Source of the DNA: Escherichia coli
Lineage (GTDB): Bacteria; Pseudomonadota; Gammaproteobacteria; Enterobacterales; Enterobacteriaceae
Assembly (NCBI GenBank): GCA_026712295.1
Contig: GCA_026712295.1_4694.1
DNA: 41,342 bases
Direction: 5' to 3' (one strand)
Shown here: in pieces, positions 1-41,342 of the stretch
Position numbering within the stretch: the first letter of the stretch is position 1
How the letters are laid out: each line of letters begins with the position of its first letter
Position numbers and translations under genes: made by a program
The notes under the pieces: model-generated
The model's database searches: none
What the model was told of the DNA's origin: nothing
The model's input: only the letters and a program-made list of their open reading frames with translations

Positions 1-1234
1 GGAGCAACTCTTCGGAGAACGGTACAGCGTACTTCAGGATAGAGATTCGGTTATGGGACACAGCCACGTCAATTGGGTCATCGTCGGACAGGTTAGCCAC
101 GGACGCAGGGAACAGTGAGAAATACTTTGATGTACGGGACAGTACAATGTTCTCACCAGCGAGGAACCCTAAGCGGTTACGAAAGAAGAACACATCGTTA
201 ATCGACTGGTCAACAATAGACGGAGTAGGGTTAGTGTCCATGTCGCCACAGGTACGCTGTGACCACGGAAGGGATTGCATAGTGAATGAGCCGTCTGGTT
301 GGCGTACCAAAGCATGTGGCATGGTGTCACCATTGAGACCCTTCTCAACTCCCCATCCGGCGACTTCCTTCCAGACTTTCTTAACGTTGTCATACTGGAC
401 ATAGAACATGTCGGAAGTCTTAGAGGTGTCACCAACAATCTTCACAGTGTACCCATTAGGAGCCTCGATTGGCAACTTACTGAATGACTGGCTTGTGTGC
501 ATTACAGCGTTCATCAACTGGTTAGCATAGCCATCCTCGGTGGACAACTGGTTAATCTGACTGTTACCCGGAGCGATTATGTGTATGAAGCCAGACCCTT
601 CGTCGAACCTCCAGTCCTTGAAGGAGCCGTGAGCACGAGCAAGACCTGCAAGTTTCTTAACGAGCCATTGTGCATCGGTCTCTTGTACATGTTCAGGCTT
701 GTCACCTTGTGCAATCTTGTACTCAATGCGAACGTTGTTTATTGTGAATGCAAGTGTTCTCCCATACTGTCCACCACGAACGTTAATCAAACAGTCTCCG
801 TTCTCTTTCAGAGTATAGAGCGGTGTCTTATCGGCACGCACAACCATGTTTCGGTTAACGATAAACGTGTAGTCAGCCACCGTTACCATTCGCAGGTCGT
901 CACGAGGGTTTCCTACCTTCACGTAGCTCAAGTCACCTTTCACTGTGTACTCTTTGCCATTGAGGTCGAACACTCGGACTGCCTGTCCTGTGAACACAAC
1001 GTAATACTGTTCTACGCTATCTCGGTTGATTAAATGGATGAGCGGTTTTGTACCAAGGGCATTCTGGTCTCCAATGGTCTTAGTGAAGACAAAAGGTGGA
1101 CGCTTCTGAAGACCCTCAGTCTCCGAAGACCAACCGTTAATCTGTTCGGAACCCTGTTCGGGGAACCTTAAGATGTTCGGCTGTTGACTGATACCGCCCT
1201 TCAGGTTCTTGACGGATTGTGAAATAAGAGCCAT
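1..1234 (-). CDS. 12: Tail tubular protein B (gp12), N-terminal ~411 codons; the gene continues across the circular wrap at 40039..41342
   Basis: Minus frame open from the window edge to ATG at 1232-1234 with GGAGG RBS; translation MALISQSVKNLKGGISQQPNILRFPEQG matches the T7 gp12 N-terminus; combined length ~792 aa. Confidence 0.85.
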   Translation of the reverse strand, partial: MALISQSVKNLKGGISQQPNILRFPEQGSEQINGWSSETEGLQKRPPFVFTKTIGDQNALGTKPLIHLINRDSVEQYYVVFTGQAVRVFDLNGKEYTVKGDLSYVKVGNPRDDLRMVTVADYTFIVNRNMVVRADKTPLYTLKENGDCLINVRGGQYGRTLAFTINNVRIEYKIAQGDKPEHVQETDAQWLVKKLAGLARAHGSFKDWRFDEGSGFIHIIAPGNSQINQLSTEDGYANQLMNAVMHTSQSFSKLPIEAPNGYTVKIVGDTSKTSDMFYVQYDNVKKVWKEVAGWGVEKGLNGDTMPHALVRQPDGSFTMQSLPWSQRTCGDMDTNPTPSIVDQSINDVFFFRNRLGFLAGENIVLSRTSKYFSLFPASVANLSDDDPIDVAVSHNRISILKYAVPFSEELL

Positions 1235-1253
1235 TAGAGACCTCCTTAAGTTA

Positions 1254-1844
1254 TTAACGAGACAGCAGACCACCAGTGAAGGCATCACCATCAAGCATGT
1301 TGAAGTTACCGAAGTCAAGTTCGTACTCGTGACACTGCATCTTCGCTTCCTGTTCTTCTTCAGCCAACACAGCGTCAATCTCAGGTGCACCGAAGAACCT
1401 GTTGTTAAACTGACGGGCAGCTTTAGTTACAATCCAGAAGCGGAAGCATTCAGGCATCTCGTAGAACTCTCTCAGTTTAATGATGGTCACAGTGATAGGG
1501 TTCTGGAACACATCGGTTCCTGTAGTCCGGTCATAGACGTAACCACCACGGTTAACGTAAGCGGTCGCGCCTCCTTCAGACAGTACGGACAGGTAGTCAG
1601 ACATATAGGGAATCAATCCGTTGAACACATCAGGCAGCAACTGCTGACCTTCCTCAATGTTGAACGTCCAGCCCTTAGACTGAATCTGTCGGTTAATCTT
1701 ATTGAGAACTCGACGGGCGTTGGCAACATCGGCGTTAGAGTCACCCTCCAAAGTGGAGACTGGCGGTTCACCGATAGAGGCCAAGATGTCATTGACCGCA
1801 GCCAACTCTTCGCCTGTCTCTAGGGTTGTTTCATAGGAACGCAT
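1254..1844 (-). CDS. 11: Tail tubular protein A (gp11), 196 aa
   Basis: ORF-track ORF 1254..1898 trimmed to the internal ATG (MRSYETT...) preceded by GGAGG; strong similarity to T7 gp11 including [18 protein letters not shown] and [29 protein letters not shown]. Confidence 0.9.
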
Positions 1845-1864
1845 GTTGGTATCCTCCTGTTGTA

Positions 1865-1910
1865 GCGAAAAAAACCCCTCAAGCACCCGCGAAGGCACCC
1901 AAGGGGTTTC
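1865..1910 (-). terminator. Tphi-like intrinsic/T7 RNAP terminator downstream of capsid gene
   Basis: Minus-strand reads AACCCCTTGGGTGCCTTCGCGGGTGCTTGAGGGGTTTTTTTCGC: GC-rich stem-loop plus U-run, same position and near-identical to T7 Tphi. Confidence 0.75.
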
Positions 1911-1919
1911 ATATAGTTA

Positions 1920-2072
1920 TCATTCAGTAGCAGCTAACTCAGCTTCCTTTCGAGCCTTGTTTGCCGCACGGGTACGGGCAGCTTTCTGTTGTGGCGTTAG
2001 CTCTTGCTCAGCTTCAGTAAGGGACTCAGTGTCCCCTACGAGTTTGCGAGAAGTTAAGCCTTGTTGAAAACC
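1920..2072 (-). CDS. 10B: Putative capsid 10B C-terminal extension reached by -1 frameshift
   Basis: Heptamer GGUUUUC (minus strand, 2066..2072) four codons before the 10A stop; the -1 frame stays open ~46 codons to TGA at 1920-1922, just upstream of the terminator. Confidence 0.45.
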   Translation of the reverse strand, partial: GFQQGLTSRKLVGDTESLTEAEQELTPQQKAARTRAANKARKEAELAATE

Positions 2073-3332
2073 AGCGCACCACATGCTTCAGGGCGCAGAC
2101 CACCGTGACCCATAGCATACTTAGCGATAATCTGGTCTGCTTGGAAGTTAGCTCGACGAGCACGTTCCAGTGCCATATCTTTCAGCTTAACAGTACCAAC
2201 GGCAGAGCGGTGATTGAACAGACCGACAACGTTGTCCAGAGCAACACGGGTGTCACCAGAGGAAGTCTTAGGGAACGCATGTTTCTGACCAGTCGGATTT
2301 GCACCCTCTTCTGGACGGTCTTCGCCAGCACCACCAGCAGTCAGATGCGGAACCTCAATAACTTCGAAGCCCATAACGTTGCGGATAGAGCCAGTAGACG
2401 GGTCAATCAGAGCCTGATAGTTTGCAGCGTTAGGCATCAGAGCAGCCAGAATAGCAGAGTAGTTGTCTGGAGTGGTGTAGAACACACGGTCAGCAGACGG
2501 AACATAGTTGCCAGTCAGCTTGGCACGAGCCAGAGTTAACTGTGCGATAATAGCCTGACCCAGCTTAACTTGGTCTCCCCGAAGCTCAGACTGCTTGCCA
2601 ACTTCCAGTACATGAGCCTTACCGAGACCAGCGATGTTCTCGTTAGACGCAGACGGCAGGTTACACAGTTTAGCCATTTCAGCCAGAACCGCGCCATCAG
2701 CAGCCATCGCAAGAGATTCACCCAACTGTGCGGTATACTCGGAGCGCACGTCATAGTGGTTCATTGCGTCTTCGATGTCGTAAATCAGAACGTCAGCAGT
2801 CAGCAGACCATCAATGTTAATGGTACGCTCAGTGTGCTTCATGTCTTTACGTTTGTCATCGAGGTTCTCACCCGGTTGCAGGTAAGCAGCTTTGGTACGA
2901 CCCAGCACAGGGAACTGCGCGGACTTACCGGACTGGATAGAGCGAACAAGGTGTTTGTTCATAGTTACGGAGGTACGGGTAAATGCAGTCAGAACTTCAC
3001 CACCGAAGACCTTCAGGAACAGAGCCAGTTTATCACCAGCGCTCATACCTTTACCTTGGTCTTTAAGTGTGCTTCATGTCTTTACGTTTGTCATCGAGGT
3101 TCTCACCCGGTTGCAGGTAAGCAGCTTTGGTACGACCCAGCACAGGGAACTGCGCGGACTTACCGGACTGGATAGAGCGAACAAGGTGTTTGTTCATAGT
3201 TACGGAGGTACGGGTAAATGCAGTCAGAACTTCACCACCGAAGACCTTCAGGAACAGAGCCAGTTTATCACCAGCGCTCATACCTTTACCTTGGTCTTTA
3301 CCCATCTGTTGTCCACCATTCATGCTAGCCAT
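2054..3332 (-). CDS. 10A: Major capsid protein (gp10A), reading frame interrupted by a 235-bp tandem duplication (track ORFs 3063..3332 and 2054..3046)
   Basis: N-terminus MASMNGGQQMGKDQGKG (T7-tag-like) with RBS AGAAGGAGA; downstream ORF matches T7 gp10A throughout (GLLTADVLIYDIEDAMNHYDVRSEY, RANFQADQIIAKYAMGHGGLRPEA); removing one repeat copy restores a 347-aa frame. Confidence 0.9.
2831..3300. repeat. Perfect tandem duplication, 2 x 235 bp (2831..3065 and 3066..3300) inside gene 10
   Basis: Both copies read identically from agtgtgcttcatgtc to ccttggtcttta; unit length is not a multiple of 3. Confidence 0.95.
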
Positions 3333-3500
3333 GTTGAATCTCCTTCTGTTGATTTAAAGTTTAATGTGTGAGGTACTACTTGAAACGAGTTGGTTCTCAT
3401 TGTGTATCACTCAAAGGGAGCATTCCCACGACAAGCCCGGAAGCCAGATGTCACAGCAACTTAATGGTCTGTGTGACCTCCAATCGTGGGATTCCATCTC

Positions 3501-3523
3501 TCTCCCAATAGTGAGTCGTATTA
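3501..3523 (-). promoter_or_regulatory. T7-type late promoter (phi10-like)
   Basis: Minus strand TAATACGACTCACTATTGGGAGA, one mismatch to the T7 consensus TAATACGACTCACTATAGGGAGA. Confidence 0.85.
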
Positions 3524-3526
3524 ATT

Positions 3527-4438
3527 TTAGAAGTTACTGTACATCATCTTACGCTCAACTTCAGCACGGAACTTAGAGTCCGAACGGTAGCGAGGGTCAG
3601 ACATTGCAGCAATCATCTCAGCCTGTGACTCAAAGCCAGACTGTTTGGCTCGTACAGGTGCAGCAGGGACGGCACGTTTAGAGATACTACGGGCAGCAGG
3701 TTTACCGAAAGTCTTCGCACGGCTTGCACCAGCGAGATTAACGATAGCCTTAACTGTTGCGAGGTCACGATTCTCCAAGGCACTAATCAGAGACTCGGCA
3801 GCATCCGGGTTGGACACTTCGAGGTGATTGTAGATTGCTTGGAACTGTGCTTCACCGCCAGCGTACTCCATAACGGACTGAACATACTGTTCTACCAGTG
3901 CTTCCTGACCACGGATGTAGGAGTCAACGAAGGACTTAGAGTAGCCAGCCTTAGCCAGTTCTTCATAGGACTCTTCGGACAGACCATCTTCACCATATTC
4001 CTGTTGGATACGGACGATAGTTTCTTCGGACAGACCACGTTCAGCAGCCTGATTGACCATCTCTTCGAAGCCAGCTTCATGCTCTTCGAGTTGACTTGAG
4101 GCTTCATTCAGTTCGTCTGGAACGTCACCCACAGGTTCAAACTCTTCGGAACCTTCTTCGTTGCCTTCGGAGTAATCAATCTCGCCCTCTTCGGTCTCTT
4201 CAGGTTCACCATCAGTGGAGATACGAATCTCAGTACGATTCTCGTCTTCTTCACCAAACGGGTCTGGATTACCATAAGGGTCATCATTGCCAACTAACTC
4301 GATTGCGTCATCACCATCACGGGCAGCAACGTCGAGTTCAAGCATAGCCTGTTCGTGGTCAGTAGGAGTAGACCCACCTACAACCGCAGAGTTCACACCA
4401 AAAGATGCGTATACGTCAGCGTTAGATTCACCAGCCAT
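3527..4438 (-). CDS. 9: Capsid assembly (scaffolding) protein gp9, 303 aa
   Basis: Highly acidic protein between portal and capsid genes, AAGGAG RBS, length and position as T7 gp9. Confidence 0.85.
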   Translation of the reverse strand: MAGESNADVYASFGVNSAVVGGSTPTDHEQAMLELDVAARDGDDAIELVGNDDPYGNPDPFGEEDENRTEIRISTDGEPEETEEGEIDYSEGNEEGSEEFEPVGDVPDELNEASSQLEEHEAGFEEMVNQAAERGLSEETIVRIQQEYGEDGLSEESYEELAKAGYSKSFVDSYIRGQEALVEQYVQSVMEYAGGEAQFQAIYNHLEVSNPDAAESLISALENRDLATVKAIVNLAGASRAKTFGKPAARSISKRAVPAAPVRAKQSGFESQAEMIAAMSDPRYRSDSKFRAEVERKMMYSNF

Positions 4439-4494
4439 AATTGTTATCTCCTTTAGATTTCATAAAGTTGAACTCAAAGGGAGGACGTATTGTC

Positions 4495-4517
4495 TCTCCC
4501 ATTAGTGAGTCGTATTA
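4495..4517 (-). promoter_or_regulatory. T7-type promoter (phi9-like)
   Basis: Minus strand TAATACGACTCACTAATGGGAGA. Confidence 0.8.
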
Positions 4518-6122
4518 ATTTGGAACCATTCCAGCCTGTTCAGCAGCCGCTTGCATGTTCTCAGGGCTTGCAGTGGCAAGTGCACCAGCACCAGCACCAG
4601 CAGACGCAGCAGCGTTCTCCATAGCCGTACCCTGTGCAGCCTCAGCCATCTCCTGTTGTTTCTCTTCAGGTGTCTTAAGGATACCGGAAGTGTCGATGCC
4701 GATAGCGTTCGCAATGCGCAACTTAATGGTCGCAATGTTGATGTCCGGGTCATTCTGCATAGGAGCAAGAGCAGACCAAGCAGCAATACAACGTTCCAGC
4801 TTATCGAGGTCTTGACCACGACCCAGTGCTTCCATCCCGGTACTGATAGTAGGCTCAACGGCCTCTTTCGGTAGCTCAGGAATCTGATTGGTCGCTTGAA
4901 GTTGCTTCAGCAGGACACGAACCATTGGCAACTGAAGTTCCTGTGAGAGAATCGAATAGACACCACCAAGGGTATCTTCGAGTTCAGATGCAACATATCG
5001 AATCTCTTCGGCAGTCACACGCTCACCAGTGCGTTGCACAGCGGAGTTCAACATAAAGGCATAGGACAGTCGGCCCTCAATCTGTTCACTCACAGCTTTC
5101 GCTACAGAGAAGTCTGCGGCCTTTTCAAGCTGAAGGAACGAGATGTCTTCTGGACGACCAGACACGAAGTCACCAGTCTGTGCTTTGGTCAAACGACGAA
5201 CCTGTGTGATACCAGCCGGGTTAACCAAGCCAATAACTTTAGCACTAATCATTGACATCTTAACGATAGCTTCTTGGAGGTTCTCAAGGGACCGTAAGTC
5301 ACCTAAGTATTCCTCACAGTAAGAACGACCATATGATTCTCCATCAATGCGTACCATGCGAACCGGGATATAAGGACAAGCGTCCACCGGATAAGAAGCA
5401 TCTGTACCATCGACTTCAACACCATCAATCTCTTCGTACTTGAGGTACTCACCAGATTCTTCGGCAAGATAAATGTGAGTGTACACATCAATCATTTCGT
5501 CGCCTTTATGTTCCTGACCGGAGTCCATAGAGTTTCGAACGTCTTCTGGAAGTGCTGCATAGGCAGTCTTATCTAAGGTTACAATCTGTAGCACCGTGCC
5601 GAATGCGTCTCGTTGGACAACATAAGAAGACAGGCGGTATAGCTTCATGGGATTGTAAGTACCTTCAGGTTCAGGAATGTAGAGCAGAGCGTTACCTGCA
5701 ACGACCAACTGCTTGAGGGTCTCAAAGAGTGTCACACGGTACGAGTTGGACTCGATGTAGTTCATCAAGATTCGCTCGACCATTGAGAGACCTTCTTCGA
5801 CCTTCGCTAGTTCGGCTGGCTGTGCAACCAATTGTTTCGCTTCGAACTCAGAGATGGTCAGCTTCATCCACGTCTGCATAGGGAACAGAGCGAGCATGAG
5901 CTTAGAGGCCAAGTTGTTCAAGCCACGAGCGCCAACTGCTTGCCACGGAGTGGTGTAGTCAGTAGAGGCGTTGTCGGAGTCTTTAGGGAACAACGAAGGG
6001 ATGGTGTACTTCGCACAGTTTTCCGCACGGGTCTCATAGGAGTTCCGGTCGTTCTTCAATGCGTCATACACCGCCTTGGCACCATTCTCAGCGAAGCCTT
6101 CACGTTTCTGTGAGCTTGCCAT
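4515..6122 (-). CDS. 8: Head-to-tail connector / portal protein gp8, 535 aa
   Basis: Long identical blocks with T7 gp8 (YTIPSLFPKDSDNASTDY, GESYGRSYCEEYLGDLRSLENLQEAIVKMSMIS). Confidence 0.92.
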   Translation of the reverse strand: MASSQKREGFAENGAKAVYDALKNDRNSYETRAENCAKYTIPSLFPKDSDNASTDYTTPWQAVGARGLNNLASKLMLALFPMQTWMKLTISEFEAKQLVAQPAELAKVEEGLSMVERILMNYIESNSYRVTLFETLKQLVVAGNALLYIPEPEGTYNPMKLYRLSSYVVQRDAFGTVLQIVTLDKTAYAALPEDVRNSMDSGQEHKGDEMIDVYTHIYLAEESGEYLKYEEIDGVEVDGTDASYPVDACPYIPVRMVRIDGESYGRSYCEEYLGDLRSLENLQEAIVKMSMISAKVIGLVNPAGITQVRRLTKAQTGDFVSGRPEDISFLQLEKAADFSVAKAVSEQIEGRLSYAFMLNSAVQRTGERVTAEEIRYVASELEDTLGGVYSILSQELQLPMVRVLLKQLQATNQIPELPKEAVEPTISTGMEALGRGQDLDKLERCIAAWSALAPMQNDPDINIATIKLRIANAIGIDTSGILKTPEEKQQEMAEAAQGTAMENAAASAGAGAGALATASPENMQAAAEQAGMVPN

Positions 6123-6136
6123 TTAGCGCCTCCTTG

Positions 6137-6505
6137 TTAGATATTAAGACCACCGCCAGAACTACGAGCGACACTCAGTGATTTCTTACCGCCAGCACGG
6201 GCTTTCTTCTTACCGGATTCAGTCTGTGCATCATCATCGGAGTCTACATCGTCTTTACTCGGTGGCTCGATAATTTGTGCAGCAGGAGGTGCAGCTTGAA
6301 CGGCAGCAGCGGGTGTCTCAACCACCTGTACATCAGGCTTACCACCACCAGCAAGTGCACCAGCAACGCCACCAACGACCTTACCAGCTTCCTTCCCGAC
6401 CTTCTCGACTGCCTTACCAGTTTCCTTGACTACCTTCTCGATAGGCTTGGTTACTTTCTTGATAGCCTTCTTAACTGATTTGCGAATCTTTTTACCCCAA
6501 CCCAT
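6137..6505 (-). CDS. 7.3: Lysine-rich virion/tail protein gp7.3-like, 122 aa
   Basis: C-terminus ESGKKKARAGGKKSLSVARSSGGGLNI as in T7 gp7.3; AGGAGG RBS. Confidence 0.7.
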   Translation of the reverse strand: MGWGKKIRKSVKKAIKKVTKPIEKVVKETGKAVEKVGKEAGKVVGGVAGALAGGGKPDVQVVETPAAAVQAAPPAAQIIEPPSKDDVDSDDDAQTESGKKKARAGGKKSLSVARSSGGGLNI

Positions 6506-6519
6506 GATAGACCTCCTAT

Positions 6520-6795
6520 TTATTTCTTCTTAAAGATACTGGTACGGATACCAGATTTAGACTTCTTCTTGGCAGCATCGGAGTCTGCCTTCTTGGACTT
6601 CTCAACGGAGTCATCCAGTTTCACCTTCAGGGACTTCTTGCCACCCGTTGGCACCTCAGAAGAGGTTCCGCTATCATTGTCCTCTTCGCCACCAAAGAGA
6701 ATACCTTTCGGTTCCTCAGTCAGTGGAGCAGGGTCGATAGCTCGGATGGATTCAGTCTTTACTTTAGGTGTCTTAATCTTTGGTGAAAAGCACAT
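6520..6795 (-). CDS. Small virion protein, gp6.7-like, 91 aa
   Basis: N-terminus MCFSPKIKTPK resembles a T7 small virion protein; GGAGG RBS; exact T7 gene number (6.7 or 7) uncertain. Confidence 0.6.
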   Translation of the reverse strand: MCFSPKIKTPKVKTESIRAIDPAPLTEEPKGILFGGEEDNDSGTSSEVPTGGKKSLKVKLDDSVEKSKKADSDAAKKKSKSGIRTSIFKKK

Positions 6796-6810
6796 AAGAC
6801 CTCCATACGA

Positions 6811-7056
6811 TTAGGACTCAGCCTGTTCCTTACGGATTGCCTCCATGTCGTCCAGAGTTTGAGACGCATAGTTGAGACCCGCGAGGAACCCAGCGATGTA
6901 GCTTTCAGACCATCCAGCCTGTTTTAATCGGTTGATTAGTCCTGACTGAATAGCATATCCAGCATTGTACTGAACCTGTAGGTACTCCATAACACTCCGA
7001 GGAACATTAGGAATATCTTGTGGGTTCTCCATATACTTCTTGATAGGGGTTAACAT
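6811..7056 (-). CDS. gp6.5-like protein, 81 aa
   Basis: Track ORF 6811..7137 trimmed to ATG at 7054-7056 (MLTPIKK...) with AAGGAG RBS, just downstream of the phi6.5-like promoter. Confidence 0.55.
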   Translation of the reverse strand: MLTPIKKYMENPQDIPNVPRSVMEYLQVQYNAGYAIQSGLINRLKQAGWSESYIAGFLAGLNYASQTLDDMEAIRKEQAES

Positions 7057-7107
7057 AATTAATGTTCTCCTTAAAGTTAAACTTAAAGTAGGTATCATAT
7101 AGGCACC

Positions 7108-7130
7108 CCTCTCAATAGTGAGTCGTATTG
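7108..7130 (-). promoter_or_regulatory. T7-type promoter (phi6.5-like)
   Basis: Minus strand CAATACGACTCACTATTGAGAGG. Confidence 0.75.
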
Positions 7131-7158
7131 ATTTCACTATCGAGAAGAATGCCTAGAG

Positions 7159-7245
7159 TTACACACTCTTAGCTATAAATGCAGCCCACACCATAGAGAA
7201 GGCTACGATTGCGAACACTACGAACGCAACTGTTCCGGCGACCAT
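7159..7245 (-). CDS. Small hydrophobic protein (gp6.3-like), 28 aa
   Basis: AAGGAG RBS then ATG; MVAGTVAFVVFAIVAFSMVWAAFIAKSV; overlaps the 3' end of gene 6 by 28 nt; below the ORF-track length cutoff. Confidence 0.45.
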   Translation of the reverse strand: MVAGTVAFVVFAIVAFSMVWAAFIAKSV

Positions 7246-8132
7246 AGGTAAATCTCCTTGTCGATAAAGTTGTACTCTTCGAAACGCAGGATGCGAGCCA
7301 TCTGGCCTTGCTTAATGATTTCCTCTTCGGTCATCCCAGCTTTTGCACCAAGTGTCACAATAGCTTCCCATAGGGTTCGCTCACCCATGTCAACCTTTTT
7401 CCATTCGAGAACTGTCTGTCCCTTACGAGCACCAGACTTGAAAGTTTTCTCAACCTGTTCAAAGGCATACGGGTTCTCCAGCCACTCAGCGGTAGTCTCT
7501 CCCCAGCCCGGAATGCCACCATAGCCATCTGTCAAGTCACCTTTGATGGTCTGATAGATGTGCCAGTAGTCGGCAGTCGTCTGGTCTTGAGTCAAGATGT
7601 TACCAGTGGTACACCACAAGAAGTCACAATCAGGGATGGTCTTAAAGTCCTTATCACAGGAGACCAGTACAGCCTTCTTGAAACCAAAGTGTTTAGCACC
7701 AGACCCAATGATTCCCATTACGTCATCACCCTCTAAGCGAGGCTCAAGGATAGACGTCCAGTCCTCAAAGGCTTGAACACGCTCGACGAACGCACGGTAG
7801 CCTACAGGCTTACGGGATGCCTTACGGTTCTCCTTATAGGTTGGGTCCACCAGTTCCTTGCGCCAGTTCACAGCGTCAGTGAAGGCCAGTACGATAGGTG
7901 CATCACGCCAAGCCTTCTTACGGCTCGCATAGGACTTGATAGAGTCAACCAGAATGTTCCACGCTTTCCCGTGGTCACACTCTAAGGTCCAGCAATCATC
8001 GCCCCAATCGGTCTCGACTTCACTTGCTGCCATCGCTTGGAATACCAACCAGTCACCATCCATTACGAGAACACCCTTATCTGATTTCCCTTGGCGTAAC
8101 TCATAGAACTCCTTCAGAGTTAATGCGCTCAT
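7218..8132 (-). CDS. 6: 5'-3' exonuclease gp6, 304 aa
   Basis: Matches T7 gp6 (LVMDGDWLVFQAM, SCDKDFKTIPDCDFLWCTTGNILTQ, KAGMTEEEIIKQGQMARILRF); GGAGG RBS. Confidence 0.92.
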   Translation of the reverse strand: MSALTLKEFYELRQGKSDKGVLVMDGDWLVFQAMAASEVETDWGDDCWTLECDHGKAWNILVDSIKSYASRKKAWRDAPIVLAFTDAVNWRKELVDPTYKENRKASRKPVGYRAFVERVQAFEDWTSILEPRLEGDDVMGIIGSGAKHFGFKKAVLVSCDKDFKTIPDCDFLWCTTGNILTQDQTTADYWHIYQTIKGDLTDGYGGIPGWGETTAEWLENPYAFEQVEKTFKSGARKGQTVLEWKKVDMGERTLWEAIVTLGAKAGMTEEEIIKQGQMARILRFEEYNFIDKEIYLWSPEQLRS

Positions 8133-8311
8133 AGGTCATCCTCCGTAAAGAGTTCAGCTACAGCATCATCGTAGCCACACCAATTGTCTACACCGTGGGC
8201 CTCAAGAGCATTCAGCTTCGCTAGGCGACCCTCAAGGAACTCAATATATGCGTTAACATCATTCCATGCTTCACGAGGCATCGTTACAGTGTCGCTTTTA
8301 GATATACTCAT
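8129..8311 (-). CDS. 5.9: gp5.9-like protein (T7 gp5.9 is a RecBCD inhibitor), 60 aa
   Basis: Track ORF trimmed to ATG at 8311 with GGGAGG RBS; ATGA overlaps with 5.7 stop and gene 6 start; position and size as T7 5.9. Confidence 0.6.
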   Translation of the reverse strand: MSISKSDTVTMPREAWNDVNAYIEFLEGRLAKLNALEAHGVDNWCGYDDAVAELFTEDDL

Positions 8312-8517
8312 ACGCAACCTCCCATCTTCTTCAGGAATCGGACACCAGCGCCTGTTACTTCCCAAGCGCCAGCATTACGCCCATCGACTGATAGGCAAGA
8401 GATATGGCCACGACTCGCAGCCTCAGCCACCAGTGACGCATTGTTGCGCACATAGTTCGACTGAAAGGTCTTAGGGCAGCTTTTGATAGCCGCCAGTACA
8501 CGTAGATAATCACCCAT
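8308..8517 (-). CDS. 5.7: gp5.7 protein, 69 aa
   Basis: Near-identical to T7 gp5.7 (IKSCPKTFQSNYVRNNASLVAEAA, RGHISCL, FLKKMGGCV). Confidence 0.85.
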   Translation of the reverse strand: MGDYLRVLAAIKSCPKTFQSNYVRNNASLVAEAASRGHISCLSVDGRNAGAWEVTGAGVRFLKKMGGCV

Positions 8518-8810
8518 TACTTCACCTCACGGATAGTTGCAGGTGCAAACTTAATGCCCTCACCGTGGTGCTCAATGCCCATCTCACGGATTTCATTACG
8601 AATGCCCTGCTTAACAGCAAAGGCAACAACACCATCGGCACCATAAGTCAGAGCCTGAACGAGCAACTCTTTGTCCTGTGCGCTAACTTCCTCACCATCA
8701 CGAACGCTACGAGCCAAATCCAAGATGCGTTCCTGAATCATAACTTCGGTCTCAGAGTCAACCTTAACGGTCATTTCGAATGATACTTTAAAACGTTTAG
8801 TAATAGCCAT
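8517..8810 (-). CDS. 5.5: gp5.5 protein (T7 gp5.5 binds host H-NS), 97 aa
   Basis: Track ORF trimmed to ATG at 8810 (MAITKRFKVSF) with AGGAGA RBS; C-terminal IREVK as in T7 gp5.5. Confidence 0.7.
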   Translation of the reverse strand: MAITKRFKVSFEMTVKVDSETEVMIQERILDLARSVRDGEEVSAQDKELLVQALTYGADGVVAFAVKQGIRNEIREMGIEHHGEGIKFAPATIREVK

Positions 8811-8827
8811 GATATGTTTCTCCTGTA

Positions 8828-10942
8828 TTAGTGACAATCTTTCCAGTTTGCGCCAGTCTTACCTTCGGTATCTAACTGACATCTAAAGTTAAAGTGGTCT
8901 CCCACATTACGCATTGCTTGCTGTGCCAACTCGACAATCTTATCGGCAATCTCTTGAGTACGGGCAGCTACCTGAATCTCATCGTGGACCCAAGCCATGT
9001 ACGCAAAGTCACCATCCCAGCCATGCTTAAGGCCAGCTTCCAGTAACAGACGTTCAGTCTCAACAATCCACAGTTTACAAATAAGAGCACCAGCGGACTG
9101 CAACAAGGTGTTCAACGCAGCATGAGGACTACGGACGTGGACTTTACGACCATCCAAGCCACGAACCCAACGGCGCTTCCAAGTTACTTTCTGTTCACCG
9201 CCAACCCACTTGGAGTCCTTGACGAGTGTCCCTGTGATTGCTTCACGTAACGCAGCGATAGCAGGAGTTTGGTCAAGGAAGTTCTTGATGAGTCGCTTAC
9301 CATCTTCGGCAGTACCACCAACAATCTGTCCAATCTTCGCAGCACCAGCACCATAGAGGAACCCATAGATAAACGTCTTAGCGTTGTCACGAGTTGGTAG
9401 ACCCGCAGCCAATTGGTTCTTCGTATGGATGTCACCAGTGAGGATAGTCTCAACGTACTCACCCTCATCATAACGATACATGAAGTGACCTAAGCAACGT
9501 AGCTCAAGGCCGGACGCATCCACACCCACTTGAATCCAAGGGTCTGGCTTACCGTCTTTCAGGTTATGCTCGGCACCGAAAGCAGCACGGCAAGGTTCAC
9601 CATATGCAGCACGGATTGAAGGCACCTGTGCCACGTTAGGGAAGCTATGGGTTGCACGTCCAGTTACCGCACCGTTAGGGTTAACGCTTCCGTGAATACG
9701 ACCATCTTCTCCAATCATTCGGAGCCAGCCGTTATCACCTTCAGCAACCTGACCGATACGCTTCTGAATCATAAGGTATTCTTTAATCAACTCAATGCAA
9801 CGCTGTGCATCCGGGTCGTCTACCTTAACGTGCTCTAAGACCTCATCATCTACCTTTGGTGCACCACTTGGGGTGAACTCAACGGGAACCCAACCAGCCT
9901 TGGTAAGCACACGGGTGATGTGTTCACGACTTGCAGGGTTAAATACAACGTGCTCTACAGGAGTATACGGAGCGCCCTCTACATAATCACGAGTGTCCAG
10001 TTCACAAGGTTCCAGACCTTCACGTTGCTTCTTGTTCTTCGGCTTCTTAAAGATGCCACCCTGTTTCGGATACTTCACACGAGGATACTTGGTGAGCGGC
10101 TTTCCGGTACGAGGATGCCTGAATGCTTCAGTACCGCCCTTAGCGGAGTACCATGAGCCAAACGTATTGGTTAACTCTACGAGTAGCTCACCACGTCTAC
10201 CAGCGAGTTCTGCGTACAGGTTCTCAAGAGACTTAATGTCAATCGGGAAACCATTACGTTCCATCTTAGCTAACAACCATGCAGCATCATGTTCCAGTTT
10301 GACAGCCTCAATGCTACCATTCCAGAAACGGTCTGCTTCTGTGCTTCCAGCGGGTGTCTCGTTAGGGAAATAGAAAGTGTTACTACACAGTTTCTCAAAG
10401 AGTGCCTTGGTGACTACAACGTCTTGAACGTTATATTCCATCATGTCTTCATTGAAGAACAGCCACTCCATCCCATCAACGTATTCTTCACCAGACTCTT
10501 CCAGTGACTTCTTAAAGTCGTCCTTGTACTCACCCTTCATTTCACCCAAGCGGTAGCCCCATGCTTCCAGAGCGTGAGACCCAAAGCGTTGTCCCGGTAG
10601 CTTGCCAGCACGGAGCAGACCAGCATCGGTGTCTTTGATGTTAGAGTAAATCAGTCGGGACATCACTAAGGTGTCCAAGACGTTCTCTTTCGGGAACTTA
10701 ACGTCACGATTAAGAATCAGCTTTGCCAGCTTCTCGATAACCGGAACGTCATACTTATGCCCGTTGTGAAACACAATGAGACCACCGCGAGCAACCTCAG
10801 CTTCGAGTGCATCAATGTATGCCCCAAAGTCATCAGGCCGATAACGGATGTACTGGTCGGTTGTGTAGTCGTAAGTCACCGCACAGTGAAATTGACTAAC
10901 GTTGTGCAGCAACCCGTTTGTTTCGATGTCGGATAGTAACAT
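8828..10942 (-). CDS. 5: DNA polymerase gp5, 704 aa
   Basis: Same length as T7 gp5; N-terminal 3'-5' exonuclease motif (MLLSDIETNGL), family A polymerase motifs; AAGGAG RBS. Confidence 0.95.
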   Translation of the reverse strand: MLLSDIETNGLLHNVSQFHCAVTYDYTTDQYIRYRPDDFGAYIDALEAEVARGGLIVFHNGHKYDVPVIEKLAKLILNRDVKFPKENVLDTLVMSRLIYSNIKDTDAGLLRAGKLPGQRFGSHALEAWGYRLGEMKGEYKDDFKKSLEESGEEYVDGMEWLFFNEDMMEYNVQDVVVTKALFEKLCSNTFYFPNETPAGSTEADRFWNGSIEAVKLEHDAAWLLAKMERNGFPIDIKSLENLYAELAGRRGELLVELTNTFGSWYSAKGGTEAFRHPRTGKPLTKYPRVKYPKQGGIFKKPKNKKQREGLEPCELDTRDYVEGAPYTPVEHVVFNPASREHITRVLTKAGWVPVEFTPSGAPKVDDEVLEHVKVDDPDAQRCIELIKEYLMIQKRIGQVAEGDNGWLRMIGEDGRIHGSVNPNGAVTGRATHSFPNVAQVPSIRAAYGEPCRAAFGAEHNLKDGKPDPWIQVGVDASGLELRCLGHFMYRYDEGEYVETILTGDIHTKNQLAAGLPTRDNAKTFIYGFLYGAGAAKIGQIVGGTAEDGKRLIKNFLDQTPAIAALREAITGTLVKDSKWVGGEQKVTWKRRWVRGLDGRKVHVRSPHAALNTLLQSAGALICKLWIVETERLLLEAGLKHGWDGDFAYMAWVHDEIQVAARTQEIADKIVELAQQAMRNVGDHFNFRCQLDTEGKTGANWKDCH

Positions 10943-10961
10943 TGTGTTTACTCCTTAAAGT

Positions 10962-11363
10962 TTAACGATGGGTGTATCCCATATAGTCTTTCACGTTGAT
11001 TACCTTCAGGTTCTCAGCTTTGATTCCAACGTTGTTGCTGGTCACTAAGGTTCCATTAGGAGCAATGCGGGACACTCGTGAGCACCAGCAGATGTTGCCA
11101 GCGACAGTGCGCACGAACCATAGAGAGGATGTCTCAGTTGATGTGCAGAAGTCACCAGCCTTAATGTGGGTCATGGTGTCCTTATCGAATACCTTCAGGT
11201 CAGGACGATTCACTGGTTGCACCCACTTACCGCGAACACGAGTCCACCCTAAGTTCTTCAGGATGTGGACAGCGGAGTCACGAGCACATTCGTATTCCTT
11301 GATGTCTGCCAGTTCAGCTTCCAGTTTAGCGATTTCAGCTTCGATTACATTACGATTACGCAT
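10962..11363 (-). CDS. 4.7: gp4.7-like protein, 133 aa
   Basis: Position between phi4.7 and gene 5, size as T7 gp4.7; promoter GGGAGA doubles as RBS. Confidence 0.6.
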   Translation of the reverse strand: MRNRNVIEAEIAKLEAELADIKEYECARDSAVHILKNLGWTRVRGKWVQPVNRPDLKVFDKDTMTHIKAGDFCTSTETSSLWFVRTVAGNICWCSRVSRIAPNGTLVTSNNVGIKAENLKVINVKDYMGYTHR

Positions 11364-11371
11364 AGTGTTGT

Positions 11372-11394
11372 TCTCCCATTAGTGAGTTGAATAG
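11372..11394 (-). promoter_or_regulatory. T7-type promoter, divergent (phi4.7-like)
   Basis: Minus strand CTATTCAACTCACTAATGGGAGA; conserved -8..+6 region, divergent upstream. Confidence 0.6.
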
Positions 11395-11406
11395 ATTTCA
11401 TACAAA

Positions 11407-11449
11407 AGTTAATCACGAAGGCCACCCGGAGATGACCTTTAGTTTAACT
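11407..11449 (-). promoter_or_regulatory. RNase III-type processing hairpin (R4.7-like)
   Basis: Member of a repeated ~45-nt family (AGTTAATCAcgAAGGCCACC...GATGACCTTTAGTTTAAC) homologous to T7 RNase III sites. Confidence 0.55.
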
Positions 11450-11450
11450 C

Positions 11451-11753
11451 TTACTCTTCACACTTGTCAGCAAGCATGTTTCCCTCAGACTCCACGGTCT
11501 TACCCAGCAGAGCCTGACGAACATTGTCTTCACCTACAGCAACGGAAGCAGCTACAGCAACGGAAGCCAGCAGACGACCTGCCTGTGTGTCATCCAGAGT
11601 CACACGCTGTGTGTGAGCCTTGGTGGACTTGTGGTCTTTCCAACGGTAGACCAGAGTTACCTTGCCATTGCGAACGTTGATGTGCACTCGACGAGCATAC
11701 TGGTCGATGGTGTCAGACAGACGGATAGTGTTACCGGGGAATTTAATAGCCAT
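11451..11753 (-). CDS. 4.5: gp4.5-like protein, 100 aa
   Basis: AGGAG RBS; position and size as T7 gp4.5. Confidence 0.6.
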   Translation of the reverse strand: MAIKFPGNTIRLSDTIDQYARRVHINVRNGKVTLVYRWKDHKSTKAHTQRVTLDDTQAGRLLASVAVAASVAVGEDNVRQALLGKTVESEGNMLADKCEE

Positions 11754-11768
11754 GTTATATTACTCCTA

Positions 11769-11948
11769 TTAGATACAGTTGTAGTTGGCAGTGAAAACCC
11801 TGCCGTTCTTCATCAAGTCCTTAGACCATGAGCGCCCTTGCTGTTCGCATATCTCGTATGCCTCAGCCTTTGGTGCCGTGATAGGGACTTGACTTATTGT
11901 TTGTCCGCTCACAGTTATCAGAGTGAGCACAAGGGTTATCGTAACCAT
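11769..11948 (-). CDS. Hypothetical small protein with N-terminal signal-like hydrophobic segment, 59 aa
   Basis: ATG at 11946-11948 overlapping the 4.3 stop (TAATG); MVTITLVLTLITVSGQTISQVPITAPKAEAYEICEQQGRSWSKDLMKNGRVFTANYNCI; not in ORF track (<60 aa). Confidence 0.4.
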   Translation of the reverse strand: MVTITLVLTLITVSGQTISQVPITAPKAEAYEICEQQGRSWSKDLMKNGRVFTANYNCI

Positions 11949-12160
11949 TACAGGAAGAACTTGTTCAGGTCGGTTGCTTTCGCTGCAATATTAGCAGCAG
12001 ACGTAACGCCAGCGCTTGCATCTTCAGACAGCAGACGCGCCTGTTTAGCCAAGCGTTGAGCCTGTTCTGCATCCTTACGTGCCTTGTCGTTCAGACGTTT
12101 AGCTTCACGGAAGTACATTTTAACTACCAGCTTACCAAGAGTGTTGATGAATTTAAACAT
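11948..12160 (-). CDS. 4.3: gp4.3-like protein, 70 aa
   Basis: Track ORF trimmed to ATG at 12160 (MFKFINTLGKLVVKMYFREAKRLNDKARK) with AAGGAG RBS; similar to T7 gp4.3. Confidence 0.7.
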   Translation of the reverse strand: MFKFINTLGKLVVKMYFREAKRLNDKARKDAEQAQRLAKQARLLSEDASAGVTSAANIAAKATDLNKFFL

Positions 12161-12203
12161 TGTGATTCTCCTTAAGTGGATTGATAAGTGGGAACAGAGT
12201 GTC

Positions 12204-12226
12204 TGTCCCATTAGTGAGTTGTATTG
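12204..12226 (-). promoter_or_regulatory. T7-type promoter (phi4.3-like)
   Basis: Minus strand CAATACAACTCACTAATGGGACA. Confidence 0.65.
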
Positions 12227-12228
12227 AT

Positions 12229-14180
<1,952 letters not shown>

Positions 14181-14230
14181 AGTGGTTACTCCTTATACAA
14201 TTTTAGCGAACAAAGGGAGAAACCTTTCGG

Positions 14231-14253
14231 TCCTCCCATAGTGAGTTCTATTA
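14231..14253 (-). promoter_or_regulatory. T7-type promoter (phi3.8-like)
   Basis: Minus strand TAATAGAACTCACTATGGGAGGA. Confidence 0.7.
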
Positions 14254-14347
14254 ATCCTTGCGGGTCAGAATGTAGACCATTGCCAGCATGAATGCGAGGC
14301 GATAAATCAAATCATACAGGCCCATCTCGTGAATAATCATCATAGTA

Positions 14348-14803
14348 TTAACCCCAATCACTAGTTACTAATTCGCCAGTCTTAAGCCAGCGACTCAAGT
14401 TGAAAGACGGACACGCTTTAGGCGCAACGTCATGGTGAGCTTTCACTTCAGCATCTGGATACATGTCCAGCAGGTCTGCTAGTTTCTCTTTAAGAGAGTG
14501 CATCTGTGCTGGCGTAAAGTTAGCTTCGTGTTTGCCCTTATCGTCGATACCACCAACGAGGCACACACCGACAGACTTACTGTTCCAGTCCTTAACGTGA
14601 GACCCAACGACATCGACCGGACGGCCTTCTTCGATTGTACCATCACGGCGAATAATGAAGTGGTAGCCTACATCAAGCCAGCCCTGTTCTTTATGCCACT
14701 GACGGATTTCACGCAGTCCAACATTCATGGACGCCTTGGTTGCGCTACAGTGGACAAAGATTGCTTCTGTCACAGCGCGTGGTTTGAATTGTACCTTACT
14801 CAT
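14348..14803 (-). CDS. 3.5: Lysozyme / N-acetylmuramoyl-L-alanine amidase gp3.5, 151 aa
   Basis: Same length and high identity to T7 lysozyme (AIFVHCSATK, REIRQWHKEQGWLDVGYHFII, GVCLVGGIDDKGK, HHDVAPKACPSF). Confidence 0.95.
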   Translation of the reverse strand: MSKVQFKPRAVTEAIFVHCSATKASMNVGLREIRQWHKEQGWLDVGYHFIIRRDGTIEEGRPVDVVGSHVKDWNSKSVGVCLVGGIDDKGKHEANFTPAQMHSLKEKLADLLDMYPDAEVKAHHDVAPKACPSFNLSRWLKTGELVTSDWG

Positions 14804-15246
14804 TTCTTCTTCACCTCTTTAAATTTATCGAATGGAACATCCTTAGAAGGCTCTTTCAGCCAATCAACTGGAATTAATTTATCAGCAAACAGAATGCCAT
14901 GCTTCTCGCACCACTCACCGTAGCTGGTCGGAGACCCTTTGTACAGCTTGGAGCGGCTTGAAGAGAACACGATGCGCACATCAAGTTCAGGATACTGTTC
15001 ACGAATCAGTAAGTGTTTCTTGCGGTCGTCACTATCCCACAGACCTTTGGTTTCCACAAAGATGCCATTAGGTAACAGGAAGTCCGGGCAATAGGTATGG
15101 TTGCTTGCAGGAACAACATATGGTACACGCCAGCGCTCGTAGTCGAACTTAATGTTCTTCCCTTCGAGTTGCTTACTTACCTTATCCTCCAAGCCAGAGC
15201 GAAAGGCACCCACACGAGTGCCTCGACCTGCATAACCCTTAGCCAT
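14800..15246 (-). CDS. 3: Endonuclease I (Holliday junction resolvase) gp3, 148 aa
   Basis: Position between 2.5 and 3.5 with ATGA/TAATG overlaps; size as T7 gp3. Confidence 0.85.
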   Translation of the reverse strand: MAKGYAGRGTRVGAFRSGLEDKVSKQLEGKNIKFDYERWRVPYVVPASNHTYCPDFLLPNGIFVETKGLWDSDDRKKHLLIREQYPELDVRIVFSSSRSKLYKGSPTSYGEWCEKHGILFADKLIPVDWLKEPSKDVPFDKFKEVKKK

Positions 15247-15944
15247 TAGAAGTCACCGTCTTCGTCTTCATCGTCCTCTTCTGGTTCTTCATTCCAGCCA
15301 GAGTCGTTTTGAGGCTTGCGGGTCTGTGCTTCATCAGCTTCGTAGCCGTCTTCTTCGATTTCATCACCCCAATCGTCATCACCACCACCGAACTCAACCA
15401 GCTTAATCAGCATCACGGAATCCAGTTGCAGCTTAACGGAAGCACCTGCCACAGCAGACCAGCCATAAGGGAACAGAGTGTATTTAATCTTCAGTTCAGA
15501 GCCACCAGAGATAGCTGGACGCTCACCACGAATGCGCTTACCTTTGGAGTCCACGATAGCCAAGTCGATTGGTTTGTTCTCACCAGTCTTCTTGTCAGTG
15601 AACGAGCCGTAGCACTTGAAGTTGAACGTAGTGGTTCCATCTTCGTTATCCATGAAAGGCATGTCGCCAACATATGGCTTCAGCGGTTTCTTACCCTTGA
15701 CAACCTTCGGCGGGTTCGCTTCGTACTCTTCGAGTCGAGCAGCGTAGTCCGTCTCATGGGCTTCGACAATCTCGTCAATCATCTTCTGACAGCGAGGGTC
15801 GTCGTTGGATACAGTCAGTGATACTTTGTAGACACCACGTTCGTTCTTGAAGTCACCACTACCGAAGTCCGGCTTTGCCAGATAGCAGTAAGGTTCAGCA
15901 ACACCACGAGCGGAAGTGAATACTTTACGTTTTGCGAATGCCAT
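15246..15944 (-). CDS. 2.5: Single-stranded DNA-binding protein gp2.5, 232 aa
   Basis: Same length as T7 gp2.5; acidic C-terminal tail ending DEDEDGDF; AAGGAG RBS. Confidence 0.9.
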   Translation of the reverse strand: MAFAKRKVFTSARGVAEPYCYLAKPDFGSGDFKNERGVYKVSLTVSNDDPRCQKMIDEIVEAHETDYAARLEEYEANPPKVVKGKKPLKPYVGDMPFMDNEDGTTTFNFKCYGSFTDKKTGENKPIDLAIVDSKGKRIRGERPAISGGSELKIKYTLFPYGWSAVAGASVKLQLDSVMLIKLVEFGGGDDDWGDEIEEDGYEADEAQTRKPQNDSGWNEEPEEDDEDEDGDF

Positions 15945-15991
15945 AATGATTCTCCTTTAGTTTCTGAAAGTTAAAAGTGGGAAACGCTGTG

Positions 15992-16014
15992 TCTCCCATT
16001 AGTGAGTCCTATTA
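15992..16014 (-). promoter_or_regulatory. T7-type promoter (phi2.5-like)
   Basis: Minus strand TAATAGGACTCACTAATGGGAGA. Confidence 0.8.
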
Positions 16015-16203
16015 AACCTTACGGTCTGGACGGATGCGTGTTACAGCGAAGCCAGCAGGGACGTATTGCCACTCAGCTAACTCATTGGCCTCTTCAAGAG
16101 ACGTAGCGAACACAGGTACTTCGAACGATTGGCCTTGGCCTTCTACCGTAGCGAAGAACTTCTTGTCACCGTTTACCAGTGACCCTTTATTCAGAGTGCT
16201 CAT
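16012..16203 (-). CDS. 2: Host RNA polymerase inhibitor gp2, 63 aa
   Basis: Similar to T7 gp2 ([22 protein letters not shown]). Confidence 0.85.
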
Positions 16204-16298
16204 TGTCCTCTCTCCTTCCAGTGATTATATAATTCAAGGTAGTCGGTGTTGCCTGTCTTTTCAAACATACGCTCACACCATTCGCTAGGTTTAAGCAT
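16200..16298 (-). CDS. gp1.8-like small protein, 32 aa
   Basis: ATG overlapping 1.7 stop and ATGA overlap with gene 2 start; [32 protein letters not shown]. Confidence 0.45.
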
Positions 16299-16602
16299 GG
16301 CATTTACCTTTATGTTTCTCGTACAGTTCACCGTAGAACCCAGCTTTCGCCATGTCCTTCTCTAAGAATGCCAGTTCGGATTTCTTACCAGCACGGAGGC
16401 GGTACTTAAGGATATTCCCTAAGCAGTACCCTTTGAACTGTTCACGGGTCATCGAACGGGCAATCACCTCGATAGCCTCAATGTCATCAAACAACATATA
16501 GTGGCTCGGCTTGCGAACACCCTCTATATCTTGTGGTTTAGCTACAGGTTCACAGGTGTGAGGGTAGCGGTCATCATTCTCTAAACATGCCATGCAGACC
16601 AT
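16291..16602 (-). CDS. 1.7: gp1.7-like protein, short form (103 aa; T7 gp1.7 nucleotide kinase is ~196 aa)
   Basis: Contains the T7 gp1.7 N-terminal CxxC and C-terminal blocks (ACLENDDRYPHTC; KPSHYMLFDDIEAIEVIARSMT, FKGYCLGNILKYRLRAGKKSELA); the central region of T7 gp1.7 is missing. Confidence 0.75.
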   Translation of the reverse strand: MVCMACLENDDRYPHTCEPVAKPQDIEGVRKPSHYMLFDDIEAIEVIARSMTREQFKGYCLGNILKYRLRAGKKSELAFLEKDMAKAGFYGELYEKHKGKCHA

Positions 16603-16865
16603 TAGAACACCTCCTTGATACGTGCAATTACCAGACGGACTTTAGGAAAACGGGTGACGAGAACCGGAATGAAAGGCCGGGAGCCAGTGGTCGCTTCTTT
16701 ATATAAGCCAGTGGTGATTACAGCGTGAACACGAGGTGCTAACTCAATGGTCGAGCCAAGCACTTTAGGGATGACTGCGTGTTTCTCAGAGGCCAGAACA
16801 GTAGAGCGGTCAGCGCCACGCGCAGAGAAGATGCCATTAGATTTGTTGAAGTGAAGTCTTAACAT
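16602..16865 (-). CDS. 1.6: gp1.6-like protein, 87 aa
   Basis: Track ORF trimmed to the second ATG (MLRLHFN) with GGAGGA RBS provided by the promoter +1 region. Confidence 0.6.
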   Translation of the reverse strand: MLRLHFNKSNGIFSARGADRSTVLASEKHAVIPKVLGSTIELAPRVHAVITTGLYKEATTGSRPFIPVLVTRFPKVRLVIARIKEVF

Positions 16866-16872
16866 AGTTGTG

Positions 16873-16895
16873 TCCTCCATAGGTGAGTCGTATTA
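16873..16895 (-). promoter_or_regulatory. T7-type promoter (phi1.6-like)
   Basis: Minus strand TAATACGACTCACCTATGGAGGA. Confidence 0.7.
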
Positions 16896-16973
16896 GCAAT
16901 CCGGCCAGCAGTTGTCGTCAATGATAACGAAGGCAAACGTGGCAAAGATAGCAGCAGCAATTAGAAATAGCAT
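16893..16973 (-). CDS. Small hydrophobic peptide (gp1.5 position), 26 aa
   Basis: GGAGGAA RBS then ATG; MLFLIAAAIFATFAFVIIDDNCWPDC. Confidence 0.4.
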   Translation of the reverse strand: MLFLIAAAIFATFAFVIIDDNCWPDC

Positions 16974-16980
16974 GAGGTAG

Positions 16981-17003
16981 TTCCTCCATAGTGAGTCGTA
17001 TAG
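16981..17003 (-). promoter_or_regulatory. T7-type promoter (phi1.5-like)
   Basis: Minus strand TCTATACGACTCACTATGGAGGA. Confidence 0.7.
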
Positions 17004-17046
17004 AAACGCAAAAAGGCCAGCCCCGTTAAGGACTGACCATTTGTCT

Positions 17047-17229
17047 TTACATATTGTTTCGTAGGTACTCTTTGACTTCCTTAATACTATGGCACTCATG
17101 GACAGTAAAGTAGTCCCAAGTTCTCCCGTAGCTTCTCCGGTCATCTCCTTCCATCCACTTTGATATGTGGAATATCATCAGGTGTGGGTGTTGATACACT
17201 CTCCAACCGTTCTCGTCAAAGATAAGCAT
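17047..17229 (-). CDS. gp1.4-like protein, 60 aa
   Basis: ATG overlaps ligase stop (TAATG) with AAGGAGAAA RBS; position as T7 gene 1.4. Confidence 0.5.
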   Translation of the reverse strand: MLIFDENGWRVYQHPHLMIFHISKWMEGDDRRSYGRTWDYFTVHECHSIKEVKEYLRNNM

Positions 17230-18260
17230 TACATTTTCTCCTTTGGGTTATCCTCAGTTCCACGGAACATAACGAACGATGGGTGACGCAGAGAGCCGTC
17301 TGGAGTTTCCTCCATGTAGGCAACCTGACAGGCGAAGCCAGTGTACGGCATACCCATACCCACAGACTCAGCATGTTTGACGGCAGCAGTGAACTCATCC
17401 ATCAACGCTTGGCTAATGTTGTTGGCAGAGACTACACGACCGGACTCCAAGAGAACCTCGAAGCCAATCACTTTACCTTCATTAGCCAGACCCGGAGTAC
17501 CCCAATTGAGTCCAACGATGACACCATCAGCTTCATTCTCAGGCTTCATCTTCCACCAGCCAGACTTCTTGCCACGCTTGTAGACTTCCAGCGGGTCTTT
17601 GACGACCAGACCTTCATGACCATCGGCACGGGCTTTCTCGTAGAGTTCCTGAAGTTCTACCATGTCGTAGACTTCTTTGGCCTCAGATAGTTCCCAAGTG
17701 ATTTCCGGGAAGTGTTCACTAAGAACCGGAATGAGGGAACGCACATGCTCTTGCATCAGGAGGGACATAACGCCGTACTCTTTGCCTTCTACCATATCGT
17801 GATACGGCATAGCAGCATACAGGACAACCTTAAGTTTCTTAGGGTCTAAGCAGAAGTCTACTTTACTCCCCTTGAGAGGCTCTACTCCACCAATATCAAA
17901 TCCACAGTTTGTCTTCTTGAGCCACTTGGTTCTCAGTAGTCCAGACCCTGTGTTGAAGTCTACGCCTTTGACCATCAGTTCACCATCCAGCATGAAGCCA
18001 TCAGGGAAAATCCAGCGGTCATCTTTGAGAACATTAGCCCAGCGTTGGTCGAACCCATTAAGGTGCTCAAGCGCGGGTATGGTCTTGGAGACGCGGGATA
18101 GCCACAGGCAGTCAGCCGTATTGTCAACCACGATGTTACCACGTACACCATCACGCTTAGTGTCAGCAATCAGGTAGCCAGCTTTGTCGAGTGCTTTCTT
18201 AATGGCAGACTCAACGTAGGATACAGCTTTAAAAGGGTTAGTCTTGAATGTGATTTCCAT
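17229..18260 (-). CDS. 1.3: ATP-dependent DNA ligase gp1.3, 343 aa
   Basis: Adenylation motif KRDGVRG, similarity to T7 ligase; AGGAG RBS. Confidence 0.92.
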   Translation of the reverse strand: MEITFKTNPFKAVSYVESAIKKALDKAGYLIADTKRDGVRGNIVVDNTADCLWLSRVSKTIPALEHLNGFDQRWANVLKDDRWIFPDGFMLDGELMVKGVDFNTGSGLLRTKWLKKTNCGFDIGGVEPLKGSKVDFCLDPKKLKVVLYAAMPYHDMVEGKEYGVMSLLMQEHVRSLIPVLSEHFPEITWELSEAKEVYDMVELQELYEKARADGHEGLVVKDPLEVYKRGKKSGWWKMKPENEADGVIVGLNWGTPGLANEGKVIGFEVLLESGRVVSANNISQALMDEFTAAVKHAESVGMGMPYTGFACQVAYMEETPDGSLRHPSFVMFRGTEDNPKEKM

Positions 18261-18297
18261 GATGGAACTCCTATTGTTGGTTATTAAGTAAACAAAA

Positions 18298-18339
18298 GTT
18301 AATCACAAAGGCCACCATTAAGATGACCTTTAGTTTAAC
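18298..18339 (-). promoter_or_regulatory. RNase III-type processing hairpin (R1.3-like)
   Basis: AGTTAATCACAAAGGCCACCATTAAGATGACCTTTAGTTTAAC family member. Confidence 0.55.
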
Positions 18340-18341
18340 TC

Positions 18342-18364
18342 TTTCGCAATAGTGAGTCGTATTA
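18342..18364 (-). promoter_or_regulatory. T7-type promoter (phi1.3-like)
   Basis: Minus strand TAATACGACTCACTATTGCGAAA. Confidence 0.7.
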
Positions 18365-18634
18365 CTTCCAGTGCTTCAGGTCACTGTGAACCTTACGGAG
18401 CCATTCAGTCTGTGCATTACAGCGAACGTCTTCGTCTGACTGTTCGAAACACTTAGCGGTCAGCATTAAGCCATTCCGCAAGGTCACTCGAAGTGTCTCT
18501 CCGGCTACCATCCGACGCTGTGCGAAGTCCTCATAGCGATAAGTCTCAACGACCACATTTGCATCGTGGTCTTCTTTAAGTCGTTCGATAGCGTCTTTAT
18601 ATGCTATTAAGTTACCACTGTATAAGCGACCCAT
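18362..18634 (-). CDS. 1.2: gp1.2 (host dGTPase inhibitor homologue), 90 aa
   Basis: N-terminus MGRLYSGNL and C-terminus LKHWK as in T7 gp1.2. Confidence 0.8.
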   Translation of the reverse strand: MGRLYSGNLIAYKDAIERLKEDHDANVVVETYRYEDFAQRRMVAGETLRVTLRNGLMLTAKCFEQSDEDVRCNAQTEWLRKVHSDLKHWK

Positions 18635-18783
18635 TAGAGTGCCTCCTTCCAGTTACGTTTCTCAGCGTTGCCACGTTGTGTCTTGTGGCGTTTCTTCATG
18701 CGGTCTTTACGTTCCTGCCATTCAGCACCGTGTTCATTGCTTACGTTGTTGCGCTTAGTGGTTGGTTCAAAGTTGGTACGCAT
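18634..18783 (-). CDS. 1.1: gp1.1-like basic protein, 49 aa
   Basis: MRTNFEPTTKRNN..., lysine/arginine-rich, TAATG overlap with gene 1.2; resembles T7 gp1.1. Confidence 0.6.
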   Translation of the reverse strand: MRTNFEPTTKRNNVSNEHGAEWQERKDRMKKRHKTQRGNAEKRNWKEAL

Positions 18784-18814
18784 AATGTTATTTCCTTCTG
18801 TGTAGTTAATGACA

Positions 18815-18858
18815 GTTAATCATGAAGGCCACCAAATGTGATGACCTTGAGTTTAACT
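18815..18858 (-). promoter_or_regulatory. RNase III-type processing hairpin (R1.1-like)
   Basis: AGTTAATCATGAAGGCCACCAAATGTGATGACCTTGAGTTTAAC family member. Confidence 0.55.
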
Positions 18859-18865
18859 TTCAGTG

Positions 18866-18888
18866 TCTCCCATTAGTGAGTCGTATTG
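18866..18888 (-). promoter_or_regulatory. T7-type promoter (phi1.1B-like)
   Basis: Minus strand CAATACGACTCACTAATGGGAGA. Confidence 0.8.
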
Positions 18889-19430
18889 TCTGCAACCTTA
18901 CGTGCAATCTCAATGCGACCCGCTACATCTTTCTTATAATAGGTGAACTCTTTGCGCTCACCATCAGTGCACGTCTGTGTCAGCAGATAGCGGTCGGCTT
19001 GTTCAACCCAATGTAGGCAAGTGACTTGCTTACCACATGAGCCAAGACCCAGCTTGAACTCAGTGCGCTTCCAGCCAGCATCCGGTATGTGAGCAGTAAA
19101 CTTGATAGACGTGATGTCACTGTGAGTGTACTCACGGATGGTACTCTTTGCCTCTTTAAGTTCCTTGCGGTACTCCACTGCCTCAGCGCGTAGACGCTCG
19201 ATGAGTTCTCGTTGGTTCGACATGTCATATTGTTGTTCGAACTCTAAGGTACGGATTCGACCAGCTAGTTCCTGCTTCTCTCGCCAACCATCTTCAAGTC
19301 TCTCTTTGAGTGCATGAGAGTTCTTCTCTTCTTTGATTAGCTTAGTGAGAAATACCTTTGAACGATTATAGTATGTTGCTGCAAGAATGGTTGATACGAG
19401 AGCGCCTACTGAAGTGATTAAAGTAAACAT
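18873..19430 (-). CDS. Hypothetical protein, 185 aa: N-terminal transmembrane helix, coiled-coil middle, Cys-containing C-terminal region
   Basis: ATG with AAGAGGAAACA RBS, immediately downstream of the phi1.1A-like promoter; MFTLITSVGALVSTILAATYY hydrophobic segment; no T7 counterpart recognised. Confidence 0.7.
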   Translation of the reverse strand: MFTLITSVGALVSTILAATYYNRSKVFLTKLIKEEKNSHALKERLEDGWREKQELAGRIRTLEFEQQYDMSNQRELIERLRAEAVEYRKELKEAKSTIREYTHSDITSIKFTAHIPDAGWKRTEFKLGLGSCGKQVTCLHWVEQADRYLLTQTCTDGERKEFTYYKKDVAGRIEIARKVADNTTH

Positions 19431-19489
19431 GATTGTGTTTCCTCTTAAAGTTAGAACTTAAAGTATCTTAAAGTTTAGGAAGCCCGAAG

Positions 19490-19512
19490 GCTCCCAATAG
19501 TGAGTCGTATTA
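19490..19512 (-). promoter_or_regulatory. T7-type promoter (phi1.1A-like)
   Basis: Minus strand TAATACGACTCACTATTGGGAGC. Confidence 0.8.
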
Positions 19513-19519
19513 GATTCCG

Positions 19520-22171
19520 TTAGGCAAACGCAAAGTCTGACTTAAGGATTTCTTGCAGGTCCAGAGAACCTTTAGCTGGCATCTCAGGCATCTTGTCAAG
19601 CTGTGATTCGTGCAACTGGTCAGCAAATTGCTCATAGAAGTCTGCAAGTACATCGTTCTCTTCGTAAGTGTTGACCATCGTTTCACGCACTGCTTTAAAC
19701 AGGTTGCCAGCATCAGCAGGGATAGTACCAAAGGAGTCGTGAATCAGTGCGAACGATTCCACACCGTAGACCTCATTGGAGCGGACCACAGTCATGCGCA
19801 GGTGGCTACCATCCATTGAGTGGACAAAGTTAGGTGCGATGCCTGACTCCTGCTTACGAGCATCAATTCCGCTATCCTTGTTGGTGTTCACGGTAGGCTG
19901 TAGACGAATCTGGCCTAAGAACATCAGGTTCAAGCGTGTCTGTACTGGCTTCTTGTATTCCTGCCAGACCGGGAAGCCATCAGGAGTAACCCAATGTACC
20001 GCACAGCGTTTGCGCAGAACCTCTTTTGTCTTCTTGTCCTTGACTTCAGCAGCCAGCAGTTTAGCAGCAGACTTCAGCCAGTTCATTGCTTCAACCGCAG
20101 CGACCACTGTCACCGTTACCGCGTTCCAAATCAGTTTAGCCATGTAGCCAGCCGCTTGGTTCGGTTGAGTGAACATCAAGCCCTTGCCATCGTCGATAGC
20201 TGGCTGAATTGTATCCTCTAGCACTTGGTCACGGAAGCCATACTCTTTGGAACCATACGCCAAGGTCATAACGGAACGCTTAGTCTCCTTACGAGTAACA
20301 CCGTATGCTAACCATTGACCAGCCAGTTCCTTCGTGCCCAGCTTGAGCTTCTCAGTGATTTCCCCTGTGTCCTTATTGGTCACGGTTTCGACTTCGTTGT
20401 CGGTGCCATTTATTACATCTTGCTTCAGAATCTCGTTGACACGTTCCGCTACGATGCGGTAGATGTCTTGTACCTCTTTGCTTGGCAGCAGGTTAACCGC
20501 ACGACCACCAATCTCATCACGGAGCATCGCGGAGAAGTGCTGAATACCGGAGCAGCTACCATCGAACGCCAGCGGAAGAGAGCAGTTGTAGTTCATCCCG
20601 TGGTGTTGCACACCTGCATACTCGAAGCAGAACGCGAGGAAGCAGAACGGAGAATCTTGCTCGGCCCACCAAGTGTTAGCAATCGGGTCAGCCGCAACGC
20701 TCATGATGTTCTCATGGTTGTCATCAATGAACTTGATGCGTTCTGCAAAGTCCACCTTGTCCACGCCAGCAGTGTTAGCACCGTGAATCTTCAGCCAGTA
20801 GTACCCATCGACACCGATTGGTTTACCTTTAGCCAACGTCAGCAAGCCTTTGGTCATGTCGTTGCCTTGCGGGTTAAACATCGGCACAGCATACACACGA
20901 CCGCGCCAGTCCATGTTCATTGGGAACCAGATAGCTTTGAACTGTGCGAACTTATTGGCCTGACCTAACATGAACTCCATGCTCATGCGGCGTGACACTC
21001 GTGCCTTCTCTTTGCGGTAGATTGCGGAGGCCGCTTTCTTCCACGCTTTCAGAGCCGCTTCGTTCGTGTCGATGTCATCAGGTTTGACCGGGAGTTCTCC
21101 ACGTTCCAGAGCGGGTACATCTTCAACCGGGCAATGCTTCCAGTTCACAATCTCGTTGACCACTGCCAGAACCTTCTTGTTAATCTTCCAAGGAGTATTC
21201 TGTGCGATGTTCACGGCCTTGTAAACTTCAGGCATGTACACATCGTTGTAACGCTCAAGTCCCTTCTTGCTACCAGTGCGAACCAGAGAGAGAGGCTTGC
21301 GACCAGCAGCCCAATAGCCACCACCGACCGGAGAAGTCCAAGGCTTAGGTGGGACCACGCAAGGCTGATACATTGGAGCGATTGCAGCCAGTGCACCAGC
21401 ACGTTTAGATAACAGGTCAACGTATTGTTCGGTCAGTTGGATGTACTCGCCATCCTTCTCGATGTTCCCAGCGAACGGGCGGTGTAACTCAACGAGACCA
21501 GTAGACCCAATGAGCAGTTCCAACATGCGCACACCAACGTGAATTGATTCTTCAGGTGTCCATGTGGTCCACTTGGTTTGCAGTTGACCAGCATCAAGCA
21601 TCTTGCCTTCTACAGCTTGCATGAATGCTTTCTTGTAGACGATACCAACGCGCTTGTTCAGTGCCTCCTGTACGTGGTTCTTAAAGTGCTTCGCTTCTTC
21701 GTCACGGATGCGACCAAAACGCAGTTCATCCTCAATACTGCGACCAATCTTAGTGGCGACCGATTGCAGGTTGGTGAACTCTTCTTTCGTCAAGCAAGCG
21801 AGTGTGACCTTCAGTGTGATAAATGCAGCAGCTTCAGGTGCAACCTTCTGTACCAGATTGTAGGCTACTGGACGCTTGCCACGCTTCGCTTCCACTTCAG
21901 TGAACCAATCGTTCCACGCCTCGATAAACTTCGGTGCGAGAGATGACAGGAGCGGTTTAGCCACTGCGTTATCACCGAACTCACCCGCTTTGATTTGACG
22001 TTCCATTGCCTTAAGAAAACGCTTCTCGCCTTCGGTGTGCGCTTCGTGCTCAAGCTGTAACTGCGTAGCTGCAAGCTGTGCGCCGTAATGGTCAGCCAGA
22101 ATGTTGTATGGCATGATTGCGTTAGCGATGTCAGAGAAGTCGTTCTTTGGTGCGTTGATTACGTTAGTCAT
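19520..22171 (-). CDS. 1: DNA-directed RNA polymerase gp1 (single-subunit), 883 aa
   Basis: Same length as T7 RNAP; long identical blocks (MFNPQGNDMTKGLLTLAKGKPIG, WWAEQDSPFCFLAFCFEYAGVQHHG, AFDGSCSGIQHFSAMLRDE, ALIHDSFGTIPADA, C-terminal FAFA). Confidence 0.97.
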   Translation of the reverse strand: MTNVINAPKNDFSDIANAIMPYNILADHYGAQLAATQLQLEHEAHTEGEKRFLKAMERQIKAGEFGDNAVAKPLLSSLAPKFIEAWNDWFTEVEAKRGKRPVAYNLVQKVAPEAAAFITLKVTLACLTKEEFTNLQSVATKIGRSIEDELRFGRIRDEEAKHFKNHVQEALNKRVGIVYKKAFMQAVEGKMLDAGQLQTKWTTWTPEESIHVGVRMLELLIGSTGLVELHRPFAGNIEKDGEYIQLTEQYVDLLSKRAGALAAIAPMYQPCVVPPKPWTSPVGGGYWAAGRKPLSLVRTGSKKGLERYNDVYMPEVYKAVNIAQNTPWKINKKVLAVVNEIVNWKHCPVEDVPALERGELPVKPDDIDTNEAALKAWKKAASAIYRKEKARVSRRMSMEFMLGQANKFAQFKAIWFPMNMDWRGRVYAVPMFNPQGNDMTKGLLTLAKGKPIGVDGYYWLKIHGANTAGVDKVDFAERIKFIDDNHENIMSVAADPIANTWWAEQDSPFCFLAFCFEYAGVQHHGMNYNCSLPLAFDGSCSGIQHFSAMLRDEIGGRAVNLLPSKEVQDIYRIVAERVNEILKQDVINGTDNEVETVTNKDTGEITEKLKLGTKELAGQWLAYGVTRKETKRSVMTLAYGSKEYGFRDQVLEDTIQPAIDDGKGLMFTQPNQAAGYMAKLIWNAVTVTVVAAVEAMNWLKSAAKLLAAEVKDKKTKEVLRKRCAVHWVTPDGFPVWQEYKKPVQTRLNLMFLGQIRLQPTVNTNKDSGIDARKQESGIAPNFVHSMDGSHLRMTVVRSNEVYGVESFALIHDSFGTIPADAGNLFKAVRETMVNTYEENDVLADFYEQFADQLHESQLDKMPEMPAKGSLDLQEILKSDFAFA

Positions 22172-22194
22172 TGTTGCCTCACGTTGTTAAGAAA

Positions 22195-22240
22195 GTTTAT
22201 CTATAAAGGCCAGCAGTCAGTGCCGACCTTGAAGATACAC
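22195..22240 (-). promoter_or_regulatory. RNase III-type processing hairpin (R1-like)
   Basis: GTTTATCTATAAAGGCCAGCAGTCAGTGCCGACCTTGAAGATACAC between genes 0.7 and 1. Confidence 0.5.
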
Positions 22241-22244
22241 CTTA

Positions 22245-23330
22245 TCAGCCTTGCAGTTGTGCGTCAAGTAACTTGTCAATGTTCAGAGGGAGACCCGCTT
22301 GGATTGCTAGGCGGTCCCCTAGTTGCCACTTGAGGCCGTTCACTTGTTCAACCTTGCGTGCCGCTGAGGGACCATTGCGGAACCAGAAGTTATTCCATGC
22401 AGACCCCATGAGCATCTCAGCGCGGCGTTCGTTCCTATCAATGGCCCTGCGTTCGATGCGACCTTTAACAAACTGTGCCATACCTTTGACGTGTAACTTA
22501 CGGTTACGCTTGCGGCGTTTCATTGCGGCCTTGCGGTTAACCTGAAAGGAGCCGTTAGGGTCACGCTTGGCCTTGCGGTTGCGACATCGTTCAATCATGC
22601 GTTCTTGCGCTACAGCCTCGACCTCGGCCAGCAGTGCTTCAGGGTCCAGAGGGAAACCGTCCTCACGTTCACGGTCATGTGAGAAGCTGACTGGGTCAGT
22701 GATGTACGGAACATCGTTATCGTCGAACATAATGTTCCCGCTGTGCATGTCGAAAGATGCAATCCCTTTGAAGAACTCACGAATCATTTTGCAAGTCTCG
22801 ATGAACTCGTAGTCACCCGGTGCAAAGTCGCTTGCGTCATGGCAATCCGACTCCACAAAGTAACGTGCGAGGTCAGCGTATACCTCATGGTCATAATTAT
22901 CGTCGTCACAGCTATGTAAGCGGTCCAGTACGACCGTATAGCAACCTGCATGACGTGCTACGTGATAGATGTTAGGGATACCCGCTCGGCCTTGGTGCAT
23001 CCTACAGAATGCAGTGTATGCTGCGCCTGAATCCTCTTTCTTAAAGCCAACCTTGATGACTCGACCCGGTAACATTTCGTGCGAGTAGGCCGCACTAAAA
23101 TGACCATTACCCAACATACGAAAACCTGCATCACGCATGAGAGCGCCCAAGGTGTTCCACCAGTCCTGATACTCAAGACACTGCGACCCGTTTGTATCGT
23201 TACCATCGCATGTTTCACCGTTCACGATGTCAGCAGCCAGTGCAACCAGAAGAGGCTGGCGCTTGTCCAAGTCACTAATCGGAAGAGACTTGATGATTTC
23301 CAGACGTGCCTGAATGTCGGTGTAGTTCAT
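22245..23330 (-). CDS. 0.7: Ser/Thr protein kinase and host shut-off protein gp0.7, 361 aa
   Basis: Similar to T7 gp0.7 (LPISDLDKRQ, GNGHFSAAYSH, VIKVGFKKEDSGAAYTAFCRM, GIASFDMHSGNIMF). Confidence 0.9.
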   Translation of the reverse strand: MNYTDIQARLEIIKSLPISDLDKRQPLLVALAADIVNGETCDGNDTNGSQCLEYQDWWNTLGALMRDAGFRMLGNGHFSAAYSHEMLPGRVIKVGFKKEDSGAAYTAFCRMHQGRAGIPNIYHVARHAGCYTVVLDRLHSCDDDNYDHEVYADLARYFVESDCHDASDFAPGDYEFIETCKMIREFFKGIASFDMHSGNIMFDDNDVPYITDPVSFSHDREREDGFPLDPEALLAEVEAVAQERMIERCRNRKAKRDPNGSFQVNRKAAMKRRKRNRKLHVKGMAQFVKGRIERRAIDRNERRAEMLMGSAWNNFWFRNGPSAARKVEQVNGLKWQLGDRLAIQAGLPLNIDKLLDAQLQG

Positions 23331-23355
23331 TAGATTGTGTCCTATTTAGTTAGAT

Positions 23356-23493
23356 TTAGATGTTGTTGAGCTTGCGGTTGGTGCGCAGTTCACGCTTAAG
23401 GCGTTCGATTCGCTGTTTCATTGCGAAGCCATCAGGTGTGCAAACTGTAGCGCCGTTCTTGGTATGGATAGGCATAACGTAATGTTTCAGCAT
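23356..23493 (-). CDS. 0.6: gp0.6-like small protein, 45 aa
   Basis: Track ORF (alternative start) trimmed to ATG at 23493; MLKHYVMPIHTKNGATVCTPDGFAMKQRIERLKRELRTNRK nearly identical to T7 gp0.6A; weak RBS. Confidence 0.65.
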   Translation of the reverse strand: MLKHYVMPIHTKNGATVCTPDGFAMKQRIERLKRELRTNRKLNNI

Positions 23494-23521
23494 GATATTA
23501 ATCCCGTGCGTTGTTTCAAAA

Positions 23522-23569
23522 GTGATAATCATAAAGGCCACTCGCTAGGAGCGACCTTGAGTTTATCAC
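23522..23569 (-). promoter_or_regulatory. RNase III-type processing hairpin (R0.5-like)
   Basis: GTGATAATCATAAAGGCCACTCGCTAGGAGCGACCTTGAGTTTATCAC, reverse complement of the T7 R0.5 sequence. Confidence 0.65.
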
Positions 23570-23614
23570 TGGTTAGACTAAAAGGCTATTGTCCAGTGCG
23601 TGCAAATCGCGCCA

Positions 23615-23815
23615 TCAGTCATTCCAGCCTGCACATGTTGCTTGGTGTATCACGCAGGCTTGGTATTCTTCCTGCGCCAAAACCTCGTTCACCCAATGCG
23701 TGACTTGTTTACCGTATCGTACAACGTAGGTGCTACCCATTGCCCCGTGATCATACTCTCGCAGTGTTACAGTGCATTGACCTTTGATTTTAGATGTTGC
23801 CAGAAGTTTACTCAT
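23615..23815 (-). CDS. Hypothetical protein, 66 aa, at the position of T7 gene 0.4 but unrelated in sequence
   Basis: Track ORF 23615..23860 trimmed to ATG at 23815 with AGGA RBS; MSKLLATSKIKGQCTVTLREYDHGAMGSTYVVRYGKQVTHWVNEVLAQEEYQACVIHQATCAGWND. Confidence 0.5.
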   Translation of the reverse strand: MSKLLATSKIKGQCTVTLREYDHGAMGSTYVVRYGKQVTHWVNEVLAQEEYQACVIHQATCAGWND

Positions 23816-23840
23816 GGTGTTAGTCCTATTGCATGTTAAA

Positions 23841-23888
23841 TGATAATCATGAAAGGCCACTCATATTGAGCGACCTTGAGTTTATCAC
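23841..23888 (-). promoter_or_regulatory. RNase III-type processing hairpin, second near-identical copy
   Basis: TGATAATCATGAAAGGCCACTCATATTGAGCGACCTTGAGTTTATCAC; paralogous to the element at 23522..23569. Confidence 0.55.
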
Positions 23889-24347
23889 TTACTGTACTTG
23901 CCAGCGGCGACCGAACTCATCAATAGTGAAGCAGCCTTTCAGTGCCTCGGTGCGTGGGACTTCTTGGAAGCTACCATGTAGACGTTCAGCTTTGTACCCG
24001 TCGATGCCTTTAGCGTACACTAAGCCAGCCGTGTGAGTCTGTGATTTATAGACCAGCACGCAATCTTGTTCCCACTCATTACATGCCAGACGTGCGACAT
24101 TGAGAACCTGTGCCTTGTCTTTACAACGTACACGGATTGTTTTCTCTTCAGTTGGTGCACTTGAGATGGCTTCGCGGTAACAGCCAGTTAAATCGGTAGA
24201 CTCAACGCTACCATAAAGACCCGGTGCGTTGCGCAGGTTGTTAACCATGTGGCGGTGGCGACTCATGTTGACCTCATCGTCGAGGTTAGAACGGAATGCG
24301 CTTACCAGTACATAGAAAACATTAGCTTGCTCTTTAGTGTGAATCAT
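23889..24347 (-). CDS. 0.3: S-adenosyl-L-methionine hydrolase (T3-type gene 0.3 anti-restriction protein), 152 aa
   Basis: Track ORF trimmed to ATG at 24347 with GAGG RBS; near-identical to T3 SAMase (ANVFYVLVSAFRSNL, RHRHMV, APGLYGSVESTDLTGCYREAISSAPTEEKT, CFTIDEFGRRWQVQ). Confidence 0.9.
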   Translation of the reverse strand: MIHTKEQANVFYVLVSAFRSNLDDEVNMSRHRHMVNNLRNAPGLYGSVESTDLTGCYREAISSAPTEEKTIRVRCKDKAQVLNVARLACNEWEQDCVLVYKSQTHTAGLVYAKGIDGYKAERLHGSFQEVPRTEALKGCFTIDEFGRRWQVQ

Positions 24348-24361
24348 GATGATTGCCTCGA

Positions 24362-24407
24362 TGTTGGTTACAGTGATTATCATAAAGGCTTCTCTTTCGA
24401 GTCACCT
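24362..24407 (-). promoter_or_regulatory. RNase III-type processing hairpin (R0.3-like)
   Basis: TGATTATCATAAAGGCTTCTCTTTCGAGTCACCTTGAGTTAATCGC directly upstream of gene 0.3. Confidence 0.5.
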
Positions 24408-24535
24408 TGAGTTAATCGCTAGTGCCGCCATCTCAAGAGTGCTATTGTCACCAAATTGTTAAAGAGCTTTAAGTGCAGGTTTGTTAGCACCGAGTCCCTT
24501 TCAGTGTAGGACTTCACAAGAACGTTATGTCGTAC

Positions 24536-24565
24536 ATCTTACATCTTGTTGTTGCTACTTGTCAA
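24536..24565 (-). promoter_or_regulatory. Host sigma70 early promoter (A3-like)
   Basis: Minus strand TTGACA - 18 nt - TAAGAT; homologous in sequence and order to T7 A3. Confidence 0.7.
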
Positions 24566-24631
24566 CTACTTTTGTTTCTCACCGTGACACCTCATGTTGT
24601 TTCAGAGGGCGACCAGTTGTTGACGACTGCT

Positions 24632-24660
24632 ATACTACGTTATTGCTTTCGTTGAGTCAA
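24632..24660 (-). promoter_or_regulatory. Host sigma70 early promoter (A2-like)
   Basis: Minus strand TTGACT - 17 nt - TAGTAT. Confidence 0.7.
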
Positions 24661-24766
24661 CCACTTTCGTGTGTCTGGTTGATGACTACTTGAGACATTC
24701 CCGCCTCACCAGATAACTCTAGGTCTTGTCTAGTGGTTGGTAGCGCTGTGTCTCTCAACGGTTGCT

Positions 24767-24795
24767 ATAGTCTCATAAGCTATTATCAATGTCAA
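24767..24795 (-). promoter_or_regulatory. Host sigma70 early promoter (A1-like)
   Basis: Minus strand TTGACA - 17 nt - GACTAT followed by AGCAACCGTTGAGAGACACAGCG, homologous to the T7 A1 region. Confidence 0.65.
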
Positions 24796-24896
24796 CCCTC
24801 AATCTTAAAGAATCTCAAAGTCTCTCTTTAAGTGGTCTTATAGTCTCTTATAGTCTCTTATAGTGGACATAAAGAGAGGATGACCAGTATTAGCTA

Positions 24897-24919
24897 TTCC
24901 TCAATAGTGAGTCGCATTA
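24897..24919 (-). promoter_or_regulatory. T7-type promoter (phiOL-like, left-end replication promoter)
   Basis: Minus strand TAATGCGACTCACTATTGAGGAA, upstream of the sigma70 promoters as phiOL is in T7. Confidence 0.65.
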
Positions 24920-25117
24920 AAGGCTATTGACTATCAGCCACCTTTAAGGCACTATAGGCACTCAGTCGATTCTACTTGTCCCTCTCATCACTCAGGGACT
25001 GCTAAACAGAGTGAGATAGTGATTTCCCTTTGTGACGAAGCCTATTGGTCACTGATAAACATAAGGCACTGACTGAAGGTTAACATAAGGATAGGCAGCC
25101 ATAAGGATAGACATAAG

Positions 25118-25547
25118 GAGGTGACATAAGGTGATAACTCTAGGGTCACTTACAGATAGGGACACAGAGAGGACTACATATAGTGGTCATAAGGTATCAC
25201 TAAGCACCATATCTAGTGGTTACACCTAGAGTTAACCCAATGTCTCACAAAAGGATTGACTTCAGGTAAACCATGAGTTACCATAGAGGAAGGCTCTTTG
25301 GGTGGACTGAAGGAGGCCATAGGGGGGGGGGAGAGGTGACATAAGGTGATAACTCTAGGGTCACTTACAGATAGGGACACAGAGAGGACTACATATAGTG
25401 GTCATAAGGTATCACTAAGCACCATATCTAGTGGTTACACCTAGAGTTAACCCAATGTCTCACAAAAGGATTGACTTCAGGTAAACCATGAGTTACCATA
25501 GAGGAAGGCTCTTTGGGTGGACTGAAGGAGGCCATAGGGGGGGGACT
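25118..25547. repeat. Two adjacent copies of the direct terminal repeat (~214 bp each, 25118..25332 and 25333..25544); junction marks the linear genome ends
   Basis: Copies identical except terminal G-run (10 G vs 8 G); internal motif ACAGATAGGGACACAGAGAG is shared with the T7 terminal repeat; CATAAGG heptamers flank both sides. Confidence 0.8.
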
Positions 25548-25796
25548 CGGTGTTTATGAACTATGAGATACTCACTCAGATTTTTCTGTAGGATTCTTAA
25601 AGGGGTACATCAAGTCTCATAAGGTTAACCACAGAGGCTATATCATAAGGTGAGACTACGTGAGAGACCCTAAGAGACCCTGTAGACCATAGAGGGTACA
25701 TAAGGGTTACTCTTAGAGTTGACTTCTTACAGTGATTATAGGGAAGATGAATATCGACCATAATCACTAAGAGCGCACTAAGCGCCAATGAGTAGT

Positions 25797-25952
25797 CTAA
25801 GAAACACAAGTGAGTAGAGAACAAAGCAGAGTCTCCAGTTCACCGATGTGTTCAGCACTAGATGCGAGGCCAATGGAAGCAGCAAGTACAACGAGAAATT
25901 TGTAGGTCACTCGATGCGTTGCCAGTGTCTTGAGCACGGATAGTAAGCGCAT
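25797..25952 (-). CDS. 19.5: gp19.5-like small membrane protein, 51 aa
   Basis: AAGGAGG RBS then ATG; MRLLSVLKTLATHRVTYKFLVVLAASIGLAS... resembles T7 gp19.5 (HRVTYRFLVVL); not in ORF track. Confidence 0.65.
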   Translation of the reverse strand: MRLLSVLKTLATHRVTYKFLVVLAASIGLASSAEHIGELETLLCSLLTCVS

Positions 25953-26108
25953 AGAGCGTCCTCCTTGTTATACTTGATGGTTACACTGATAGTAGGGATG
26001 TAATTACTATTACCATCATCCCTCACTGTAAGGTCTCTAAGAGTTAGTCACTAAGTATGCACTTTGCATATGCAGTCTTTAAGTGTCTTTAAGTTGTCTT
26101 AGGGTGCC

Positions 26109-26131
26109 CTTCCCAATAGTGAGTCGTATTA
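26109..26131 (-). promoter_or_regulatory. T7-type promoter (phiOR-like), duplicated copy
   Basis: Minus strand TAATACGACTCACTATTGGGAAG. Confidence 0.7.
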
Positions 26132-26397
26132 ATTTCTTCATGTATATCAGTAAGTTACTTAACGGTAACGTAGCGGTACTAAGTGCTTACCTATGCACCT
26201 TTCCCGCATACTTATCTATTACCACTCAATGAAGCAGCTAGAGTCTCCATCATCCTCATAGTAGATGTCCACGCCACCAACATCGTAGCTATGGATAGCA
26301 TCACCACCAATGGTCTGTTTCTCCATGTGGTGTTCAAGGAACTCAAGGGTCATCTCTTCTTCAATCTTTAAGTGTCTTTAAGTTGTCTTAGGGTGCC

Positions 26398-26420
26398 CTT
26401 CCCAATAGTGAGTCGTATTA
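26398..26420 (-). promoter_or_regulatory. T7-type promoter (phiOR-like, right-end promoter downstream of gene 19)
   Basis: Minus strand TAATACGACTCACTATTGGGAAG. Confidence 0.75.
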
Positions 26421-26507
26421 ATTTCTTCATGTATATCAGTAAGTTACTTAACGGTAACGTAGCGGTACTAAGTGCTTACCTATGCACCTTTCCCGCATAC
26501 TTATCTA

Positions 26508-28265
26508 TTACCACTCAATGAAGCAGCTAGAGTCTCCATCATCCTCATAGTAGATGTCCACGCCACCAACATCGTAGCTATGGATAGCATCACCACCAAT
26601 GGTCTGTTTCTCCATGTGGTGTTCAAGGAACTCAAGGGTCATCTCTTCTTCACCTACACGGCTGTCCACAAGCATCCCTTCACGAAGGAACTCGATACCC
26701 AATGCGATAGCATCAATGCGGTCATCGTGTGCCACAGCGCCTCGCTCACGGGTCATACGGGTCATCTGATAGAACGCACTGTAGCGGACATCATGTTTCC
26801 CATCAAGGTCACGAGCAGTCTGGTAGTCCTCACGGATAACCTCATCACGAATGACCAGCTTGTGGGCACCCATCAACGGTTCGATAGTATCGCAGATTCG
26901 CATCTCCTTCATGCCCTTAGCACGGATTTCCTCTAAGGCACACTTATGGTGCTTCAGGAGAATCGGAGAGAAAATCTTACCGAACATACCGTCACCGAAG
27001 TTGGACTCGTGGACTACTGTCTGTACCTTCCACTGCTTGGCCTTCTTAGCGAGCTTCTCTAGGGTAGCATCATCGTAACCACCACGGAACCCACCGACTT
27101 CCATCAAGTAGATATAACCATTAAGTGAGTAGAGGACTGCGTACCCGGTCTCATCCTTACCACGACCACTTGGGTCAATGACCAGAATCTTAGACTGATA
27201 CTCAGCGGTACGAGAAGAGCACGTATGGAACGCATGGATGTCGTCACCCTTCAGACCAACGTTAGGGAGTTCCTCATTGCGGTTCTGACGGTTCGGCAAC
27301 CACTGGTAAGACAATGGGGCACGTTCAGGGTCCACAGCGCACACGATAGCATCACGGAGTCGTAGCGGGTACTTCTCGGCATCACTAAGGTTCGGGTTAA
27401 GCATGAACTGAAGTGTGTAGCCAGCTTTACCATATTCGAGTTCACGTTCACGGAGGTCATCCATATCGAATCGAACAGGGTCAGTAGGTTGACCGCGAAG
27501 TAACTCATAGCCTTCATCATACTCTTGCTTGAGCATAGGAGCCAGTCGGTCGCCATAATAGAGAGCCTCAGCGTCATTACGTGGATACTGTGCTGGCCAG
27601 ATTACTGTGCTGTACCCTTTGTTATCCTCAAGTTCCTTGTAGAGCGTCATCTCAGTTTGAGGTGTGCCAAGGTAGATAACACGAGAGGTAGGCAGCGGCT
27701 TAAGTAATGCAGCGAACTCAGTTACCAACGTCCAGAGCTTCTCACGAGCAGAACTCGTAGAGCTATTACCGGGAACCTCAACGTCATCTGCGATAATGAT
27801 GTCAGCACGGCTACCAGTTAACTGACCAGTGATACCTACAGACTTCACAGAGGGTGAGTGGTCGGGTTTAGCCAAGCCAACATCGAAGCTAATCACGGAG
27901 TCACGCTGTCCCGGTCGAGGTTTCAACTCAGAGAGGAACGGAAGGAGGTCGATGATGTTCTTGATGAAGATGGAGTTAGCATCAGCACGTTCCTTAGAGG
28001 CAGACACGATGAGAACCTTAAGTTGAGGGTCTCGCCATAAGACCCACACGACGAACGCACAGGTGATAAAGGACTTGCCGATACCACGGAACGCCTGAAG
28101 GATAAACTTCTTGTGGTCGCCGTTAGCGAGTGTACGTGCCATATCAATCTGACACTTGGTTGGTTTAGGTAAGTTCAGAGCCTTCCATAAGACGAACAGG
28201 AAGGCCACGAAGTCACCCTTAAGTTGCGCCACGATGAGCGCATTCTTGTTTGCTTGAGTAGACAT
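26508..28265 (-). CDS. 19: Terminase large subunit (DNA maturase B) gp19, 585 aa
   Basis: Walker A-like GIGKS, strong similarity to T7 gp19 (one residue shorter than T7); GGAGG RBS. Confidence 0.95.
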
Positions 28266-28280
28266 TGTGGCCTCCTATTG

Positions 28281-28838
28281 TTACTTGGCAGGTTTCTCTA
28301 AGGCAGCAATGTGCTTCTCTAGAGCCTTGATAGTGTCGGTCTTAGATACAGCCCCGTCGATGTTACTAGGTTGGAACATAACGGAAGCGCTCTTCCCTTC
28401 GCTGTCCACGAACTGTGTACCAAATTCACTATCAGACGCAGAAAGCGTTGCACCAACTAAGGAAGCCATACCACCTTCAGGTTCAGGGTCAGCACCAGTC
28501 CACTCTTTGTATACGTCGATTCGAACCATACCGAGTCGCTCAGCGCTTTGCTCATTCAGGAACACCGTCATGAACCCGCTACCCGGTTTAGACTCGACGG
28601 AGCCACCCCAAGTGGACATAAGGGTCTCGAACGTAGCATGTTGCTCAGTGGTGCCATCGCTAAGTTGAACAACGTATTCAACCTTAGAGTACCCCTCTAC
28701 CTTAACCATCTCCGAAGCTGGGATGTCGATACGCCCAACACGAATACCAATATTGTTGAGGTCATACACATCACGACTGTCTGGCGAGCGACCATTGATG
28801 GTCCATAGTGTGCGGGTTCTTGAGTTTGTAGTAGCCAT
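28281..28838 (-). CDS. Hypothetical protein, 185 aa, between Rz and the terminase large subunit (no T7 counterpart at this position)
   Basis: ATG at 28836-28838 with strong RBS AAGAAGGAGAAATAAT immediately after the Rz stop; no recognisable motifs. Confidence 0.7.
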   Translation of the reverse strand: MATTNSRTRTLWTINGRSPDSRDVYDLNNIGIRVGRIDIPASEMVKVEGYSKVEYVVQLSDGTTEQHATFETLMSTWGGSVESKPGSGFMTVFLNEQSAERLGMVRIDVYKEWTGADPEPEGGMASLVGATLSASDSEFGTQFVDSEGKSASVMFQPSNIDGAVSKTDTIKALEKHIAALEKPAK

Positions 28839-28839
28839 A

Positions 28840-29283
28840 TTATTTCTCCTTCTTAGATTGCATTTCAGTTATTGTATTTTGGAGCGCCTTAATCCACGCA
28901 TCCCCTCTTTGAGTTACTCCGATAAGACGCTTACTAAACTCTTCGTCAAGTTCGGCTCGACCATCAACGAGGCATCCACCGTTAGCTTGGAGTTCTCGTG
29001 AGGTGGCTGATAGTTTGACGCGCAAGCGCTTACCATCGTTACGCAAATCATTAATGACCCTATCAGTGCTGCCTTCCAGCGCCGCAAGGTCTTCTTGGTA
29101 TTGTCGTGAGACTTCATTGATAGCAATCTGTTTATCCTCAGTCGCCTTAACTTTCTTAACGTACTCATTGTGCACCTCCTGTTCCCATTTAGTGTTAGCT
29201 TTGTCATATCCGTGGTTATACGCAAGGGTAATACCCAAGGCAAACGCAGCGATTATGGCGTAGCTCTTTAAATTCTTGAGCAT
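28840..29283 (-). CDS. 18.5: Rz-like spanin (i-spanin) gp18.5, 147 aa
   Basis: N-terminal TM segment, KWEQEVHNEYVKKV and YQEDLAALEGSTDR blocks as in T7 gp18.5. Confidence 0.88.
   Translation of the reverse strand: MLKNLKSYAIIAAFALGITLAYNHGYDKANTKWEQEVHNEYVKKVKATEDKQIAINEVSRQYQEDLAALEGSTDRVINDLRNDGKRLRVKLSATSRELQANGGCLVDGRAELDEEFSKRLIGVTQRGDAWIKALQNTITEMQSKKEK
28914..29117 (-). CDS. 18.7: Rz1-like outer-membrane lipoprotein (o-spanin) embedded in Rz in a different frame
   Basis: Embedded ORF with signal-like segment and lipobox-like VSAC followed by a Pro-containing tail (ASNYQPP); start codon choice uncertain. Confidence 0.45.
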   Translation of the reverse strand: MKSHDNTKKTLRRWKAALIGSLMICVTMVSACASNYQPPHENSKLTVDASLMVEPNLTKSLVSVLSE

Positions 29284-29336
29284 AACTACCCTCCCGTATT
29301 TTCAGATTTCACGTAGCGTCACCGTGAGTTGTGTTG

Positions 29337-29380
29337 AAATATCATAAAGACCACTAGATGTAGTGGCCTTGAGTTATTCC
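29337..29380 (-). promoter_or_regulatory. RNase III-type processing hairpin (R18.5-like)
   Basis: GAAATATCATAAAGACCACTAGATGTAGTGGCCTTGAGTTATTCC with a perfect CCACTAGATGTAGTGG stem. Confidence 0.55.
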
Positions 29381-29381
29381 A

Positions 29382-29651
29382 TCAGTTCAGCGTGTACTTC
29401 TCATCTTCAGTGAGACCATCGGCACCTACCATGTTCTGGTACTCTTCGAGTCCATCTGCCAGTCCACCAAGGATGTTACGGTCTGGCTGTAACTTGGAGA
29501 CTTGGAACTTGTGGCGCTCTAACAGTTTCCCGATTGCGTTGTACAGTTGAGGTGTGCGCTTATCGTCATCCTGAAGGTCTTTCAGCATACGTTGAGCCAT
29601 CTCAGTATCCAGCATCTCAAGGAATTGGATTAATGATTTATCGTTAGACAT
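29382..29651 (-). CDS. 18: Terminase small subunit (DNA maturase A) gp18, 89 aa
   Basis: Same length as T7 gp18; SLIQFLEMLDT, PQLYNAIGKLLERHKFQ blocks. Confidence 0.9.
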   Translation of the reverse strand: MSNDKSLIQFLEMLDTEMAQRMLKDLQDDDKRTPQLYNAIGKLLERHKFQVSKLQPDRNILGGLADGLEEYQNMVGADGLTEDEKYTLN

Positions 29652-29850
29652 CTTTGCCCTCCTTCTTCCATTTGATAATCACATCGACTACCTTGGCACC
29701 AATTTGAGCCACTGTGTAGGCAATTGCGGCTACATAGAACCACTCGTTGAGTGACAGGCCGAAGAACAGACGGGCAGCACCATCGGCTACGCCTGTCCCT
29801 ACAATCGGTGCAGCCTTCACTACCTCGTTGTTAAAATCTAAAGACAACAT
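29644..29850 (-). CDS. 17.5: Holin gp17.5, 68 aa
   Basis: MLSLDFNNE...AAPIVGTGVAD...RLFFGLSLNEWFYVAAIAYTV nearly identical to T7 holin. Confidence 0.92.
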   Translation of the reverse strand: MLSLDFNNEVVKAAPIVGTGVADGAARLFFGLSLNEWFYVAAIAYTVAQIGAKVVDVIIKWKKEGKDV

Positions 29851-29896
29851 TGTGTCCTCCTTATTGTTGAGACCATCCGTGGTCTATATGTTGTCC

Positions 29897-32105
29897 TTAT
29901 TGGTTTTGAACTAAGATTCGCGTAGGGACTGAACGGGCGTCTTTGTCGTTACGGAAAGTTCTGCCGTTGTTGGAGATTGTGAACTTCAACCAACCACCAT
30001 CAGACGCGATGAAGTAAGCCGCATTGTCACCAATAGGAACGGCGTTCCAGCGACCATTGGTCTGAATCCAGATGGTTCTCCAACGAACATCCTGTGAGAG
30101 ACCTACCGAGACACCACCACCAGCATAGCCTTTCCAGACCTCAGCCCACCCAGCATTCTTATTGACGTATCGACCATCAGCTTGCGCTTGAGTTAACCGT
30201 CCATTGACTAGGTTGTTTACTTCGCTTTTATTGTAGGCATGTTCTCCAAGGCGTTTGTTGACCCAACCGTCGATGTAAGAATCATACTTCGTGATGTATA
30301 AGTTACCATCTGGTGGAATGTACCAGCCTGAGTTGGATGTTAATGTACCATTTGAATCAAACGTATACTCCCTGTTAGCTGCCTGACCAAAGTTAAGCCT
30401 CCACGCCCCAGCGCCGGGGTCTTTGTAAAGATAACCATCGGTGTAGTTATCGCTGGTTTTCATTTGAATATGTCGACGAGCAGAGTTAATCATCAGCAGG
30501 TTCTGTGAGCGAGTCTGTAAGATTCCAGTGAAGTCACCTGATTGTCCAACCGTAAGCCCACCAGCAGCCTCCATATGTCCATTCACTCGCATCTGGCAAA
30601 ATGTGTCGTTAAGGTTAGCCTTCTGGATATACATATAGTACCCATTACCGCTACCACCTAACTCAAATACGTTTGCACGTCCTTGGTCATTCCCCCATAC
30701 GAAGAACCTCATATTTCTATCAGCGAAGTTCTGGTTCACAAGCTGCAACGAGTTCCTTGTTAACACGCTAAACGATTGACCTGCGCCAGCCCTTACTTCC
30801 TTTTCACCAGTAATCTGTCCGGGTGCTACAACATCATTCTTAAAAACAACGTTCTCACCATTAACCGCTTTAATGGTTCCCGCTAAGTTATTCATATTCC
30901 CTAACTTGTCAGCCTCGGTCTTTGCACGGTCAGCTTCACTCTTGGAGCGGTTTGCCTCAGTGTTGGCTCTGTCAGCATGTCCATCAGCGGTAGCAACGTG
31001 TGCAGCGGCTTTGGCAACCTCAGCAGCAGCCTTAGTCACTTCTCCGGCAGCACGATTGGCCTCATCACGGGCACGATTGGCCTCAGAGTTAGAACGGTCA
31101 GCTTGCTTCTTGGCCTCAATTCTTAAAAACAACGTTCTCACCATTAACCGCTTTAATGGTTCCCGCTAAGTTATTCATATTCCCTAACTTGTCAGCCTCG
31201 GTCTTTGCACGGTCAGCTTCACTCTTGGAGCGGTTTGCCTCAGTGTTGGCTCTGTCAGCATGTCCATCAGCGGTAGCAACGTGTGCAGCGGCTTTGGCAA
31301 CCTCAGCAGCAGCCTTAGTCACTTCTCCGGCAGCACGATTGGCCTCATCACGGGCACGATTGGCCTCAGAGTTAGAACGGTCAGCTTGCTTCTTGGCCTC
31401 AGCTACACTTGCGGTCATACTATCAGCATAACCTTTAGCTCGGTTAGCCTCAGAGTTGGAACGGTCAGCTTGCTTCTTGGACTCAACCGCCTGTGCCGTA
31501 GAGACACCTGCCTGTTGGGTTGAGCGGTCAGCTTCACGTTTTGCACGGTCAGCTTCATCTCGCGATCGGTTAGCCTCAGTGTTAGAGCGGTTAGCGTGTT
31601 CATTGGCCTTGTTAACAGCGTTCCAAGCAGACGACTCGCGCTCTTTTACTTGCTTCAGAGGGACAGCATCGTAGTCACTGGTAGCGAACGCTAGGTTCAC
31701 AATCTTACGACCACGGGCATCCAAGTGACCATCATTGTTGACACCAATGGTATCCGCAGTTAGGTCTCGTGCCTCTTCAGCTACGTGCAGCGTCTGAATC
31801 TGTGAGATGTTAAGGTCATACGCACGAAGGATTGAGCCATCAGCAAAGTCAACCAGACGGTCGGTTGCAGAAGTGAATCGACGAATCTCAATCATCTGAT
31901 AACCATCGGCAGCAGTCCACGCACGGGAGGTTGTGATTTGGGTCTTAGTGGTAAAGCGATAGTCCTGATTGAGAACCAACTCTTTACGGTCTTTCCCGAT
32001 GAGTGTCACTTGGACGAACTTACGTGCTAAATACTCAAAGGTAATCGTGAAGTTCACGGCACCGTTCAGCGGGTAAGTACGTACAGTGGAAATTTTGTTA
32101 GCCAT
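29897..32105 (-). CDS. 17: Tail fibre protein gp17, reading frame interrupted by a 283-bp tandem duplication (track ORFs 31116..32105 and 29897..31144)
   Basis: N-terminus MANKISTVRTYPLNGAVNFTITFEYLARKFV and DRLVDFADGSILRAYDLNISQIQTLHVAEEARDLTADTIGVNNDGHLDARGRKIVNL match T7 gp17; C-terminus YFIASDGGWL; removing one repeat copy gives a 641-aa frame. Confidence 0.88.
30836..31401. repeat. Perfect tandem duplication, 2 x 283 bp (30836..31118 and 31119..31401) inside gene 17
   Basis: Both copies identical from attcttaaaaacaacg to gcttgcttcttggcctca; unit length not a multiple of 3. Confidence 0.95.
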
Positions 32106-32153
32106 CTGTAGCCTCCTTTCGGTTAGATATAATAGGAGGGAAGCTGTGAGAGC

Positions 32154-32176
32154 CTTCCCAATAGTGAGTCGTATTG
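32154..32176 (-). promoter_or_regulatory. T7-type promoter (phi17-like)
   Basis: Minus strand CAATACGACTCACTATTGGGAAG. Confidence 0.8.
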
Positions 32177-32177
32177 T

Positions 32178-35100
32178 TTACTTCTTGTCAGCCTTAATGT
32201 GAACACCGTTGGCCTCATAGAACTTAATGAGCATCTGTTGAGAGATTGGATCGTTAGGAATCATCTCTCGGTGAGCATTCATTAAGCCAGTCATCATCTC
32301 ACGCTCGGTCGGTTTGTTAGGAGCCGTAAGGACACCATAAGCATTTCGACCAGTAGCTAGAGCAGCACCAGCGAAGCCAAGAGCAGGAACCTGTTCACCA
32401 ATAGCGCCCATAATGGAATCACCCATGTCACGAGAAGTCACCGCCTTGTTGCGCTCACGCTTGTCATCACCTTTCGGTAGAATCGTAGAGCGAACCATAA
32501 GACCTTGGTCGTAACCAGCAGCACCCATAGCGAAGTTAGCGATACTCAGAGGCGACCCTAAGTGTGAACTTCGGGAGGCCGCAGCGTAGGCAATCATCTT
32601 CGGGTCGAGAGCTTTCTTCAAGTAATCCTTCTGTTGCTCTTTAGGAAGACCAGCAGCCTTCAAGTGGGCCTGTGCCACATAGTAGGAGCCAGCGATACCA
32701 CCAGAGATTGCATAGGTCAGCGCCATGTCCATAGCACGCTGGTTCTTAAAGGCTTCGTGACCGGAGCGGATAAACTTAGAGTTCATCGACTTGATGACAA
32801 ACGACTTAAACTGAAGGACTAACTTAGCGGTGGCACCAAACGCATGGGAATCCTGTAAGGAAACCTTATGAGGTCGAAGCATCGTTTCATCAGCAACCTT
32901 GTCAGCCAAACGCCACAAGTCCATAGCACGAGGGTCATTAGCCAGAGCCTTCTTATCCTTGAAGGTAAACTTACCATCTTCCCCACGGGTAACGTTCTCA
33001 CGGATGAGAGCCTGAATGCCTTCCCACTGTTCCTTAGAGATACTCGCAGACTTCAACATGTCACCTTTAATCCACTTGTTGGCACCCTTTCCAGTGATAG
33101 CATGAGTTACCACATCACCCATCACACCCTGTCGGGCCATGTCCAGAAGGTAGTTTGACGTACCATTGAGGAACTTGGTGAGAGGTGAGCGAGCCGCCAG
33201 TTCTTGAGTTGTGTGCTTGATAGAACCAACAACCTTTGCGGCAACATCAGGTGTATCAGTGGACTCACGGAGTCGCTGAATGATGTCTTGACGAGTAGGT
33301 CGGACTAAGTCATCAAACTCTTTACCGAACACCATAGAGTGGAGTTCTTTGAGTTCACTACCAGAGACTGGCTTGTTGCGGAACGCTAAGTCACGCAGTA
33401 CCGGAATGCCATGAAGCATCGCACGGATATTACCCTTCTGCAACATACCGGAGATTTCGGTTAGGTTCTGCAAGCCCATATATGCGTTCTTCGTGAAGAA
33501 GGACATATCGGACAGAGCACGGACCATAGTGTCACCTACAGTATCCTGATTGCGTCGAGCACGACCAGTGACAATCTTAACGACATCCTTAAGTGCTTCC
33601 ACTTCACCTTTCATTGTACCTTTACCTTCAGACTTCTTATCAAGAGCCATAATAGCGTCCTTGAGTTCAGCAGTAGTCTTACCTGTGCCTCCCATGATAG
33701 CAATATCACCATCAACACGGCGGTCATATGCTGGCATCACATGCTTCATATCGAAGTCACGGAGGTCATTCACAGAGAACTGTTGCCCGTTCGGTAGAGT
33801 GATTGGCACGTCAGAATCAAACAGGTTACGGGCTTCAAGGAATGAGTTGTTCTCAATCCCAACGAGACCCTCAATGTTATCGTCAATGACACTTGAAGAG
33901 TTGAACTCATCGGTCTTCGTAATACCGTAAGCCTTGTCCATAGCGTACTTCTCGACCATATCCATAGTCACCTCTTGTACTGATTGAGGTGCATTACCCG
34001 ATGTGGCTTCACCAACGATAGTGTCTTCACCGCCACCAGTAGTCTTCTGCCCTTTGGCAGCAGAGGCGGCTTCCTCAGCTTCGGCGGTTGCTTTGGTGAT
34101 TCTGTCTTGGACCTTAGCAGCCTGTCCTTTCATGTAGTCGAGACGCTCTGTGTTAATACGGATGTGAGACTTCTGGGTCTCAATCATCTGCTTCCGGCTC
34201 TCAATCTTAACAGGAATGGTTTTGCTATTAGGTTTAGCAGCTAGTTTTTCTTCCAACTCCTTCAGTTTAGCCTCATGCGAAGCCAGTCTGTCCTTGGAGT
34301 TCTGGAGTTTCCTTTCACGGTCCGCAACTCGCTTCTCAGCGTTGGTCATGACGTCTTTTAGTTCCAATACCTTATCACTTGCCTGTGTAGCTGTATCGTC
34401 CAGTTTCATCTGGTAACTTGCTGTGTTGACAGAAGAGGGCTTATTGGGTGTAGTACCCGCAGTCTTACCCGCTGGTTTGGATACCCGTAACTGCTCTGCC
34501 AGCATCTCATCAATACGGGCCTTAACTTCAGGGCGTGCATGATATGATGCCATCAGGCTTGCAGCAACTGCTTCCTGTAAACCATCAGTGCCCCCAAGAG
34601 CCTGTGAGTACAACTGCTTGGCTTCCCGTGAGTACACATGAGGAACGTAAGTCCCTTTGTGACGACTGTTAGGGAAGATAGAGGTGGCCTTGTTACCGAA
34701 CATCGACGGGTTCTCCATCATCTCACGCTTGAGGTCATAGTGTTCCTTCACGATGTCCATCACCTTACGTTCTGCCTTGGTCAAGTTGGCCTGAAGTTCA
34801 GGTCTCTCGATAGCCTCACTAGTACGACGATAGATTTGTTGACGGGCACCTTGAGCACCACTCTTGAACATACCAACAGACCACTCAGGGTCAGCCATCG
34901 CTTCCTTCATTGCACCATATAGGTTATTGTAGGTTCGATGATTGAGACTGCGCAGTCGCTCTATGATGTCCGATGTAGTGGAACCAAACTTACCATGTGA
35001 GCCTGACTCCATACCTGTAGGTGAACGCACTAAGTCCTTAGCGAGACCACGGATTTCAGCATGTTCAGAACGTAAAGTCCTCAAGCCGATTTCACTCAAT

Positions 35101-36623
35101 CCACGCATAGGCAAGCCCCACGCAGCACGTTCAGGGTCTACTTCTTCGAACTCTTTGGCTGTCATCGGGTTAGCCAAGTTTGTGTCACTGATAATGGAAC
35201 CATCACGCAACACTACAGCACCCGGTTCAGTTTCCAGTGGTGCATACTCAACGCCGTTGTGCTGTGAGAACACTCGGTCTTCACTAGGAGGCATACGGCT
35301 TGCGTCATAACCACCAGTGTTACGTGCAGTCTCACGAGTCTCAAAGCGCATCTGTGCAGCAGCAAAGGGGTTCTCAATCTGTTCAGCACCAGACTTACGG
35401 AGACCCGCAGCAACGCCATCTGCCACAGAAGTCAGTCCACCAGCCAGTAACATCCCAGCAAGGGCAGCTTCAGCATAATGTGCATCACCACCAGCAACCG
35501 ATGTACGCAGACCTTCAGAGGCAACGTTAAGTGCACCAGCTTGAGCACCTACAATCAACGCCTTGTTAACCAGCTTGAACCCTTTAGCCGCAGTCCCAGC
35601 GATAGGAACGTAGGTCAACGGGTCAACACCAGCACCAATAAGACCAGCAGACAGCTTGGCACCTAGACCCGCATCAGCAGCCTTAGAGTCCAACTCGAAG
35701 TTCTCATTAGCCATCTTGATTAGCTCGTCAAGGTTCTCAGCGGAACCACCAAGCACAACGTTCATGTACGCAGGGTTCTTCACTTCTTTGCGAATCTTAT
35801 CGAGTTCTTCAGGCGACCAAATGTGGCTGTTAAACCGTGTCGGTTGAAGTACATCAGTGAGCACATCAAAACCATTGTCACGCTTACCAGCACGGAAGGC
35901 AACACCCAAGGTTGAGTTTGAGAGTTCTGCTTCAGCAGCACTACCGAATCCGAAGAAGGTTGAACGCTCGTTTGCTTCGTCAAGAGTTGTACCTTTGGCT
36001 TCCCAATAATCTTTTCCGAACGGCTGATTGGGAGCGGCCTGTTCTTTACCTTGAAAGGACATTTCGTGAGACTCAGGGAGTTCAGTTGTTACCTTTCCTT
36101 TCTTCCCGATACCACTCATCGCAGCATCAAACGGAATCCCTTTACCCTTTGGGGTGATACCACCGAATGACTCGATGTCCCCACTCTTAGGTGACTTAGC
36201 GACATCCAGAAGTGAACGCAGATAGTTACGACCTTCATCACCGATGCCAGCAAAGTTACCAGAATCGTAGGCTTCCAGTTGTGGCTTACCGTTGCTCCCT
36301 TCACCTTGGTTGTACGCTAGGGCAGCTTTAAGTTCATCCCCATTGTATTTCTTAACGAGGTCTGCAAGGTAACGAGCACCAGCATCAATGGACTTAGCCG
36401 GGTCAGCGAAGTCCTCATCGTTCTGGAGACCATAAGCCTGACCAGTTGCCTTAGTGAACTGCATGACACCTCGTGGCCCTGTTGGTGATTGAGCCGTAGG
36501 TTTAAAGCGGGACTCTACCCAACCGACCTTCCGAAGAAGGCCATAGGAGACTCCATGTGTGTCAGCAGCTTGTTGAAATAACGCATCATATTCATGCGAT
36601 TCGTTCGGGTTATACTTATCCAC
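32178..36623 (-). CDS. 16: Internal virion protein D gp16 with N-terminal lytic transglycosylase domain, 1481 aa
   Basis: GTG start with AGGAGG RBS; N-terminal SLT motif (GLLRKVGWVESRF...GPRGVMQFT), long identity blocks with T7 gp16; ~160 aa longer than T7 gp16. Confidence 0.9.
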   Translation of the reverse strand: MDKYNPNESHEYDALFQQAADTHGVSYGLLRKVGWVESRFKPTAQSPTGPRGVMQFTKATGQAYGLQNDEDFADPAKSIDAGARYLADLVKKYNGDELKAALAYNQGEGSNGKPQLEAYDSGNFAGIGDEGRNYLRSLLDVAKSPKSGDIESFGGITPKGKGIPFDAAMSGIGKKGKVTTELPESHEMSFQGKEQAAPNQPFGKDYWEAKGTTLDEANERSTFFGFGSAAEAELSNSTLGVAFRAGKRDNGFDVLTDVLQPTRFNSHIWSPEELDKIRKEVKNPAYMNVVLGGSAENLDELIKMANENFELDSKAADAGLGAKLSAGLIGAGVDPLTYVPIAGTAAKGFKLVNKALIVGAQAGALNVASEGLRTSVAGGDAHYAEAALAGMLLAGGLTSVADGVAAGLRKSGAEQIENPFAAAQMRFETRETARNTGGYDASRMPPSEDRVFSQHNGVEYAPLETEPGAVVLRDGSIISDTNLANPMTAKEFEEVDPERAAWGLPMRGLSEIGLRTLRSEHAEIRGLAKDLVRSPTGMESGSHGKFGSTTSDIIERLRSLNHRTYNNLYGAMKEAMADPEWSVGMFKSGAQGARQQIYRRTSEAIERPELQANLTKAERKVMDIVKEHYDLKREMMENPSMFGNKATSIFPNSRHKGTYVPHVYSREAKQLYSQALGGTDGLQEAVAASLMASYHARPEVKARIDEMLAEQLRVSKPAGKTAGTTPNKPSSVNTASYQMKLDDTATQASDKVLELKDVMTNAEKRVADRERKLQNSKDRLASHEAKLKELEEKLAAKPNSKTIPVKIESRKQMIETQKSHIRINTERLDYMKGQAAKVQDRITKATAEAEEAASAAKGQKTTGGGEDTIVGEATSGNAPQSVQEVTMDMVEKYAMDKAYGITKTDEFNSSSVIDDNIEGLVGIENNSFLEARNLFDSDVPITLPNGQQFSVNDLRDFDMKHVMPAYDRRVDGDIAIMGGTGKTTAELKDAIMALDKKSEGKGTMKGEVEALKDVVKIVTGRARRNQDTVGDTMVRALSDMSFFTKNAYMGLQNLTEISGMLQKGNIRAMLHGIPVLRDLAFRNKPVSGSELKELHSMVFGKEFDDLVRPTRQDIIQRLRESTDTPDVAAKVVGSIKHTTQELAARSPLTKFLNGTSNYLLDMARQGVMGDVVTHAITGKGANKWIKGDMLKSASISKEQWEGIQALIRENVTRGEDGKFTFKDKKALANDPRAMDLWRLADKVADETMLRPHKVSLQDSHAFGATAKLVLQFKSFVIKSMNSKFIRSGHEAFKNQRAMDMALTYAISGGIAGSYYVAQAHLKAAGLPKEQQKDYLKKALDPKMIAYAAASRSSHLGSPLSIANFAMGAAGYDQGLMVRSTILPKGDDKRERNKAVTSRDMGDSIMGAIGEQVPALGFAGAALATGRNAYGVLTAPNKPTEREMMTGLMNAHREMIPNDPISQQMLIKFYEANGVHIKADKK

Positions 36624-36646
36624 TTGGAACCTCCTATCGTGGTCTG

Positions 36647-38926
36647 TTAGTCTTTACCAGTCAGCGTATCCAGAATACCTTTGCCACTCACGCTATCGTA
36701 CATGCTGCCAGAGCGCTTAGGCTTCTTAGCTTCACGTTCACGCTTGCGGTTCATAGCTCGTGTATGTAGGGTTCGCTTGTTGGCATCTTTGAGTGCCTTA
36801 TTACGGGCTTCCTCATCCAGCTTCGCTTGGTTCTCTTGATACATCTTAGAGAGCAACTGCTTGTCATACCGAATGTTTACCTGTCCGGTCGTGTCCATCA
36901 GGTAGATAGAGTCACCACGCTCGAACACAGTGAGTTGCTTGTTAGTAACCCAAGGGTTAGTCTCAGCGAGTTTCTTAGCGGCTGTGTCGATAATGTCCTT
37001 ACCTTGTTTCCAAGAGTCCGGGTCATCAGTCACACGCAAAGAGTTTCTCGTCAAGACACCAATGGTATCACCATCAACGTCATCAGCAGTGAGAGTCGTT
37101 GTGTTCTCTTTGAGATACTTATCGACCTGTTGCATTGCCAAATCAGCATTACCTGTGCGGTACTTAACGGAGTCATAAATCTTACGAGCACCTGCATCCA
37201 ATGTAGCTGGCATACGGGACAGTTCAGGAGACTCGGAGTTGTTCTTCAGGGAAGTCCACGCCTTGTCATCCTCGTACTGCATCTCTTTGGTAAGAGACTT
37301 ACGAGCCTTATCCGCATCTAAGAGAATCTGCGGGTCAATCCCTTGGTTGTCCATCATGTCCATAGTGAGGAACATCTCGGCTTTATCAGGATAGAGTGCA
37401 GCGAATAACTCAGGGTCAGCATTACGAACACGTCGCAGGGCATTAAGAGCCACACCACCATCTTCTGGCATCTTCCCGTTAATCACAGCGGACGTCCATT
37501 CCTTCTCAGCGTCACCAATCAGTTCACCAACCGCAGTACGGAAAGCGCCCTTCTCGGAGTCAGCCTTGAGGTAGTCCAACTTCATGCGGTCCTTCTGTGC
37601 ATCAGGGATGTCCATAGCGTCAATGTCAGCCAGCTTCTTGTTCGCATAGTTAACCATGTCACTATGGGTGAACTCACCAGTGTTCTCGTTGGTAGGCATA
37701 TCGCCATACGCAGTAGACACATACTGACCATTGAGCCGCTTCTGGAACTGTGCGTCAATGACGTTCATCTTGTTCATCGACTTCTGTTGCTTGTCCATCT
37801 GCTTGGCTAACTCAGCGGTCTCCAGCTTCATCCTGTCCTGCATCTGCGTCTGTGCATTGATTAACGCCTGACGTTCAGGTGTCATCTCTTCGCCCGGTTG
37901 CAGTGTGTCCAGTTCAGCTTTTATGGATTGCAACTGTTCCCAGCCAGTGTTCACGTTCTCTTGGTTCAACGCAGAGTTCACATTAAGTTGGAACGCCTCG
38001 GTCTTCTTAGCATTCAACTGGAACTCATTATGTTGAGCCTTAACCATCAGATTGTTCCACTGTTCGGCACCCATCAGTTCCTTGAAGGTAGTCTCCTTGC
38101 CATGCAGTTTTACCTTTCGGTTCTCAATCTGTTGCAGGAACTGACCACCGCCCTCACGGTTAACCACGTCAGAGAGACCTTGGCTAATCATTGTGAACGC
38201 TTGGTCATCACTAGGGATACTTCCTGTAGTCAATCCGGCACTGAAGTAGTTCTCAAAGAACTCACCAGCATGCGGAGAGCGCAGGGTTTCCGGGTCGTTC
38301 AACACGGAGTTCAACTCTACGCGACTGTTGATGACAGCACCCTTCTTAGCTTGGTCACTCAGGAAGTTATCATGAGCGCCATAGAGAGCAATGTTACGCT
38401 CGGTGATGTCAGAGTTGAATCCCTTCTGGTAGTGCTCATCGGTCTCGTCGATACCAAACTGTTCAGCATAATTCTTAGCGGATTCCTGTAGGCGACTATG
38501 ACGAAACTCTTCCATCTCTTGACGGGTTCGGAACTCACCGTTCTTAACCTTCTGTGCTACCTCGTCATCAACGAGATACGCAGCGTTACGACCAGTCTTC
38601 ACCTTAAGTGCTTCCATTGCGTATGGGTCGTCCTGATATAACAGGGTTCCATTCTTAATGGCCTCTCGGCGTTGTTCAGGAGTCAGCTTACGAATAATCT
38701 CGTTTGAGCGTTCGTCTGCCTTGTCCTTCTGGTGCTGGTCATACTTCATATAGGCATCCGCACCCATCTCAGCAAGTTTACCCACAGTCCCAATCAGTGC
38801 GGACTTCTTGGCATACTTAGGGTCTTCATAGACTGCTGCGGCCTTAACTTCCATACGACCAGTGCCACGCAGACGACTGGTAGTCGGAGCATTCATGCTA
38901 CCCAATGCTTGAGCTAACTTACTCAT
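36647..38926 (-). CDS. 15: Internal virion protein C gp15, 759 aa
   Basis: Position, size (T7 747 aa) and AAGGAGG RBS. Confidence 0.85.
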   Translation of the reverse strand: MSKLAQALGSMNAPTTSRLRGTGRMEVKAAAVYEDPKYAKKSALIGTVGKLAEMGADAYMKYDQHQKDKADERSNEIIRKLTPEQRREAIKNGTLLYQDDPYAMEALKVKTGRNAAYLVDDEVAQKVKNGEFRTRQEMEEFRHSRLQESAKNYAEQFGIDETDEHYQKGFNSDITERNIALYGAHDNFLSDQAKKGAVINSRVELNSVLNDPETLRSPHAGEFFENYFSAGLTTGSIPSDDQAFTMISQGLSDVVNREGGGQFLQQIENRKVKLHGKETTFKELMGAEQWNNLMVKAQHNEFQLNAKKTEAFQLNVNSALNQENVNTGWEQLQSIKAELDTLQPGEEMTPERQALINAQTQMQDRMKLETAELAKQMDKQQKSMNKMNVIDAQFQKRLNGQYVSTAYGDMPTNENTGEFTHSDMVNYANKKLADIDAMDIPDAQKDRMKLDYLKADSEKGAFRTAVGELIGDAEKEWTSAVINGKMPEDGGVALNALRRVRNADPELFAALYPDKAEMFLTMDMMDNQGIDPQILLDADKARKSLTKEMQYEDDKAWTSLKNNSESPELSRMPATLDAGARKIYDSVKYRTGNADLAMQQVDKYLKENTTTLTADDVDGDTIGVLTRNSLRVTDDPDSWKQGKDIIDTAAKKLAETNPWVTNKQLTVFERGDSIYLMDTTGQVNIRYDKQLLSKMYQENQAKLDEEARNKALKDANKRTLHTRAMNRKREREAKKPKRSGSMYDSVSGKGILDTLTGKD

Positions 38927-38940
38927 AAACTGTACCTCCT

Positions 38941-39546
38941 TTATTTACCTTGGCCTGTTGACTTGGCATCTGAAGCCTTGACCTTAGCAGCAGCCTTCTT
39001 ACCTAACTTATTGGTTAGAGGACTACCAGCAGTTGCAACATCAACCAGCTTCGTTAAGCCTAAGCCTAATGGGTCGATAATTTGTTCCAGCTTGCCTTTA
39101 AGCCGTGGCTCAGAGTTGTTGATTTCTTTAATCTGACTCACTGTGTTCTCGTGGTTAGCTAAACGCTTCCCTAAGATGACACTATAGTCACGTTGGTAGT
39201 TCTCAGTGAGACCTTGAGACTCTCGAAGGAAGTCACCCTCGGTAACGCGTTGTACGCGGTCCATAGAGTTACCTTCAAGCATCCCTTCACCGATTGCCGC
39301 TCGGATAGTCCCCATGTTTCTCACACGGTTCATATTCGCTTGGGTCATCTCCTGTACAGTGGAGTCAATGAGGTCACGCGATTCTAACTTGAGATTAGCA
39401 TCGTTATAATTCATCTCCTTTACCATCTGCCAACTTTGGCGACGACCTTGGTCAATCTGTGCGGCCTTTGCCTGTTCACCCTGCATACCTCCCATAATCA
39501 TGGAAGCGCCTTGCATAGCGATAGGGATTGCAGCCATCCAGCACAT
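38941..39546 (-). CDS. 14: Internal virion protein B gp14, 201 aa
   Basis: Position, size (T7 196 aa), AGGAGG RBS. Confidence 0.85.
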   Translation of the reverse strand: MCWMAAIPIAMQGASMIMGGMQGEQAKAAQIDQGRRQSWQMVKEMNYNDANLKLESRDLIDSTVQEMTQANMNRVRNMGTIRAAIGEGMLEGNSMDRVQRVTEGDFLRESQGLTENYQRDYSVILGKRLANHENTVSQIKEINNSEPRLKGKLEQIIDPLGLGLTKLVDVATAGSPLTNKLGKKAAAKVKASDAKSTGQGK

Positions 39547-39548
39547 AG

Positions 39549-39962
39549 TTAACCTCCTATTGTGAATAGTTGGAATTGATTACTGTCACCAGTAAACTCA
39601 TTATGGAACACCGCACCGATAGACTTCAAGAACCTAATGTGGGACTTGTTGCCGACCCAAACGTAGTTCCAGATAATCGGATACTGTTTGAGCATGGTAT
39701 CTCGATACTCCAGAATGAGCTTTCGGAACTCTCTTCGGGTCTTCATACTTAGTTTCCACACACGAGCGGACGTTACGAACCACACTTGGTCCCCACAGTT
39801 ACCGCCTATAGCTACTGGCATACCATGAAGTGACATAGTGACACACTCGTTAGCTGGTGGAAATGATGGTTCAATCCCGTAGGCATGTGCCTCAGCGATG
39901 TCTTCAGGTGACGGAGTGAACCTAGCAAAGTCTGATTCTTTAGTAGGTCTGATTATTAACAT
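39549..39962 (-). CDS. 13: Internal virion protein A gp13, 137 aa
   Basis: Position, size (T7 138 aa), AAGGAG RBS. Confidence 0.8.
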   Translation of the reverse strand: MLIIRPTKESDFARFTPSPEDIAEAHAYGIEPSFPPANECVTMSLHGMPVAIGGNCGDQVWFVTSARVWKLSMKTRREFRKLILEYRDTMLKQYPIIWNYVWVGNKSHIRFLKSIGAVFHNEFTGDSNQFQLFTIGG

Positions 39963-39988
39963 AGAGTTTCTCCTTTAAGTATAAACCC

Positions 39989-40011
39989 CTCCCCAATAGT
40001 GAGTCGTATTG
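39989..40011 (-). promoter_or_regulatory. T7-type promoter (phi13-like)
   Basis: Minus strand CAATACGACTCACTATTGGGGAG. Confidence 0.8.
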
Positions 40012-40038
40012 TTCACTAATTGAGTCGGGGTGTTTCAT

Positions 40039-41342
40039 TTAGATACCAGAAGAACGACGCAGGTAGTTACCCTCCCAGCCACAACCAATAACGTTCAGTG
40101 GCGTAGTATGGTCAGAGATAATACGTACTTCATTCAACTGTGCGTTGCCAGCGACCGGGAAGCGGAACTGACCAGTACCAACATTAAGCCCACCAGAGCG
40201 TAACGCATTGGAACCCAAGCGAGCACCCGCCATGTCATAGCTGAACAGTCGAGAGGTGTTCTCCACTTCTACAGTGAATGCACCAGAGTCCTCATAGTTC
40301 ACCCACGCTCGGCGTAACTGCAAGCGCCCAATACCCTCGGTAGCTGTCGAGCCATCATCAGCAGTCTTCTTGATGAGGAACTTAGAGAACACATAACGGA
40401 AGTTGATAGCCAAGCCAACGTAGATTGTCTCATCCTCACGGTTCCCACTCATTGACAACACAGGGACACCATTAGGCCAACCACCACGCGGAGGGTCGAA
40501 CCACGAGACCTGACCATCAGAGGCCACAATGTAGAACCTACCAGTCCAATATTGCATCCCATAGATGTCTACAGGCTTCACAGTGGTAGTGTAAGTGTCA
40601 TCGTTGTAGGCACCTTTAGGAATCACATACTTTATCTTGTTGTCGATGTACAGCCGATATGGTTCATCGTTGAAGTCAATGGAGTTCTTCGTAAAGTGTG
40701 CTCGGCACATCCAAGTGTGGGACTGGTTGCGCAACACAAGGTACATCGTTGAGCCGATAGAGTCACAAGCCAGAACCGTTACGTTACTTCCAAGTTCCCA
40801 ATGTGACCACGACTGTTGAGCAATCTCTTCGTTGAGGTACAGGAATTTGTACAGGAAGATTTTACTCGGAGCGTTCGCAGAGAGCACGGAGATAAAGTTC
40901 TCAGTACCGGAGCCACGAATGGAGAACACACCGTTCGGAATGTAACTTGGAACGTGAGCACTCATATCCTCAGCAGACTTCACGGAGCTAACATCCTGTA
41001 CCGCATAGTAACGGTTAAGTGACGTATAGGAAGCACGAGGTGACGCAAAGTACACACCACGCCCAACGCCAAAAGGTCTCGCTCGGTCTGACACATCGAA
41101 CTCTGTCGTGAGGTTCAACTCTACTGACTTCGGTGAGAGGATACCTTGAGCAGACAACACGAACTGTGCTTGGTCTGACCATAGGAGCAACTCTTCGGAG
41201 AACGGTACAGCGTACTTCAGGATAGAGATTCGGTTATGGGACACAGCCACGTCAATTGGGTCATCGTCGGACAGGTTAGCCACGGACGCAGGGAACAGTG
41301 AGAAATACTTTGATGTACGGGACATTACAATGTTCTCACCAG
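40039..41342 (-). CDS. 12: Tail tubular protein B (gp12), C-terminal part; N-terminal part is at 1..1234 across the circular wrap
   Basis: C-terminus GCGWEGNYLRRSSGI identical to T7 gp12; the track start at 41325 is an artefact of a t/g mismatch with the window-start copy (CTG Leu at 140-142). Confidence 0.9.
   Translation of the reverse strand, partial: GENIVMSRTSKYFSLFPASVANLSDDDPIDVAVSHNRISILKYAVPFSEELLLWSDQAQFVLSAQGILSPKSVELNLTTEFDVSDRARPFGVGRGVYFASPRASYTSLNRYYAVQDVSSVKSAEDMSAHVPSYIPNGVFSIRGSGTENFISVLSANAPSKIFLYKFLYLNEEIAQQSWSHWELGSNVTVLACDSIGSTMYLVLRNQSHTWMCRAHFTKNSIDFNDEPYRLYIDNKIKYVIPKGAYNDDTYTTTVKPVDIYGMQYWTGRFYIVASDGQVSWFDPPRGGWPNGVPVLSMSGNREDETIYVGLAINFRYVFSKFLIKKTADDGSTATEGIGRLQLRRAWVNYEDSGAFTVEVENTSRLFSYDMAGARLGSNALRSGGLNVGTGQFRFPVAGNAQLNEVRIISDHTTPLNVIGCGWEGNYLRRSSGI
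41184..41342. repeat. Window-edge overlap: 41184..41342 repeats 1..159 (circular wrap), one mismatch
   Basis: 159-nt identity except g at 142 versus t at 41325. Confidence 0.95.

Follow-up and report, generated by a model that had tools for sequence, protein, structure and literature searches.

The window, by which we mean the whole stretch of 41,342 nucleotides analysed here, is a contig of a T7-like Berlinvirus (BA14/285P/Kvp1 group), given in circularly permuted form and as the reverse complement. Over the whole genome it matches Enterobacter phage PZJ0206 best (about 96%), and the highest local identity is with Salmonella phage BSP161, at 99.1% over genes 9-10. The gene order 8-9-10-11-12, the gene-10 promoter and the ribosome-binding site are the same in the window as in its Berlinvirus relatives (BA14, 285P, Kvp1, BSP161 and PZJ0206). 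The split of gene 10 into reading frames of 89 and 330 amino acids, however, is found in the window only and was seen in no Berlinvirus relative. Gene 10, encoding the major capsid protein, lies on the minus strand, and it is a tandem duplication of 235 bp that divides it in two. The features of the locus are as follows:

2831..3065, copy 1 of the 235-bp unit, the downstream copy on the coding (minus) strand
3066..3300, copy 2 of the 235-bp unit, the upstream copy on the coding strand
3065..3065, join position of the 235-bp duplication, base A on the plus strand
3063..3332, minus strand, truncated N-terminal gene-10 ORF of 89 aa (MASMNGGQQMG...KDMKHT*), with the true start at 3332
2054..3046, minus strand, 330-aa ORF corresponding to gp10 residues 18-347 (PF21703, Gp10A-like)
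3338..3345, minus strand, gene-10 ribosome-binding site (AAGGAG; AAGGAGAT), upstream of the true ATG
3501..3523, minus strand, phage RNA-polymerase promoter upstream of gene 10 (TAATACGACTCACTATTGGGAGA)

The original prediction of a perfect tandem duplication at 2831-3300 was borne out by TRF, by a repeat search and by base-by-base comparison: positions 2831-3065 and 3066-3300 match at 100% over 235 bp with zero indels, as exactly two units that directly adjoin each other head to tail. An exact repeat of this kind is not attributable to chance. Extension base by base from the unit boundaries found 0 nt of microhomology. The unit spans gene-10 nucleotides 33-267, that is, codons 11-89, and copy 1 can be read as an overlap of 234 nt (2831-3064) followed by the join base at 3065.

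The reading frames confirm that the capsid frame ends after 89 codons and that 330 codons restart at an internal Met. The TAA stop of the 89-aa ORF is formed by the first three bases past the join, and the 330-aa ORF begins at the native Met18 and matches the Pfam family of Gp10A-like major capsid proteins (PF21703) with E = 1e-107, over profile positions 1-279 of 279. The junction TAA lies 16 nt upstream of the Met18 ATG, which is preceded by AAGG at -11 to -8 and AAAGGT at -6 to -1; the description of this internal Met as lacking a ribosome-binding site was therefore slightly overstated. A single uninterrupted gene-10 ORF, running from the start linked to the ribosome-binding site through to the native stop, is absent from the window as written. 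Deleting one copy in silico restored, as had been anticipated, a 347-aa T7-like capsid protein: the resulting ORF of 1044 nt encodes a full-length Gp10A-like product, and its only difference from the intact gp10 of the sibling contig JAJCTS010000045.1 is at residue 277, where the window has K and the sibling E.

The gene-10 promoter is one of several in the window with a T7-type core, in which TAATACGACTCACTA is followed by TT or AT and then by GGGAGA, where T7 has TAGGGAGA; this difference from T7 at -2/-1 is a small, lineage-specific one.

3501-3523, 4495-4517, 26109-26131, 26398-26420, 18342-18364 and 19490-19512, minus strand, promoters of T7-core type

The duplication in gene 10 is one of four perfect tandem duplications in the window, with units of 212/215, 235, 283 and 288/289 bp; the other three had gone unnoticed in the original prediction. 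The three others are:

25118..25544, second duplication, two 212-nt copies with GGA between them, beside a G8-G10 run
26076..26652, third duplication, two 288-nt copies with a single A between them
30836..31401, fourth duplication, exact, 283 bp, within the tail-fibre gene 17

The third duplication takes in the 3' end of gene 19 together with a phiOR-like promoter, which is thereby doubled; gene 19 itself remains intact, with its stop at 26508. The fourth splits gene 17 into ORFs of 329 and 415 aa, and removal of one copy gives 641 aa; its join is seamless, with 0 nt of microhomology. Neither 235 nor 283 is a multiple of 3, and gp10 and gp17, both essential, are broken on one molecule; with two independent lethal lesions, the sequence as it stands could not belong to a viable phage. 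Two of the joins carry fillers, of 1 nt (A) and 3 nt (GGA), and those of the 235- and 283-bp duplications are seamless. Nothing convincing in the way of a sequence motif or microhomology was found at the boundaries of any of the four window duplications. All four joins (3065, 25332, 26364 and 31118) are A on the plus strand (P about 0.0037, at 24.7% A), as expected if a single N had been stored or filled as A, and the window contains no N characters. If the join A is taken as N, the overlaps become 234, 212 (plus two spurious G at the homopolymer), 288 and 282 nt.

The window is also redundant at its ends: positions 1-159 match 41184-41342 except at position 142, where G stands against T (the sibling assemblies described below have T). 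This end match is an unmerged overlap at the closure of a circular contig, of the same kind as the duplications. The circular unit is 41,183 bp, or 40,161 bp without the four duplications. Redundant ends occur as well in the GenBank record of PZJ0206 (MT625440.1), the nearest relative with a complete genome, in which the ends overlap by an exact 392 bp, longer than the annotated 194-bp terminal repeat of BA14; this overlap may be assembly redundancy instead of a true terminal repeat.

Left and right terminal repeats brought side by side would resemble a tandem repeat. The second duplication overlaps the homologue of the direct terminal repeat of BA14 (194 bp, EU734171), and we considered whether the 215-bp repeat could represent the juxtaposed terminal repeats of a rotated linear genome. 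BA14 positions 1-194 correspond to window positions 25568->25373, whereas the repeated unit is 25544->25333: it starts 24 nt inside the terminal repeat (TCTCATAG...) and extends ~40 nt past its end, and with boundaries off by 24 nt and ~40 nt this candidate was rejected as an exact account of the repeat. The comparison with terminal repeats is in any case irrelevant to the gene-10 duplication. A G8 run (C8 on the coding strand) lies at 25322-25331 and 25537-25544, 24 nt inside the terminal-repeat homologue, and its length is 8, 9 or 10 bases across copies and assemblies. JAJCTQ010000053.1 ends inside the G-run at 25537-25544, and a piece in JAJCTS starts at the homopolymer where the 212-nt copy starts; contig ends at this run in JAJCTQ, JAJCTS and the window mean that piece ends recur there.

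The same phage is present in five E. coli draft assemblies (GCA_026712305, 325, 335, 415 and 435, with WGS prefixes, in matching order, JAJCTQ, JAJCTP, JAJCTS, JAJCTU and JAJCTT), located by searching for proteins identical to its portal, scaffold and terminase proteins. These five siblings are 99.8-100% identical to the window over long aligned stretches, and at each of the four window duplication sites that they cover they have one copy; gene 10 is called intact, at 347 aa, in JAJCTS and JAJCTU. The real phage almost certainly carries one 235-bp unit and an ordinary intact 347-aa T7-type capsid gene.

The siblings have tandem duplications of their own at other positions, at least eight of them, in JAJCTS, JAJCTP, JAJCTT and JAJCTU: copies of 205, 210 and 226 bp are exact, those of 271, 338 and 373 bp have 1-3 mismatches, and a further one measures 314 bp. 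Every sibling duplication has exactly one N at the join between its copies; such N-joined duplications accounted for seven of the 11 single-N sites inspected, with one more in JAJCTU. An N between identical blocks means that the pieces were linked by scaffolding with their overlap unrecognised, and that the join was not read through. One of these duplications divides the essential RNA polymerase gene into ORFs of 434 and 527 aa, and in JAJCTQ the portal and capsid genes are frameshifted by 1-nt indels. The products of the sibling contigs of this lytic T7-like phage are annotated as E. coli proteins, and between them the N-joined false duplications and the frameshifting 1-nt indels leave the RNA polymerase, portal, capsid and tail-fibre genes split.

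Wider searches returned single copies. A 40-mer from within the unit occurs once each in nine IMG/VR and six metagenome contigs, and all 15 of these Berlinvirus contigs align as single-copy; a 43-mer across the junction is absent from IMG/VR. There were no 100-400-bp tandem duplications in BSP161 or PZJ0206. The within-unit 40-mer was found in 0 contigs of the GTDB genome set, megablast of the region gave no match among complete E. coli genomes, and against a plasmid collection it gave a single match, at 90.7%, from Yersinia pestis. Exact-product look-ups with the 89-aa, 330-aa and 415-aa proteins, and with a window-specific 185-aa protein, found none on record, and a literature search on the WGS prefixes, assembly accessions and locus tag found no relevant paper.

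Two regions vary among assemblies of this phage in other ways. At the tip of the tail fibre (29937-30126, the 3' end of gene 17, minus strand) a mutational hot spot is seen: at least 10 sites vary among the window and five siblings that are otherwise 99.8-100% identical, and several of these sites are multi-allelic. Several siblings break there, or carry mismatched N-joined duplications. This cluster is suggestive of host-range evolution in a phage-E. coli co-culture, and it is likely to be the genuine biological signal of the window. Immediately upstream of the portal gene, the ORF at 6137..6505 (122 aa, minus strand) shows a length polymorphism of 63 nt at 6302-6365, in a lysine/alanine-rich region of 21/33-nt repeats: its product has 122 aa in the window and in JAJCTU, 100 aa in JAJCTS and 107 aa in JAJCTT. 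The polymorphism may reflect genuine slippage in the repeats, or it may be one more effect of assembly.

Taken together, we regard the 235-bp duplication as very probably a false duplication produced by scaffolding or assembly, and no biological feature. The original prediction had offered three origins (an artefact, a defective genome or a packaged variant) without choosing among them; the artefact, which it listed first, is the one we retain, because the siblings are single-copy at this site and have N-joined duplications elsewhere, and because the window holds three more duplications, and the other two origins went unsupported. What is seen directly is that the two copies are identical, that every relative has a single copy, and that the siblings carry duplications joined by N. 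From these we infer that the window joins were made by the same process as the sibling joins, and that the A bases at the joins stand for N. The phage genome would have been assembled as several pieces with ends overlapping by roughly 160-370 bp, and a scaffolding or gap-closing step would have concatenated neighbouring pieces without merging them, leaving each overlap present twice in tandem; the results in the window would be the joins at 3065, 25332, 26364 and 31118, with the 159-nt end match as a fifth overlap. The single-N placeholder seen in the siblings would then have become A in the window, most likely through N-to-A encoding or gap filling. Some observations count against the artefact. 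The window has no N and its 235- and 283-bp joins are seamless, such that on the sequence alone spanning reads are possible; the split products and the window-specific protein match nothing on record; and the immediate stops in both broken genes are accounted for solely as a post hoc coincidence.

These stops deserve comment. In gene 10 and in gene 17 alike, the first triplet past the join is a stop (TAA at 3063-3065 and TGA at 31116-31118). Among simulated random out-of-frame duplications of 200-300 bp, an immediate stop arose in about 4% of cases in gene 10 and about 5% in gene 17, and the joint chance of both is about 0.002. Design or selection behind the stops was considered and rejected: the observation is post hoc, and the starts of the sibling pieces show no pattern of stop triplets. 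We treat the immediate stops at both joins as a post hoc coincidence.

It is very unlikely that the window records a real minority or defective variant of any description. In its general form such a reading, to which we give marginally less weight still, places a real tandem duplication in phage genomes that are defective or in the minority, or in an intermediate of replication or recombination. Wild-type phage in a densely infected culture would complement such a genome, and reads across its junction would have put a loop into the assembly graph, through which the assembler passed a single time. The phage is evidently replicating and evolving in the E. coli samples, to judge from the tail-fibre tip hot spot, two of the window joins are seamless, and phages under coevolution do acquire genuine tandem duplications (PMC6365445). 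Against this stand four independent duplications, two of them lethal, on one contig, and the finding that the set of duplications differs from one sibling sample to the next, the N at their joins marking that they were not read through. The gene-10 duplication is also out of frame, unlike the documented adaptive case (PMC6365445), and its junction occurs in no other contig in the IMG/VR and metagenome searches. There is, moreover, no microhomology at any boundary; rearrangements in T7 usually use short direct repeats. A narrower version, in which a real variant in a replicating population is a defective or semi-functional genome that stops at the junction, restarts at Met18 and makes capsid protein without its first 17 residues, is most improbable; if it were true, read-length-scale duplications would arise often across the phage genome during E. 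coli co-culture. That the variant should be viable, with translation stopping at the junction TAA and re-initiating 16 nt downstream at Met18 by means of the Shine-Dalgarno-like AAGG element, is barely conceivable, as is the set of products it calls for, a functional capsid protein without residues 1-17 together with an 89-aa N-terminal fragment. The arrangement has the stop exactly at the junction, the next ATG in the native frame behind a weak Shine-Dalgarno element at suitable spacing, and a 330-aa ORF that keeps the whole Gp10A-like Pfam domain (positions 1-279). However, the tail-fibre gene is frameshifted on the same contig, and its N- and C-terminal halves could not be rejoined by re-initiation; all of the evidence for an artefact applies equally. 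The immediate stops are the sole observation that sustains a termination-reinitiation reading, and such a reading cannot rescue the split tail fibre.

A different source of error would be the addition of the duplications after assembly, by manual or in-silico construction, for example through concatenation when the contig was closed or rotated, or by deliberate editing. We consider this highly improbable, if somewhat less so than the narrower version of a real variant, and it is likewise non-biological. Consistent with it, the split products and the window-specific protein are on record nowhere, the four unit sizes fall in a narrow band of 212-289 bp, and the window departs, in both rotation and strand, from the way in which T7-like genomes are conventionally presented. 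But the public siblings natively carry the same class of duplication with N joins, which makes an extra step unnecessary, and the fillers (GGA by a homopolymer, and a single A), like the mismatched 159-nt end overlap, resemble the output of an assembler more than tidy editing.

With an assembly artefact as the preferred explanation, the practical value of these observations is in quality control: false tandem duplications on the scale of read lengths are present both in this contig and in its sibling public E. coli drafts. They create split "pseudogenes" (capsid, tail-fibre and RNA polymerase) and lengthen the genome by about 1 kb, and they would mislead anyone who draws on these records to catalogue phage genes, count pseudogenes or survey duplications. 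A single N, or a substitute A, between identical blocks is a quick flag for an unmerged overlap.

Two further known systems bear comparison with the locus. A genuine adaptive tandem duplication has been described in the tail fibre of phage EfV12-phi1 (Wandro et al., 2019; PMC6365445), and it shares with the window the setting of phage-bacterium co-culture and a head-to-tail duplication inside a virion structural gene. The EfV12-phi1 duplication is in frame, recurs in replicate populations, has raised coverage and is spanned by long reads (PMC6365445), whereas that of the window is out of frame, comes from a single assembly, shares its contig with further lethal duplication, and is of a kind that is N-joined in the siblings. 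The closer parallel is with false duplications in draft assemblies (Kelley and Salzberg, 2010, PMC2864568), which have been described at scaffold joins and gaps (Ko et al., 2022, Genome Biol 23:205, PMC9516828). As described there, the class has in common with the window adjacent copies, their absence from independent assemblies, and genes that are falsely split or gained; it also has a gap placeholder or unsupported filler between the copies, which corresponds to the N in the siblings and may correspond to the A or other fillers in the window, the gap character itself not being visible in the window. That account concerns vertebrate genomes at the scale of kilobases to megabases, and here we deal with a 40-kb phage in bacterial drafts and overlaps of 159-373 bp, at the scale of read lengths. 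In the terms used there, the sibling duplications with 1-3 mismatches, in the polymorphic tail-fibre tip, correspond to the "heterotype" class, and the identical copies in the window to the "homotype" class (PMC9516828).

Follow-up and report, generated by a model that had tools for sequence, protein, structure and literature searches.

INTRODUCTION

Berlinvirus genomes, among them those of Enterobacter phage PZJ0206, Escherichia phages 285P and BA14, and Yersinia phage Berlin, share a gene order, a single-subunit RNA polymerase, and T7-like promoters. The DNA analysed here (41,342 nt, the whole of which we call the window) has the same gene order, polymerase type, and promoters, but its tail-fibre tip and an insert in gp16 differ from some of these relatives. 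T7-like genomes carry direct terminal repeats, 194 nt long in BA14 and 226 nt in Berlin, and two repeats in the window touch on these. A duplication with a period of 215 nt overlaps the region homologous to the BA14 repeat, and the window's two ends share a 159-nt overlap that resembles a terminal repeat superficially but sits within gene 12, well away from the true genome ends.

Two kinds of tandem duplication have been described that resemble those in the window. Classical T7 duplications are likewise head to tail, a few hundred base pairs long, and carried by a T7-type genome. Genuine tandem duplications and deletions in T7 form between short direct repeats, whereas the boundaries in the window lack short direct repeats, essential genes are broken, and independent assemblies do not repeat the events. 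The other kind is the false duplication at a scaffold gap, or "negative gap." Where a predicted overlap between contigs has not been merged, SSPACE, ABySS, and similar scaffolders insert a single n. As in the window, such sites show two exact copies at the gap, are absent from other assemblies, and yield restored genes on collapse; they differ in retaining the placeholder, where the window has A and not N. Scaffolds built from short reads are known to contain overlapping contigs with negative gap sizes and errors enriched at contig ends (PMC5368935), and patching of negative gaps has been reported to lose bases (PMC8110574). False duplications in assemblies have been reviewed (PMC9516828).

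RESULTS AND DISCUSSION

Identity of the genome and its siblings

Judged from its sequence, the window is a complete Berlinvirus (T7-like) genome, reverse-complemented and circularly permuted. It has 93-96% nucleotide identity to PZJ0206, 285P, and BA14 over 92-99% of the query, and its identity, gene synteny, T7-type RNA polymerase, and cognate promoters all agree with membership of Berlinvirus (Autographiviridae, Studiervirinae). Nine promoter-like sites were found in the window, with none expected by chance. The canonical genome ends map to window positions ~25,370-25,570; the window itself starts and stops within gp12. A 40-mer taken from outside the junctions matched only FE44 and Yep-phi in viral_contigs and had no match in genome_contigs.

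The same phage is also represented by a set of draft NCBI scaffolds, here called siblings (WGS prefixes JAJCTP, Q, S, T, and U; loci L005-L012), that are 99.9% identical to the window. A literature search found no paper or assembly method behind these JAJCT-prefixed assemblies. The neighbouring prefix JAJCTX belongs to K. pneumoniae isolate Ecl_5.VN (South Africa, 2021).

Repeats in the window

A repeat search and Tandem Repeats Finder agreed on head-to-tail, two-copy arrays at 2831-3300 (period 235), 26073/26076-26650/26652 (period 289), and 30836-31401 (period 283). An earlier note made from the letters of this DNA had listed these three and placed them correctly, but it had overlooked the 215-nt tandem duplication and the 159-nt end overlap, so that the window holds five features of one kind and not three. 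Exact repeats this long cannot have arisen by chance. We conclude, with a probability of about 90%, that the duplications are a scaffolding artefact, namely, unmerged contig overlaps in an ordinary Berlinvirus, and not biology.

The note had also described all copies as free of mismatches. In each pair the two copies abut and differ solely at the extreme ends of the presumed contigs, and the description fails for the 289 pair, in which G at 26075 is set against A at 26364 and the exact run is 288 nt. Copy differences are confined to junction bases (the A at 26364, and G10 versus G8 at 25322-25331), and window-specific SNPs show no clear clustering near the junctions once the junction bases and position 142 are set aside. 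The periods 235, 283, and 289 are all of the form 3n+1, and none is divisible by 3, as had been claimed. The overlaps themselves measure 159, about 214, 234, 282, and 288 nt; three of the four internal ones (234, 282, and 288) and the end overlap (159) are multiples of 3, which we take to be coincidence, since nothing similar is seen among the sibling overlaps. A search for a second instance of the exact junction patterns gave no matches in viral_contigs, genome_contigs, or metagenome_contigs, and exact matches at the protein level were sought for the broken gp17 fragment, for gp16, and for a 185-aa protein specific to the window, with no record returned.

Capsid and tail-fibre genes

Two of the duplications lie inside structural genes:
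2054-3332, minus strand: gp10A, major capsid gene, split by a +235 frameshift into an 89-aa ORF (3063-3332) and a 330-aa ORF (2054-3046)
2831-3065, unstranded: first copy of the 235-period unit, inside gp10A; probably the end of one contig
3066-3300, unstranded: second copy of the 235-period unit; probably the start of the next contig; junction TTTA/AGTG
29897-32105, minus strand: gp17, tail-fibre gene, split by a +283 frameshift into a 329-aa ORF (31116-32105) and a 415-aa ORF (29897-31144)
30836-31118, unstranded: first copy of the 283-period unit, inside gp17
31119-31401, unstranded: second copy of the 283-period unit; junction CTCA/ATTC

The claim that two of the three listed duplications are lethal as written is borne out, with gp10A and gp17 frameshifted and only the 289 duplication leaving a full-length product (the 585-aa gp19 ORF). 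Because these two duplications destroy essential structural genes, the sequence as written is not that of a viable clonal phage. Removal of one copy per site gives 40,161 nt and restores gp10A to 347 aa, its length in sibling L011, and gp17 to 641 aa, its length in sibling L006. The collapsed sequence aligns with L006 in a single colinear block of 18,929 nt at 99.93%. PZJ0206, 285P, and L011 have one copy at the 235 site, as L006 and L010 do at the 283 site. One of the two A's at the TTTA/AGTG junction is presumed to be gap filler.

It is conceivable that the duplications are genuine and very recent, with defective genomes maintained in the phage population through complementation at high multiplicity, or formed by template switching during T7-type replication. 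Exact copies would fit recent events, and the tail-fibre tip is a real polymorphism among the sibling samples, which implies that the populations are not clonal. A T7-type capsid would probably still hold the extra ~1 kb. Against this, the capsid and tail-fibre reading frames are broken by two of the duplications, and no sibling assembly or relative has any of them. Nor do the boundaries look like those of slippage or illegitimate recombination, for which short direct repeats are expected: the 235 and 283 boundaries show no microhomology, the runs of offset matches ending exactly at the unit ends, and the 289 junction carries an untemplated base. It is also implausible that a single consensus genome would have gathered five independent events of similar size, and the N in the sibling analogues suggests that no read-supported sequence spans those junctions. 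We therefore consider genuine duplication highly improbable. The earlier note had offered recent duplication in a laboratory-propagated population as an option, and it is not supported.

Terminase gene and junction bases

The 289-period duplication lies at the terminase gene:
26076-26363, unstranded: first copy of the 289-period unit, a 288-nt exact overlap spanning the gene 19 3' end and a phiOR-like promoter
26364-26364, unstranded: untemplated single A between the 288-nt copies, the place at which sibling scaffolds carry N between their own copies
26365-26652, unstranded: second copy, identical to 26076-26363
26508-28265, minus strand: gene 19, terminase large subunit, intact, 585 aa; protein identical in five sibling assemblies

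The duplication takes in the gene 19 3' end together with the promoter that follows it; the gp19 ORF stays full-length. At this unit the siblings have G before and C after. This arrangement, 288 nt of exact overlap and a single untemplated base, is that of the sibling duplications described below. The window contains no N, and A stands at the corresponding position in all four internal junctions. Two AA junctions and a stray A would each be improbable under simple concatenation, and we estimate that a constant filler base is favoured by a likelihood ratio of ~1000 or more, a figure that assumes a contig-end error rate. Two of the four junctions would also fit plain abutment, and the proposed N-to-A step draws on these four junctions.

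The junction bases bear as well on deliberate or manual manipulation, in which contigs or amplicons were joined by hand without overlap trimming, or duplicates were inserted artificially. The direct abutment of the copies, the lack of N in the window, and overlaps that vary from 159 to 289 nt, and so do not reflect a fixed de Bruijn k, would all suit such handling. However, copy-and-paste would not be expected to leave a stray A at 26364, a G10 run ahead of the 215 junction, or an A at each junction, and in the public siblings duplications of this kind come with single-N joins of the sort that software makes. We regard manipulation as very unlikely; moreover, hand concatenation of overlapping contigs would be a variant of the main explanation and not different biology. 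The construct manipulation that had been suggested in the note finds no support.

The 215-period duplication and the terminal repeat

A fourth internal duplication lies next to the canonical genome ends:
25118-25332, unstranded: first copy of the 215-period unit; ends in G10 and then A, the A being untemplated by the right-hand piece
25333-25547, unstranded: second copy of the 215-period unit; overlaps the genuine terminal-repeat region
25373-25568, minus strand: putative direct terminal repeat/concatemer junction, 196 nt, TCTCATAG...GTGTCCCT in canonical orientation, aligned by eye to the annotated 194-nt BA14 repeat

The array at 25118-25547 comprises 212 exact nt, and its junction lies in a poly-G run. 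We considered whether the left and right terminal repeats had simply been placed side by side, and rejected this after alignment with the annotated BA14 ends, where the repeat begins and stops at points other than those of the unit. The 215-nt unit begins within the terminal repeat at a poly-C run, so that roughly 24 nt at the repeat's start (TCTCATAG...) are missing from it, and continues for 40 nt after the repeat has ended. A T7-type direct terminal repeat runs from TCTCATAG... to ...GTGTCCCT at the physical genome ends, and neither the 215-nt nor the 159-nt repeat does so. Siblings are single-copy at the 215 site. The junction shares its poly-G/C run with the N at position 5105 of sibling L007, which is therefore presumably a recurrent contig end.

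The end overlap

The fifth feature joins the two ends of the window:
1-159, unstranded: start side of the start-end overlap, inside tail gene gp12; matches 41184-41342 with one mismatch
41184-41342, unstranded: end side of the start-end overlap; probably the fifth unmerged overlap, from a circular or concatemeric read layout

The lone mismatch is at position 142, which is G where both 41325 and the sibling have T. Sibling L011 is continuous across this region. A fixed-k de Bruijn contig overlap was rejected as the source of the repeats, as the overlaps vary in length (159-288 nt in the window and 205-373 nt in the siblings) and the end overlap contains this mismatch.

Duplications in the sibling scaffolds

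All five window sites are single-copy or continuous in the siblings that cover each (L006-L012), and the relatives PZJ0206 and 285P are likewise single-copy at the 235, 215, 289, and 283 sites and continuous across the end overlap. The siblings have tandem duplications of their own elsewhere, in seven adjacent pairs of 205-373 nt with exactly one N between the copies (L007 positions 340, 1243, 5105, 6041, and 9774; L009 positions 480 and 885). The single N makes each sibling period equal to the overlap plus 1. L012 has an eighth N, at position 600, and after it comes a 181-nt copy of a stretch found further upstream. The earlier note's first choice had been misassembly on the scale of read length, and it is upheld by siblings free of these duplications, by N-split equivalents elsewhere, and by the return of essential genes on collapse. 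Independent sequencing that reproduced the duplications had been named as the outcome that would speak against that choice, and the independent assemblies covering each site show none there.

Two further possibilities should be weighed against the sibling N's. In one, chimeras from library preparation, formed by PCR template switching or fragment ligation, created short graph loops that were traversed once at very high phage coverage. The duplicated units are indeed of read or insert length, and phage DNA in a lysed culture may well have been sequenced very deeply. Yet a read-supported loop would give a junction free of N, whereas the siblings have N and the window has what is probably a constant filler base, and we find this origin extremely improbable. 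In the other, the 160-370 nt duplications of window and siblings alike would be real, recurrent template-switching products in T7-like populations, common enough in deeply sequenced lysates to reach the consensus, and the N or A at the junctions would be a side effect of the assembler. To this we likewise give almost no weight.

Unmerged contig overlaps most probably produced the window as follows. The assembler would have given some five contigs, neighbours sharing roughly 160-290 nt at their ends, and a scaffolder or a person would have ordered neighbouring contigs correctly but left the overlaps unmerged. With the contigs placed one after another and a one-base placeholder in each gap, every overlap left unmerged would appear as an exact tandem duplication, and the last piece, overlapping the first, would give an apparent terminal repeat of 159 nt. 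The placeholder N, as in the siblings, would then have become A in the window sequence. The phage proper would have one copy per site and intact capsid and tail-fibre genes. We infer that the window passed through the same kind of pipeline as the siblings, although its link to that pipeline is circumstantial.

Implications

Taken at face value, the sequence as written gives capsid and tail-fibre genes with frameshifts that are false, a length of 41,342 nt where the unit length is about 40,161 nt, and an end overlap that passes wrongly for a 159-nt terminal repeat. With the presumed placeholder written as A and not N, the warning of a scaffold join is hidden, and other assemblies are needed for comparison before the artefact can be recognised. 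Annotations or evolutionary conclusions built on these duplications would be wrong. Once the artefact is removed, the phage is a biologically ordinary Berlinvirus.

Phage identity and layout

The window is the complete genome of a T7-like Berlinvirus. By megablast against GenBank phages, 92-99% of the query aligned with Enterobacter phage PZJ0206 (MT625440) at 96% identity, and Escherichia phages 285P and BA14 matched it at 93-95% identity. Every long ORF lies on the minus strand, and the reverse complement of TAATACGACTCACTAATGGGAGA has 9 matching sites, with 0 expected by chance. The layout is circularly permuted: window ~25,370-25,570 corresponds to the canonical genome ends of 285P and BA14, while the window's own termini fall within tail gene 12, and its first 159 nt equal its last 159 nt with a single mismatch at position 142. 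PZJ0206, the closest GenBank record, was likewise deposited reverse-complemented. Its ends match each other over ~277 nt (116-393 / 40250-40526), exceeding the ~196-nt terminal repeat inferred for the present phage, and its termini may therefore be a product of assembly rather than mapped ends.

Tandem duplications and their effect on genes

An earlier note had described three perfect duplications in this sequence and ranked mis-assembly first among their causes. Repeat search and Tandem Repeats Finder confirmed all three as two-copy, head-to-tail arrays. The tally was incomplete, as there is a fourth array with a period of 215 nt, and the copies are not all perfect, since the exact run in the 289-nt pair is 288 nt with an extra A at 26364.

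Tandem duplications in the window
2831-3300: 235-nt period, two copies, in major capsid gene gp10A
25118-25547: 215-nt period, the additional duplication
26076-26652: 289-nt period, two copies, end of terminase gene 19 and downstream phiOR-like promoter
30836-31401: 283-nt period, two copies, in tail-fibre gene gp17

The earlier note's claim that two of the duplications are lethal as written held, and both genes are essential: the 235-nt unit shifts the frame of gp10A and leaves it split in pieces of 89 and 330 aa, and the 283-nt unit does the same to gp17 (329 + 415 aa). The 289-nt unit covers the final ~145 nt of gene 19 and leaves gp19 intact at 585 aa. The gp17 shaft also carries, at 30909-31609 and partly within the 283-nt unit, a 21-nt (7-aa) periodic repeat family of 60-77% identity, presumably natural coiled-coil heptad periodicity.

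The same phage in sibling assemblies

When RNA polymerase, terminase, portal protein, and gp15 of the window were looked up as exact protein matches, the same phage was located in NCBI drafts GCA_026712305, -325, -335, -415, and -435 (WGS prefixes JAJCTQ, JAJCTP, JAJCTS, JAJCTU, and JAJCTT, respectively), on contigs or scaffolds between 4.2 and 42 kb long. Over long alignment blocks, the loci match the window at 99.8-100% identity, and jointly they span the whole genome. Each sibling covering the site of one of the four duplications has one copy there, and gene 12 runs uninterrupted across the site of the 159-nt end overlap. The siblings also hold intact capsid (347 aa, L011) and tail-fibre (641 aa, L006) genes.

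When the four sites are each reduced to a single copy and the 159-nt end overlap is removed, the sequence measures 40,161 nt, and gp10A (347 aa) and gp17 (641 aa) are restored. The collapsed window aligns with sibling L006 in a single block of 18,929 nt at 99.93%, and with L011 without duplications.

This T7-like phage, of strictly lytic type, is present in no fewer than five distinct draft assemblies whose WGS prefixes form a single run (L005-L012 and L015), suggesting phage infection of the cultures, a phage-challenge experiment, or contamination between samples. The adjacent prefix JAJCTX belongs to a South African K. pneumoniae isolate; a literature search found no publication describing the JAJCT* assemblies.

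Single-base joins and the origin of the duplications

The siblings have tandem duplications of their own, at positions other than those of the window. Seven adjacent pairs of 205-373 nt have exactly one N between the copies, so that the period equals the overlap plus 1. At an eighth single N, a 181-nt copy of sequence from further upstream follows.

Single-N joins in sibling loci
L007: positions 340, 1243, 5105, 6041, 9774
L009: positions 480, 885
L012: position 600, followed by the 181-nt copy

The pattern fits overlapping contig ends that were ordered but left unmerged and separated by a one-base gap. In SSPACE and ABySS output, a single n marks contigs that should overlap but stay unmerged. 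Unmerged overlaps ("negative gaps") are on record for short-read scaffolds, as is an excess of errors near contig ends (PMC5368935; PMC8110574), and false duplications are an established type of assembly error (PMC9516828). Library chimeras giving loops in the assembly graph would instead yield junctions backed by reads, without an N. The sibling copies that differ slightly (98.9-99.5%) come from the polymorphic tail-fibre tip, suggesting contig breakage there by population variants.

In the window, an A stands where the siblings have N. At the 289 junction, the 288-nt exact overlap is followed by A at 26364; in siblings, G precedes the unit and C follows it. At the 215 junction, the left piece ends in G10 and then A, against G9 in that run in siblings, and this A mismatches the base preceding the right-hand unit. 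The 235 (TTTA|AGTG) and 283 (CTCA|ATTC) junctions can both accommodate a filler A. Plain abutment would place A on both sides at these two junctions with a probability of ~(1/16)^2 and would make the stray A a separate error, whereas a constant filler A requires only one chance match at each. We estimate a likelihood ratio of order 1000 in favor of the filler, by our own calculation with an assumed contig-end error rate. The window would carry unmerged contig overlaps at five scaffold joins, single-N gaps having probably become A between the original scaffold and the present copy.

Artificial insertion of the copies leaves the sibling pattern, the G10 run, and the stray A unexplained, and joining overlapping contigs by hand is the same artefact in a variant form. 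Genuine recent duplications are unlikely: two of them wreck essential genes, they recur in no sibling, microhomology is absent at their boundaries, one junction has an untemplated base, and the equivalent sibling junctions are N, suggesting that no read-supported sequence crossed them. Taken together, the single-copy siblings, their N-joins, and the restoration of genes on collapse support the read-length-scale mis-assembly that the earlier note had preferred.

The 215-nt duplication and the terminal repeat

The predicted true terminal repeat of this phage is slightly longer than the 194-nt repeat annotated in BA14, and its limits were set by alignment to the latter:

25373-25568, minus strand: terminal repeat of ~196 nt, TCTCATAG...GTGTCCCT

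We considered whether the 215-nt duplication represents two terminal repeats joined and rejected this, as the limits of the unit differ from those of the repeat. The unit starts at a poly-C/G run inside the repeat and reaches 40 nt past its end, so it is one more arbitrary duplication, overlapping the repeat by chance. The N at L007 position 5105 lies in the same run, making this a recurrent contig end. A few hundred nucleotides inside from the terminal repeat, Tandem Repeats Finder also reported a 10-nt unit repeated perfectly in tandem 2.9 times (TCTTATAGTC, 24836-24864) in the non-coding left-end region.

Variation in other genes

Variable features in the window
29936-29944 (gp17 codons 627-629, loop RND-KDA-RSV), also 30007 and 30126: variable tail-fibre tip
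6303-6469: gene 7.3, ~62-66 nt extra relative to L011
32178-36623, minus strand: gene 16, extra sequence at ~33939-34505

Among samples of an otherwise 99.9% identical phage (window versus siblings L006-L010), the tail fibre is hypervariable at its C-terminal tip. The loop reads KDA, QAY, KDD, QDV, QDN, QAN, or KDV depending on the assembly, two haplotypes occur inside single assemblies, and further nonsynonymous changes in gp17 include Y566S and A606S. The pattern resembles strong host-range selection acting on the receptor-binding tip.

The window encodes a gp7.3 of 122 aa, against 100 aa in L011. Imperfect tandem repeats of 33 nt and 21 nt lie in the region, and the L012 sequence is scrambled here, around an N. 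Either this virion adsorption protein truly varies in length, or the difference is another assembly problem. Gp16 has 1,481 aa in the window and PZJ0206 versus 1,315 aa in 285P and BA14, with ~500 nt in place of ~70 nt of 285P; a Pfam search of gp16 found only an N-terminal SLT transglycosylase domain and no domain in the insert.

Implications for use of the sequence

The duplications are present in the sequence yet are no feature of the phage. The practical value of this result is as a warning against taking at face value the genome length, the frameshifted capsid and tail-fibre genes, or the 159-nt "terminal repeat," all of which are artefacts.

What the first reader, a model, noticed from the sequence alone, without database searches (positions are those of the whole stretch)
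18873..19430. 185-aa membrane-anchored ORF between the phi1.1A and phi1.1B promoters
In T7 the interval between gene 1 and gene 1.1 holds the tandem phi1.1A/phi1.1B promoters and the primary replication origin, not a sizeable gene. Here a well-formed gene (RBS AAGAGGAAACA, ATG, 185 codons) fills that interval. It has an N-terminal transmembrane helix, a charged coiled-coil-like middle (EKQELAGRIRTLEFEQQYDMSNQRELIERLRAEAVEYRKELKEAK) and a Cys-containing C-terminal domain. An early-expressed membrane protein at this site is a plausible candidate for host takeover, superinfection exclusion or anti-defence, and I recognise no homologue.
Basis: partly seen in the sequence, partly recalled or inferred. 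Interest (0 to 1): 0.65.

Follow-up and report, generated by a model that had tools for sequence, protein, structure and literature searches.

The report
Known phage gene 1.05, long form
The ORF is real, but it is the already catalogued "gene 1.05" of T3/BA14-type phages: a dispensable early gene of unknown function whose conserved small beta-domain is here hung on a coiled-coil stalk anchored in the inner membrane.

Summary
The 185-codon ORF exists at 18873-19430, on the minus strand. It has a strong RBS, a T7-type promoter upstream (19490-19512) and a second one overlapping its last codons (18866-18888). It is under purifying selection (dN/dS 0.06-0.08).

This is gene 1.05 of the T3/BA14/285P/Kvp1 group: Pfam PF25755 at E 2e-29, 99.5% identical to phage CarlSpitteler, and found in 562 phage records.

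The family's core is a ~75-aa six-stranded beta-domain with an invariant G-x-G-x-C-G hairpin. It has no significant relative among solved structures. The domain occurs alone (T3), behind a coiled coil (EcoDS1), or behind a TM helix plus coiled coil (here). The N-terminal half is mosaic (12-27% identity) while the domain stays 71-93% identical.

Charge distribution and the soluble short forms place the domain in the cytoplasm. Phage Berlin, in the same genus, lacks the gene precisely, so it is dispensable. No functional study was found.

My best inference, at low confidence, is a membrane-tethered binding module aimed at a conserved cytoplasmic host ligand (host takeover or anti-defence). Overall this is an ordinary, known accessory gene with an open function.

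The parts
19490..19512 (-). Phage-RNAP promoter phi1.05 (TAATACGACTCACTATTGGGAGC). The transcript should start near 19495 and open with a GAGCC-UUCG-GGCUU hairpin.
   Evidence: 2 mismatches to the T7 consensus; 0 sites expected by chance. Annotated as phi1.05 at the homologous place in BA14 and Kvp1. Sequence.
19431..19477 (-). AT-rich leader with three ACTTTAAG copies (19444, 19457, 19467) and the RBS AAGAGGA (19440-19446). It resembles T7's phi1.1B/origin leader.
   Evidence: 76% AT, second most AT-rich 50-mer of the window; 3 of the 9 ACTTTAAG copies. for the sequences. The same leader drives gene 1.1 directly in phage Berlin.
18873..19430 (-). Gene 1.05, long form (185 aa plus stop).
   Evidence: Pfam PF25755 E 2.1e-29. 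PHROG 8103 E 8.5e-62. 99.5% aa identity to phage CarlSpitteler and 97.3% to 285P gp1.05. dN/dS 0.06-0.08.
19368..19427 (-). Codons 2-21: N-terminal hydrophobic helix (membrane anchor). There is no Lys/Arg before it and 4 in the 15 residues after it.
19125..19364 (-). Codons 23-102: charged helical stalk (coiled-coil-like). It is mosaic and hypervariable among relatives.
   Evidence: continuous helix, pLDDT about 90-95. (heptad register). (12-27% identity while the C-domain stays 71-93%).
18900..19121 (-). Codons 104-177: conserved 1.05 beta-domain, a six-strand meander. Invariant residues are G128, C132, G133, Q152, F162, Y164, G171, R172.
   Evidence: pLDDT 90.3, pTM 0.76.
18866..18888 (-). 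Phage-RNAP promoter phi1.1. It overlaps the last four codons and the stop codon of 1.05.
   Evidence: Annotated as phi1.1 in BA14 and Kvp1. Sequence.
18810..18862 (-). Irregular hairpin in the phi1.1 leader. It is homologous to the T7 phi1.1A leader, which from prior knowledge holds the R1.1 RNase III site.
   Evidence: alignment with T7 and T3. (MFE -18.1 kcal/mol, z -1.77, so the fold alone is weak evidence). No Rfam family matched.
18634..18783 (-). Gene 1.1 (49 aa), the downstream neighbour. In phage Berlin it is fused directly to the 1.05 leader.
   Evidence: phrog_2490.

Best explanation
This is the long form of gene 1.05, a known accessory gene of T3/BA14-type T7-like phages. Its position implies two routes of transcription: by host RNAP read-through as part of the early unit that ends at a terminator-like site past the ligase gene, and by the phage RNAP from phi1.05.

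The protein has three parts. (i) An extreme N-terminal hydrophobic helix inserts into the inner membrane N-out/C-in. (ii) An ~80-residue helical stalk probably oligomerises as a coiled coil. (iii) A conserved ~75-aa all-beta domain faces the cytoplasm.

Inferred mechanism: the beta-domain is a binding module for a conserved cytoplasmic ligand, either a host protein or a nucleic acid or nucleotide. The stalk and anchor multimerise it and hold it at the membrane. The ligand would then be captured or sequestered early in infection, giving a non-essential host-takeover or anti-defence function.

Shown here: the identity, the anatomy, the selection pattern and the dispensability. Inferred: the topology (strongly) and the binding or sequestration role (weakly). 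My confidence is about 0.97 for the identity, about 0.8 for the cytoplasmic topology and about 0.35 for the host-directed binding mechanism.
For: Identity: PF25755 at 101.7 bits against a cut-off of 27. It is annotated as gene 1.05 at the same locus in 285P, BA14 and Kvp1.

Real gene: dN/dS is 0.06-0.08 in both halves. The RBS and promoters are present.

Architecture: AF2 gives pLDDT 87.8 for the full length and 90.3 for the domain.

Topology: 82 of the 84 TM-bearing family members have no Lys/Arg before the helix and 1-6 in the 15 residues after it. In addition, 74 of 176 members are short soluble proteins with no hydrophobic segment, so the domain works in the cytoplasm.

Module logic: the domain occurs alone (74), with a TM (13), with TM plus coiled coil (71) or with a coiled coil only (18) (T3 and EcoDS1 examples). 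The N-half is 12-27% identical where the domain is 71-93% identical. So the architecture of the tether is selected, not its sequence.

The ligand is conserved and not T7-specific. The domain is found in T7-like phages of Enterobacterales, Pseudomonas, Ralstonia, Aeromonas and Delftia, and in a T7-type replication-gene cluster inside a Sphingomonas genome contig. It also occurs in a T5-like and a Mu-like phage contig, usually among small early ORFs.

Dispensable accessory: Berlin, in the same genus, lacks it precisely. About 562 of about 1,282 records with a close T7-type RNAP have it. Decayed copies exist: the split gene in fPS-50 and the internally deleted P0029.

Against: A strongly conserved domain is not the usual signature of an arms-race interface. 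An invariant Cys with invariant Gln and Arg could equally indicate catalysis. The topology rests on hydropathy and charge rules, not on a trained predictor or an experiment. The oligomeric state was not modelled.
Confidence: 0.45

Rival explanations
1. Superinfection exclusion. The membrane-anchored early protein sits at the cytoplasmic face of the inner membrane and blocks genome entry of a second T7-like phage, for example by binding the ejectosome or the entering DNA-RNAP complex.
For: It has a membrane anchor. Its position predicts early expression. It is non-essential with presence/absence polymorphism within a genus, as is typical of exclusion genes. The domain is conserved mostly among T7-like phages.
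Against: 42% of family representatives (74 of 176) are soluble short forms without any anchor, including the T3 prototype. The domain also occurs in T5-like and Mu-like phages, which have different entry machinery. There is no homology to known exclusion proteins.
Confidence: 0.15
2. A role in the phage's own DNA metabolism. The small beta-barrel would bind RNA or ssDNA (Sm/WYL-like), or a replication or transcription protein. The long form would tether the origin region or replisome to the membrane.
Against: It is dispensable: T7 and Berlin replicate without it. dS is the same in both halves of the gene, so there is no extra DNA-level constraint. The structural similarity is below significance, and profile comparison with Hfq and SspB finds nothing. 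Most small ORFs in T7-like class II regions lie among replication genes anyway.
Confidence: 0.15
3. The beta-domain is a small enzyme, not a passive binder. The invariant Cys132 in the glycine-rich hairpin would act as the nucleophile and modify a host target.
For: C132, Q152 and R172 are invariant, and D156 and K160 nearly so, across 40 sequences that are 31-91% identical to the window's domain (most below 50%) and across 71 sequences. The conserved G-x-G-x-C-G loop is reminiscent of substrate-binding loops.
Against: At 75 residues, with no cofactor-binding fold and no structural or sequence relative among enzymes, an enzyme is hard to place. The G-x4-G-K pattern is not a Walker A motif: the fold is all-beta and the Ser/Thr position is not conserved.
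Confidence: 0.1
4. The N-terminal helix is a signal anchor or signal peptide that exports the coiled coil and beta-domain to the periplasm, where the protein would act on the envelope (spanin-like or receptor-masking).
For: An N-terminal TM followed by a coiled coil superficially resembles i-spanins (prior knowledge). The protein contains Cys residues that could form disulfides.
Against: There is no positively charged n-region in 82 of 84 TM forms, and basic residues follow the helix. There is no lipobox or clear A-x-A cleavage site (read directly from the sequence). The soluble short forms lack any export signal. The gene is in the early region, not the lysis cassette.
Confidence: 0.06
5. A spurious or decaying ORF with no function, filling space between two promoters.
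For: It is absent from T7 and Berlin. Split or internally deleted copies exist in some phages.
Against: dN/dS is 0.06-0.08. The family has 181 representatives at 50% identity with invariant residues. The fold prediction is confident. The translation signals are strong.
Confidence: 0.02

Closest known systems
gp1.05 of phages 285P, BA14, Kvp1 and CarlSpitteler (Berlinvirus)
   Same: Same locus (gene 1 - phi1.05 - 1.05 - phi1.1 - 1.1), same length of 185 aa and same TM + coiled coil + domain architecture. Amino-acid identity is 99.5% to CarlSpitteler and 97.3% to 285P. Over the 1.3-kb locus, nucleotide identity is 96.6% to 285P, 93.5% to BA14 and 91.6% to Kvp1 (annotation).
   Different: Essentially nothing. 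These records call it 'gp1.05', 'fusion protein with gene 1.05' or 'hypothetical protein', and give no function.
T3 gene 1.05 protein (the prototype of Pfam PF25755; 90 aa)
   Same: Same locus and flanking promoters. The C-terminal beta-domain is homologous, at 47% identity over residues 106-174.
   Different: T3 has only the domain, with no TM helix and no coiled coil. Its first ~15 codons are built from leader-like CTTTAAG repeats.
K11 / KP32 'gp1.05 fusion protein' (Przondovirus) and EcoDS1 gp1.05 (Kayfunavirus)
   Same: Same domain and locus. K11 also has a TM and a coiled coil.
   Different: The N-terminal halves cannot be aligned with this one. EcoDS1 has a coiled coil without a TM, plus a C-terminal tail.
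Sm/Hfq, WYL and SspB small beta-barrels
   Different: No significant Foldseek hit (best E 0.27). No profile similarity to Hfq or SspB. It has six strands rather than five, and the signature G-x-G-P-C-G-K hairpin is unique to this family.
T7 phi1.1A / phi1.1B / primary-origin interval
   Same: Two phage promoters just downstream of gene 1. A hairpin leader homologous to T7's phi1.1A leader and an AT-rich ACTTTAAG leader like T7's phi1.1B leader are both present.
   Different: The order of the two leaders is swapped, and a 558-bp gene sits between the promoters. Origin activity here is untested.

Membership tests
Phage T3 gene 1.05 family (Pfam PF25755) | Match to the family HMM above the curated gathering score | tested here: met
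   101.7 bits against a cut-off of 27, E 2.1e-29, residues 106-176 on profile positions 2-72 of 73. All 130 proteins returned by the two homologue searches carry PF25755 except the internally deleted P0029.
Phage T3 gene 1.05 family (Pfam PF25755) | Family-invariant residues (G-x-G-x-C-G hairpin, Gln, F-x-Y, G-R) | tested here: met
   G128, C132, G133, Q152, F162, Y164, G171 and R172 are all present.
Phage T3 gene 1.05 family (Pfam PF25755) | Locus in Studiervirinae: between gene 1 and gene 1.1, flanked by phi1.05 and phi1.1 | tested here: met
   The same layout is annotated in BA14, Kvp1, K11 and T3.
T7-type primary origin interval | Tandem phage promoters followed by an AT-rich region, with no gene between them | tested here: not met
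   The promoters and an AT-rich leader are present, but a 558-bp gene separates the promoters. T7 has 75 bp there. Origin activity cannot be tested with these tools.
Sm/Hfq-like small beta-barrels | Significant structural or profile similarity to Sm-fold proteins | tested here: inconclusive
P-loop NTPases (Walker A) | G-x4-G-K-[ST] in a strand-loop-helix of an alpha/beta fold | tested here: not met
   G128-LGSC-G133-K134 fits G-x4-G-K. But the next residue is Q here and varies across the family, K134 itself is not invariant, and the domain is all-beta.
Zinc-binding Cys/His domains | Three or four conserved Cys/His ligands | tested here: not met
   Only C132 is invariant. C138 is Ala or Ser in many relatives, C154 is often His or Thr, and H140 is not conserved.
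i-spanins (Rz-like) | N-in/C-out TM with a basic N-flank, a periplasmic coiled coil, and a gene in the lysis cassette with an o-spanin partner | tested here: not met
   No Lys/Arg before the TM in 82 of 84 forms. The gene is in the early region next to the RNAP gene. No spanin family was hit.
Superinfection-exclusion membrane proteins | Membrane location, early expression, and a block to entry of related phages | not testable with these tools
   The membrane anchor and early position are met. The exclusion phenotype needs experiments. There is no homology to known examples.
Known anti-defence or defence protein families | Match to a PADLOC, Pfam or NCBIfam model of such a family | tested here: not met
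   PADLOC gave 0 hits. NCBIfam gave only noise. Pfam gave only PF25755 above its cut-off.

The most novel reading that the evidence does not exclude
The 1.05 beta-domain is an uncharacterised, structurally orphan effector module. It is spread through the early regions of T7-like, T5-like and Mu-like phages and neutralises a conserved bacterial factor, possibly an immune component. Phages have repeatedly upgraded it by fusing it to interchangeable oligomerising and membrane-anchoring N-terminal modules, so that the target is sequestered at the membrane.
Probability: 0.3. Interest if true: 0.6.

Novelty: already known. Interest (0 to 1): 0.3.

Why it matters
As a genome feature it is ordinary: an annotated accessory gene with its own Pfam family. 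Its value is as a lead. Roughly four in ten T7-like phage records carry this domain. It is under strong purifying selection and has no solved structural relative. It comes in soluble, oligomeric and membrane-tethered versions, yet nothing is known about what it does. Natural presence/absence pairs, such as this phage against Berlin, make its function easy to test. A host target or a defence system that it disables would add a new effector family to the T7/T3 model system.

Tried and rejected
- Zinc finger: rejected, because only one Cys is conserved.
- Walker A / P-loop reading of GLGSCGK: rejected, because the fold is all-beta and the motif is not conserved.
- Spanin-like or exported protein: rejected on flank charges, the soluble short forms and the gene's location.
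- Homology to Hfq or SspB: profile comparison found nothing.
- Solved-structure relatives by sequence profile: none, best E 0.48.
- Foldseek against PDB: nothing below E 0.27.
- Foldseek against AFDB50: the library was unavailable.
- PADLOC and NCBIfam: nothing.
- Plasmid homologues: none.
- Rfam over 18300-19700: nothing.
- Extra DNA-level constraint, such as an origin inside the ORF: dS is equal in both halves, so no sign of it.
- Literature: 'gp1.05', 'gene 1.05' and PF25755 searches gave only genome-annotation tables. One search call failed on a term that was too short.
- The phiYeO3-12 genome paper is not held.
- A conserved neighbouring partner gene across distant contexts: none seen.

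Full report
OBSERVATION

The window is a T7-like phage genome read in reverse, and the ORF at 18873..19430 is on the minus strand. It has an ATG start and 185 codons.

The ORF lies between gene 1 (RNAP, 19520..22171) and gene 1.1 (18634..18783). Gene 1.2 (dGTPase inhibitor, 18362..18634) and the ligase (17229..18260) follow.

A consensus scan finds eight T7-type promoters in the window against none expected by chance. One is at 19490-19512 and one at 18866-18888, both on the minus strand. The second overlaps the end of the ORF: the C-terminal N-T-T-H-stop is encoded by the promoter core AATACGACTCACTAA.

The N-terminus (residues 1-19) has a mean hydropathy of 1.79 and carries no charge in residues 1-22.

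IDENTITY

The protein hits Pfam PF25755 'Phage_T3_1_05' over residues 106-176, with E 2e-29 and 101.7 bits against a cut-off of 27. It also hits PHROGs 8103, 6440 and 6379, all of unknown function.

The 1.3-kb locus is 91-97% identical to phages 285P, PZJ0206, CarlSpitteler, BA14 and Kvp1. Three of these records label the gene:
- 285P calls it '1.05'.
- BA14 notes 'fusion protein with gene 1.05'.
- Kvp1 notes 'similar to C-terminus of T3 gene 1.05'.
BA14 and Kvp1 annotate the flanking promoters as phi1.05 and phi1.1.

By tblastn the protein is 99.5% identical to a CarlSpitteler ORF, and the domain is present in 562 phage records. For comparison, about 1,282 records carry a close T7-type RNAP.

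THE FAMILY

An exhaustive profile search of 1.84 billion cluster representatives finds only 181 members. Every homologue with precomputed domains carries PF25755 and nothing else.

On 176 sequences I classified four architectures:
- 74 are the domain alone (75-100 aa, like T3's 90-aa protein).
- 13 are TM + domain.
- 71 are TM + coiled coil + domain (this protein; K11).
- 18 are a coiled coil without a TM (EcoDS1).

A diverse domain alignment has these invariant residues, in window-protein numbering: G128, C132, G133, Q152, F162, Y164, G171 and R172. F125, G130, V136, D156 and K160 are nearly invariant. The signature is F-K-L-G-x-G-P/S-C-G-K.

The G-x4-G-K pattern is not a Walker A motif, because the fold is all-beta and the following residue varies.

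STRUCTURE

AlphaFold2 predicts one continuous helix over residues 2-102 and a six-stranded antiparallel meander over 106-177 (pLDDT 87.8). The domain modelled alone with 71 diverse sequences gives pLDDT 90.3 and pTM 0.76.

- Foldseek against the PDB finds nothing below E 0.27.
- A sequence profile against PDB chains finds nothing.
- hhalign against Hfq and SspB finds nothing.
- BFVD returns only uncharacterised family members from T7-like phages of Pectobacterium, Salmonella, Klebsiella, Pseudomonas, Ralstonia, Aeromonas, Delftia, Dickeya and Providencia.

The fold is therefore at best loosely Sm/SH3-like and has no informative relative.

TOPOLOGY (INFERRED)

In 82 of the 84 TM-bearing members there is no Lys/Arg before the helix, which starts at residue 1-13. 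There are 1-6 Lys/Arg in the 15 residues after it. By the positive-inside rule this gives N-out/C-in.

The many short forms have no export signal at all, so the domain must work in the cytoplasm. I see no lipobox or A-x-A cleavage site.

The stalk shows one heptad register with 65% hydrophobic a/d positions against 34% overall. That is compatible with a coiled coil, but its oligomeric state was not modelled.

SELECTION, MOSAICISM AND DISPENSABILITY

Against BA14 and Kvp1, dN/dS is 0.06-0.08 overall (N-half 0.09-0.14, C-half 0-0.05). dS is similar in both halves, so the C-terminal conservation acts at the protein level and there is no hidden DNA element in the ORF.

Across the family the N-half drops to 12-27% identity while the domain stays at 71-93%. 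The tether has been swapped or has diverged freely, but its architecture is kept.

Phage Berlin, in the same genus, lacks the gene. The same promoter, AT-rich leader and RBS AAGAGGAAACA are joined directly to the ATG of gene 1.1. So the 1.05 ORF, phi1.1 and its leader form a ~650-bp cassette that can be present or absent. T7 also lacks it. The Kvp1 paper lists 1.05 among the regions that differ from Berlin (PMC2579914). Decayed copies exist: the split gene in fPS-50 and the internally deleted P0029.

RELATION TO THE T7 ORIGIN REGION

T7 has phi1.1A (5848) and phi1.1B (5923) 75 bp apart, then an AT-rich leader, then gene 1.1.

Here the leader after phi1.1 (18790-18871) is homologous to T7's phi1.1A leader. 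From prior knowledge, that T7 leader holds the R1.1 RNase III site. The window's leader folds into an irregular hairpin, though the z-score of -1.8 makes the fold alone weak evidence.

The leader after phi1.05 is 76% AT, the second most AT-rich 50-mer in the window. It holds three of the nine ACTTTAAG copies and resembles T7's phi1.1B/origin leader.

So the origin-like elements are retained, in swapped order, around the gene. Origin function itself is untested. The TAACTTTAAGAGG motif also matches the T7 gene-10-type translational enhancer plus Shine-Dalgarno context (prior knowledge), which fits strong translation.

CONTEXT OF DISTANT MEMBERS

- In the two Pseudomonas T7-like contexts looked up (phage Kallioja and a temperate prophage with an integrase), the domain gene sits directly upstream of the RNAP gene.
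- In a T7-type replication-gene cluster inside a Sphingomonas genome contig, it lies between the DNA polymerase and exonuclease genes.
- In another T7-like contig it overlaps the start of the endonuclease I gene.
- It also occurs among small early ORFs of a T5-like 116-kb contig.
- It also occurs in a Mu-like phage.
- No plasmid carries it.

There is no constant neighbour. This distribution argues for a ligand that is universal in Proteobacteria, or generic such as nucleic acid or nucleotide, and against a T7-specific partner.

MECHANISM

Shown: a real, selected, dispensable early-region gene that encodes an anchor, a stalk and a conserved domain.

Inferred with good support: the domain faces the cytoplasm.

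Inferred weakly: the domain binds a conserved cytoplasmic ligand, and the interchangeable N-terminal modules multimerise it and hold it at the membrane. That would give capture or sequestration as a host-takeover or anti-defence function (about 0.35).

Rivals:
- Superinfection exclusion (0.15). It is weakened by the soluble short forms and by the T5-like and Mu-like members.
- A nucleic-acid-binding or replisome-tethering role at the origin (0.15). It is weakened by dispensability and by the insignificant fold matches.
- A Cys-dependent enzyme (0.1).
- A periplasmic protein (0.06).
- A non-functional ORF (0.02).

No paper in the searchable library reports a function.

VERDICT

The feature is genuine, but it is an already catalogued accessory gene (gene 1.05, PF25755).

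Interest is modest at 0.3. It is not a surprise to a T7 specialist, but it is a tractable orphan family with natural knock-out and knock-in pairs.

Noticed in passing
window 26073-26650: A perfect 289-nt tandem direct repeat (26073-26361 and 26362-26650). Each copy carries a phage promoter (26109-26131 and 26398-26420, minus strand). This looks like the two terminal repeats of the linear genome joined head to tail, so the window would be a circularly permuted, reverse-complemented whole genome with its physical ends at 26361/26362.
   Followed up: partly
window 19431-19477 (-): The 1.05 leader has three ACTTTAAG copies and 76% AT, the second most AT-rich 50-mer of the window. It resembles the AT-rich leader after T7 phi1.1B and is a candidate for the AT-rich part of the primary origin. 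Phage Berlin has an expanded version with more repeats.
   Followed up: partly
window 7052-7101: The most AT-rich 50-mer of the window (78% AT). It has two further ACTTTAAG copies on the minus strand, at 7070 and 7082. It could be another leader or a secondary origin-like element.
   Followed up: no
window 18866-18888 / 18873-18887: The conserved C-terminal 'NTTH' of the Berlinvirus-type proteins is simply the translation of the phi1.1 promoter core. Its conservation therefore reflects the promoter, not the protein. Relatives with other promoter specificities end differently (T3: ...RTYS; K11: ...RHGKL).
   Followed up: partly
L003 653-720 (T3 gene 1.05 start) vs window 19431-19480: The first ~15 codons of T3's short 1.05 (MINIKTFFKNIFKLN) are encoded by leader-like CTTTAAG/ATTAAG repeats. 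This suggests that the short form arose by deletion of a TM/coiled-coil module, with a new start inside the leader.
   Followed up: partly
window 17047-17229 (-) and 17015-17038 (-): A 60-aa ORF (phrog_6957, unknown function) abuts the ligase stop. It is followed by a terminator-like hairpin and T-run, which is probably the early terminator TE. BA14 and Kvp1 have TE directly after the ligase gene, without this ORF.
   Followed up: partly
window 16893-17144 (-): Only the last 26 residues of this 83-aa ORF match a PHROG (phrog_10145, a 26-aa family). The real gene is probably a tiny gene-1.5-like peptide, as annotated in BA14 and Kvp1, and not the long ORF.
   Followed up: partly
L005 703-1242 (Yersinia phage fPS-50); protein P0029: Decayed versions of gene 1.05. 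In fPS-50 it is split into two small ORFs (g003 and g004). A 110-aa metagenomic variant keeps the TM and coiled coil but has lost nearly the whole beta-domain through an internal deletion.
   Followed up: partly
L011 7001-7243; L013 6001-6255: PF25755 domain genes outside T7-like phages. One is in a T5-like 116-kb contig among small early ORFs. The other is in a Mu-like phage, between a Mu gp27-like gene and a 569-aa gene upstream of the portal gene.
   Followed up: partly
L015 34-490 (EcoDS1): In EcoDS1 two further small genes sit between gene 1 and gene 1.05: an unnamed 76-aa ORF and an extra 'gp1.1'. The RNAP-to-1.1 interval is therefore a variable accessory locus in Studiervirinae.
   Followed up: no

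What the first reader, a model, noticed from the sequence alone, without database searches (positions are those of the whole stretch)
19520..24347. Mosaic early region: T3-type SAM hydrolase combined with T7-type promoter specificity
Gene 0.3 is clearly the T3-type SAM-cleaving enzyme, not the T7 Ocr DNA mimic. All 17 phage promoters follow the T7 pattern (TAATACGACTCACTA...) rather than the T3 pattern (AATTAACCCTCACTAAAG). The RNAP specificity-loop region reads QPTVNTNKDSGIDARKQ, keeping Asn at the position that is Asn748 in T7 and Asp in T3 by my alignment from memory. The genome therefore combines T3-like anti-restriction with T7-like transcription specificity, and its proteins are roughly 70-90% identical to T7.
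Basis: partly seen in the sequence, partly recalled or inferred. Interest (0 to 1): 0.45.

Follow-up and report, generated by a model that had tools for sequence, protein, structure and literature searches.

The report
Ordinary Berlinvirus early region, not T3/T7 hybrid
The window is the genome of a T7-like phage of the known genus Berlinvirus, and its pairing of a T3-style SAM-degrading anti-restriction enzyme with T7-looking promoters is common in that genus (though the type phage Berlin lacks the enzyme), not a new T3/T7 hybrid.

Summary
The parts exist. Gene 0.3 (23889-24347, minus strand) is a T3-family SAM lyase ("SAMase"): Pfam 1e-42, 91% aa identity to T3. There is no Ocr homologue. 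Seventeen T7-like promoters lie on the minus strand and there are no T3-type ones. The RNA polymerase carries T7-type R746/N748/R756/Q758 and a T7-identical AT-rich loop.

- The genome is about 96% identical to Enterobacter phage PZJ0206 and 92% to BA14 (genus Berlinvirus). It is equally distant from T7 and T3, at about 70% nt.
- BA14's GenBank record already annotates the same SAMase and 16 near-identical promoters. The 2008 Kvp1 paper describes the same combination.
- Synonymous divergence of gene 0.3 from T3 is high (dS about 1.05), so this is conservation, not recent transfer.
Protein identity to T7 is 32-83%, not 70-90%. One of the 17 promoters is a copy inside an assembly-artefact duplication. 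Position -1 of the promoters is T, not T7's A.

The real mosaicism is within the genus: a roughly 430-bp BA14-like patch (24100-24530) in a PZJ0206-like backbone. Interest is low.

The parts
23889..24347 (-). Gene 0.3: SAM lyase (T3 'SAMase'), 152 aa. A GAGG Shine-Dalgarno sits 9 nt upstream of the ATG at 24347. The mechanical ORF runs to 24383 (164 aa), but T3's start aligns with M13.
   Evidence: The E67/E68 acidic pair is conserved (role of E68 from PMC7877911).
24100..24530 (-). Intra-genus recombination patch covering the 5' two-thirds of gene 0.3 plus its leader. It is BA14-like (94.5% nt) but only 79% and partly alignable to PZJ0206, the otherwise closest genome.
   Evidence: dS(0.3) window-PZJ0206 is 0.68 against a backbone of 0.01-0.15. 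Window-BA14 is 0.24, close to the BA14 backbone.
23834..23890 (-). RNase III-type processing hairpin after gene 0.3 (R0.5-like).
   Evidence: 84-88% identical to the stretch holding T7's R0.5 site (T7 1408-1482; the site name is from my own knowledge, the T7 record does not annotate it) and to T3's annotated R4.7 site. Folds at -22.7 kcal/mol, z=-5.0.
23615..23815 (-). 66-aa early ORF of unknown function (phrog_6500). 100% identical to PZJ0206, absent from T7 and T3.
23519..23570 (-). Second copy of the RNase III-type hairpin.
   Evidence: 89% repeat of 23838-23889.: -22.1 kcal/mol, z=-4.8.
23356..23532 (-). gp0.6-like small early protein. 84% identical to T7 gp0.6A, with no hit in the T3 genome.
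   Evidence: PF26851 Phage_T7_0_6.
22245..23330 (-). Gene 0.7 seryl-threonyl protein kinase / host shut-off protein, 361 aa.
   Evidence: 53% to T7 and 52% to T3 gp0.7. phrog_2828 at 2e-178. PF27024.
19520..22171 (-). Gene 1: single-subunit RNA polymerase, 883 aa.
   Evidence: Pfam RNA_pol 1e-110 and RPOL_N. 76% T7, 75% T3, 99% BA14 and PZJ0206, 97% Berlin.
19862..19957 (-). RNAP specificity loop (T7 residues 739-770): YKKPVQTRLNLMFLGQIRLQPTVNTNKDSGID. R746, N748 (codon 19928-19930), R756 and Q758 are all T7-type.
   Evidence: Residue roles from PMC11880802 and PMC5937735.
21869..21895 (-). RNAP AT-rich recognition loop, VEAKRGKRP. The AKRGKRP core is identical to T7. T3 has SKKGRKP.
24897..24919 (-). 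Phage promoter phiOL-equivalent, TAATGCGACTCACTATTGAGGAA.
   Evidence: Position matches BA14's annotated phiOL.
19490..19512 (-). Phage promoter phi1.05-equivalent just downstream of gene 1, TAATACGACTCACTATTGGGAGC.

The other minus-strand promoters, given by their -17 coordinate, are: 18888, 18364, 17003, 16895, 16014, 14253, 12226, 11394, 7130, 4517, 3523, 40011, 32176, 26420 and 26131. The last is the duplicate copy.
24536..24660 (-). Candidate host sigma-70 early promoters (TTGACA-18-TAAGAT at 24565-24536; TTGACT-17-TAGTAT at 24660-24632) that would drive genes 0.3 to 1.3.
   Evidence: The number of sites is not above chance. The 24565 site aligns with BA14's annotated host promoter at 834-870.
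17015..17038 (-). Early terminator TE-equivalent after the ligase gene. It marks the end of the host-RNAP early operon that starts upstream of gene 0.3.
   Evidence: Position matches BA14's annotated TE.

Best explanation
The window is a complete, circularly permuted genome of a Berlinvirus (Studiervirinae) on the minus strand. The flagged stretch is that genus's ordinary class I (early) region.

How it most likely works. This sequence of events is inferred from T7/T3 biology.
1. Host RNA polymerase starts at sigma-70 promoters upstream of gene 0.3 and transcribes 0.3, two small ORFs, the 0.7 kinase, gene 1 and on to the TE terminator. The transcript is cut at RNase III hairpins.
2. The first protein made is a SAM lyase. 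It converts S-adenosylmethionine to methylthioadenosine and homoserine lactone, and as shown for T3 it probably also sequesters MetK. This starves SAM-dependent type I restriction and BREX systems, which is the job Ocr does by DNA mimicry in T7.
3. The phage RNA polymerase then reads 16 phage promoters with consensus TAATACGACTCACTAWTGGGAGA. Their binding region (-17 to -5) equals T7's. The polymerase residues that read it (AT-rich loop, R746, N748, R756, Q758) equal T7's. The initiation region has T, not A, at -1.

This SAMase-plus-T7-like-promoter configuration is common in the genus and has been described before. It does not come from a T3 x T7 cross. The only demonstrable mosaicism is a roughly 430-bp BA14-type segment (24100-24530) replacing the PZJ0206-type sequence across the start of gene 0.3. 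That is homologous recombination among co-circulating Berlinviruses at a fast-evolving counter-defence locus.
For: Identity of the phage
- 96.2-96.4% nt identity over 98-100% of the sequence to PZJ0206 (Berlinvirus). 92.3% to BA14. About 70% over 70% of the genome to both T7 and T3.

SAM lyase
-, with E67/E68 conserved.
- Lyase chemistry and the E68 mutant data are in PMC7877911. MetK and BREX roles are from PMC8406200 and bioRxiv 10.1101/2023.02.27.530186 (abstracts only).
- No Ocr homologue.

Promoters
-. BA14's annotated promoters have the same consensus.

RNAP residues
-.

Prior description
- Kvp1 paper PMC2579914.
- At least 25 Berlinvirus-like records annotate SAMase, kinase and RNAP under the match.

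No recent T3 transfer
- dS(0.3, window-T3) is 1.05 and nt identity is 82%.

Intra-genus patch
-.
- The same 164-aa ORF product is found at 100% identity in contigs of four NCBI assemblies. The chimeric allele is therefore not a one-off assembly error.
Against: - dS of gene 0.3 against T3 (1.05) is lower than that of the backbone genes (1.4-2.3, near saturation). An older lateral exchange of the gene between Berlinvirus and Teetrevirus lineages cannot be excluded. The best protein match (94%) is to a Klebsiella Teetrevirus.
- Gene 0.3 is not universal in the genus. Yersinia phage Berlin has none, and some members also carry an Ocr-like gene.
- No function was tested here.
- A secondary source (PMC13600099) says BA14's polymerase/promoter system differed functionally from T7's in 1982 cross-transcription tests. 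'T7-type specificity' may therefore be incomplete.
- The assembly contains artefactual duplications, so sequence details need care.
Confidence: 0.9

Rival explanations
1. One reading: the genome is a recombinant that joined a T3-derived anti-restriction module to a T7-derived transcription system.
For: gp0.3 is 91% identical to T3 while most other proteins are 45-83% identical. The promoter binding region and RNAP contact residues equal T7's. gp0.6 resembles T7 (84%) and gene 1.05 resembles T3 only.
Against: The RNAP is no closer to T7 (76%) than to T3 (75%). The whole genome is equidistant from both. Gene 0.3 against T3 has dS 1.05 and 82% nt identity, so there is no recent common DNA. The same configuration is present in BA14, 285P, Kvp1, FE44, PZJ0206 and others. 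SAMase occurs in 471 phage records of many genera.
Confidence: 0.03
2. Ancient lateral transfer: gene 0.3 moved between the Teetrevirus (T3-like) and Berlinvirus lineages after they split, but long ago. This would explain why it is the best-conserved protein between them.
For: dS 1.05 and dN 0.076 for gene 0.3, against dS 1.4-2.3 and dN 0.13-0.22 for genes 1, 5, 8 and 19. The top protein hit is a Teetrevirus, at 94.1%. The gene is patchily present in the genus, being absent in phage Berlin. The locus demonstrably recombines.
Against: A dS of about 1 is itself close to saturation, and the gene is short (152 codons), so the difference from the backbone is weak. Strong purifying selection on an enzyme that must also bind host MetK explains the low dN without any transfer. 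Holin gene 17.5 shows similar values (dS 1.15, 85% aa).
Confidence: 0.25
3. The mosaic appearance at gene 0.3 is an assembly chimera of two co-occurring Berlinviruses, in an assembly that already shows artefacts.
For: The window has four tandem duplications plus a terminal overlap. These are absent from relatives and differ between sibling assemblies. Two of them frameshift essential genes 10 and 17.
Against: The identical 164-aa ORF and its flanks are found at 99.9-100% identity in contigs of four separate NCBI assemblies. The artefacts seen are tandem duplications, not allele swaps. The patch keeps the reading frame and yields a full-length enzyme.
Confidence: 0.05

Closest known systems
Enterobacter phage PZJ0206 (MT625440; Berlinvirus)
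   Same: 96.2-96.4% nt identity over 98-100% of the window. Same gene order. Kinase and RNAP are 99% identical. The 66-aa and 58-aa early ORFs are 100% identical.
   Different: Gene 0.3 is only 89.5% aa and 83.6% nt identical (dS 0.68), and the leader is poorly alignable. ANI x aligned fraction is about 94.7%, at the species boundary.
Escherichia phage BA14 (EU734171; Berlinvirus BA14)
   Same: Annotated gp0.3 SAMase. 16 annotated phage promoters with the same consensus, tAATACGACTCACTAaTGGGAgA. RNAP 99% identical with an identical specificity loop. The patch at 24100-24530 is 94.5% BA14-like.
   Different: 92.3% nt overall. The 0.3-0.7 intergenic genes differ, and BA14 is unalignable with the window over 23340-23880.
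Kluyvera phage Kvp1 (FJ194439), as described in PMC2579914
   Same: About 90% nt identity over the early region. The paper already reports T3-like Gp0.3/0.6/0.7 together with Berlin-type phage promoters.
   Different: Different host and tail fibre. The paper conflates Ocr with SAMase activity.
Phage T3 gp0.3 SAM lyase (PDB 7OCK, 8BB1)
   Same: 91% aa identity over all 152 residues. E67/E68 conserved. First gene of the early operon.
   Different: 82% nt identity (dS 1.05). The rest of the genome is only about 70% identical. T3 has D749 in its RNAP and AATTAACCCTCACTAAAGGGAGA promoters.
Phage T7 RNA polymerase / class III promoter system
   Same: Promoter positions -17 to -5 are identical in consensus. 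R96, K98, R746, N748, R756 and Q758 are identical. The AT-rich loop is identical.
   Different: The RNAP is only 76% identical. The intercalating hairpin is diverged (HRPFAGNIEKDGEY against HRQNAGVVGQDSET; V237 becomes I). Promoter position -1 is T (15/17) instead of A (16/17 in T7). T7 uses Ocr, not SAMase.

Membership tests
Phage SAM lyase (T3 SAMase family, Pfam PF23780) | Sequence match to the family profile above the curated threshold, over the full length | tested here: met
   145.6 bits against a cut-off of 28, profile positions 1-132 of 133. 91% identical to T3 gp0.3. PDB 7OCK at 3.4e-91.
Phage SAM lyase (T3 SAMase family, Pfam PF23780) | Conserved acidic pair E67/E68 (E68 is equivalent to Svi3-3 Glu69, which binds and orients the substrate) | tested here: met
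   'APTEEKT' is identical at residues 64-70 in the alignment with T3. Role taken from PMC7877911.
Phage SAM lyase (T3 SAMase family, Pfam PF23780) | Cleaves SAM to MTA and homoserine lactone; relieves type I R-M / BREX restriction; binds MetK | not testable with these tools
   Needs an enzyme assay and plating tests.
T7 Ocr DNA-mimic anti-restriction protein | A homologue of T7 gp0.3 (Ocr) encoded in the genome | tested here: not met
   tblastn of T7 Ocr against the window gives no hit at E<=10. There is no minus-strand ORF of 40 aa or more between 24383 and 25213.
T7-type RNAP promoter specificity | Specificity-loop contact residues R746, N748, R756, Q758, and the AT-rich loop | tested here: met
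   All four residues are identical to T7. The AKRGKRP core is identical. T3 differs at 748 (D), 96 (K) and 98 (R).
T7-type RNAP promoter specificity | Promoters with the T7 binding region (-17 TAATACGACTCAC -5; C-G-A at -12 to -10) | tested here: met
   17 minus-strand sites (16 unique). 13/17 have CGA and all have A at -10. Variants G-12 and A-11 also occur. There are 0 T3-type sites.
T7-type RNAP promoter specificity | T7 initiation region TATA|G (A at -1) | tested here: not met
   Position -1 is T in 15/17 and G in 2/17, never A. T7 has A in 16/17, with T only in phi2.5.
T7-type RNAP promoter specificity | Functional cross-recognition: T7 RNAP transcribes these promoters and the reverse | not testable with these tools
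   A second-hand report (PMC13600099 citing Mertens & Hausmann 1982) says the BA14 system differs functionally from T7 and T3. The original paper is not held.
T3-type RNAP promoter specificity | Asp at the position of T7 N748, and AATTAACCCTCACTAAAG promoters | tested here: not met
   Asn at 748. 0 matches at up to 3 mismatches.
Genus Berlinvirus (Studiervirinae) | At least 70% genome-wide nucleotide identity to members (ICTV genus criterion as quoted in PMC13600099), with collinear T7-like gene order | tested here: met
   Identity x aligned fraction is 94.7% for PZJ0206, 86.4% for BA14 and 75.5% for Berlin, against 49.7% for T7 and 49.5% for T3. Gene order.

The most novel reading that the evidence does not exclude
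Berlinvirus polymerases might form a third working specificity class. They share every known T7 promoter-binding contact, yet they may be tuned to a different initiation region (T at -1, A/T at -2) by the diverged intercalating hairpin. If so, they would be partly orthogonal to T7 RNAP despite an identical specificity loop. That would be consistent with the old second-hand report that BA14's system behaves differently from T7's.
Probability: 0.15. Interest if true: 0.4.

Novelty: already known. Interest (0 to 1): 0.12.

Why it matters
It matters little as a discovery. The result places the window as a strain of a known phage genus and removes a false 'T3/T7 hybrid' lead. Three points are modestly useful.
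- Gene 0.3 is shown to be a recombination hot spot among closely related Berlinviruses, as expected for a counter-defence gene.
- The consistent T at -1, paired with T7-identical DNA-contact residues, is a clean natural case for asking what sets initiation-region preference in single-subunit RNA polymerases.
- The assembly carries tandem-duplication artefacts that would mislead gene and promoter counts.

Tried and rejected
- An exact-protein look-up of the 152-aa SAMase found nothing, because gene callers used the 164-aa upstream ATG. The 164-aa form was found.
- An exact 47-mer scan of GTDB species-representative genomes found nothing, so the host or organism of the source assembly stays unknown.
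- Rfam at gathering thresholds gave 0 hits in the window.
- The sigma-70 and terminator scan of 16900-25200 gave counts no higher than shuffles. I used only the sites that coincide with BA14's annotated features.
- Pfam gave nothing for the kinase or the two small ORFs. PHROGs identified the kinase.
- The original BA14 paper (Mertens & Hausmann 1982) is not held, and a search for 'BA14' plus 'SAMase' returned nothing. The cross-transcription statement is therefore second-hand only.
- I considered and rejected a recent T3-to-Berlinvirus transfer of gene 0.3 (dS about 1), and an assembly chimera as the cause of the BA14-like patch.
- The first per-gene table mixed T7 and T3 because both sat in one FASTA file. 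It was redone.


Full report
WHAT THE WINDOW IS

All large ORFs and all phage promoters lie on the minus strand. The two ends of the window overlap by 159 bp. It is therefore a circularly permuted assembly of one T7-like genome.

megablast against 50,697 phage records puts it in genus Berlinvirus (Studiervirinae).
- Enterobacter phage PZJ0206 is 96.4% identical over 100% of the flagged region, and 96.2-96.4% over both halves of the window.
- 285P, nasanit, BA14, BSP161, Kvp1, FE44 and the Yersinia pestis phages Berlin, Yep-phi and Yepe2 follow.
- My own blastn summary is below.

| Genome | Aligned fraction | Identity |
|---|---|---|
| PZJ0206 | 0.98 | 96.2% |
| BA14 | 0.94 | 92.3% |
| Berlin | 0.87 | 86.6% |
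| T7 | 0.71 | 70.4% |
| T3 | 0.70 | 70.8% |

The phage is thus equally far from T7 and T3. The same phage (99.8-100% identity) is present in contigs of four NCBI assemblies: GCA_026712305, GCA_026712325, GCA_026712335 and GCA_026712415.

CHECKING THE OBSERVATION

Gene 0.3
- It lies at 23889-24347(-). A GAGG Shine-Dalgarno sits before the ATG at 24347. The 164-aa ORF from 24383 is only the mechanical maximum.
- It matches Pfam S-AdoMet_lyase at 1.1e-42.
- It is 138/152 identical to T3 gp0.3.
- It matches the solved T3 SAMase chains 7OCK/8BB1 at 3e-91.
- The E67/E68 pair is conserved. Mutation of E68 impairs T3 SAMase (PMC7877911).
- That paper shows these enzymes are lyases, producing MTA and homoserine lactone, not hydrolases.
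- T7 Ocr has no homologue in the window.

Promoters
- The T3 promoter has no match. The T7 15-mer has 17 matches against 1 expected.
- One of those is a weak + strand hit. A 23-mer search gives 17 on the minus strand.
- Their positions correspond one-to-one to BA14's annotated phiOL, 1.05, 1.1, 1.3, 1.5, 1.6, 2.5, 3.8, 4.3, 4.7, 6.5, 9, 10, 13, 17 and OR.
- The exception is phiOR, which appears twice (26420 and 26131). It lies in a 291-bp tandem duplication that is single-copy in PZJ0206, BA14 and sibling assembly L008. The real count is therefore 16.

RNA polymerase
- Alignment with T7 and T3 shows the contact residues in the stretch QTRLNLMFLGQIRLQ: R746, N748, R756 and Q758. All are T7-type. 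T3 has D at the 748 position.
The conclusion was right and the alignment was wrong.
- The AT-rich recognition loop core AKRGKRP is identical to T7, where T3 has SKKGRKP.
- The roles of these residues are taken from PMC11880802 and PMC5937735.

Similarity to T7
- The claim of 70-90% protein identity to T7 is too high. tblastn gives 32-83% for the identifiable T7 homologues, with nearly the same values against T3.

WHY IT IS NOT A T3/T7 MOSAIC

- The RNAP is 76% identical to T7 and 75% to T3. It is 97-99% identical to other Berlinvirus polymerases, all of which carry the same loop.
- BA14's GenBank record annotates gp0.3 and 16 promoters with consensus tAATACGACTCACTAaTGGGAgA, the window's consensus.
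- The 2008 Kvp1 paper states that Kvp1 has T3-like Gp0.3, 0.6 and 0.7, and promoters closest to those of phage Berlin (PMC2579914).
- SAMase homologues are found in 471 phage records of many genera. SAMase is the common solution and Ocr the T7-specific one.
- Codon-level comparison (Nei-Gojobori) gives dS 1.05 and 82% nt identity for gene 0.3 between window and T3. Genes 1, 5, 8 and 19 give dS 1.4-2.3.
- The high protein identity therefore reflects low dN (0.076) under purifying selection, not recently shared DNA.
- The slightly lower dS leaves room for an old inter-genus exchange. I rate that at about 0.25.

WHAT MOSAICISM THERE IS

Against PZJ0206 the backbone dS is 0.01-0.15, but gene 0.3 has dS 0.68 and only 89.5% aa identity. 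Sliding-window and blastn comparisons show the following.

| Window segment | vs BA14 | vs PZJ0206 |
|---|---|---|
| 24100-24530 (leader plus 5' two-thirds of gene 0.3) | 94.5% | 79%, partly alignable |
| 23880-24100 | 86% | 94% |
| 23340-23880 | not alignable | 99.6% |

This is a short homologous-recombination patch between Berlinviruses at the counter-defence gene.

The locus also varies in other ways across the genus.
- Phage Berlin has no gene 0.3.
- P694, P151 and vB_ShiP-A7 carry both an Ocr-like gene and SAMase.

HOW THE REGION WORKS

This account is inferred from T7/T3 biology, with sequence support.
- Candidate sigma-70 promoters sit at 24565-24536 and 24660-24632. The first aligns with a BA14-annotated host promoter.
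- They would drive an early transcript through 0.3, a 66-aa ORF, a gp0.6-like ORF (84% to T7 0.6A), the 0.7 kinase (phrog_2828, 2e-178) and gene 1, ending at a TE-like terminator at 17038-17015.
- Two copies of a 52-bp element (23838-23889 and 23519-23570) fold into bubble-containing hairpins with z about -5. They are 84-88% identical to T3's annotated RNase III site R4.7 and to the stretch of T7 that holds its R0.5 site. That T7 site name comes from my own knowledge, because the T7 record does not annotate it.
- The SAM lyase removes SAM. The RNAP then reads the phage promoters.

A REAL DIFFERENCE FROM T7

- Position -1 is T in 15/17 promoters and never A. Position -2 is T or A.
- T7 has A at -1 in 16/17 promoters, and T only in phi2.5. 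That exception shows T7 RNAP tolerates T at -1.
- The intercalating hairpin is diverged from both T7 and T3.
- A 2026 paper, citing Mertens & Hausmann 1982, says BA14's polymerase/promoter system differed functionally from T7 and T3 in cross-transcription (PMC13600099). I could not read the original.
- 'T7-type specificity' is therefore supported for the binding region and untested for initiation.

VERDICT

The configuration is already known for Berlinvirus. Interest is low.

Noticed in passing
window 2831-3065/3066-3300; 30836-31118/31119-31401; 26073-26363/26362-26652: Three perfect or near-perfect tandem duplications of 235, 283 and 291 bp, all single-copy in PZJ0206 and BA14. The 283- and 291-bp ones are also single-copy in sibling assembly L008, whose held stretch does not reach the 235-bp one. 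The 235-bp one frameshifts the major capsid gene 10 into 89-aa and 330-aa ORFs. The 283-bp one splits tail-fibre gene 17 into 329 and 415 aa. The 291-bp one duplicates the phiOR promoter. Sibling assemblies of the same phage carry different duplications, for example one inside gene 1 in L007. These are assembly artefacts, and the true genome is about 40.2 kb.
   Followed up: yes
window 25118-25329 / 25333-25544; also 1-159 = 41184-41342: The 212-bp direct terminal repeat is present twice in tandem with a 3-bp spacer, as if both ends of the linear genome had been joined. The contig ends overlap by 159 bp inside gene 12, which indicates a circularised assembly.
   Followed up: partly
window 23838-23889 and 23519-23570 (minus strand): Two copies of a 52-bp element that fold into bubble-containing hairpins (z about -5). 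They resemble T3's annotated RNase III site R4.7 and the stretch of T7 that holds its R0.5 site. They flank the 66-aa ORF between genes 0.3 and 0.6.
   Followed up: partly
annotation of relatives: PHROG phrog_2226 and RefSeq re-annotations label the SAM lyase 'SAM-dependent methyltransferase' and the T7-type polymerase 'N4-like RNA polymerase', even in the T3 reference record. These are propagated misnomers. The Kvp1 paper also attributes SAM hydrolase activity to Ocr.
   Followed up: no
L005 (Yersinia phage Berlin); P694, P151 and vB_ShiP-A7 records: The genus type phage Berlin has no SAMase and no Ocr homologue. Other Berlinviruses carry an Ocr-like gene directly upstream of SAMase. The anti-restriction content of the early region varies within the genus.
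   Followed up: partly
window 28281-28838 (-) and 18873-19430 (-): A 185-aa ORF between genes 18.5 and 19 has no T7 or T3 counterpart. It is 99% identical in PZJ0206, and BA14 annotates an ORF of the same size (558 bp) at the same position as 'unknown product'. A second 185-aa gene 1.05 homologue (PF25755 Phage_T3_1_05) matches only T3, at 47% over 70 aa. The functions of both are unknown.
   Followed up: no
L007-L011 (NCBI assemblies GCA_026712305, GCA_026712325, GCA_026712335, GCA_026712415): The same phage (99.8-100% identity) appears as contigs of 2.7-42 kb in several WGS assemblies of one accession series. This suggests a phage carried along with, or contaminating, a set of sequenced cultures. 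The organism was not identified.
   Followed up: partly

Follow-up and report, generated by a model that had tools for sequence, protein, structure and literature searches.

Paired R0.5-class RNase III hairpins around gene 0.45 of a Berlin-type T7-group phage: probable processing sites and a probable recombination joint for early-gene cassettes

Background

Why should a single small early gene of a T7-group phage be enclosed by two almost identical hairpins? Between genes 0.3 and 0.7, a single site of this kind is present in T7, in T3 and in phiYeO3-12, whereas the phage considered here has two and these bracket one gene. A previous reading of the same DNA made from the sequence alone (the sequence-only reading) had taken the two elements to be RNase III-type sites and had proposed that the repeated hairpin mediates cassette exchange. 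We have analysed the hairpins, the gene they enclose and the corresponding region of related phages.

The window (that is, the whole stretch of DNA analysed, 41,342 nt) comprises the entire genome of a Berlin-type T7-group phage, and nearly all of its genes are on the minus strand. Its closest deposited relatives are Berlin-type phages: a 25-kb query matches the Enterobacter phage PZJ0206 with 96.3% identity over 99% of its length, and the next nearest deposited genomes are those of nasanit and 285P.

Layout of the pre-early region

The hairpin-ORF-hairpin segment belongs to the pre-early (class I) region, which is transcribed by the host RNA polymerase. All the features described in this section are on the minus strand and are given from upstream to downstream. 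A consensus scan identified two sigma-70-like promoters (24660-24632 and 24565-24536) upstream of an R0.3-type RNase III hairpin (24369..24424). This hairpin, a third and more diverged copy within the family, has a folding energy of -16.5 kcal/mol (z = -3.4), shows 61% identity to the core of the hairpin B described below and scores 62.9 bits with our covariance model, a score which must be read bearing in mind that the sequence itself is among those used to build the model. It is located upstream of gene 0.3 (23889..24347), which encodes a T3-type S-adenosylmethionine lyase (SAMase) of 152 amino acids (Pfam PF23780, E = 9e-43) with 90.8% amino acid identity to T3 gp0.3.

The stop codon of the SAMase gene abuts hairpin A (23841..23888), an R0.5-class RNase III site. 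This is followed by a leader with the ribosome-binding site TAGGA (23816..23840), by a homologue of gene 0.45 (23615..23815; 66 codons and a stop) specifying a small early protein, by a 45-nt trailer which extends from the gene 0.45 stop codon to the next hairpin and is conserved in relatives (23570..23614), and by hairpin B (23522..23569), also of the R0.5 class. Just after hairpin B, the consensus scan gave a sigma-70-like promoter match (TTGAAA-16-TATCAT, 23492..23519) with 10 of 12 positions matching. It might conceivably correspond to the minor 'B' promoter annotated near the R0.5 site in the records of T7 and T3. The next genes are a T7-type gene 0.6A homologue of 45 amino acids (23356..23493; phrog_8393, E = 4.6e-28), whose product shows 79% amino acid identity to T7 gp0.6A, and the gene 0.7 protein kinase (22245..23330), which matches T7 and T3 gp0.7 over the full length in tblastn with 52-53% identity. 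An R1-type RNase III hairpin (22190..22246; covariance model 59.8 bits, fold -23.4 kcal/mol) precedes the gene assigned as RNA polymerase gene 1 (19520-22171).

The two hairpins are members of the T7-group RNase III family

The two near-identical elements of about 48 nt reported in the sequence-only reading are indeed present at the coordinates given there, on the minus strand. In a 50-column alignment hairpins A and B are identical at 44 positions. Both stems are identical; hairpin A differs from hairpin B in its apical loop (AATAT, compared with CCTAGC in hairpin B) and in having one C more in the internal loop. The distance between them, start to start, is 319 nt. Hairpin A folds at -22.7 kcal/mol (z = -6.05) and hairpin B at -22.1 kcal/mol (z = -4.72); in each case none of 200 shuffled sequences folds as well. 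Both the MFE and the centroid structures contain two stems and an asymmetric internal loop. The expected number of chance occurrences of the shared core pattern in the window is 0.00. Both hairpins are intergenic, lie on the transcribed strand and are downstream of host-type early promoters.

To build the covariance model, seven hairpins of the window were aligned with the RNase III sites annotated in T3 and phiYeO3-12. Fourteen sites share the resulting consensus structure; of its 20 pairs, 12 show compensatory changes on both sides. With this model eight sites are found in the window, all on the coding strand (69.5 bits for hairpin A and 68.9 bits for hairpin B); seven of the eight are in the training set while the eighth (29334-29386) is outside it.

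Comparison with phages whose sites have been described points in the same direction. The T7 hairpin that the model places after gene 0.4 is R0.5, a site reportedly mapped by experiment (Dunn and Studier 1983); hairpin B, over 100% of its length, is 98% identical to it (by eye, a single substitution). Hairpin A is 91% identical to the R0.45 site of phiYeO3-12 over 92% of its length. Its position, directly after the SAMase stop codon, is that of the site called 'R0.5' in T3 and 'R0.45' in phiYeO3-12, and the records of both these phages annotate the equivalent elements as RNase III sites. The sites of T7, T3 and phiYeO3-12 have in common with hairpins A and B the sequence family, the fold, the strand and the class I intergenic position. 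Judged by sequence and fold, hairpins A and B are members of the T7-group RNase III processing sites, and the identification made in the sequence-only reading holds. They are unannotated in the deposited records of the PZJ0206/nasanit lineage.

A scan of the region 22000-25200 against Rfam returned no family at E <= 1 (0 matches). A terminator scan of the region 23300-25200 found none on the minus strand and a single weak match on the plus strand, which is within chance expectation. A run of U residues following the hairpins is absent from the coding strand, and identification of the hairpins as intrinsic terminators was rejected for want of this U-tract.

Conservation of the R0.5-class hairpin across genera is 98-100%, a level that the R0.3 and R1 hairpins of these genomes do not reach. 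Since these other hairpins are far less conserved, RNase III function alone does not require identity at the level found for R0.5.

Gene 0.45 and its product

The 66-amino-acid ORF (23615-23815) starts with an ATG at 23815 preceded by TAGGA. In a mechanically generated list of ORFs it appears in a version of 81 amino acids starting from a GTG within the hairpin. The ORF matches phrog_6500 over residues 1-66 of 66 (E = 1e-44), its product shows 86% amino acid identity to phiYeO3-12 gp0.45, and it is the gene already named 0.45 in that phage. Homologues occur in 150 phage records. With dN/dS values of 0.03-0.11 against 10 diverged homologues, gene 0.45 evolves as a protein-coding gene under purifying selection.

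The sequence-only reading had stated that the ORF is unrelated to T7 gp0.4, and a similarity search found no relationship. It had also considered the ORF as an occupant of the gene 0.4 slot. This was incorrect: gene 0.45 coexists with gene 0.4 in T7-type phages, where it is found downstream of the hairpin that follows gene 0.4. Because the two genes coexist, the events to be explained are additions, losses and reorderings, and not the replacement of gene 0.4 by gene 0.45. A pair of cysteines noted as CxxxxxxxC in QACVIHQATCAGW had been miscounted; the spacing is C-x6-C and neither cysteine is invariant in the family. A metal-binding or disulphide motif was rejected as a defining feature of the protein, as each cysteine (Cys14, Cys54 and Cys61 of gp0.45) is substituted in some homologues.

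The AF2 model of gp0.45 (pLDDT 83) contains four beta strands and a C-terminal helix. There was no match to gp0.45 in Pfam or, at E <= 0.001, in a fold search of the PDB. A structure search of BFVD retrieved uncharacterised small phage proteins only, and an exhaustive profile search gave 39 weak relatives, nearly all of 60-120 amino acids and unannotated in the library used. Our searches of the literature brought up no study of gp0.45 function. As it is encoded among Ocr, SAM lyase, gp0.4, gp0.6 and gp0.7, we would predict, very tentatively, a host-takeover or anti-defence factor.

The sequences surrounding the gene are also conserved. The leader, 96-100% identical over its full length in six relatives, carries a motif (CA[C/T]TTAACAT) that precedes the gene in many contexts, but not in all, whatever the upstream neighbour. 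The 45-nt trailer is 100% identical in PZJ0206 and nasanit and is partly conserved (91-93%) in the T7-type phages that carry the cassette. In phiYeO3-12, gene 0.45 has the same length (66 amino acids), leader sequence and ribosome-binding site as the window gene. However, it runs straight into gene 0.6A with no downstream hairpin, whereas in the window it is followed by the trailer, the second hairpin and a T7-type gene 0.6A.

Distribution of the hairpin bracket

Comparative loci were obtained from IMG/VR and GenBank; about fifty of these hold part of the early region. Hairpins were placed using the covariance model together with an nhmmer profile, and early genes using tblastn. The resulting sample, which represents part of the subfamily, includes 25 distinct gene 0.45 contexts and 44 hairpin instances. 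The tally is based on these loci and not on database-wide coverage counts, in which a hairpin match from the wrong side may be merged with the rest, as the 85% coverage in two pieces obtained for phiYeO3-12 suggests.

Hairpins occur directly on both sides of gene 0.45 in 10 of the 25 contexts. These include Berlin-type phages (the window, nasanit and PZJ0206) and T7-type phages in which the gene is located after gene 0.4 (HZ2R8, CICC 80001, 3A_8767, EG1, WW2, EFA-2 and one metagenomic contig). Four contexts have the upstream hairpin only (phiYeO3-12 and a near relative, P483 and P694). The downstream hairpin alone is found in five: in four of them (for example, ESh12, phiYe-F10 and F5M1C) a 51-amino-acid ORF lies directly upstream of gene 0.45, while in Yanou there is a separate 68-amino-acid ORF upstream. 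The remaining six, five of Klebsiella Przondovirus type and AP10, have no hairpin. In the hairpin-less Przondovirus-type contexts the gap between the SAMase gene and gene 0.45 is 5-13 nt.

Clearly, the hairpin bracket is common but not obligatory. The sequence-only reading had named the same ORF without flanking repeats as an observation that would speak against cassette exchange. Such contexts do exist (six with no hairpin and four with the upstream one only), alongside the ten that have both. The occurrence of gene 0.45 with one hairpin (phiYeO3-12, P483 and P694) or with none (Przondovirus type) counts against a model in which the hairpin is the joint.

In the closest relatives the segment is almost unchanged: the 401-nt hairpin-0.45-hairpin block is 99.5% identical in PZJ0206 and 99.3% identical in nasanit. 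Both phages have the same overall architecture as the window but their SAMase modules are only 82-84% identical to that of the window. The small ORF (gene 0.45) is unannotated in the PZJ0206 record.

Probable gain, loss and reordering of cassettes

A first type of evidence comes from an IMG/VR locus, L005, which has a backbone in common with the window (genes 0.7 and 1 are 90-92% identical) but in which the order is SAMase-hairpin-0.6A, without gene 0.45. The interval between the SAMase gene and gene 0.6A is 76 nt in L005 compared with 395 nt in the window. The difference, 319 nt, is exactly one repeat period. The single hairpin of L005 is chimeric: its loop and extra C are those of hairpin A, its 3' flank is that of hairpin B, and it is what a crossover in the 3' arm would be expected to leave. 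As MAFFT places the 319-nt gap arbitrarily to the left owing to the repeat, the junction was read from the hairpin sequences. The same indel pattern is found on comparing T7 with CICC 80001. Here the T7 hairpin consists of the upstream 5' flank and the downstream loop. The crossover is located elsewhere in the hairpin than in L005, which makes this an independent event.

A second type of evidence is the sharing of the block between phages of different genera. HZ2R8 and CICC 80001, both of T7 type, match the window at 98-99% identity in hairpin A, gene 0.45 and hairpin B, against only 66-74% in genes 0.7 and 1. The shared block extends from window position 23889 to about 23512, which corresponds to the outer edges of both hairpins. 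With nasanit, the SAMase gene shows about 80% identity to the window, and the value climbs to 100% once the bin with hairpin A is reached. In the comparison with PZJ0206 the switch in identity occurs about 50-100 nt upstream of hairpin A, inside the SAMase gene.

Gene order also varies. EG1 and WW2 carry hairpin-orf94-hairpin-0.45-hairpin while EFA-2 carries hairpin-0.45-hairpin-orf94-hairpin, and in one contig orf94 is found ahead of Ocr. P694 and L005 have both SAMase and Ocr, with a hairpin between them. The difference between T3 and phiYeO3-12 is not accounted for by a hairpin-hairpin event.

Among the 44 distinct R0.5-class hairpins, the 5' flank tracks the upstream gene and the 3' flank tracks the downstream gene, and the loop variants assort independently around an almost invariant core. 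When hairpin instances with different neighbours are compared, the median extent of similarity is 13 nt on the 3' side, where the arm ends at 10-11, and 9 nt on the 5' side, where it ends at 7-8. For instances with the same upstream neighbour, 5' similarity extends to a median of 60 nt. The contrast for same-neighbour instances is weaker on the 3' side (median 17 nt, with 36% reaching 60 nt). Breakpoints at the hairpin edge are in part to be expected, since differing neighbour genes must diverge somewhere in a short spacer.

The cassette hypothesis, as far as such comparisons can tell, survives a fairly demanding test and fits the comparative data. The exchange proposed in the sequence-only reading fares well as gain, loss and reordering of cassettes, which would fit the indel, the near-identical block, the permutation and the breakpoints; the swap into the gene 0.4 slot does not stand.

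Proposed mechanism and alternatives

We consider it probable (about 0.72) that the R0.5-class hairpins A and B serve both as RNase III sites and as a recombination joint for early-gene cassettes in this Berlin-type T7-group phage. At the RNA level, by analogy with T7, host RNase III would cut the long early transcript in the internal loop of each hairpin. In T7 the RNase III cut is reportedly located in the internal loop and the upstream mRNA is said to end in a stabilising hairpin (Dunn and Studier 1983). Cleavage at both hairpins would yield a separate, monocistronic gene 0.45 mRNA of about 320 nt with a protective 3' hairpin. The SAMase gene and genes 0.6A/0.7 would then be carried by the neighbouring mRNAs, the 0.6A/0.7 segment starting at hairpin B and closing with gene 0.7. 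RNase III processing of T7 transcripts at specific sites is documented, as is growth of T7 without RNase III (PMC6938266); in view of the latter, the processing role may add little to fitness.

At the DNA level, the comparisons suggest that the conserved sequence of about 48 bp would act as portable homology between cassettes. Each cassette would begin with the 3' half of one hairpin and close with the 5' half of the next, and would contain in between a leader with a ribosome-binding site, the ORF and a trailer. Homologous recombination between two hairpin cores in one genome would delete the cassette and leave one chimeric hairpin; recombination between the hairpin cores of co-infecting phages would insert or reorder cassettes. 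In every product the processing site and the genes would remain intact. Recombination between short direct repeats is efficient in T7; deletions in its early region are said to have been described by Studier, and the effect of repeat length reportedly by Pierce, Kong and Masker. A 48-bp repeat with copies 319 nt apart should therefore be deleted at a measurable rate, and retention of a repeat-flanked cassette in many lineages argues that gp0.45 is under selection.

Several other explanations must be weighed. The hairpins might be RNA-processing sites only. Their near-identity would then result from common descent and selection by RNase III, and gene content would vary by other routes (illegitimate recombination, homing endonucleases or recombination in the flanking genes), with selection keeping a site at each junction. 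A number of observations are in line with this: the PZJ0206 breakpoint is inside the SAMase gene and not in the hairpin, gene 0.45 exists with one hairpin or none, HNH endonuclease genes adjoin these hairpins in HZ2R8 and ESh12, and the shortness of the spacers in part dictates breakpoints at the hairpin edges. We nevertheless think it unlikely. It does not readily accommodate an indel of one repeat period that leaves a chimeric hairpin, found in two independent backbones with different crossover points, nor the free assortment of flanks and loops around an invariant core, and conservation is far lower at the other working RNase III sites of these genomes. That the pair represents a recent local duplication in the window lineage, a one-off arrangement, has in its favour that the copies are about 90% identical and only 319 nt apart. 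However, both hairpin alleles are old and widespread, that of hairpin B being T7's own R0.5 and the AATAT loop of hairpin A occurring in several other contexts and genera. The idea is also contradicted by the hairpin-0.45-hairpin arrangement in 10 of the 25 contexts, both Berlin-type and T7-type, and gene 0.45 is under purifying selection; we regard it as very improbable. We give equally little credence to the notion that the hairpins are intrinsic terminators or attenuators which meter read-through into the downstream early genes. They are stable intergenic stem-loops, as this would require, but the coding strand has no U-run, no terminator was found by the scan on the minus strand, and two stems interrupted by an internal loop are the form of an RNase III site; the equivalent elements carry that annotation in T3 and phiYeO3-12.

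A bolder interpretation goes further in the opposite direction. Here the R0.5-class hairpin would be an active, structure-dependent recombination joint and the pre-early region an integron-like array of host-takeover and anti-defence cassettes (SAMase, Ocr with 0.4, 0.45, orf94 and others). As a speculative example, the imperfect palindrome might extrude as a cruciform, and be cut by the junction-resolving endonuclease I of the phage, with strand annealing by gp6/gp2.5 to follow; such a role has been proposed for pseudo-palindromes in T3/T7 crossovers (PMC3276506). Cassettes would move between co-infecting phages, possibly as excised circles, far more often than ordinary 48-bp homology allows. 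We consider this doubtful and favour the more modest proposal, in which the hairpin is a processing site that also provides passive homology.

Relation to known cassette systems

The closest known concept is that of the PeSL (promoter-early stem-loop) cassettes of T4-type phages, in which copies of a conserved regulatory motif separate the small non-essential genes of a variable region (Arbiol et al. 2010, PMC2839356). In that system RB49 carries motif-ORFan192-motif where phi1 has a single motif, and a chimeric motif is predicted on the excised circle; recombination between the motifs was proposed to delete, insert and shuffle ORFs while leaving expression signals intact (PMC2839356). The same arrangement is found here, with motif-ORF-motif in one phage and a single chimeric motif in its sister (the window compared with L005, and CICC 80001 compared with T7), and the permuted cassette orders and the independent assortment of flanks and loops are of the same kind. 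There are also clear differences. The PeSL motif includes a strong sigma-70 early promoter and a terminator stem-loop and is about 100 bp long, whereas the linker in the window is an RNase III hairpin of about 48 bp; nothing but this hairpin is repeated, and it contains no promoter and lacks a U-tract. The phage group is different (T7-like podoviruses instead of T4-type phages), as is the recombination machinery. The window hairpins would thus appear to work like PeSLs without being PeSLs.

The individual parts of the locus are already known and are in databases, and the same block is present in deposited genomes. What would be new is shuffling mediated by a regulatory motif with an RNA-processing hairpin as the joint, and the value of the observations lies in the comparative pattern. 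Our literature searches found no description of hairpin-mediated shuffling for T7-like phages or the Studiervirinae, although earlier discussion in the phiYeO3-12 or T3 genome papers is possible.

Implications

The pre-early genes of T7-like phages (Ocr, SAM lyase, gp0.4, gp0.6 and the gp0.7 kinase) are the first counter-measures against host defences, and they are the genes that differ most between otherwise similar therapeutic phages. If the 48-bp hairpin is indeed the joint, this would account for the different sets of early genes in phages that are 95-100% identical elsewhere. New cassettes would be predicted to lie between R0.5-class hairpins, which would offer a simple route for mining host-takeover genes such as those for gp0.45 and the 94-amino-acid ORF. 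The joint would also be a natural site at which to insert engineered payloads into T7-type phages, and one that already carries a processing signal.

Exchange of the SAMase module

The genome in the window and its nearest deposited relatives differ in how closely they agree on the two sides of hairpin A, the RNase III-type element at 23841-23888. From this hairpin through gene 0.45 (a 66-amino-acid ORF), gene 0.6A and the gene 0.7 kinase to the start of gene 1, the window is about 93-100% identical to PZJ0206 and nasanit, and for PZJ0206 the identity is 100% almost everywhere. The SAMase gene itself, in the module at 23889-24424, shows only 82-84% identity to the SAMase genes of the same two phages. 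Judged from these alignments, the SAMase module is one that has been swapped between otherwise near-identical genomes.

A sigma-70-like promoter match (TTGAAA-16-TATCAT; 23492-23519, minus strand) lies directly after hairpin B, the second hairpin flanking gene 0.45, and extends as far as the start codon of gene 0.6A. In T7 and T3, a minor 'B' promoter is annotated at the corresponding place. The gene 0.6A homologue (23356-23493) stops after 45 amino acids, compared with 53 in T7, and in tblastn the similarity to T7 gp0.6A continues beyond this stop.

Further features of the window

An eighth RNase III-type hairpin (29334-29386, minus strand) was detected with 36.8 bits by the covariance model, which was built from seven other window hairpins and annotated T3 and phiYeO3-12 sites; this hairpin was not part of the training set. 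It is located in the late region, close to the expected position of R18.5.

The window also carries two perfect tandem duplications, one of 2 x 212 nt with a period of 215 nt (25118-25544) and one of 2 x 289 nt (26073-26650). Both are close to the ends of the genome and to the 3' end of the terminase gene, and together they make this genome about 500 nt longer than its relatives in this respect. The former possibly represents the direct terminal repeat, with its copies fused head-to-tail when the assembly was circularised; the latter may be either an assembly artefact or a genuine duplication.

Diversity of early-region arrangements among relatives

A conserved 94-amino-acid ORF (MRLSKDTAVALRSAIES...) constitutes a second cassette flanked by R0.5-class hairpins. 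It occurs in EG1 (L131, 1657-1941), AP10 (L136, 1342-1626) and locus L134 (1491-1775), as well as in WW2, ESh12, phiYe-F10, EFA-2 and F5M1C. Depending on the phage, it is found upstream of gene 0.45, downstream of it or ahead of Ocr. The record for EFA-2 (MT350293.1, L145, 'Enterococcus phage EFA-2') gives Enterococcus faecalis as the host of a typical T7-type enterobacterial phage genome and labels the Ocr gene 'receptor binding protein kinase', so that either the host or the annotation seems to be wrong.

T3-type SAM lyase and T7-type Ocr, both anti-restriction proteins, are present together in P694 (L129), L005 and L118. Their slots are adjacent, with a hairpin between them, and occur in either order. 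In some relatives an HNH/endonuclease VII-type gene adjoins the hairpin after gene 0.45 or stands downstream of it (HZ2R8, L127, 2813-3256; ESh12, L143, approximately 3024-3524), and exchange at the hairpin joints might owe something to homing endonucleases.

In the 95%-identical Berlinvirus 285P, a T3-type gene 0.6 begins 1 nt after the SAMase gene, and both the hairpin and gene 0.45 are absent (L147, 860-1517). There are therefore at least four different SAMase-to-kinase arrangements within a single genus, Berlinvirus.

Follow-up and report, generated by a model that had tools for sequence, protein, structure and literature searches.

In T7 and T3, each concatemer junction carries the terminal repeat (TR) once, and packaging produces the second copy (PMC5557969; PMC10438801). 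In sequencing data, the presence of such a repeat at both ends of virion DNA is judged from pile-ups of read starts and ends and from 2x coverage, the criteria of PhageTerm (PMC5557969). The repeat is 160 bp long in T7 (PMC5557969) and is annotated at positions 1-231 (231 bp) in T3. Annotated TRs of relatives measure 194 bp in Kvp1 (FJ194439) and 194 bp in BA14 (EU734171), and a 192-bp repeat_region stands at the right end of PcCB251. The boundaries are common to Kvp1, BA14, T7 and T3, with a start at TCTCATAG or TCTCACAG and an end at ...GTGTCCCT, which is exactly where the T7 and T3 repeats both stop. In the BA14 annotation, the equivalent CTATCTGT is called 'concatemeric junction'. Repeats in this part of the genome can also be generated by assembly, as in T7-like phages spurious repeats near or within the DTRs arose in this way and were disproved by Sanger sequencing (PMC10438801).

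The window analysed here, i.e., the whole stretch of 41,342 nt, was placed by megablast in Berlinvirus (Autographiviridae, Studiervirinae; T7/T3-like), with Enterobacter phage PZJ0206 (MT625440, ~97% identity) as the nearest record. It represents a whole phage genome in permuted form, as both window ends map to overlapping PZJ0206 coordinates, and all of its phage genes lie on the minus strand. The right genome end is marked by gene 19.5 (25797-25952, minus strand; 51 aa), whose translation matches Kvp1 gp19.5, and a phiOR-like promoter is found at 26114-26132. Landmarks of the left end are a phiOL-like phage RNA polymerase promoter, TTAATGCGACTCACTATTG (24902-24920, minus strand), in the position of phiOL in BA14, and gene 0.3 (23889-24383, minus strand).

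Between these landmarks, where the TR of a T7-type phage is located relative to gene 19.5 and to phiOL, the early promoters and gene 0.3, the minus strand of the window holds a predicted direct terminal repeat, or its concatemer-junction copy, at 25373..25568. This tract runs from TCTCATAGTTCAT to CTCTCTGTGTCCCT and comprises 196 bp with a C8 run (197 bp if C9). It thus has the boundaries of a T7-type TR, from TCTCATAG... to ...GTGTCCCT, and the annotated repeats of Kvp1, BA14 and PcCB251 align to it on the minus strand with a start at TCTCATAGTTCAT and an end at CTCTCTGTGTCCC(T), corresponding to 25568->25373/4. With the 196-nt tract as query, it was flush with the first or last base in the records of at least eight relatives, namely Kvp1, BA14, LPST144, LPST153, vB_CECAV_058, JSS2, pO103 and PP74. 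The likeness to Kvp1 and BA14 extends to the start TCTCATAGTTCAT, with no difference from Kvp1 over the first 23-24 nt, to a C-run followed by TATGGCC about 24 nt inside the repeat, to the end CTCTCTGTGTCCCT followed by ATCTGT, and to the location between gene 19.5 and phiOL; over the 196-nt tract, identity to these phages is 82-90%. Their C-run is 5-6 nt long as compared to 8-10 nt in the window. With T7 and T3 the window shares the left end TCTCA(C/T)AG and a TR that ends within the conserved CTCT(C/A)TGTGTCCCT|ATCTGT, whereas TR length and internal sequence are different, and for the packaging mechanism we rely on homology to these two phages.

The underlying TR is therefore an ordinary direct terminal repeat of the known T7 type, ~196-197 bp in length. 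From homology to relatives, the ends of which others had determined, we infer that the physical DNA would extend from a left end at 25568 to a right end at 25373. By homology with T7 and T3, the TR would occur once per concatemer junction and its second copy would be synthesised at packaging; by analogy with the same phages, virion DNA would start with TCTCATAG... and end with ...GTGTCCCT. One TR copy per junction or circular assembly is also what is found in three other assemblies of this phage (contigs L009, L011 and L012, see below) and in the permuted S523 record.

Unlike the records of Kvp1 and BA14, the window contains a second, partial tandem copy of this region, which covers TR positions 24-196 and continues for 40 nt into unique DNA. 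Positions 25118-25329 and 25333-25544 are 100% identical over 212 nt, far above chance expectation, with the trinucleotide GGA (25330-25332) between the copies. A unit of ~214 bp at 25118..25332 that recurs at 25333..25544 had been reported in the original prediction, and the 212 identical nucleotides bear this out. The first, redundant copy (25118..25332; 212 nt plus GGA) begins in T7 orientation with T-C10-TATGG at TR position 24 and extends 40 nt past the TR. The second copy (25333..25545) directly adjoins the 23 nt at the TR start, which are present in single copy. Read in T7 orientation, the order is gene 19.5...GAGTA-TCTCATAGTTCATAAACACCGAGT-C8, followed by a unit that extends from TATGG through ...GTGTCCCT-ATCTGT to ...GTCACCTC; after this first unit come T-C10, the same 204 nt once more, and CTTATGTC...early region. 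The prediction was likewise correct that the unit lies between gene 19.5 and the early region with its phiOL-like promoter and gene 0.3, and that it contains the core of the T7 terminal repeat. This 20-nt core, ACAGATAGGGACACAGAGAG (reverse complement CTCTCTGTGTCCCTATCTGT), occurs within the window once per copy, at 25152-25171 and 25367-25386 only (0 expected by chance), and also at T7 positions 147-166. It is itself split by the TR boundary into 14 nt of repeat and 6 nt (ATCTGT) of unique left-end DNA, so that the conserved junction motif CTCTCTGTGTCCCT|ATCTGT at 25367..25386 (minus strand) spans the right TR boundary and is duplicated at 25152-25171.

The further claim that the duplicated unit is the terminal repeat does not hold, as its edges lie 23 nt inside and 40 nt outside the TR, and it lacks the TCTCATAG... 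to ...GTGTCCCT boundaries. The TR start of 24 nt (TCTCATAGTTCATAAACACCGAGT; 25545..25568, minus strand) lies outside the duplicated unit and matches the window once with up to three mismatches allowed. If two whole TRs were joined, this start, which is identical to Kvp1, would have to be present twice together with the rest of the repeat. Each unit furthermore holds 40 nt that in Kvp1, BA14, T7 and T3 belong to the unique DNA of the left end, and measures 213-215 bp as compared to 194-196 bp for the TRs of relatives. The junction of the copies at 25332/25333 reads ...GTCACCTC|T-C10-TATGG (CACCTC|T-C10-TATGG), whereas joined TRs need CCCT|TCTCATAG (...GTGTCCCT|TCTCATAGTTCAT...). Because of these edges and the mismatch of the junction with the TR, 25332/25333 is not a physical end; it is offset from the ends placed by homology by 41 and 236 nt. 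A longer TR of 236 nt (25568->25333) was considered and rejected, as it would still need TCTCATAG after CACCTC, where it is absent.

The tandem duplication in the TR region is accompanied by four others in the window. A 235-bp sequence is perfectly duplicated in gene 10 (major capsid; 2831..3300) and causes a frameshift, as does a perfect 283-bp duplication in gene 17 (tail fibre; 30836..31401). Two copies of 288 bp plus one additional nucleotide (A) span the 3' end of gene 19 and the phiOR-like promoter (26076..26652), and the two window ends overlap by 159 nt with one mismatch (1-159 = 41184..41342). The internal duplications at 2831-3300, 26076-26652 and 30836-31401 were each detected by TRF with 2.0 copies, and in the alignment to PZJ0206, which is collinear elsewhere, each shows up as a simple jump back. 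Deletion of one copy restores gp10A (347 aa) and gp17 (641 aa), which then align with their PZJ0206 counterparts over the full length. A phage in which gene 10 and gene 17 are both broken would not be viable, and therefore the duplications cannot all be real. The 89-aa frameshift ORF that is created by the 235-bp duplication has no entry on record. If one copy is kept at each of the five duplication sites, the phage genome amounts to ~40.16 kb as compared to 41.34 kb for the window.

The same phage is present in at least five NCBI WGS assemblies (JAJCTP/Q/S/T/U; GCA_026712305/325/335/415/435; contigs L009-L015). These sister contigs were found by exact-protein look-up with gp19 and gp8, and their DNA is 99.8-100% identical to the window; a literature search for the sister WGS accessions returned nothing. 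Taken together, the sister contigs have all five duplication sites in single copy. The 215-bp unit is single in L009, L011 and L012, from which the redundant copy 1 is absent; the gene 10 duplication is single in L014 and L015, the gene 19 duplication in L009-L013, the gene 17 duplication in L009 and L013, and the window-end overlap in L014. When copy 1 is removed, the window matches L009 at 586 of 587 positions, the sole difference being C8 versus C9. At the same spot L010 has a different duplication, which is 338 nt long, starts at the C-run and has a single N at the join. Seven such single-N joins occur in L010 and L012, and the sequences on either side of them share uncollapsed overlaps of 205-373 nt (0-3 mismatches). 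L011 and L012 each have an N join 6-7 nt upstream of TCTCATAG. At position 5147 of L012 (= window 25576-25627), 52 nt just upstream of the TR start are missing at an N join. Assembly of the phage differed from one record to the next; L010 has a split RNA polymerase gene and L013 a split tail fibre gene. The exact junction sequences of the window had no match in viral, metagenome and genome contig collections.

The C-run is a recurrent breakpoint beyond these assemblies. The records of PZJ0206 and PhiV-1 (MT542512) both start at it, 24-25 nt inside the TR. The ends of the PZJ0206 record overlap by ~393 nt, and because this redundancy runs through the TR and past it into left unique DNA, the annotated PZJ0206 ends are assembly ends and not physical ends. 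Circularising PZJ0206 would give a tandem duplication of the same type as in the window, with the difference that its overlap is longer and situated at the record ends, and that it has no gene-breaking internal duplications. Altogether, assembly breakpoints cluster within ~30 nt of the predicted left end, and the extent of the duplication differs between assemblies.

We conclude that the 215-bp tandem duplication is very probably an uncollapsed contig overlap from assembly and not a feature of the phage, because its edges do not fit the TR boundaries, four other overlaps co-occur with it, and it is absent from sister assemblies. Three patterns characteristic of such an artefact are present: two near-identical tandem copies at several unrelated sites including essential genes, lack of the duplication in independent assemblies of the same phage, and explicit single-N joins with flanking overlaps in L010 and L012, one of them at the C-run. 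In T7 orientation, one contig may have begun at the C-run, 23 nt into the TR and very close to the physical left end, and a second contig may have run from gene 19 through the whole collapsed TR into 40 nt of left unique DNA. If the two were butted without merging their overlap, the shared 212 nt would be doubled and the homopolymer would be called separately in each copy, as C10 and C8. The joined-ends reading of the original prediction keeps three of its elements, as the region does contain a T7-type TR, one copy is redundant, and 25332/25333 does look like butted sequence ends; the physical genome ends are placed by homology at 25568 and 25373 instead. The duplication also loses its value as a mark of genome ends, given four similar duplications at sites that are not ends and sister assemblies without it. 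Against an overlap artefact count the inconsistent fillers at the joins (0, 0, 1, and 3 nt) and the lack of Ns at the joins of the window, unlike in the sister assemblies.

A comparable case was described for przondoviruses, in which spurious repeats in the DTR region lacked independent support and short-read assemblies had frameshifts in structural genes, there the tail-fibre genes (PMC10438801). The przondovirus repeats measured ~79 bp and were confirmed as artefact by Sanger sequencing, whereas the repeats in the window are 159-289 bp long, are distributed genome-wide, and are regarded as artefact from comparison with sister assemblies.

As originally noted, the G-run (C-run in T7 orientation) differs between the copies, with G10 at the duplication junction (25322..25331) and G8 in copy 2 (25537-25544), and both runs are followed by a shared A. 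Of the two explanations offered there, a sequencing error or real heterogeneity of the genome ends, the latter is contradicted by assemblies of the same phage, which give 8, 9 or 10, mostly 9: the run is C9 in L009, L010, and L011 and C8 in L012, and across copies and assemblies its length is 8, 8, 9, 9, 9, 9 or 10. The variation looks like calling noise at contig ends and not like a difference between genome ends.

The same duplications could alternatively have been made downstream of assembly, by script or hand concatenation of fragments or of amplicon consensus sequences, or by stripping of Ns. The five joins delimit irregular segments (~1.0, 3.1, 4.8, 10.1, and 22.3 kb), and the window is free of Ns, whereas the corresponding kind of join in sister scaffolds is still marked by a single N. 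However, the sequence pattern is the same as that of an assembler artefact and the biological conclusion would be unchanged; we regard this origin as possible, if rather unlikely. A genuine 215-bp tandem duplication in the phage stock, produced by slippage or illegitimate recombination, would be tolerated in this non-coding region, and the 3-nt filler and differing homopolymer indicate that the copies are no trivial copy-paste. It is nevertheless very improbable, as three sister assemblies lack the duplication and a fourth has one of another length with an N at the join, it shares its size and form with duplications that would inactivate the genes for capsid and tail fibre, and its start coincides with the C-run at which unrelated assemblies break. 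Hardly to be expected, too, is the corollary of such a real duplication, namely a phage stock with two right-end motifs CTCTCTGTGTCCCT|ATCTGT and one left-end start; if true, there would possibly be two alternative right-end cleavage sites and virion DNA of mixed lengths. A weaker variant of this corollary would be true length variation, within the population, of the C8-C10 run that lies 24 nt from the left end. That the window is a circularised linear record in which two full TRs of ~213-215 bp abut, with the physical ends at 25332/25333, is scarcely credible in view of the edges, length and junction of the unit and of four equivalent duplications at positions other than ends, even though the number of copies is exactly two, their place between gene 19.5 and the early region is the expected one, and each contains the T7 motif.

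The biological weight of the locus is small, as it represents a standard T7-type TR, and the Berlinvirus concerned shares ~97% identity with a deposited phage. Its relevance rather concerns data quality. Counting the 159-nt end overlap, the putatively spurious duplication would sum up to ~1.2 kb over five sites, with the capsid and tail-fibre genes broken. With the genome ends set at 25332/25333, the termini would be off by 41 and 236 nt, and the repeat would be given as 215 bp as compared to ~196 bp. If a repeat starts at the C-homopolymer shortly after the left end, this should be read as a warning sign and not as a true terminus, because breakpoints cluster there in several independent records.

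Some additional features of the window deserve mention. Compared to L014, the window has an indel of ~40-50 nt at 6312-6364, in the gene 7.3 / 6.7 area, next to a short region of in-frame tandem repeats. Nearby, TRF identified arrays with 33- and 21-nt periods (6379-6469), and L015 has an N join there. This indel could be a real difference in copy number or a further assembly problem. An inverted repeat inside the 215-bp unit (24 nt, 75% complementary) was considered as a processing hairpin and rejected as weak. Within the TR, a sigma-70-like match (TTGACT-17-TACCAT, 9/12) at 25471-25499 on the plus strand, and again at 25256-25284, is directed leftward in T7 orientation. It recalls the leftward E. 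coli promoter A0 that is annotated inside the T3 TR. As a promoter it was dismissed, with such matches at chance level (5 sites versus 4.0 +/- 2.1 expected). The left-arm flank of the TR contains iterated TCTTATAGTC (x2.9) and CATAAGG(A/T) repeats at 24836-24864 and 25060-25120, the counterpart of the CCTAAAG/ACCTAAAG repeats beside the T7 TR.

Follow-up and report, generated by a model that had tools for sequence, protein, structure and literature searches.

Gene Organization between Rz and the Terminase Gene

The window (i.e., the whole 41,342-nt stretch of DNA analyzed here) is a lytic T7-like phage contig deposited inside an Escherichia coli genome assembly, and the phage is a Berlinvirus of the BA14/285P/PZJ0206 type; sibling E. 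coli assemblies (LI079, LI081, and others) harbor the same phage. Between the lysis genes and the large terminase gene lies an open reading frame designated here as ORF X, with the following surroundings:

28281..28838, minus strand: ORF X ("gene 18.9 slot"), 185 aa plus stop, 20.0 kDa, pI 4.8, matching phrog_20446
28840..29283, minus strand: Rz-like i-spanin (gene 18.5), upstream of ORF X, matching Pfam Phage_lysis and phrog_1327
~28914-29168, minus strand: Rz1/18.7 frame nested in gene 18.5
28846..28851, minus strand: Shine-Dalgarno sequence AAGGAG of ORF X, inside the final Rz codons
28271-28276, minus strand: ribosome binding site AGGAGG of gene 19, within the 15-nt gap between ORF X and gene 19
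26508..28265, minus strand: terminase large subunit (gene 19), downstream of ORF X, with Pfam and PHROG matches
32156..32176, minus strand: phage RNAP promoter phi17, upstream of gene 17

ORF X, the strand of which was left out of the initial annotation, is intact from ATG to TAA (185 codons), and the N-terminus of its product reads MATTNSRTRTLWTINGRSPDS. A 1-base gap separates the Rz stop codon TAA (28840-28842) from the ORF X ATG (28838-28836), the junction reading AAG AAG GAG AAA TAA T ATG; counted from the TAA, the start codon begins at the second base, in agreement with the 2 nt given in the initial annotation, and the AAGGAG sequence corresponds to the strong ribosome binding site described there. 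At the other end, 15 nt separate the ORF X stop codon (28281-28283) from the ATG of gene 19 at 28265; gene 19 encodes a large terminase of the T7 type (Pfam Terminase-T7_RNaseH-like, E = 8e-40). In T7 and T3, gene 19 does follow 18.5/18.7 directly, as had been claimed, and a counterpart of ORF X is absent from T7, T3, and KP32-like phages. We reject a derivation of ORF X from Rz or gene 19, whether as a frame-disrupted fragment or by read-through; its frame differs from that of Rz, it stands as a separate gene in all relatives, and the related phages presented no sign of a derivation from a neighboring gene. The GC content of ORF X (50.0%, versus 48.5% for the genome) and its GC3 are genome-like. 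A 133-aa GTG-initiated ORF antisense to ORF X (28267-28668, plus strand) is without support and is best regarded as a spurious by-product of the coding strand.

The phage RNAP promoter consensus was found in 13 copies on the minus strand. Because ORF X is flanked by phi17 and by the next same-strand promoter downstream (26400-26420), which lies past gene 19, it can be placed in a late 17-17.5-18-18.5/18.7-X-19 transcription unit; no sigma-70-like promoter or terminator belonging to ORF X was found.

Several tandem repeats were observed elsewhere in the contig. A perfect 283-bp tandem duplication in gene 17 (30836-31118 and 31119-31401) breaks gp17 by a frameshift into a 329-aa and a 415-aa ORF; with one repeat copy removed, gene 17 is a single open ORF of ~642 aa, like that of PZJ0206. 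Likewise, a perfect 235-bp tandem duplication (2831-3065 and 3066-3300) truncates the major capsid gene, which without one copy is a 347-aa ORF starting MASMNGGQQMG and resembling the N-terminus of T7 gp10. Because a phage with genes 10 and 17 both broken would not be viable, these two duplications are most likely assembly errors. A near-perfect 291-bp tandem repeat across the 3′ end of gene 19 (26073-26363/26362-26652) doubles a phiOR-type promoter (perfect copies at 26111 and 26400), while a near-perfect 212-bp tandem repeat (25118-25329/25333-25544) is probably a joined direct terminal repeat. The window ends overlap by 159 bp (1-159 = 41184-41342); the repeats and the end overlap explain why the contig exceeds related genomes by about 0.8-1.5 kb in length.

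Distribution and Domain Organization of the ORF X Family

The exact ORF X protein corresponds to WP_268100746.1/MCY4724460.1 ("hypothetical protein LI080_21925 [Escherichia coli]"). A hypothetical protein of PZJ0206 is 99.5% identical to it, and proteins of equal length with 90-97% identity are encoded by 285P, BSP161, P483, FE44, BA14, and others; in total, relatives of the same length and frame were found in at least 17 phage records (90-99.5% identity), bearing out the proposal of a 185-aa gene between Rz/Rz1 and gene 19. The phrog_20446 profile spans residues 1-185 (E = 3.8e-126) and the phrog_27102 profile covers the N-terminal domain (E = 1e-46). Both PHROGs are labeled "unknown function" and do not differ from the family of ORF X itself; their members include BA14 ACF15774 ("unknown product"), Yepe2 YP_002003356, and PZJ0206 QMV34438 ("hypothetical protein"), and every family entry in public sources is named "hypothetical". 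The existence of the gene is therefore not new, as it has been in GenBank since the BA14 and Yepe2 deposits and is represented by a PHROG; no study of ORF X and no assigned function were found in the literature.

ORF X was matched to 15 clusters when 5.8 billion proteins were searched with a word index, and an exhaustive HMMER profile search, run over 1.8 billion representatives, detected the N-terminal domain in ~20 clusters, none of which presented a fusion of this domain to a characterized domain; a scan of viral contigs yielded only carrier genomes that were already known. All members with genomic context presented an Rz-like gene of ~147 aa upstream and a gene (TerL where identifiable) starting 11-16 nt downstream. 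This Rz-X-gene 19 slot was observed in the window, BA14, Yepe2, PZJ0206, vB_YpP_T3, and metagenomic members, and it is kept at 25-35% identity and beside quite different fibers or spikes. This very narrow orphan family was found only in BA14/Berlin-type T7-like phages.

Alignments and an AlphaFold model delineate four segments in the ORF X protein:

28491..28838, minus strand: beta-rich conserved N-domain, aa 1-116 (alignments; model pLDDT about 80-90)
28476..28490, minus strand: acidic Pro-rich hinge DPEPE, aa 117-121 (alignments)
28359..28475, minus strand: variable small beta-module, aa 122-160, specific to the BA14 group (low-confidence model)
28296..28337, minus strand: C-terminal amphipathic heptad helix, aa 168-181, TIKALEKHIAALEK (alignment and model)

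The model has an overall pLDDT of 74 (about 80-90 over the N-domain and 52-62 beyond it) and consists of an N-domain with seven strands and one helix, and a further helix at residues 168-181. Invariant alignment columns in the N-domain define the motifs NGRxPDSRD, GRIDIP, EGYSKVEY, and IDVYKEW. The hinge is also invariant and represents the border at which members exchange C-terminal modules. The C-terminal region differs in kind by member: the window shares a small beta-module with the BA14 group; Yepe2, Berlin, and Yep-phi have a Trp-rich module; vB_YpP_T3, PYPS50, and pEa_SNUABM_57 have a module of ~100 aa; and the metagenomic member P0027 has a phrog_5004-type module. In most cases, the region ends with either a short heptad helix or the tail "LKxALGI". 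The window-type 64-aa C-terminal part was found only in 18 BA14-group records. The heptad helix is a putative oligomerization element; its a-d pattern of Ile/Leu extends over ~2 heptads in the window protein and ~3.5 in the family member P0007 (a coiled-coil element would be expected to span at least 3), and it weakly resembles designed coiled coils (E = 0.4-5). In another family member (P0004), the C-terminal unit "PSNIDGAV..IKALEKRI.ALE" is doubled in tandem. The protein has no transmembrane segment, as initially noted (maximum 19-aa Kyte-Doolittle mean of 0.49), and no signal peptide, hydrophobic N-terminus, or Cys lipobox was found.

Selection, Module Exchange, and Loss

ORF X is a genuine gene under purifying selection; across eight genes of same-length relatives, the pooled pN/pS was 0.12 over codons 1-121, rising to 0.40 over codons 122-185. 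Between the window and the Yersinia phages, the holin, TerS, Rz, and TerL share 90-98% identity and the gp17 adaptor and gp16 share 96% and 90%, respectively; the N-domain of X is 58-65% identical and the C-terminal parts are unrelated. X alleles sort independently of gp17. Yepe2 and Yep-phi, as compared to vB_YpP_T3, have gp17 tips with 95-97% identity and unrelated X C-modules; PYPS50 combines a BSP161-like gp17 tip with a vB_YpP_T3-like X; and in the BA14 group, with hosts that differ (E. coli, Salmonella, Enterobacter, and Erwinia), X is 94-100% conserved and gp17 tips are 76-92% identical. Both the conservation of BA14-type X across hosts with differing gp17 tips and the unrelated C-modules in Y. 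pestis phages with nearly identical tips weaken the direct host-range role that had been suggested. ORF X is firmly characterized as modular, with swapped modules, and as rapidly diversifying.

The slot is also found without a complete ORF X. Berlinvirus BP12A cleanly lacks the gene and retains the gene 19 ribosome binding site, and the ORF table of vB_ShiP-A7 contains no ORF X (PMC8427288). Carena (L003 1013-1240) carries a natural in-frame 330-nt deletion within ORF X, equivalent to window positions ~28383-28712 and flanked by a 5-bp GCTTC microhomology, that joins aa 1-42 to aa 153-185. ORF X is thus dispensable, since it is absent from T7, T3, BP12A, and vB_ShiP-A7 and internally deleted in Carena, which supports the accessory nature initially attributed to it. 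At the P0029 locus (L024 5827-6582), the N-terminal part is apparently split into 34-aa and 193-aa ORFs, suggesting that this locus is in decay.

A second group of genes occupies the same slot in phages of other Studiervirinae genera. Erwinia phage vB_EamP-L1 "gp18.9", Dickeya phage JA10 gp48, and a Pantoea phage Bubbas protein (all phrog_5004) sit between Rz and TerL at the following positions:

L021 2039-2719: vB_EamP-L1
L022 2201-2818: JA10
L023 2183-2797: Bubbas

The proteins of this gp18.9 group, which also includes Pantoea phage SK1, are 200-235 aa long and likewise orphan; a family search on the group was equally narrow, with nothing informative. Their C-module is absent from the window protein. 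The ORF X family and the gp18.9 group share a weak collinear N-terminal similarity, and P0027 is a natural chimera of an ORF X-family N-domain and a gp18.9-type C-module. With this chimera removed, the N-part similarity gave an hhalign E value of 3.7e-4 (probability 36%), which is only suggestive of homology between the two N-domains.

Homology and Fold Searches

No significant Pfam match to ORF X was obtained (the top entry, DUF7152, at E = 0.18, was well below threshold), and NCBIfam and PDB-sequence searches gave no match; models of known anti-phage defense components (PADLOC) yielded 0 families at E <= 1. These results are in line with the earlier statement that no motif could be recognized, and the remote homology searches likewise gave no characterized homologue. 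A Foldseek search of BFVD with the ORF X model returned solely its own family.

C-modules of relatives resemble tail-fiber families by sequence. The long members carry a 100-aa module with matches to a genuine side-tail-fiber protein, which has the domains phage_tail_N, gp37_trimer, and Phage_tail_C_2, to a protein of 2506 aa that includes an endosialidase chaperone domain, and to adhesins of the RTX/cadherin type, as well as to phrog_6578 "tail fiber" (E = 2e-4 for P0007 and 1.6e-5 for P0014); the phrog_5004-type module matches phrog_23820 "tail fiber". The phrog_6578-type module is not present in the window protein, the 64-aa C-terminal part of which is unrelated. Fold searches with ORF X lean to receptor-binding proteins, with weak scores, and point to beta-sandwich folds such as those of the R2 pyocin fiber PA0620, the phi812 receptor-binding and CBM protein, the T7 gp17 tip, and phage K gp144; exchangeable C-terminal parts, as in the ORF X family, are also a feature of the distal modules of phage and pyocin receptor-binding or tail-fiber proteins.

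ORF X has no paralogue in the genome. It has no Pfam match to the gp17-type adaptor domain Phage_T7_tail; the family profile aligned to the phage's own gp17 gave hhalign probabilities of 0.1% (N-part) and 0.6% (C-part), and no C-module presented similarity to the gp17 of the same phage. Origin by duplication or exchange was rejected, with hhalign probabilities no higher than 1.4% when the family profile was aligned to each minus-strand ORF in the genome.

Possible Functions of the ORF X Product

We tentatively prefer a reading in which the ORF X product is an oligomeric auxiliary protein that binds the virion or cell surface, of fiber or decoration type and possibly lectin-like. This reading is favored because of late co-expression, fiber-type modularity, the fiber-related modules in relatives, and the bias of the fold searches. 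The soluble, acidic protein consists of a beta-sandwich-like N-domain, the DPEPE hinge, an exchangeable C-module, and a short heptad helix; it would be made together with the structural proteins, may oligomerize via its C-terminal helix, and would act outside the replication, packaging, and lysis core. Such a small fiber- or decoration-like adhesin, virion-borne or freed at lysis, could bind a carbohydrate or envelope ligand; oligomerization, virion association, and ligand binding are all properties that we infer. T4 Hoc, T5 pb10, phi29 gp8.5, and phage L Dec are non-essential capsid decoration or auxiliary fiber proteins, and by analogy the proposed ORF X product would resemble them in being small, dispensable, late, built from an anchor domain and an exposed module, and possibly oligomeric. 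The virion-associated role put forward in the initial annotation, or a fiber-like one, stands as the best guess, given the fiber-matching C-modules in relatives and the lean of the fold searches to receptor-binding proteins. Three observations argue against a surface protein, namely, the weak fold scores, an N-domain that diverges much faster than the virion parts on which it would dock, and the conservation of ORF X across different hosts.

A further proposal, which we consider rather unlikely at present, is that the 18.7-19 slot of several Studiervirinae genera holds an unrecognized cassette gene, "18.9", whose conserved N-domain would dock on the T7-type particle and show interchangeable fiber-derived modules; the genera concerned would be Berlinvirus and possibly Elunavirus, Ningirsuvirus, and the Pantoea phages.

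A serious rival, albeit one of low probability, is that ORF X encodes a non-structural, intracellular late effector that binds and neutralizes a host factor, such as a defense sensor or an abortive-infection trigger responding to late proteins (terminase, portal, or capsid, for instance). An arms race with this target would then account for the fast evolution of the N-domain and the swapping of C-modules, and both the hotspot behavior of the locus and its independent assortment fit such a role; however, expression solely from the late promoter unit would be late for counter-defense, the libraries searched (the PADLOC defense models, Pfam, and NCBIfam) provided no match, and the tail-fiber-related C-modules and the predominance of receptor-binding proteins among fold matches would be left unexplained.

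An accessory factor of lysis (holin, spanins) or of DNA packaging (gp18, gp19) is improbable. Only the position fits this reading: ORF X is strictly kept between Rz/Rz1 and gene 19, and the gaps of 1 nt and 15 nt suggest translational coupling, but T7, T3, BP12A, and vB_ShiP-A7 package and lyse without ORF X, and the putative partners are conserved at the 90-98% level whereas X is not, in either its N-domain or its C-modules. In addition, because the protein has no transmembrane segment, signal peptide, or lipobox, it could not reach the envelope before lysis.

A recently inserted moron or selfish element (the former having been raised initially), or a decaying functionless relic, would fit the lack of ORF X in T7, T3, and some Berlinviruses and the deleted or decayed forms in Carena and at the P0029 locus, but is highly improbable and largely refuted by selection and synteny. 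The pN/pS of the N-domain and the native composition speak against it, as does the location inside the phi17 unit, where ORF X brings along neither a promoter or terminator nor a mobility gene; moreover, the slot stays constant in lineages with as little as about 25-35% identity and possibly in further genera. The moron reading in particular was rejected.

Implications for T7-Like Phages

The modular build of ORF X, its dispensability, its hotspot behavior, and the possible link to gp18.9 are new but modest findings. The virions and late operons of the T7 group are considered fully catalogued; if the preferred surface-protein reading or the effector reading holds, ORF X would add a new virion accessory or late host-interaction factor with an orphan fold, while a minor accessory gene without phenotype would merely be another annotated hypothetical protein. 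The locus beside the terminase gene would also provide a natural, tolerated insertion and display site for phage engineering, with a scope that covers BA14/Berlin-type therapeutic and diagnostic phages against E. coli, Salmonella, and Y. pestis. If the "18.9" cassette proposal is true, the podovirus architecture that has been studied best would gain an auxiliary adhesin or decoration component not seen before.

Follow-up and report, generated by a model that had tools for sequence, protein, structure and literature searches.

Gene 17 and its tandem repeat

The locus considered here is the tail fibre gene (gene 17) of a T7-like phage, carried on a 41,342 nt stretch of Escherichia coli draft assembly that we refer to in full as the window. 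Gene 17 sits between gp16 and the gp17.5 holin, and the order gp16, gp17, gp17.5 holin, gp18 is as in T7. In T7 gene 17 is a single ORF, whereas in the window it is interrupted as written, and the interruption coincides with a tandem repeat. The features concerned are as follows.

31116 to 32105, minus strand: 329-aa ORF, comprising gp17 residues 1–329 followed by a TGA that we regard as artefactual
29897 to 31144, minus strand: 415-aa ORF, comprising an out-of-frame ATG and nine residues that we regard as spurious, then gp17 residues 236–641
30836 to 31118, minus strand: repeat copy 1, the downstream copy in coding orientation
31119 to 31401, minus strand: repeat copy 2, the upstream copy in coding orientation

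A sequence-only reading of this DNA had reported two identical 283 nt units at this site, and that description is correct in every particular. The units are 100% identical (Tandem Repeats Finder, 2.0 copies, score 1132) and their edges are exact, with no further matching bases to the left or to the right and hence no microhomology at the junction, where CTTGGCCTCA is joined directly to ATTCTTAAAA. An adjacent, perfect repeat of 283 nt cannot be attributed to chance. With one copy removed the site would read ...CTACAACATC followed by ATTCTTAAAA..., and ...GGCCTCA followed by GCTACAC....

The consequences described for the reading frame also hold. As 283 equals 3 × 94 + 1, the second copy shifts the frame of gene 17 and brings in a TGA, thereby generating the apparent ORFs of 329 and 415 aa. 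In coding orientation the junction is AAG AAT/TGA GGC, and the stop codon is formed by the three bases with which the downstream copy opens. The unit begins at nucleotide 705 of gene 17 and codes for residues ∼235–329, which correspond to the distal part of the alanine- and arginine-rich helical shaft and ∼25 residues past it. This segment lies downstream of the Phage_T7_tail domain (PF03906), which Pfam places at residues 1–154 of the 329-aa ORF (E = 1.9e-50). The 415-aa ORF holds the end of the shaft, the pyramid and the tip, and no convincing Shine–Dalgarno sequence precedes its ATG at 31144.

When one copy is deleted, gene 17 becomes 1926 nt long and encodes a protein of 641 aa, which is longer than the 553-aa T7 fibre, as had been predicted from the sequence. 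The collapsed protein is colinear with T7 gp17 over its full length at 37% identity; its shaft is ∼88 aa longer than that of T7, like those of other members of the genus Berlinvirus. Uninterrupted fibres of relatives measure 642–674 aa (643 aa for QMV34442.1 of Enterobacter phage PZJ0206), and a collapsed length of 641 aa is normal for the genus. Residues 541–641 match the crystal structures of the T7 gp17 tip (4A0T and 4A0U), and the fibre also matches 7BOZ. The underlying gene is thus an ordinary Berlinvirus gp17.

Two origins for the second copy had been left undecided, namely recombination and assembly error, and the repetitive shaft had been proposed to favour either. In the first case a genuine tandem duplication, produced in the shaft by replication slippage or illegitimate recombination and then fixed in the genome, would have inactivated the fibre. 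In favour of such an event, the gene has internal imperfect repeats; the repeat is perfect, as a very recent duplication would likewise be; and the edge at 31401 has an exact 22 nt shaft repeat ending 5 nt away. However, nothing of the kind is found near the other edge, the junction is devoid of microhomology, and the out-of-frame (3n+1) unit places a TGA in the only fibre gene. The repetitiveness of the shaft can thus account for one edge at most.

Five redundant segments in one window

A repeat search of the whole window revealed what the sequence-only reading had overlooked: the 283 bp repeat is one of five. The remaining four are listed below.

2831–3065 and 3066–3300, minus strand: 235 bp repeat, 100% identical, in the major capsid gene gp10A
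25118–25329 and 25333–25544 (span 25118–25547), strand unassigned: ∼215 bp repeat with 212 identical bases
26073–26361 and 26362–26650, minus strand: 289 bp repeat with one mismatch, covering the 3′ end of terminase gene 19 and sequence downstream
1–159 and 41184–41342, minus strand: 159 bp overlap of the window ends with one mismatch, inside gp12

All five are 99.4–100% identical and 159–289 bp long, and apart from 2 nt at the 289 bp repeat there is no microhomology past their edges. Three of the four internal repeats have a length of the form 3n+1. One record carries five similar repeats of arbitrary length that are placed irrespective of gene function or reading frame. The 235 bp repeat (also 3n+1) splits the capsid gene into ORFs of 89 aa (3063–3332) and 330 aa (2054–3046), whereas gene 19 is intact despite the 289 bp repeat. 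The ∼215 bp repeat is non-coding, located around the predicted genome end, and its copies differ in the length of a G-run (10 versus 8).

That the record holds four more repeats of this type, and that one of them disrupts the capsid gene, argues against a genuine duplication in gene 17. A phage in which the capsid and fibre genes are both frame-shifted would not be viable and could not be propagated. Reducing all five repeats to single copies shortens the sequence by 1,181 bp to 40,161 bp, which falls within the range of the genomes of the relatives compared (39.3–40.8 kb). This collapse restores a capsid protein of 347 aa, one residue unlike that of a near-identical sister phage, as well as the 641-aa fibre; with circularisation it also restores a gp12 of 792 aa across the ends of the window.

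The repeat at the window ends resembles the terminal overlap that is known from circular contigs, since positions 1–159 recur at 41184–41342 and are present once in sister loci. Unlike a plain k-mer overlap, however, it contains one mismatch, and it lies within gp12, away from the physical ends of the phage genome.

Comparison with public Berlinvirus genomes

The window is a T7-like phage of the genus Berlinvirus, circularly permuted and in reverse orientation. Its nearest public relative is PZJ0206, which is 96% identical over the fibre region. Across the genome the alignment blocks are 90–98% identical, and the large blocks that border the joins are 94–97% identical. The two sequences are colinear except for backward jumps in the PZJ0206 coordinate at exactly the five repeat sites.

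235 bp repeat: 18538 to 18304
∼215 bp repeat: 393 to 182
289 bp repeat: 1200 to 916
283 bp repeat: 5673 to 5427
Across the window ends: 15617 to 15459

Both copies of the 283 bp unit accordingly align to the same bases of PZJ0206 (5427–5673).

Searches of public collections gave no second instance of the arrangement. The 283 bp region has no match in complete E. coli genomes, its only match among PLSDB plasmids is a Yersinia one at 82.5%, and there is no 100% match in the phage, plasmid and complete E. coli genome collections. A 47-mer spanning the junction has no match in IMG/VR. The 329- and 415-aa fibre fragments, the 330-aa capsid fragment and the window gp16 (1481 aa) are absent from the public gene index.

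The gp16 gene itself differs in length among relatives. The product encoded in the window (32178–36623, minus strand) has 1481 aa, as do those of PZJ0206 and the sister loci. A length of 1315 aa is found instead in BSP161 and 285P and in almost every complete gp16 call on ten metagenomic relatives with the same holin. These lengths imply an insertion of ∼166 aa, which is possibly a Lys/Glu-rich helical stretch around residues 700–860.

Near-identical phage copies in E. coli drafts

Using look-ups with the exact gp15 protein and the 641-aa fibre, and then with gp9 and gp19, we recovered a sister set of eleven loci (L016–L026) on nine contigs of five E. coli draft assemblies (GCA_026712305, 325, 335, 415 and 435; prefixes JAJCTQ, JAJCTP, JAJCTS, JAJCTU and JAJCTT). 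Identity to the window is 98.5–100% per aligned block and mostly >99.7%. A fibre from an E. coli assembly (P0001, 641 aa) is identical to the collapsed window fibre at 636 of 641 positions. Wherever a sister locus spans one of the five sites, it contains the sequence only once, as follows.

283 bp site: single copy in L017, L022 and L026, with flanking blocks 99.7–99.96% identical
235 bp site: single copy in L018–L021
289 bp site: single copy in L022–L026
∼215 bp site: single copy in L022, L024 and L025
159 bp end overlap: single copy, read straight through, in L017–L020

In L017, L022 and L026 one 283 nt stretch matches both copies of the window, and the annotated gene 17 product of L017 and of L022 is an uninterrupted protein of 641 aa. 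That sister assemblies are single-copy at the gene 17 site is further evidence against a genuine duplication. At the 289 bp repeat the two copies are told apart by an odd base at 26364, 3 nt away from the join, where the other copy has the base found in all five sister contigs. Errors are over-represented at contig ends (PMC5368935), and the position of this base fits that known excess.

Sister loci also differ in length from the window in the gp7.3 region (6293–6365), which has GCACCAGC-rich repeats. In L018 62 nt are missing and gp7.3 has 100 aa versus 122 aa, and in L020 and L021 52 nt are missing and there is further rearrangement. These differences may reflect either real variation in repeat length or another assembly problem.

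Five draft assemblies of E. coli isolates contain a T7-like phage of strictly lytic type, in full or fragmented contigs, which suggests carrier-state or co-culture samples. The drafts also contain some frame-shifting single-base indels, which split the portal, capsid and fibre genes in the JAJCTQ contigs.

Single-N junctions in the sister scaffolds

The sister loci bear near-perfect tandem repeats of their own, 206–374 bp in length and at positions other than those of the window. There is one in L019, there are five in L023, and several occur in L025 and in L021. At all eight of the sister junctions inspected, exactly one N stands between the two copies. A lone n is the way in which some scaffolders record a negative gap that they could not resolve. 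The single N is a scaffold gap, and the sister repeats are the butt-joined ends of overlapping contigs. Many N-marked false duplications of this kind are found in the sister drafts.

The repeats of the window are like those of the sisters in their similar size range, their blunt edges and their indifference to genes. The window differs from the sister scaffolds in containing no N at all, whether at its joins or elsewhere. Scaffolding as the source of the window repeats is therefore proposed by analogy, from their likeness to those in assemblies of the same phage. That the equivalent sister repeats sit on scaffold Ns also weighs against a genuine duplication, and taken together with the evidence above it makes fixation of such a duplication in gene 17 extremely unlikely.

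A different possibility is that a minority of molecules carry the junction, either as defective carrier-state genomes or as chimeric or self-ligated library fragments, and that it was taken up by the assembler. The sister samples are indeed mixed, since several alleles of the fibre tip coexist in one assembly, and blunt, microhomology-free units of about fragment size (159–374 bp) would fit ligation artefacts. However, the N at the sister junctions means that there was no read sequence bridging them, which argues against real junction molecules, and the window can be explained without any. We consider this possibility very unlikely. A slimmer chance attaches to the more specific proposal that the junction is real in part of the population, with defective genomes carrying short duplications that persist by complementation in carrier-state E. 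coli cultures. In that event gp17 fragments sharing a 94-residue shaft segment might even co-assemble into a split fibre.

Finally, the window may have been stitched outside an assembler from overlapping amplicons or hand-ordered contigs whose overlaps were kept. Manual stitching would leave the same signature of backward steps, arbitrary overlap lengths and missing Ns. It is a variant of the assembly-error explanation favoured below and looks the same by sequence alone, but the sister assemblies point to an automated scaffolder, and we regard its probability as next to negligible.

Where the contigs may have ended

Of the ten repeat edges, just two have an exact repeat of at least 22 nt nearby. 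One is the edge at 31401 described above, and a 25 nt phage-promoter consensus lies 38 nt from 26362. Short internal repeats, including those of the shaft, are thus a weak explanation for the contig ends and at best a partial one.

The terminal repeat was predicted by alignment to the annotated 194 bp terminal repeat of BA14. The predicted left end, beginning TCTCATAGTTCAT..., is at window position ∼25568 on the minus strand, and the predicted terminal repeat ends at ∼25373. The ∼215 bp window repeat (25118–25547) overlaps the region homologous to the BA14 terminal repeat, and we considered whether it represents terminal repeats in head-to-tail arrangement. This candidate was rejected, as the duplicated unit leaves out the first 24 nt of the predicted terminal repeat and continues ∼40 nt beyond its end. 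Within the predicted terminal repeat, the poly-C/G run that is 8 and 10 nt long in the two window copies is 9 nt long in three sister contigs, and a contig starts at the poly-C run both in the window and in L023, which suggests that the homopolymer run breaks the assembly.

The PZJ0206 record (L005, MT625440.1) has a repeat of ∼277 bp at 116–393 and 40250–40526, and its copies would be 115 nt apart if the record were circularised. An assembly overlap left untrimmed around the terminal repeat is the probable cause.

Variation in the fibre tip

Differences between the window and the sister loci (L017 and L022–L026) cluster at 29937–30126 on the minus strand, corresponding to gp17 residues 566–629. 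At least 10 distinct substitutions occur here; every one of them changes the amino acid, synonymous changes being absent, and four replacements of A629 are seen (V, D, Y and N). Tandem copies in JAJCTP...53 carry differing fibre-tip alleles; this sample is a mixed population in which allelic contigs have been strung in series.

The variable positions align to T7 residues R477, G479, G480, P511, I517, A518, D520, A539, D540 and S541, and lie in the domain solved as 4A0T. In T7, residues G479, G480, D520, A539, D540 and S541 are tip positions involved in host range, most of them explicitly in exterior loops (PMC8043750). The variation in the tip is real and is separate from the repeat artefact. 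The pattern of substitutions has the appearance of selection on receptor binding that is still in progress in mixed cultures of phage and E. coli.

A model for the origin of the repeats

Taken together, the sequence comparisons indicate that the 283 bp repeat is very probably a false duplication derived from the un-merged ends of overlapping contigs. This judgement rests on the four additional repeats, including the one that breaks the capsid gene, on the backward steps relative to PZJ0206, on the single-copy state of the sister loci, on the repeats flanking an N in the sister scaffolds, and on the normal genome length and the three ORFs that are regained by collapse. The real gene 17 is almost certainly intact, and the repeat itself is almost certainly not real biology. 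The earlier statement that a duplication breaks the fibre gene is consequently accurate for the ORF as written, but the cause is to be sought in the assembly, and of the two origins left undecided by that reading the evidence strongly favours assembly error.

In the process that we envisage, a Berlinvirus genome of ∼40.16 kb would have come out of the assembly in five or more contigs, each overlapping the end of its neighbour by 159–289 bp. These contigs would have been ordered and oriented correctly and then butt-joined rather than merged, such that each overlap came to be written twice in tandem. Copy 1 of the gene 17 repeat (30836–31118) would close the contig that comes in from the lower-coordinate side, and copy 2 (31119–31401) would open the next contig. 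As the length of an overlap bears no relation to codons, the join would shift the frame of gene 17. The joins in the window may be free of N because the gap was ‘closed’ or the N removed. The software responsible and the cause of contig overlaps longer than a k-mer are points that we infer.

Among the recognised types of assembly error are false duplications (Ko et al., 2022, PMC9516828), and scaffolders have been documented to place gaps between contigs that in fact overlap (Briskine and Shimizu, 2017, PMC5368935). As in the window, the published cases have an adjacent second copy of sequence that should occur once, and give rise to false gene fragments. They differ in that they come from large eukaryotic assemblies (PMC9516828, PMC5368935), whereas here the record is a 40 kb phage affected five times. 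The sister scaffolds share with them the flanked gap placeholder, which the joins of the window lack.

If the repeats have this origin, three conclusions drawn from the window at face value are false, namely that the fibre is split or inactivated, that the capsid gene is broken and that the genome measures 41.3 kb. Annotation, counts of pseudogenes and work on host range or receptor-binding proteins would need one copy of each repeat to be removed first, and the same problem touches several public drafts that contain this phage. The occurrence of several perfect tandem repeats of 150–400 bp in one small genome may serve as a flag for such records that can be applied without access to the reads.
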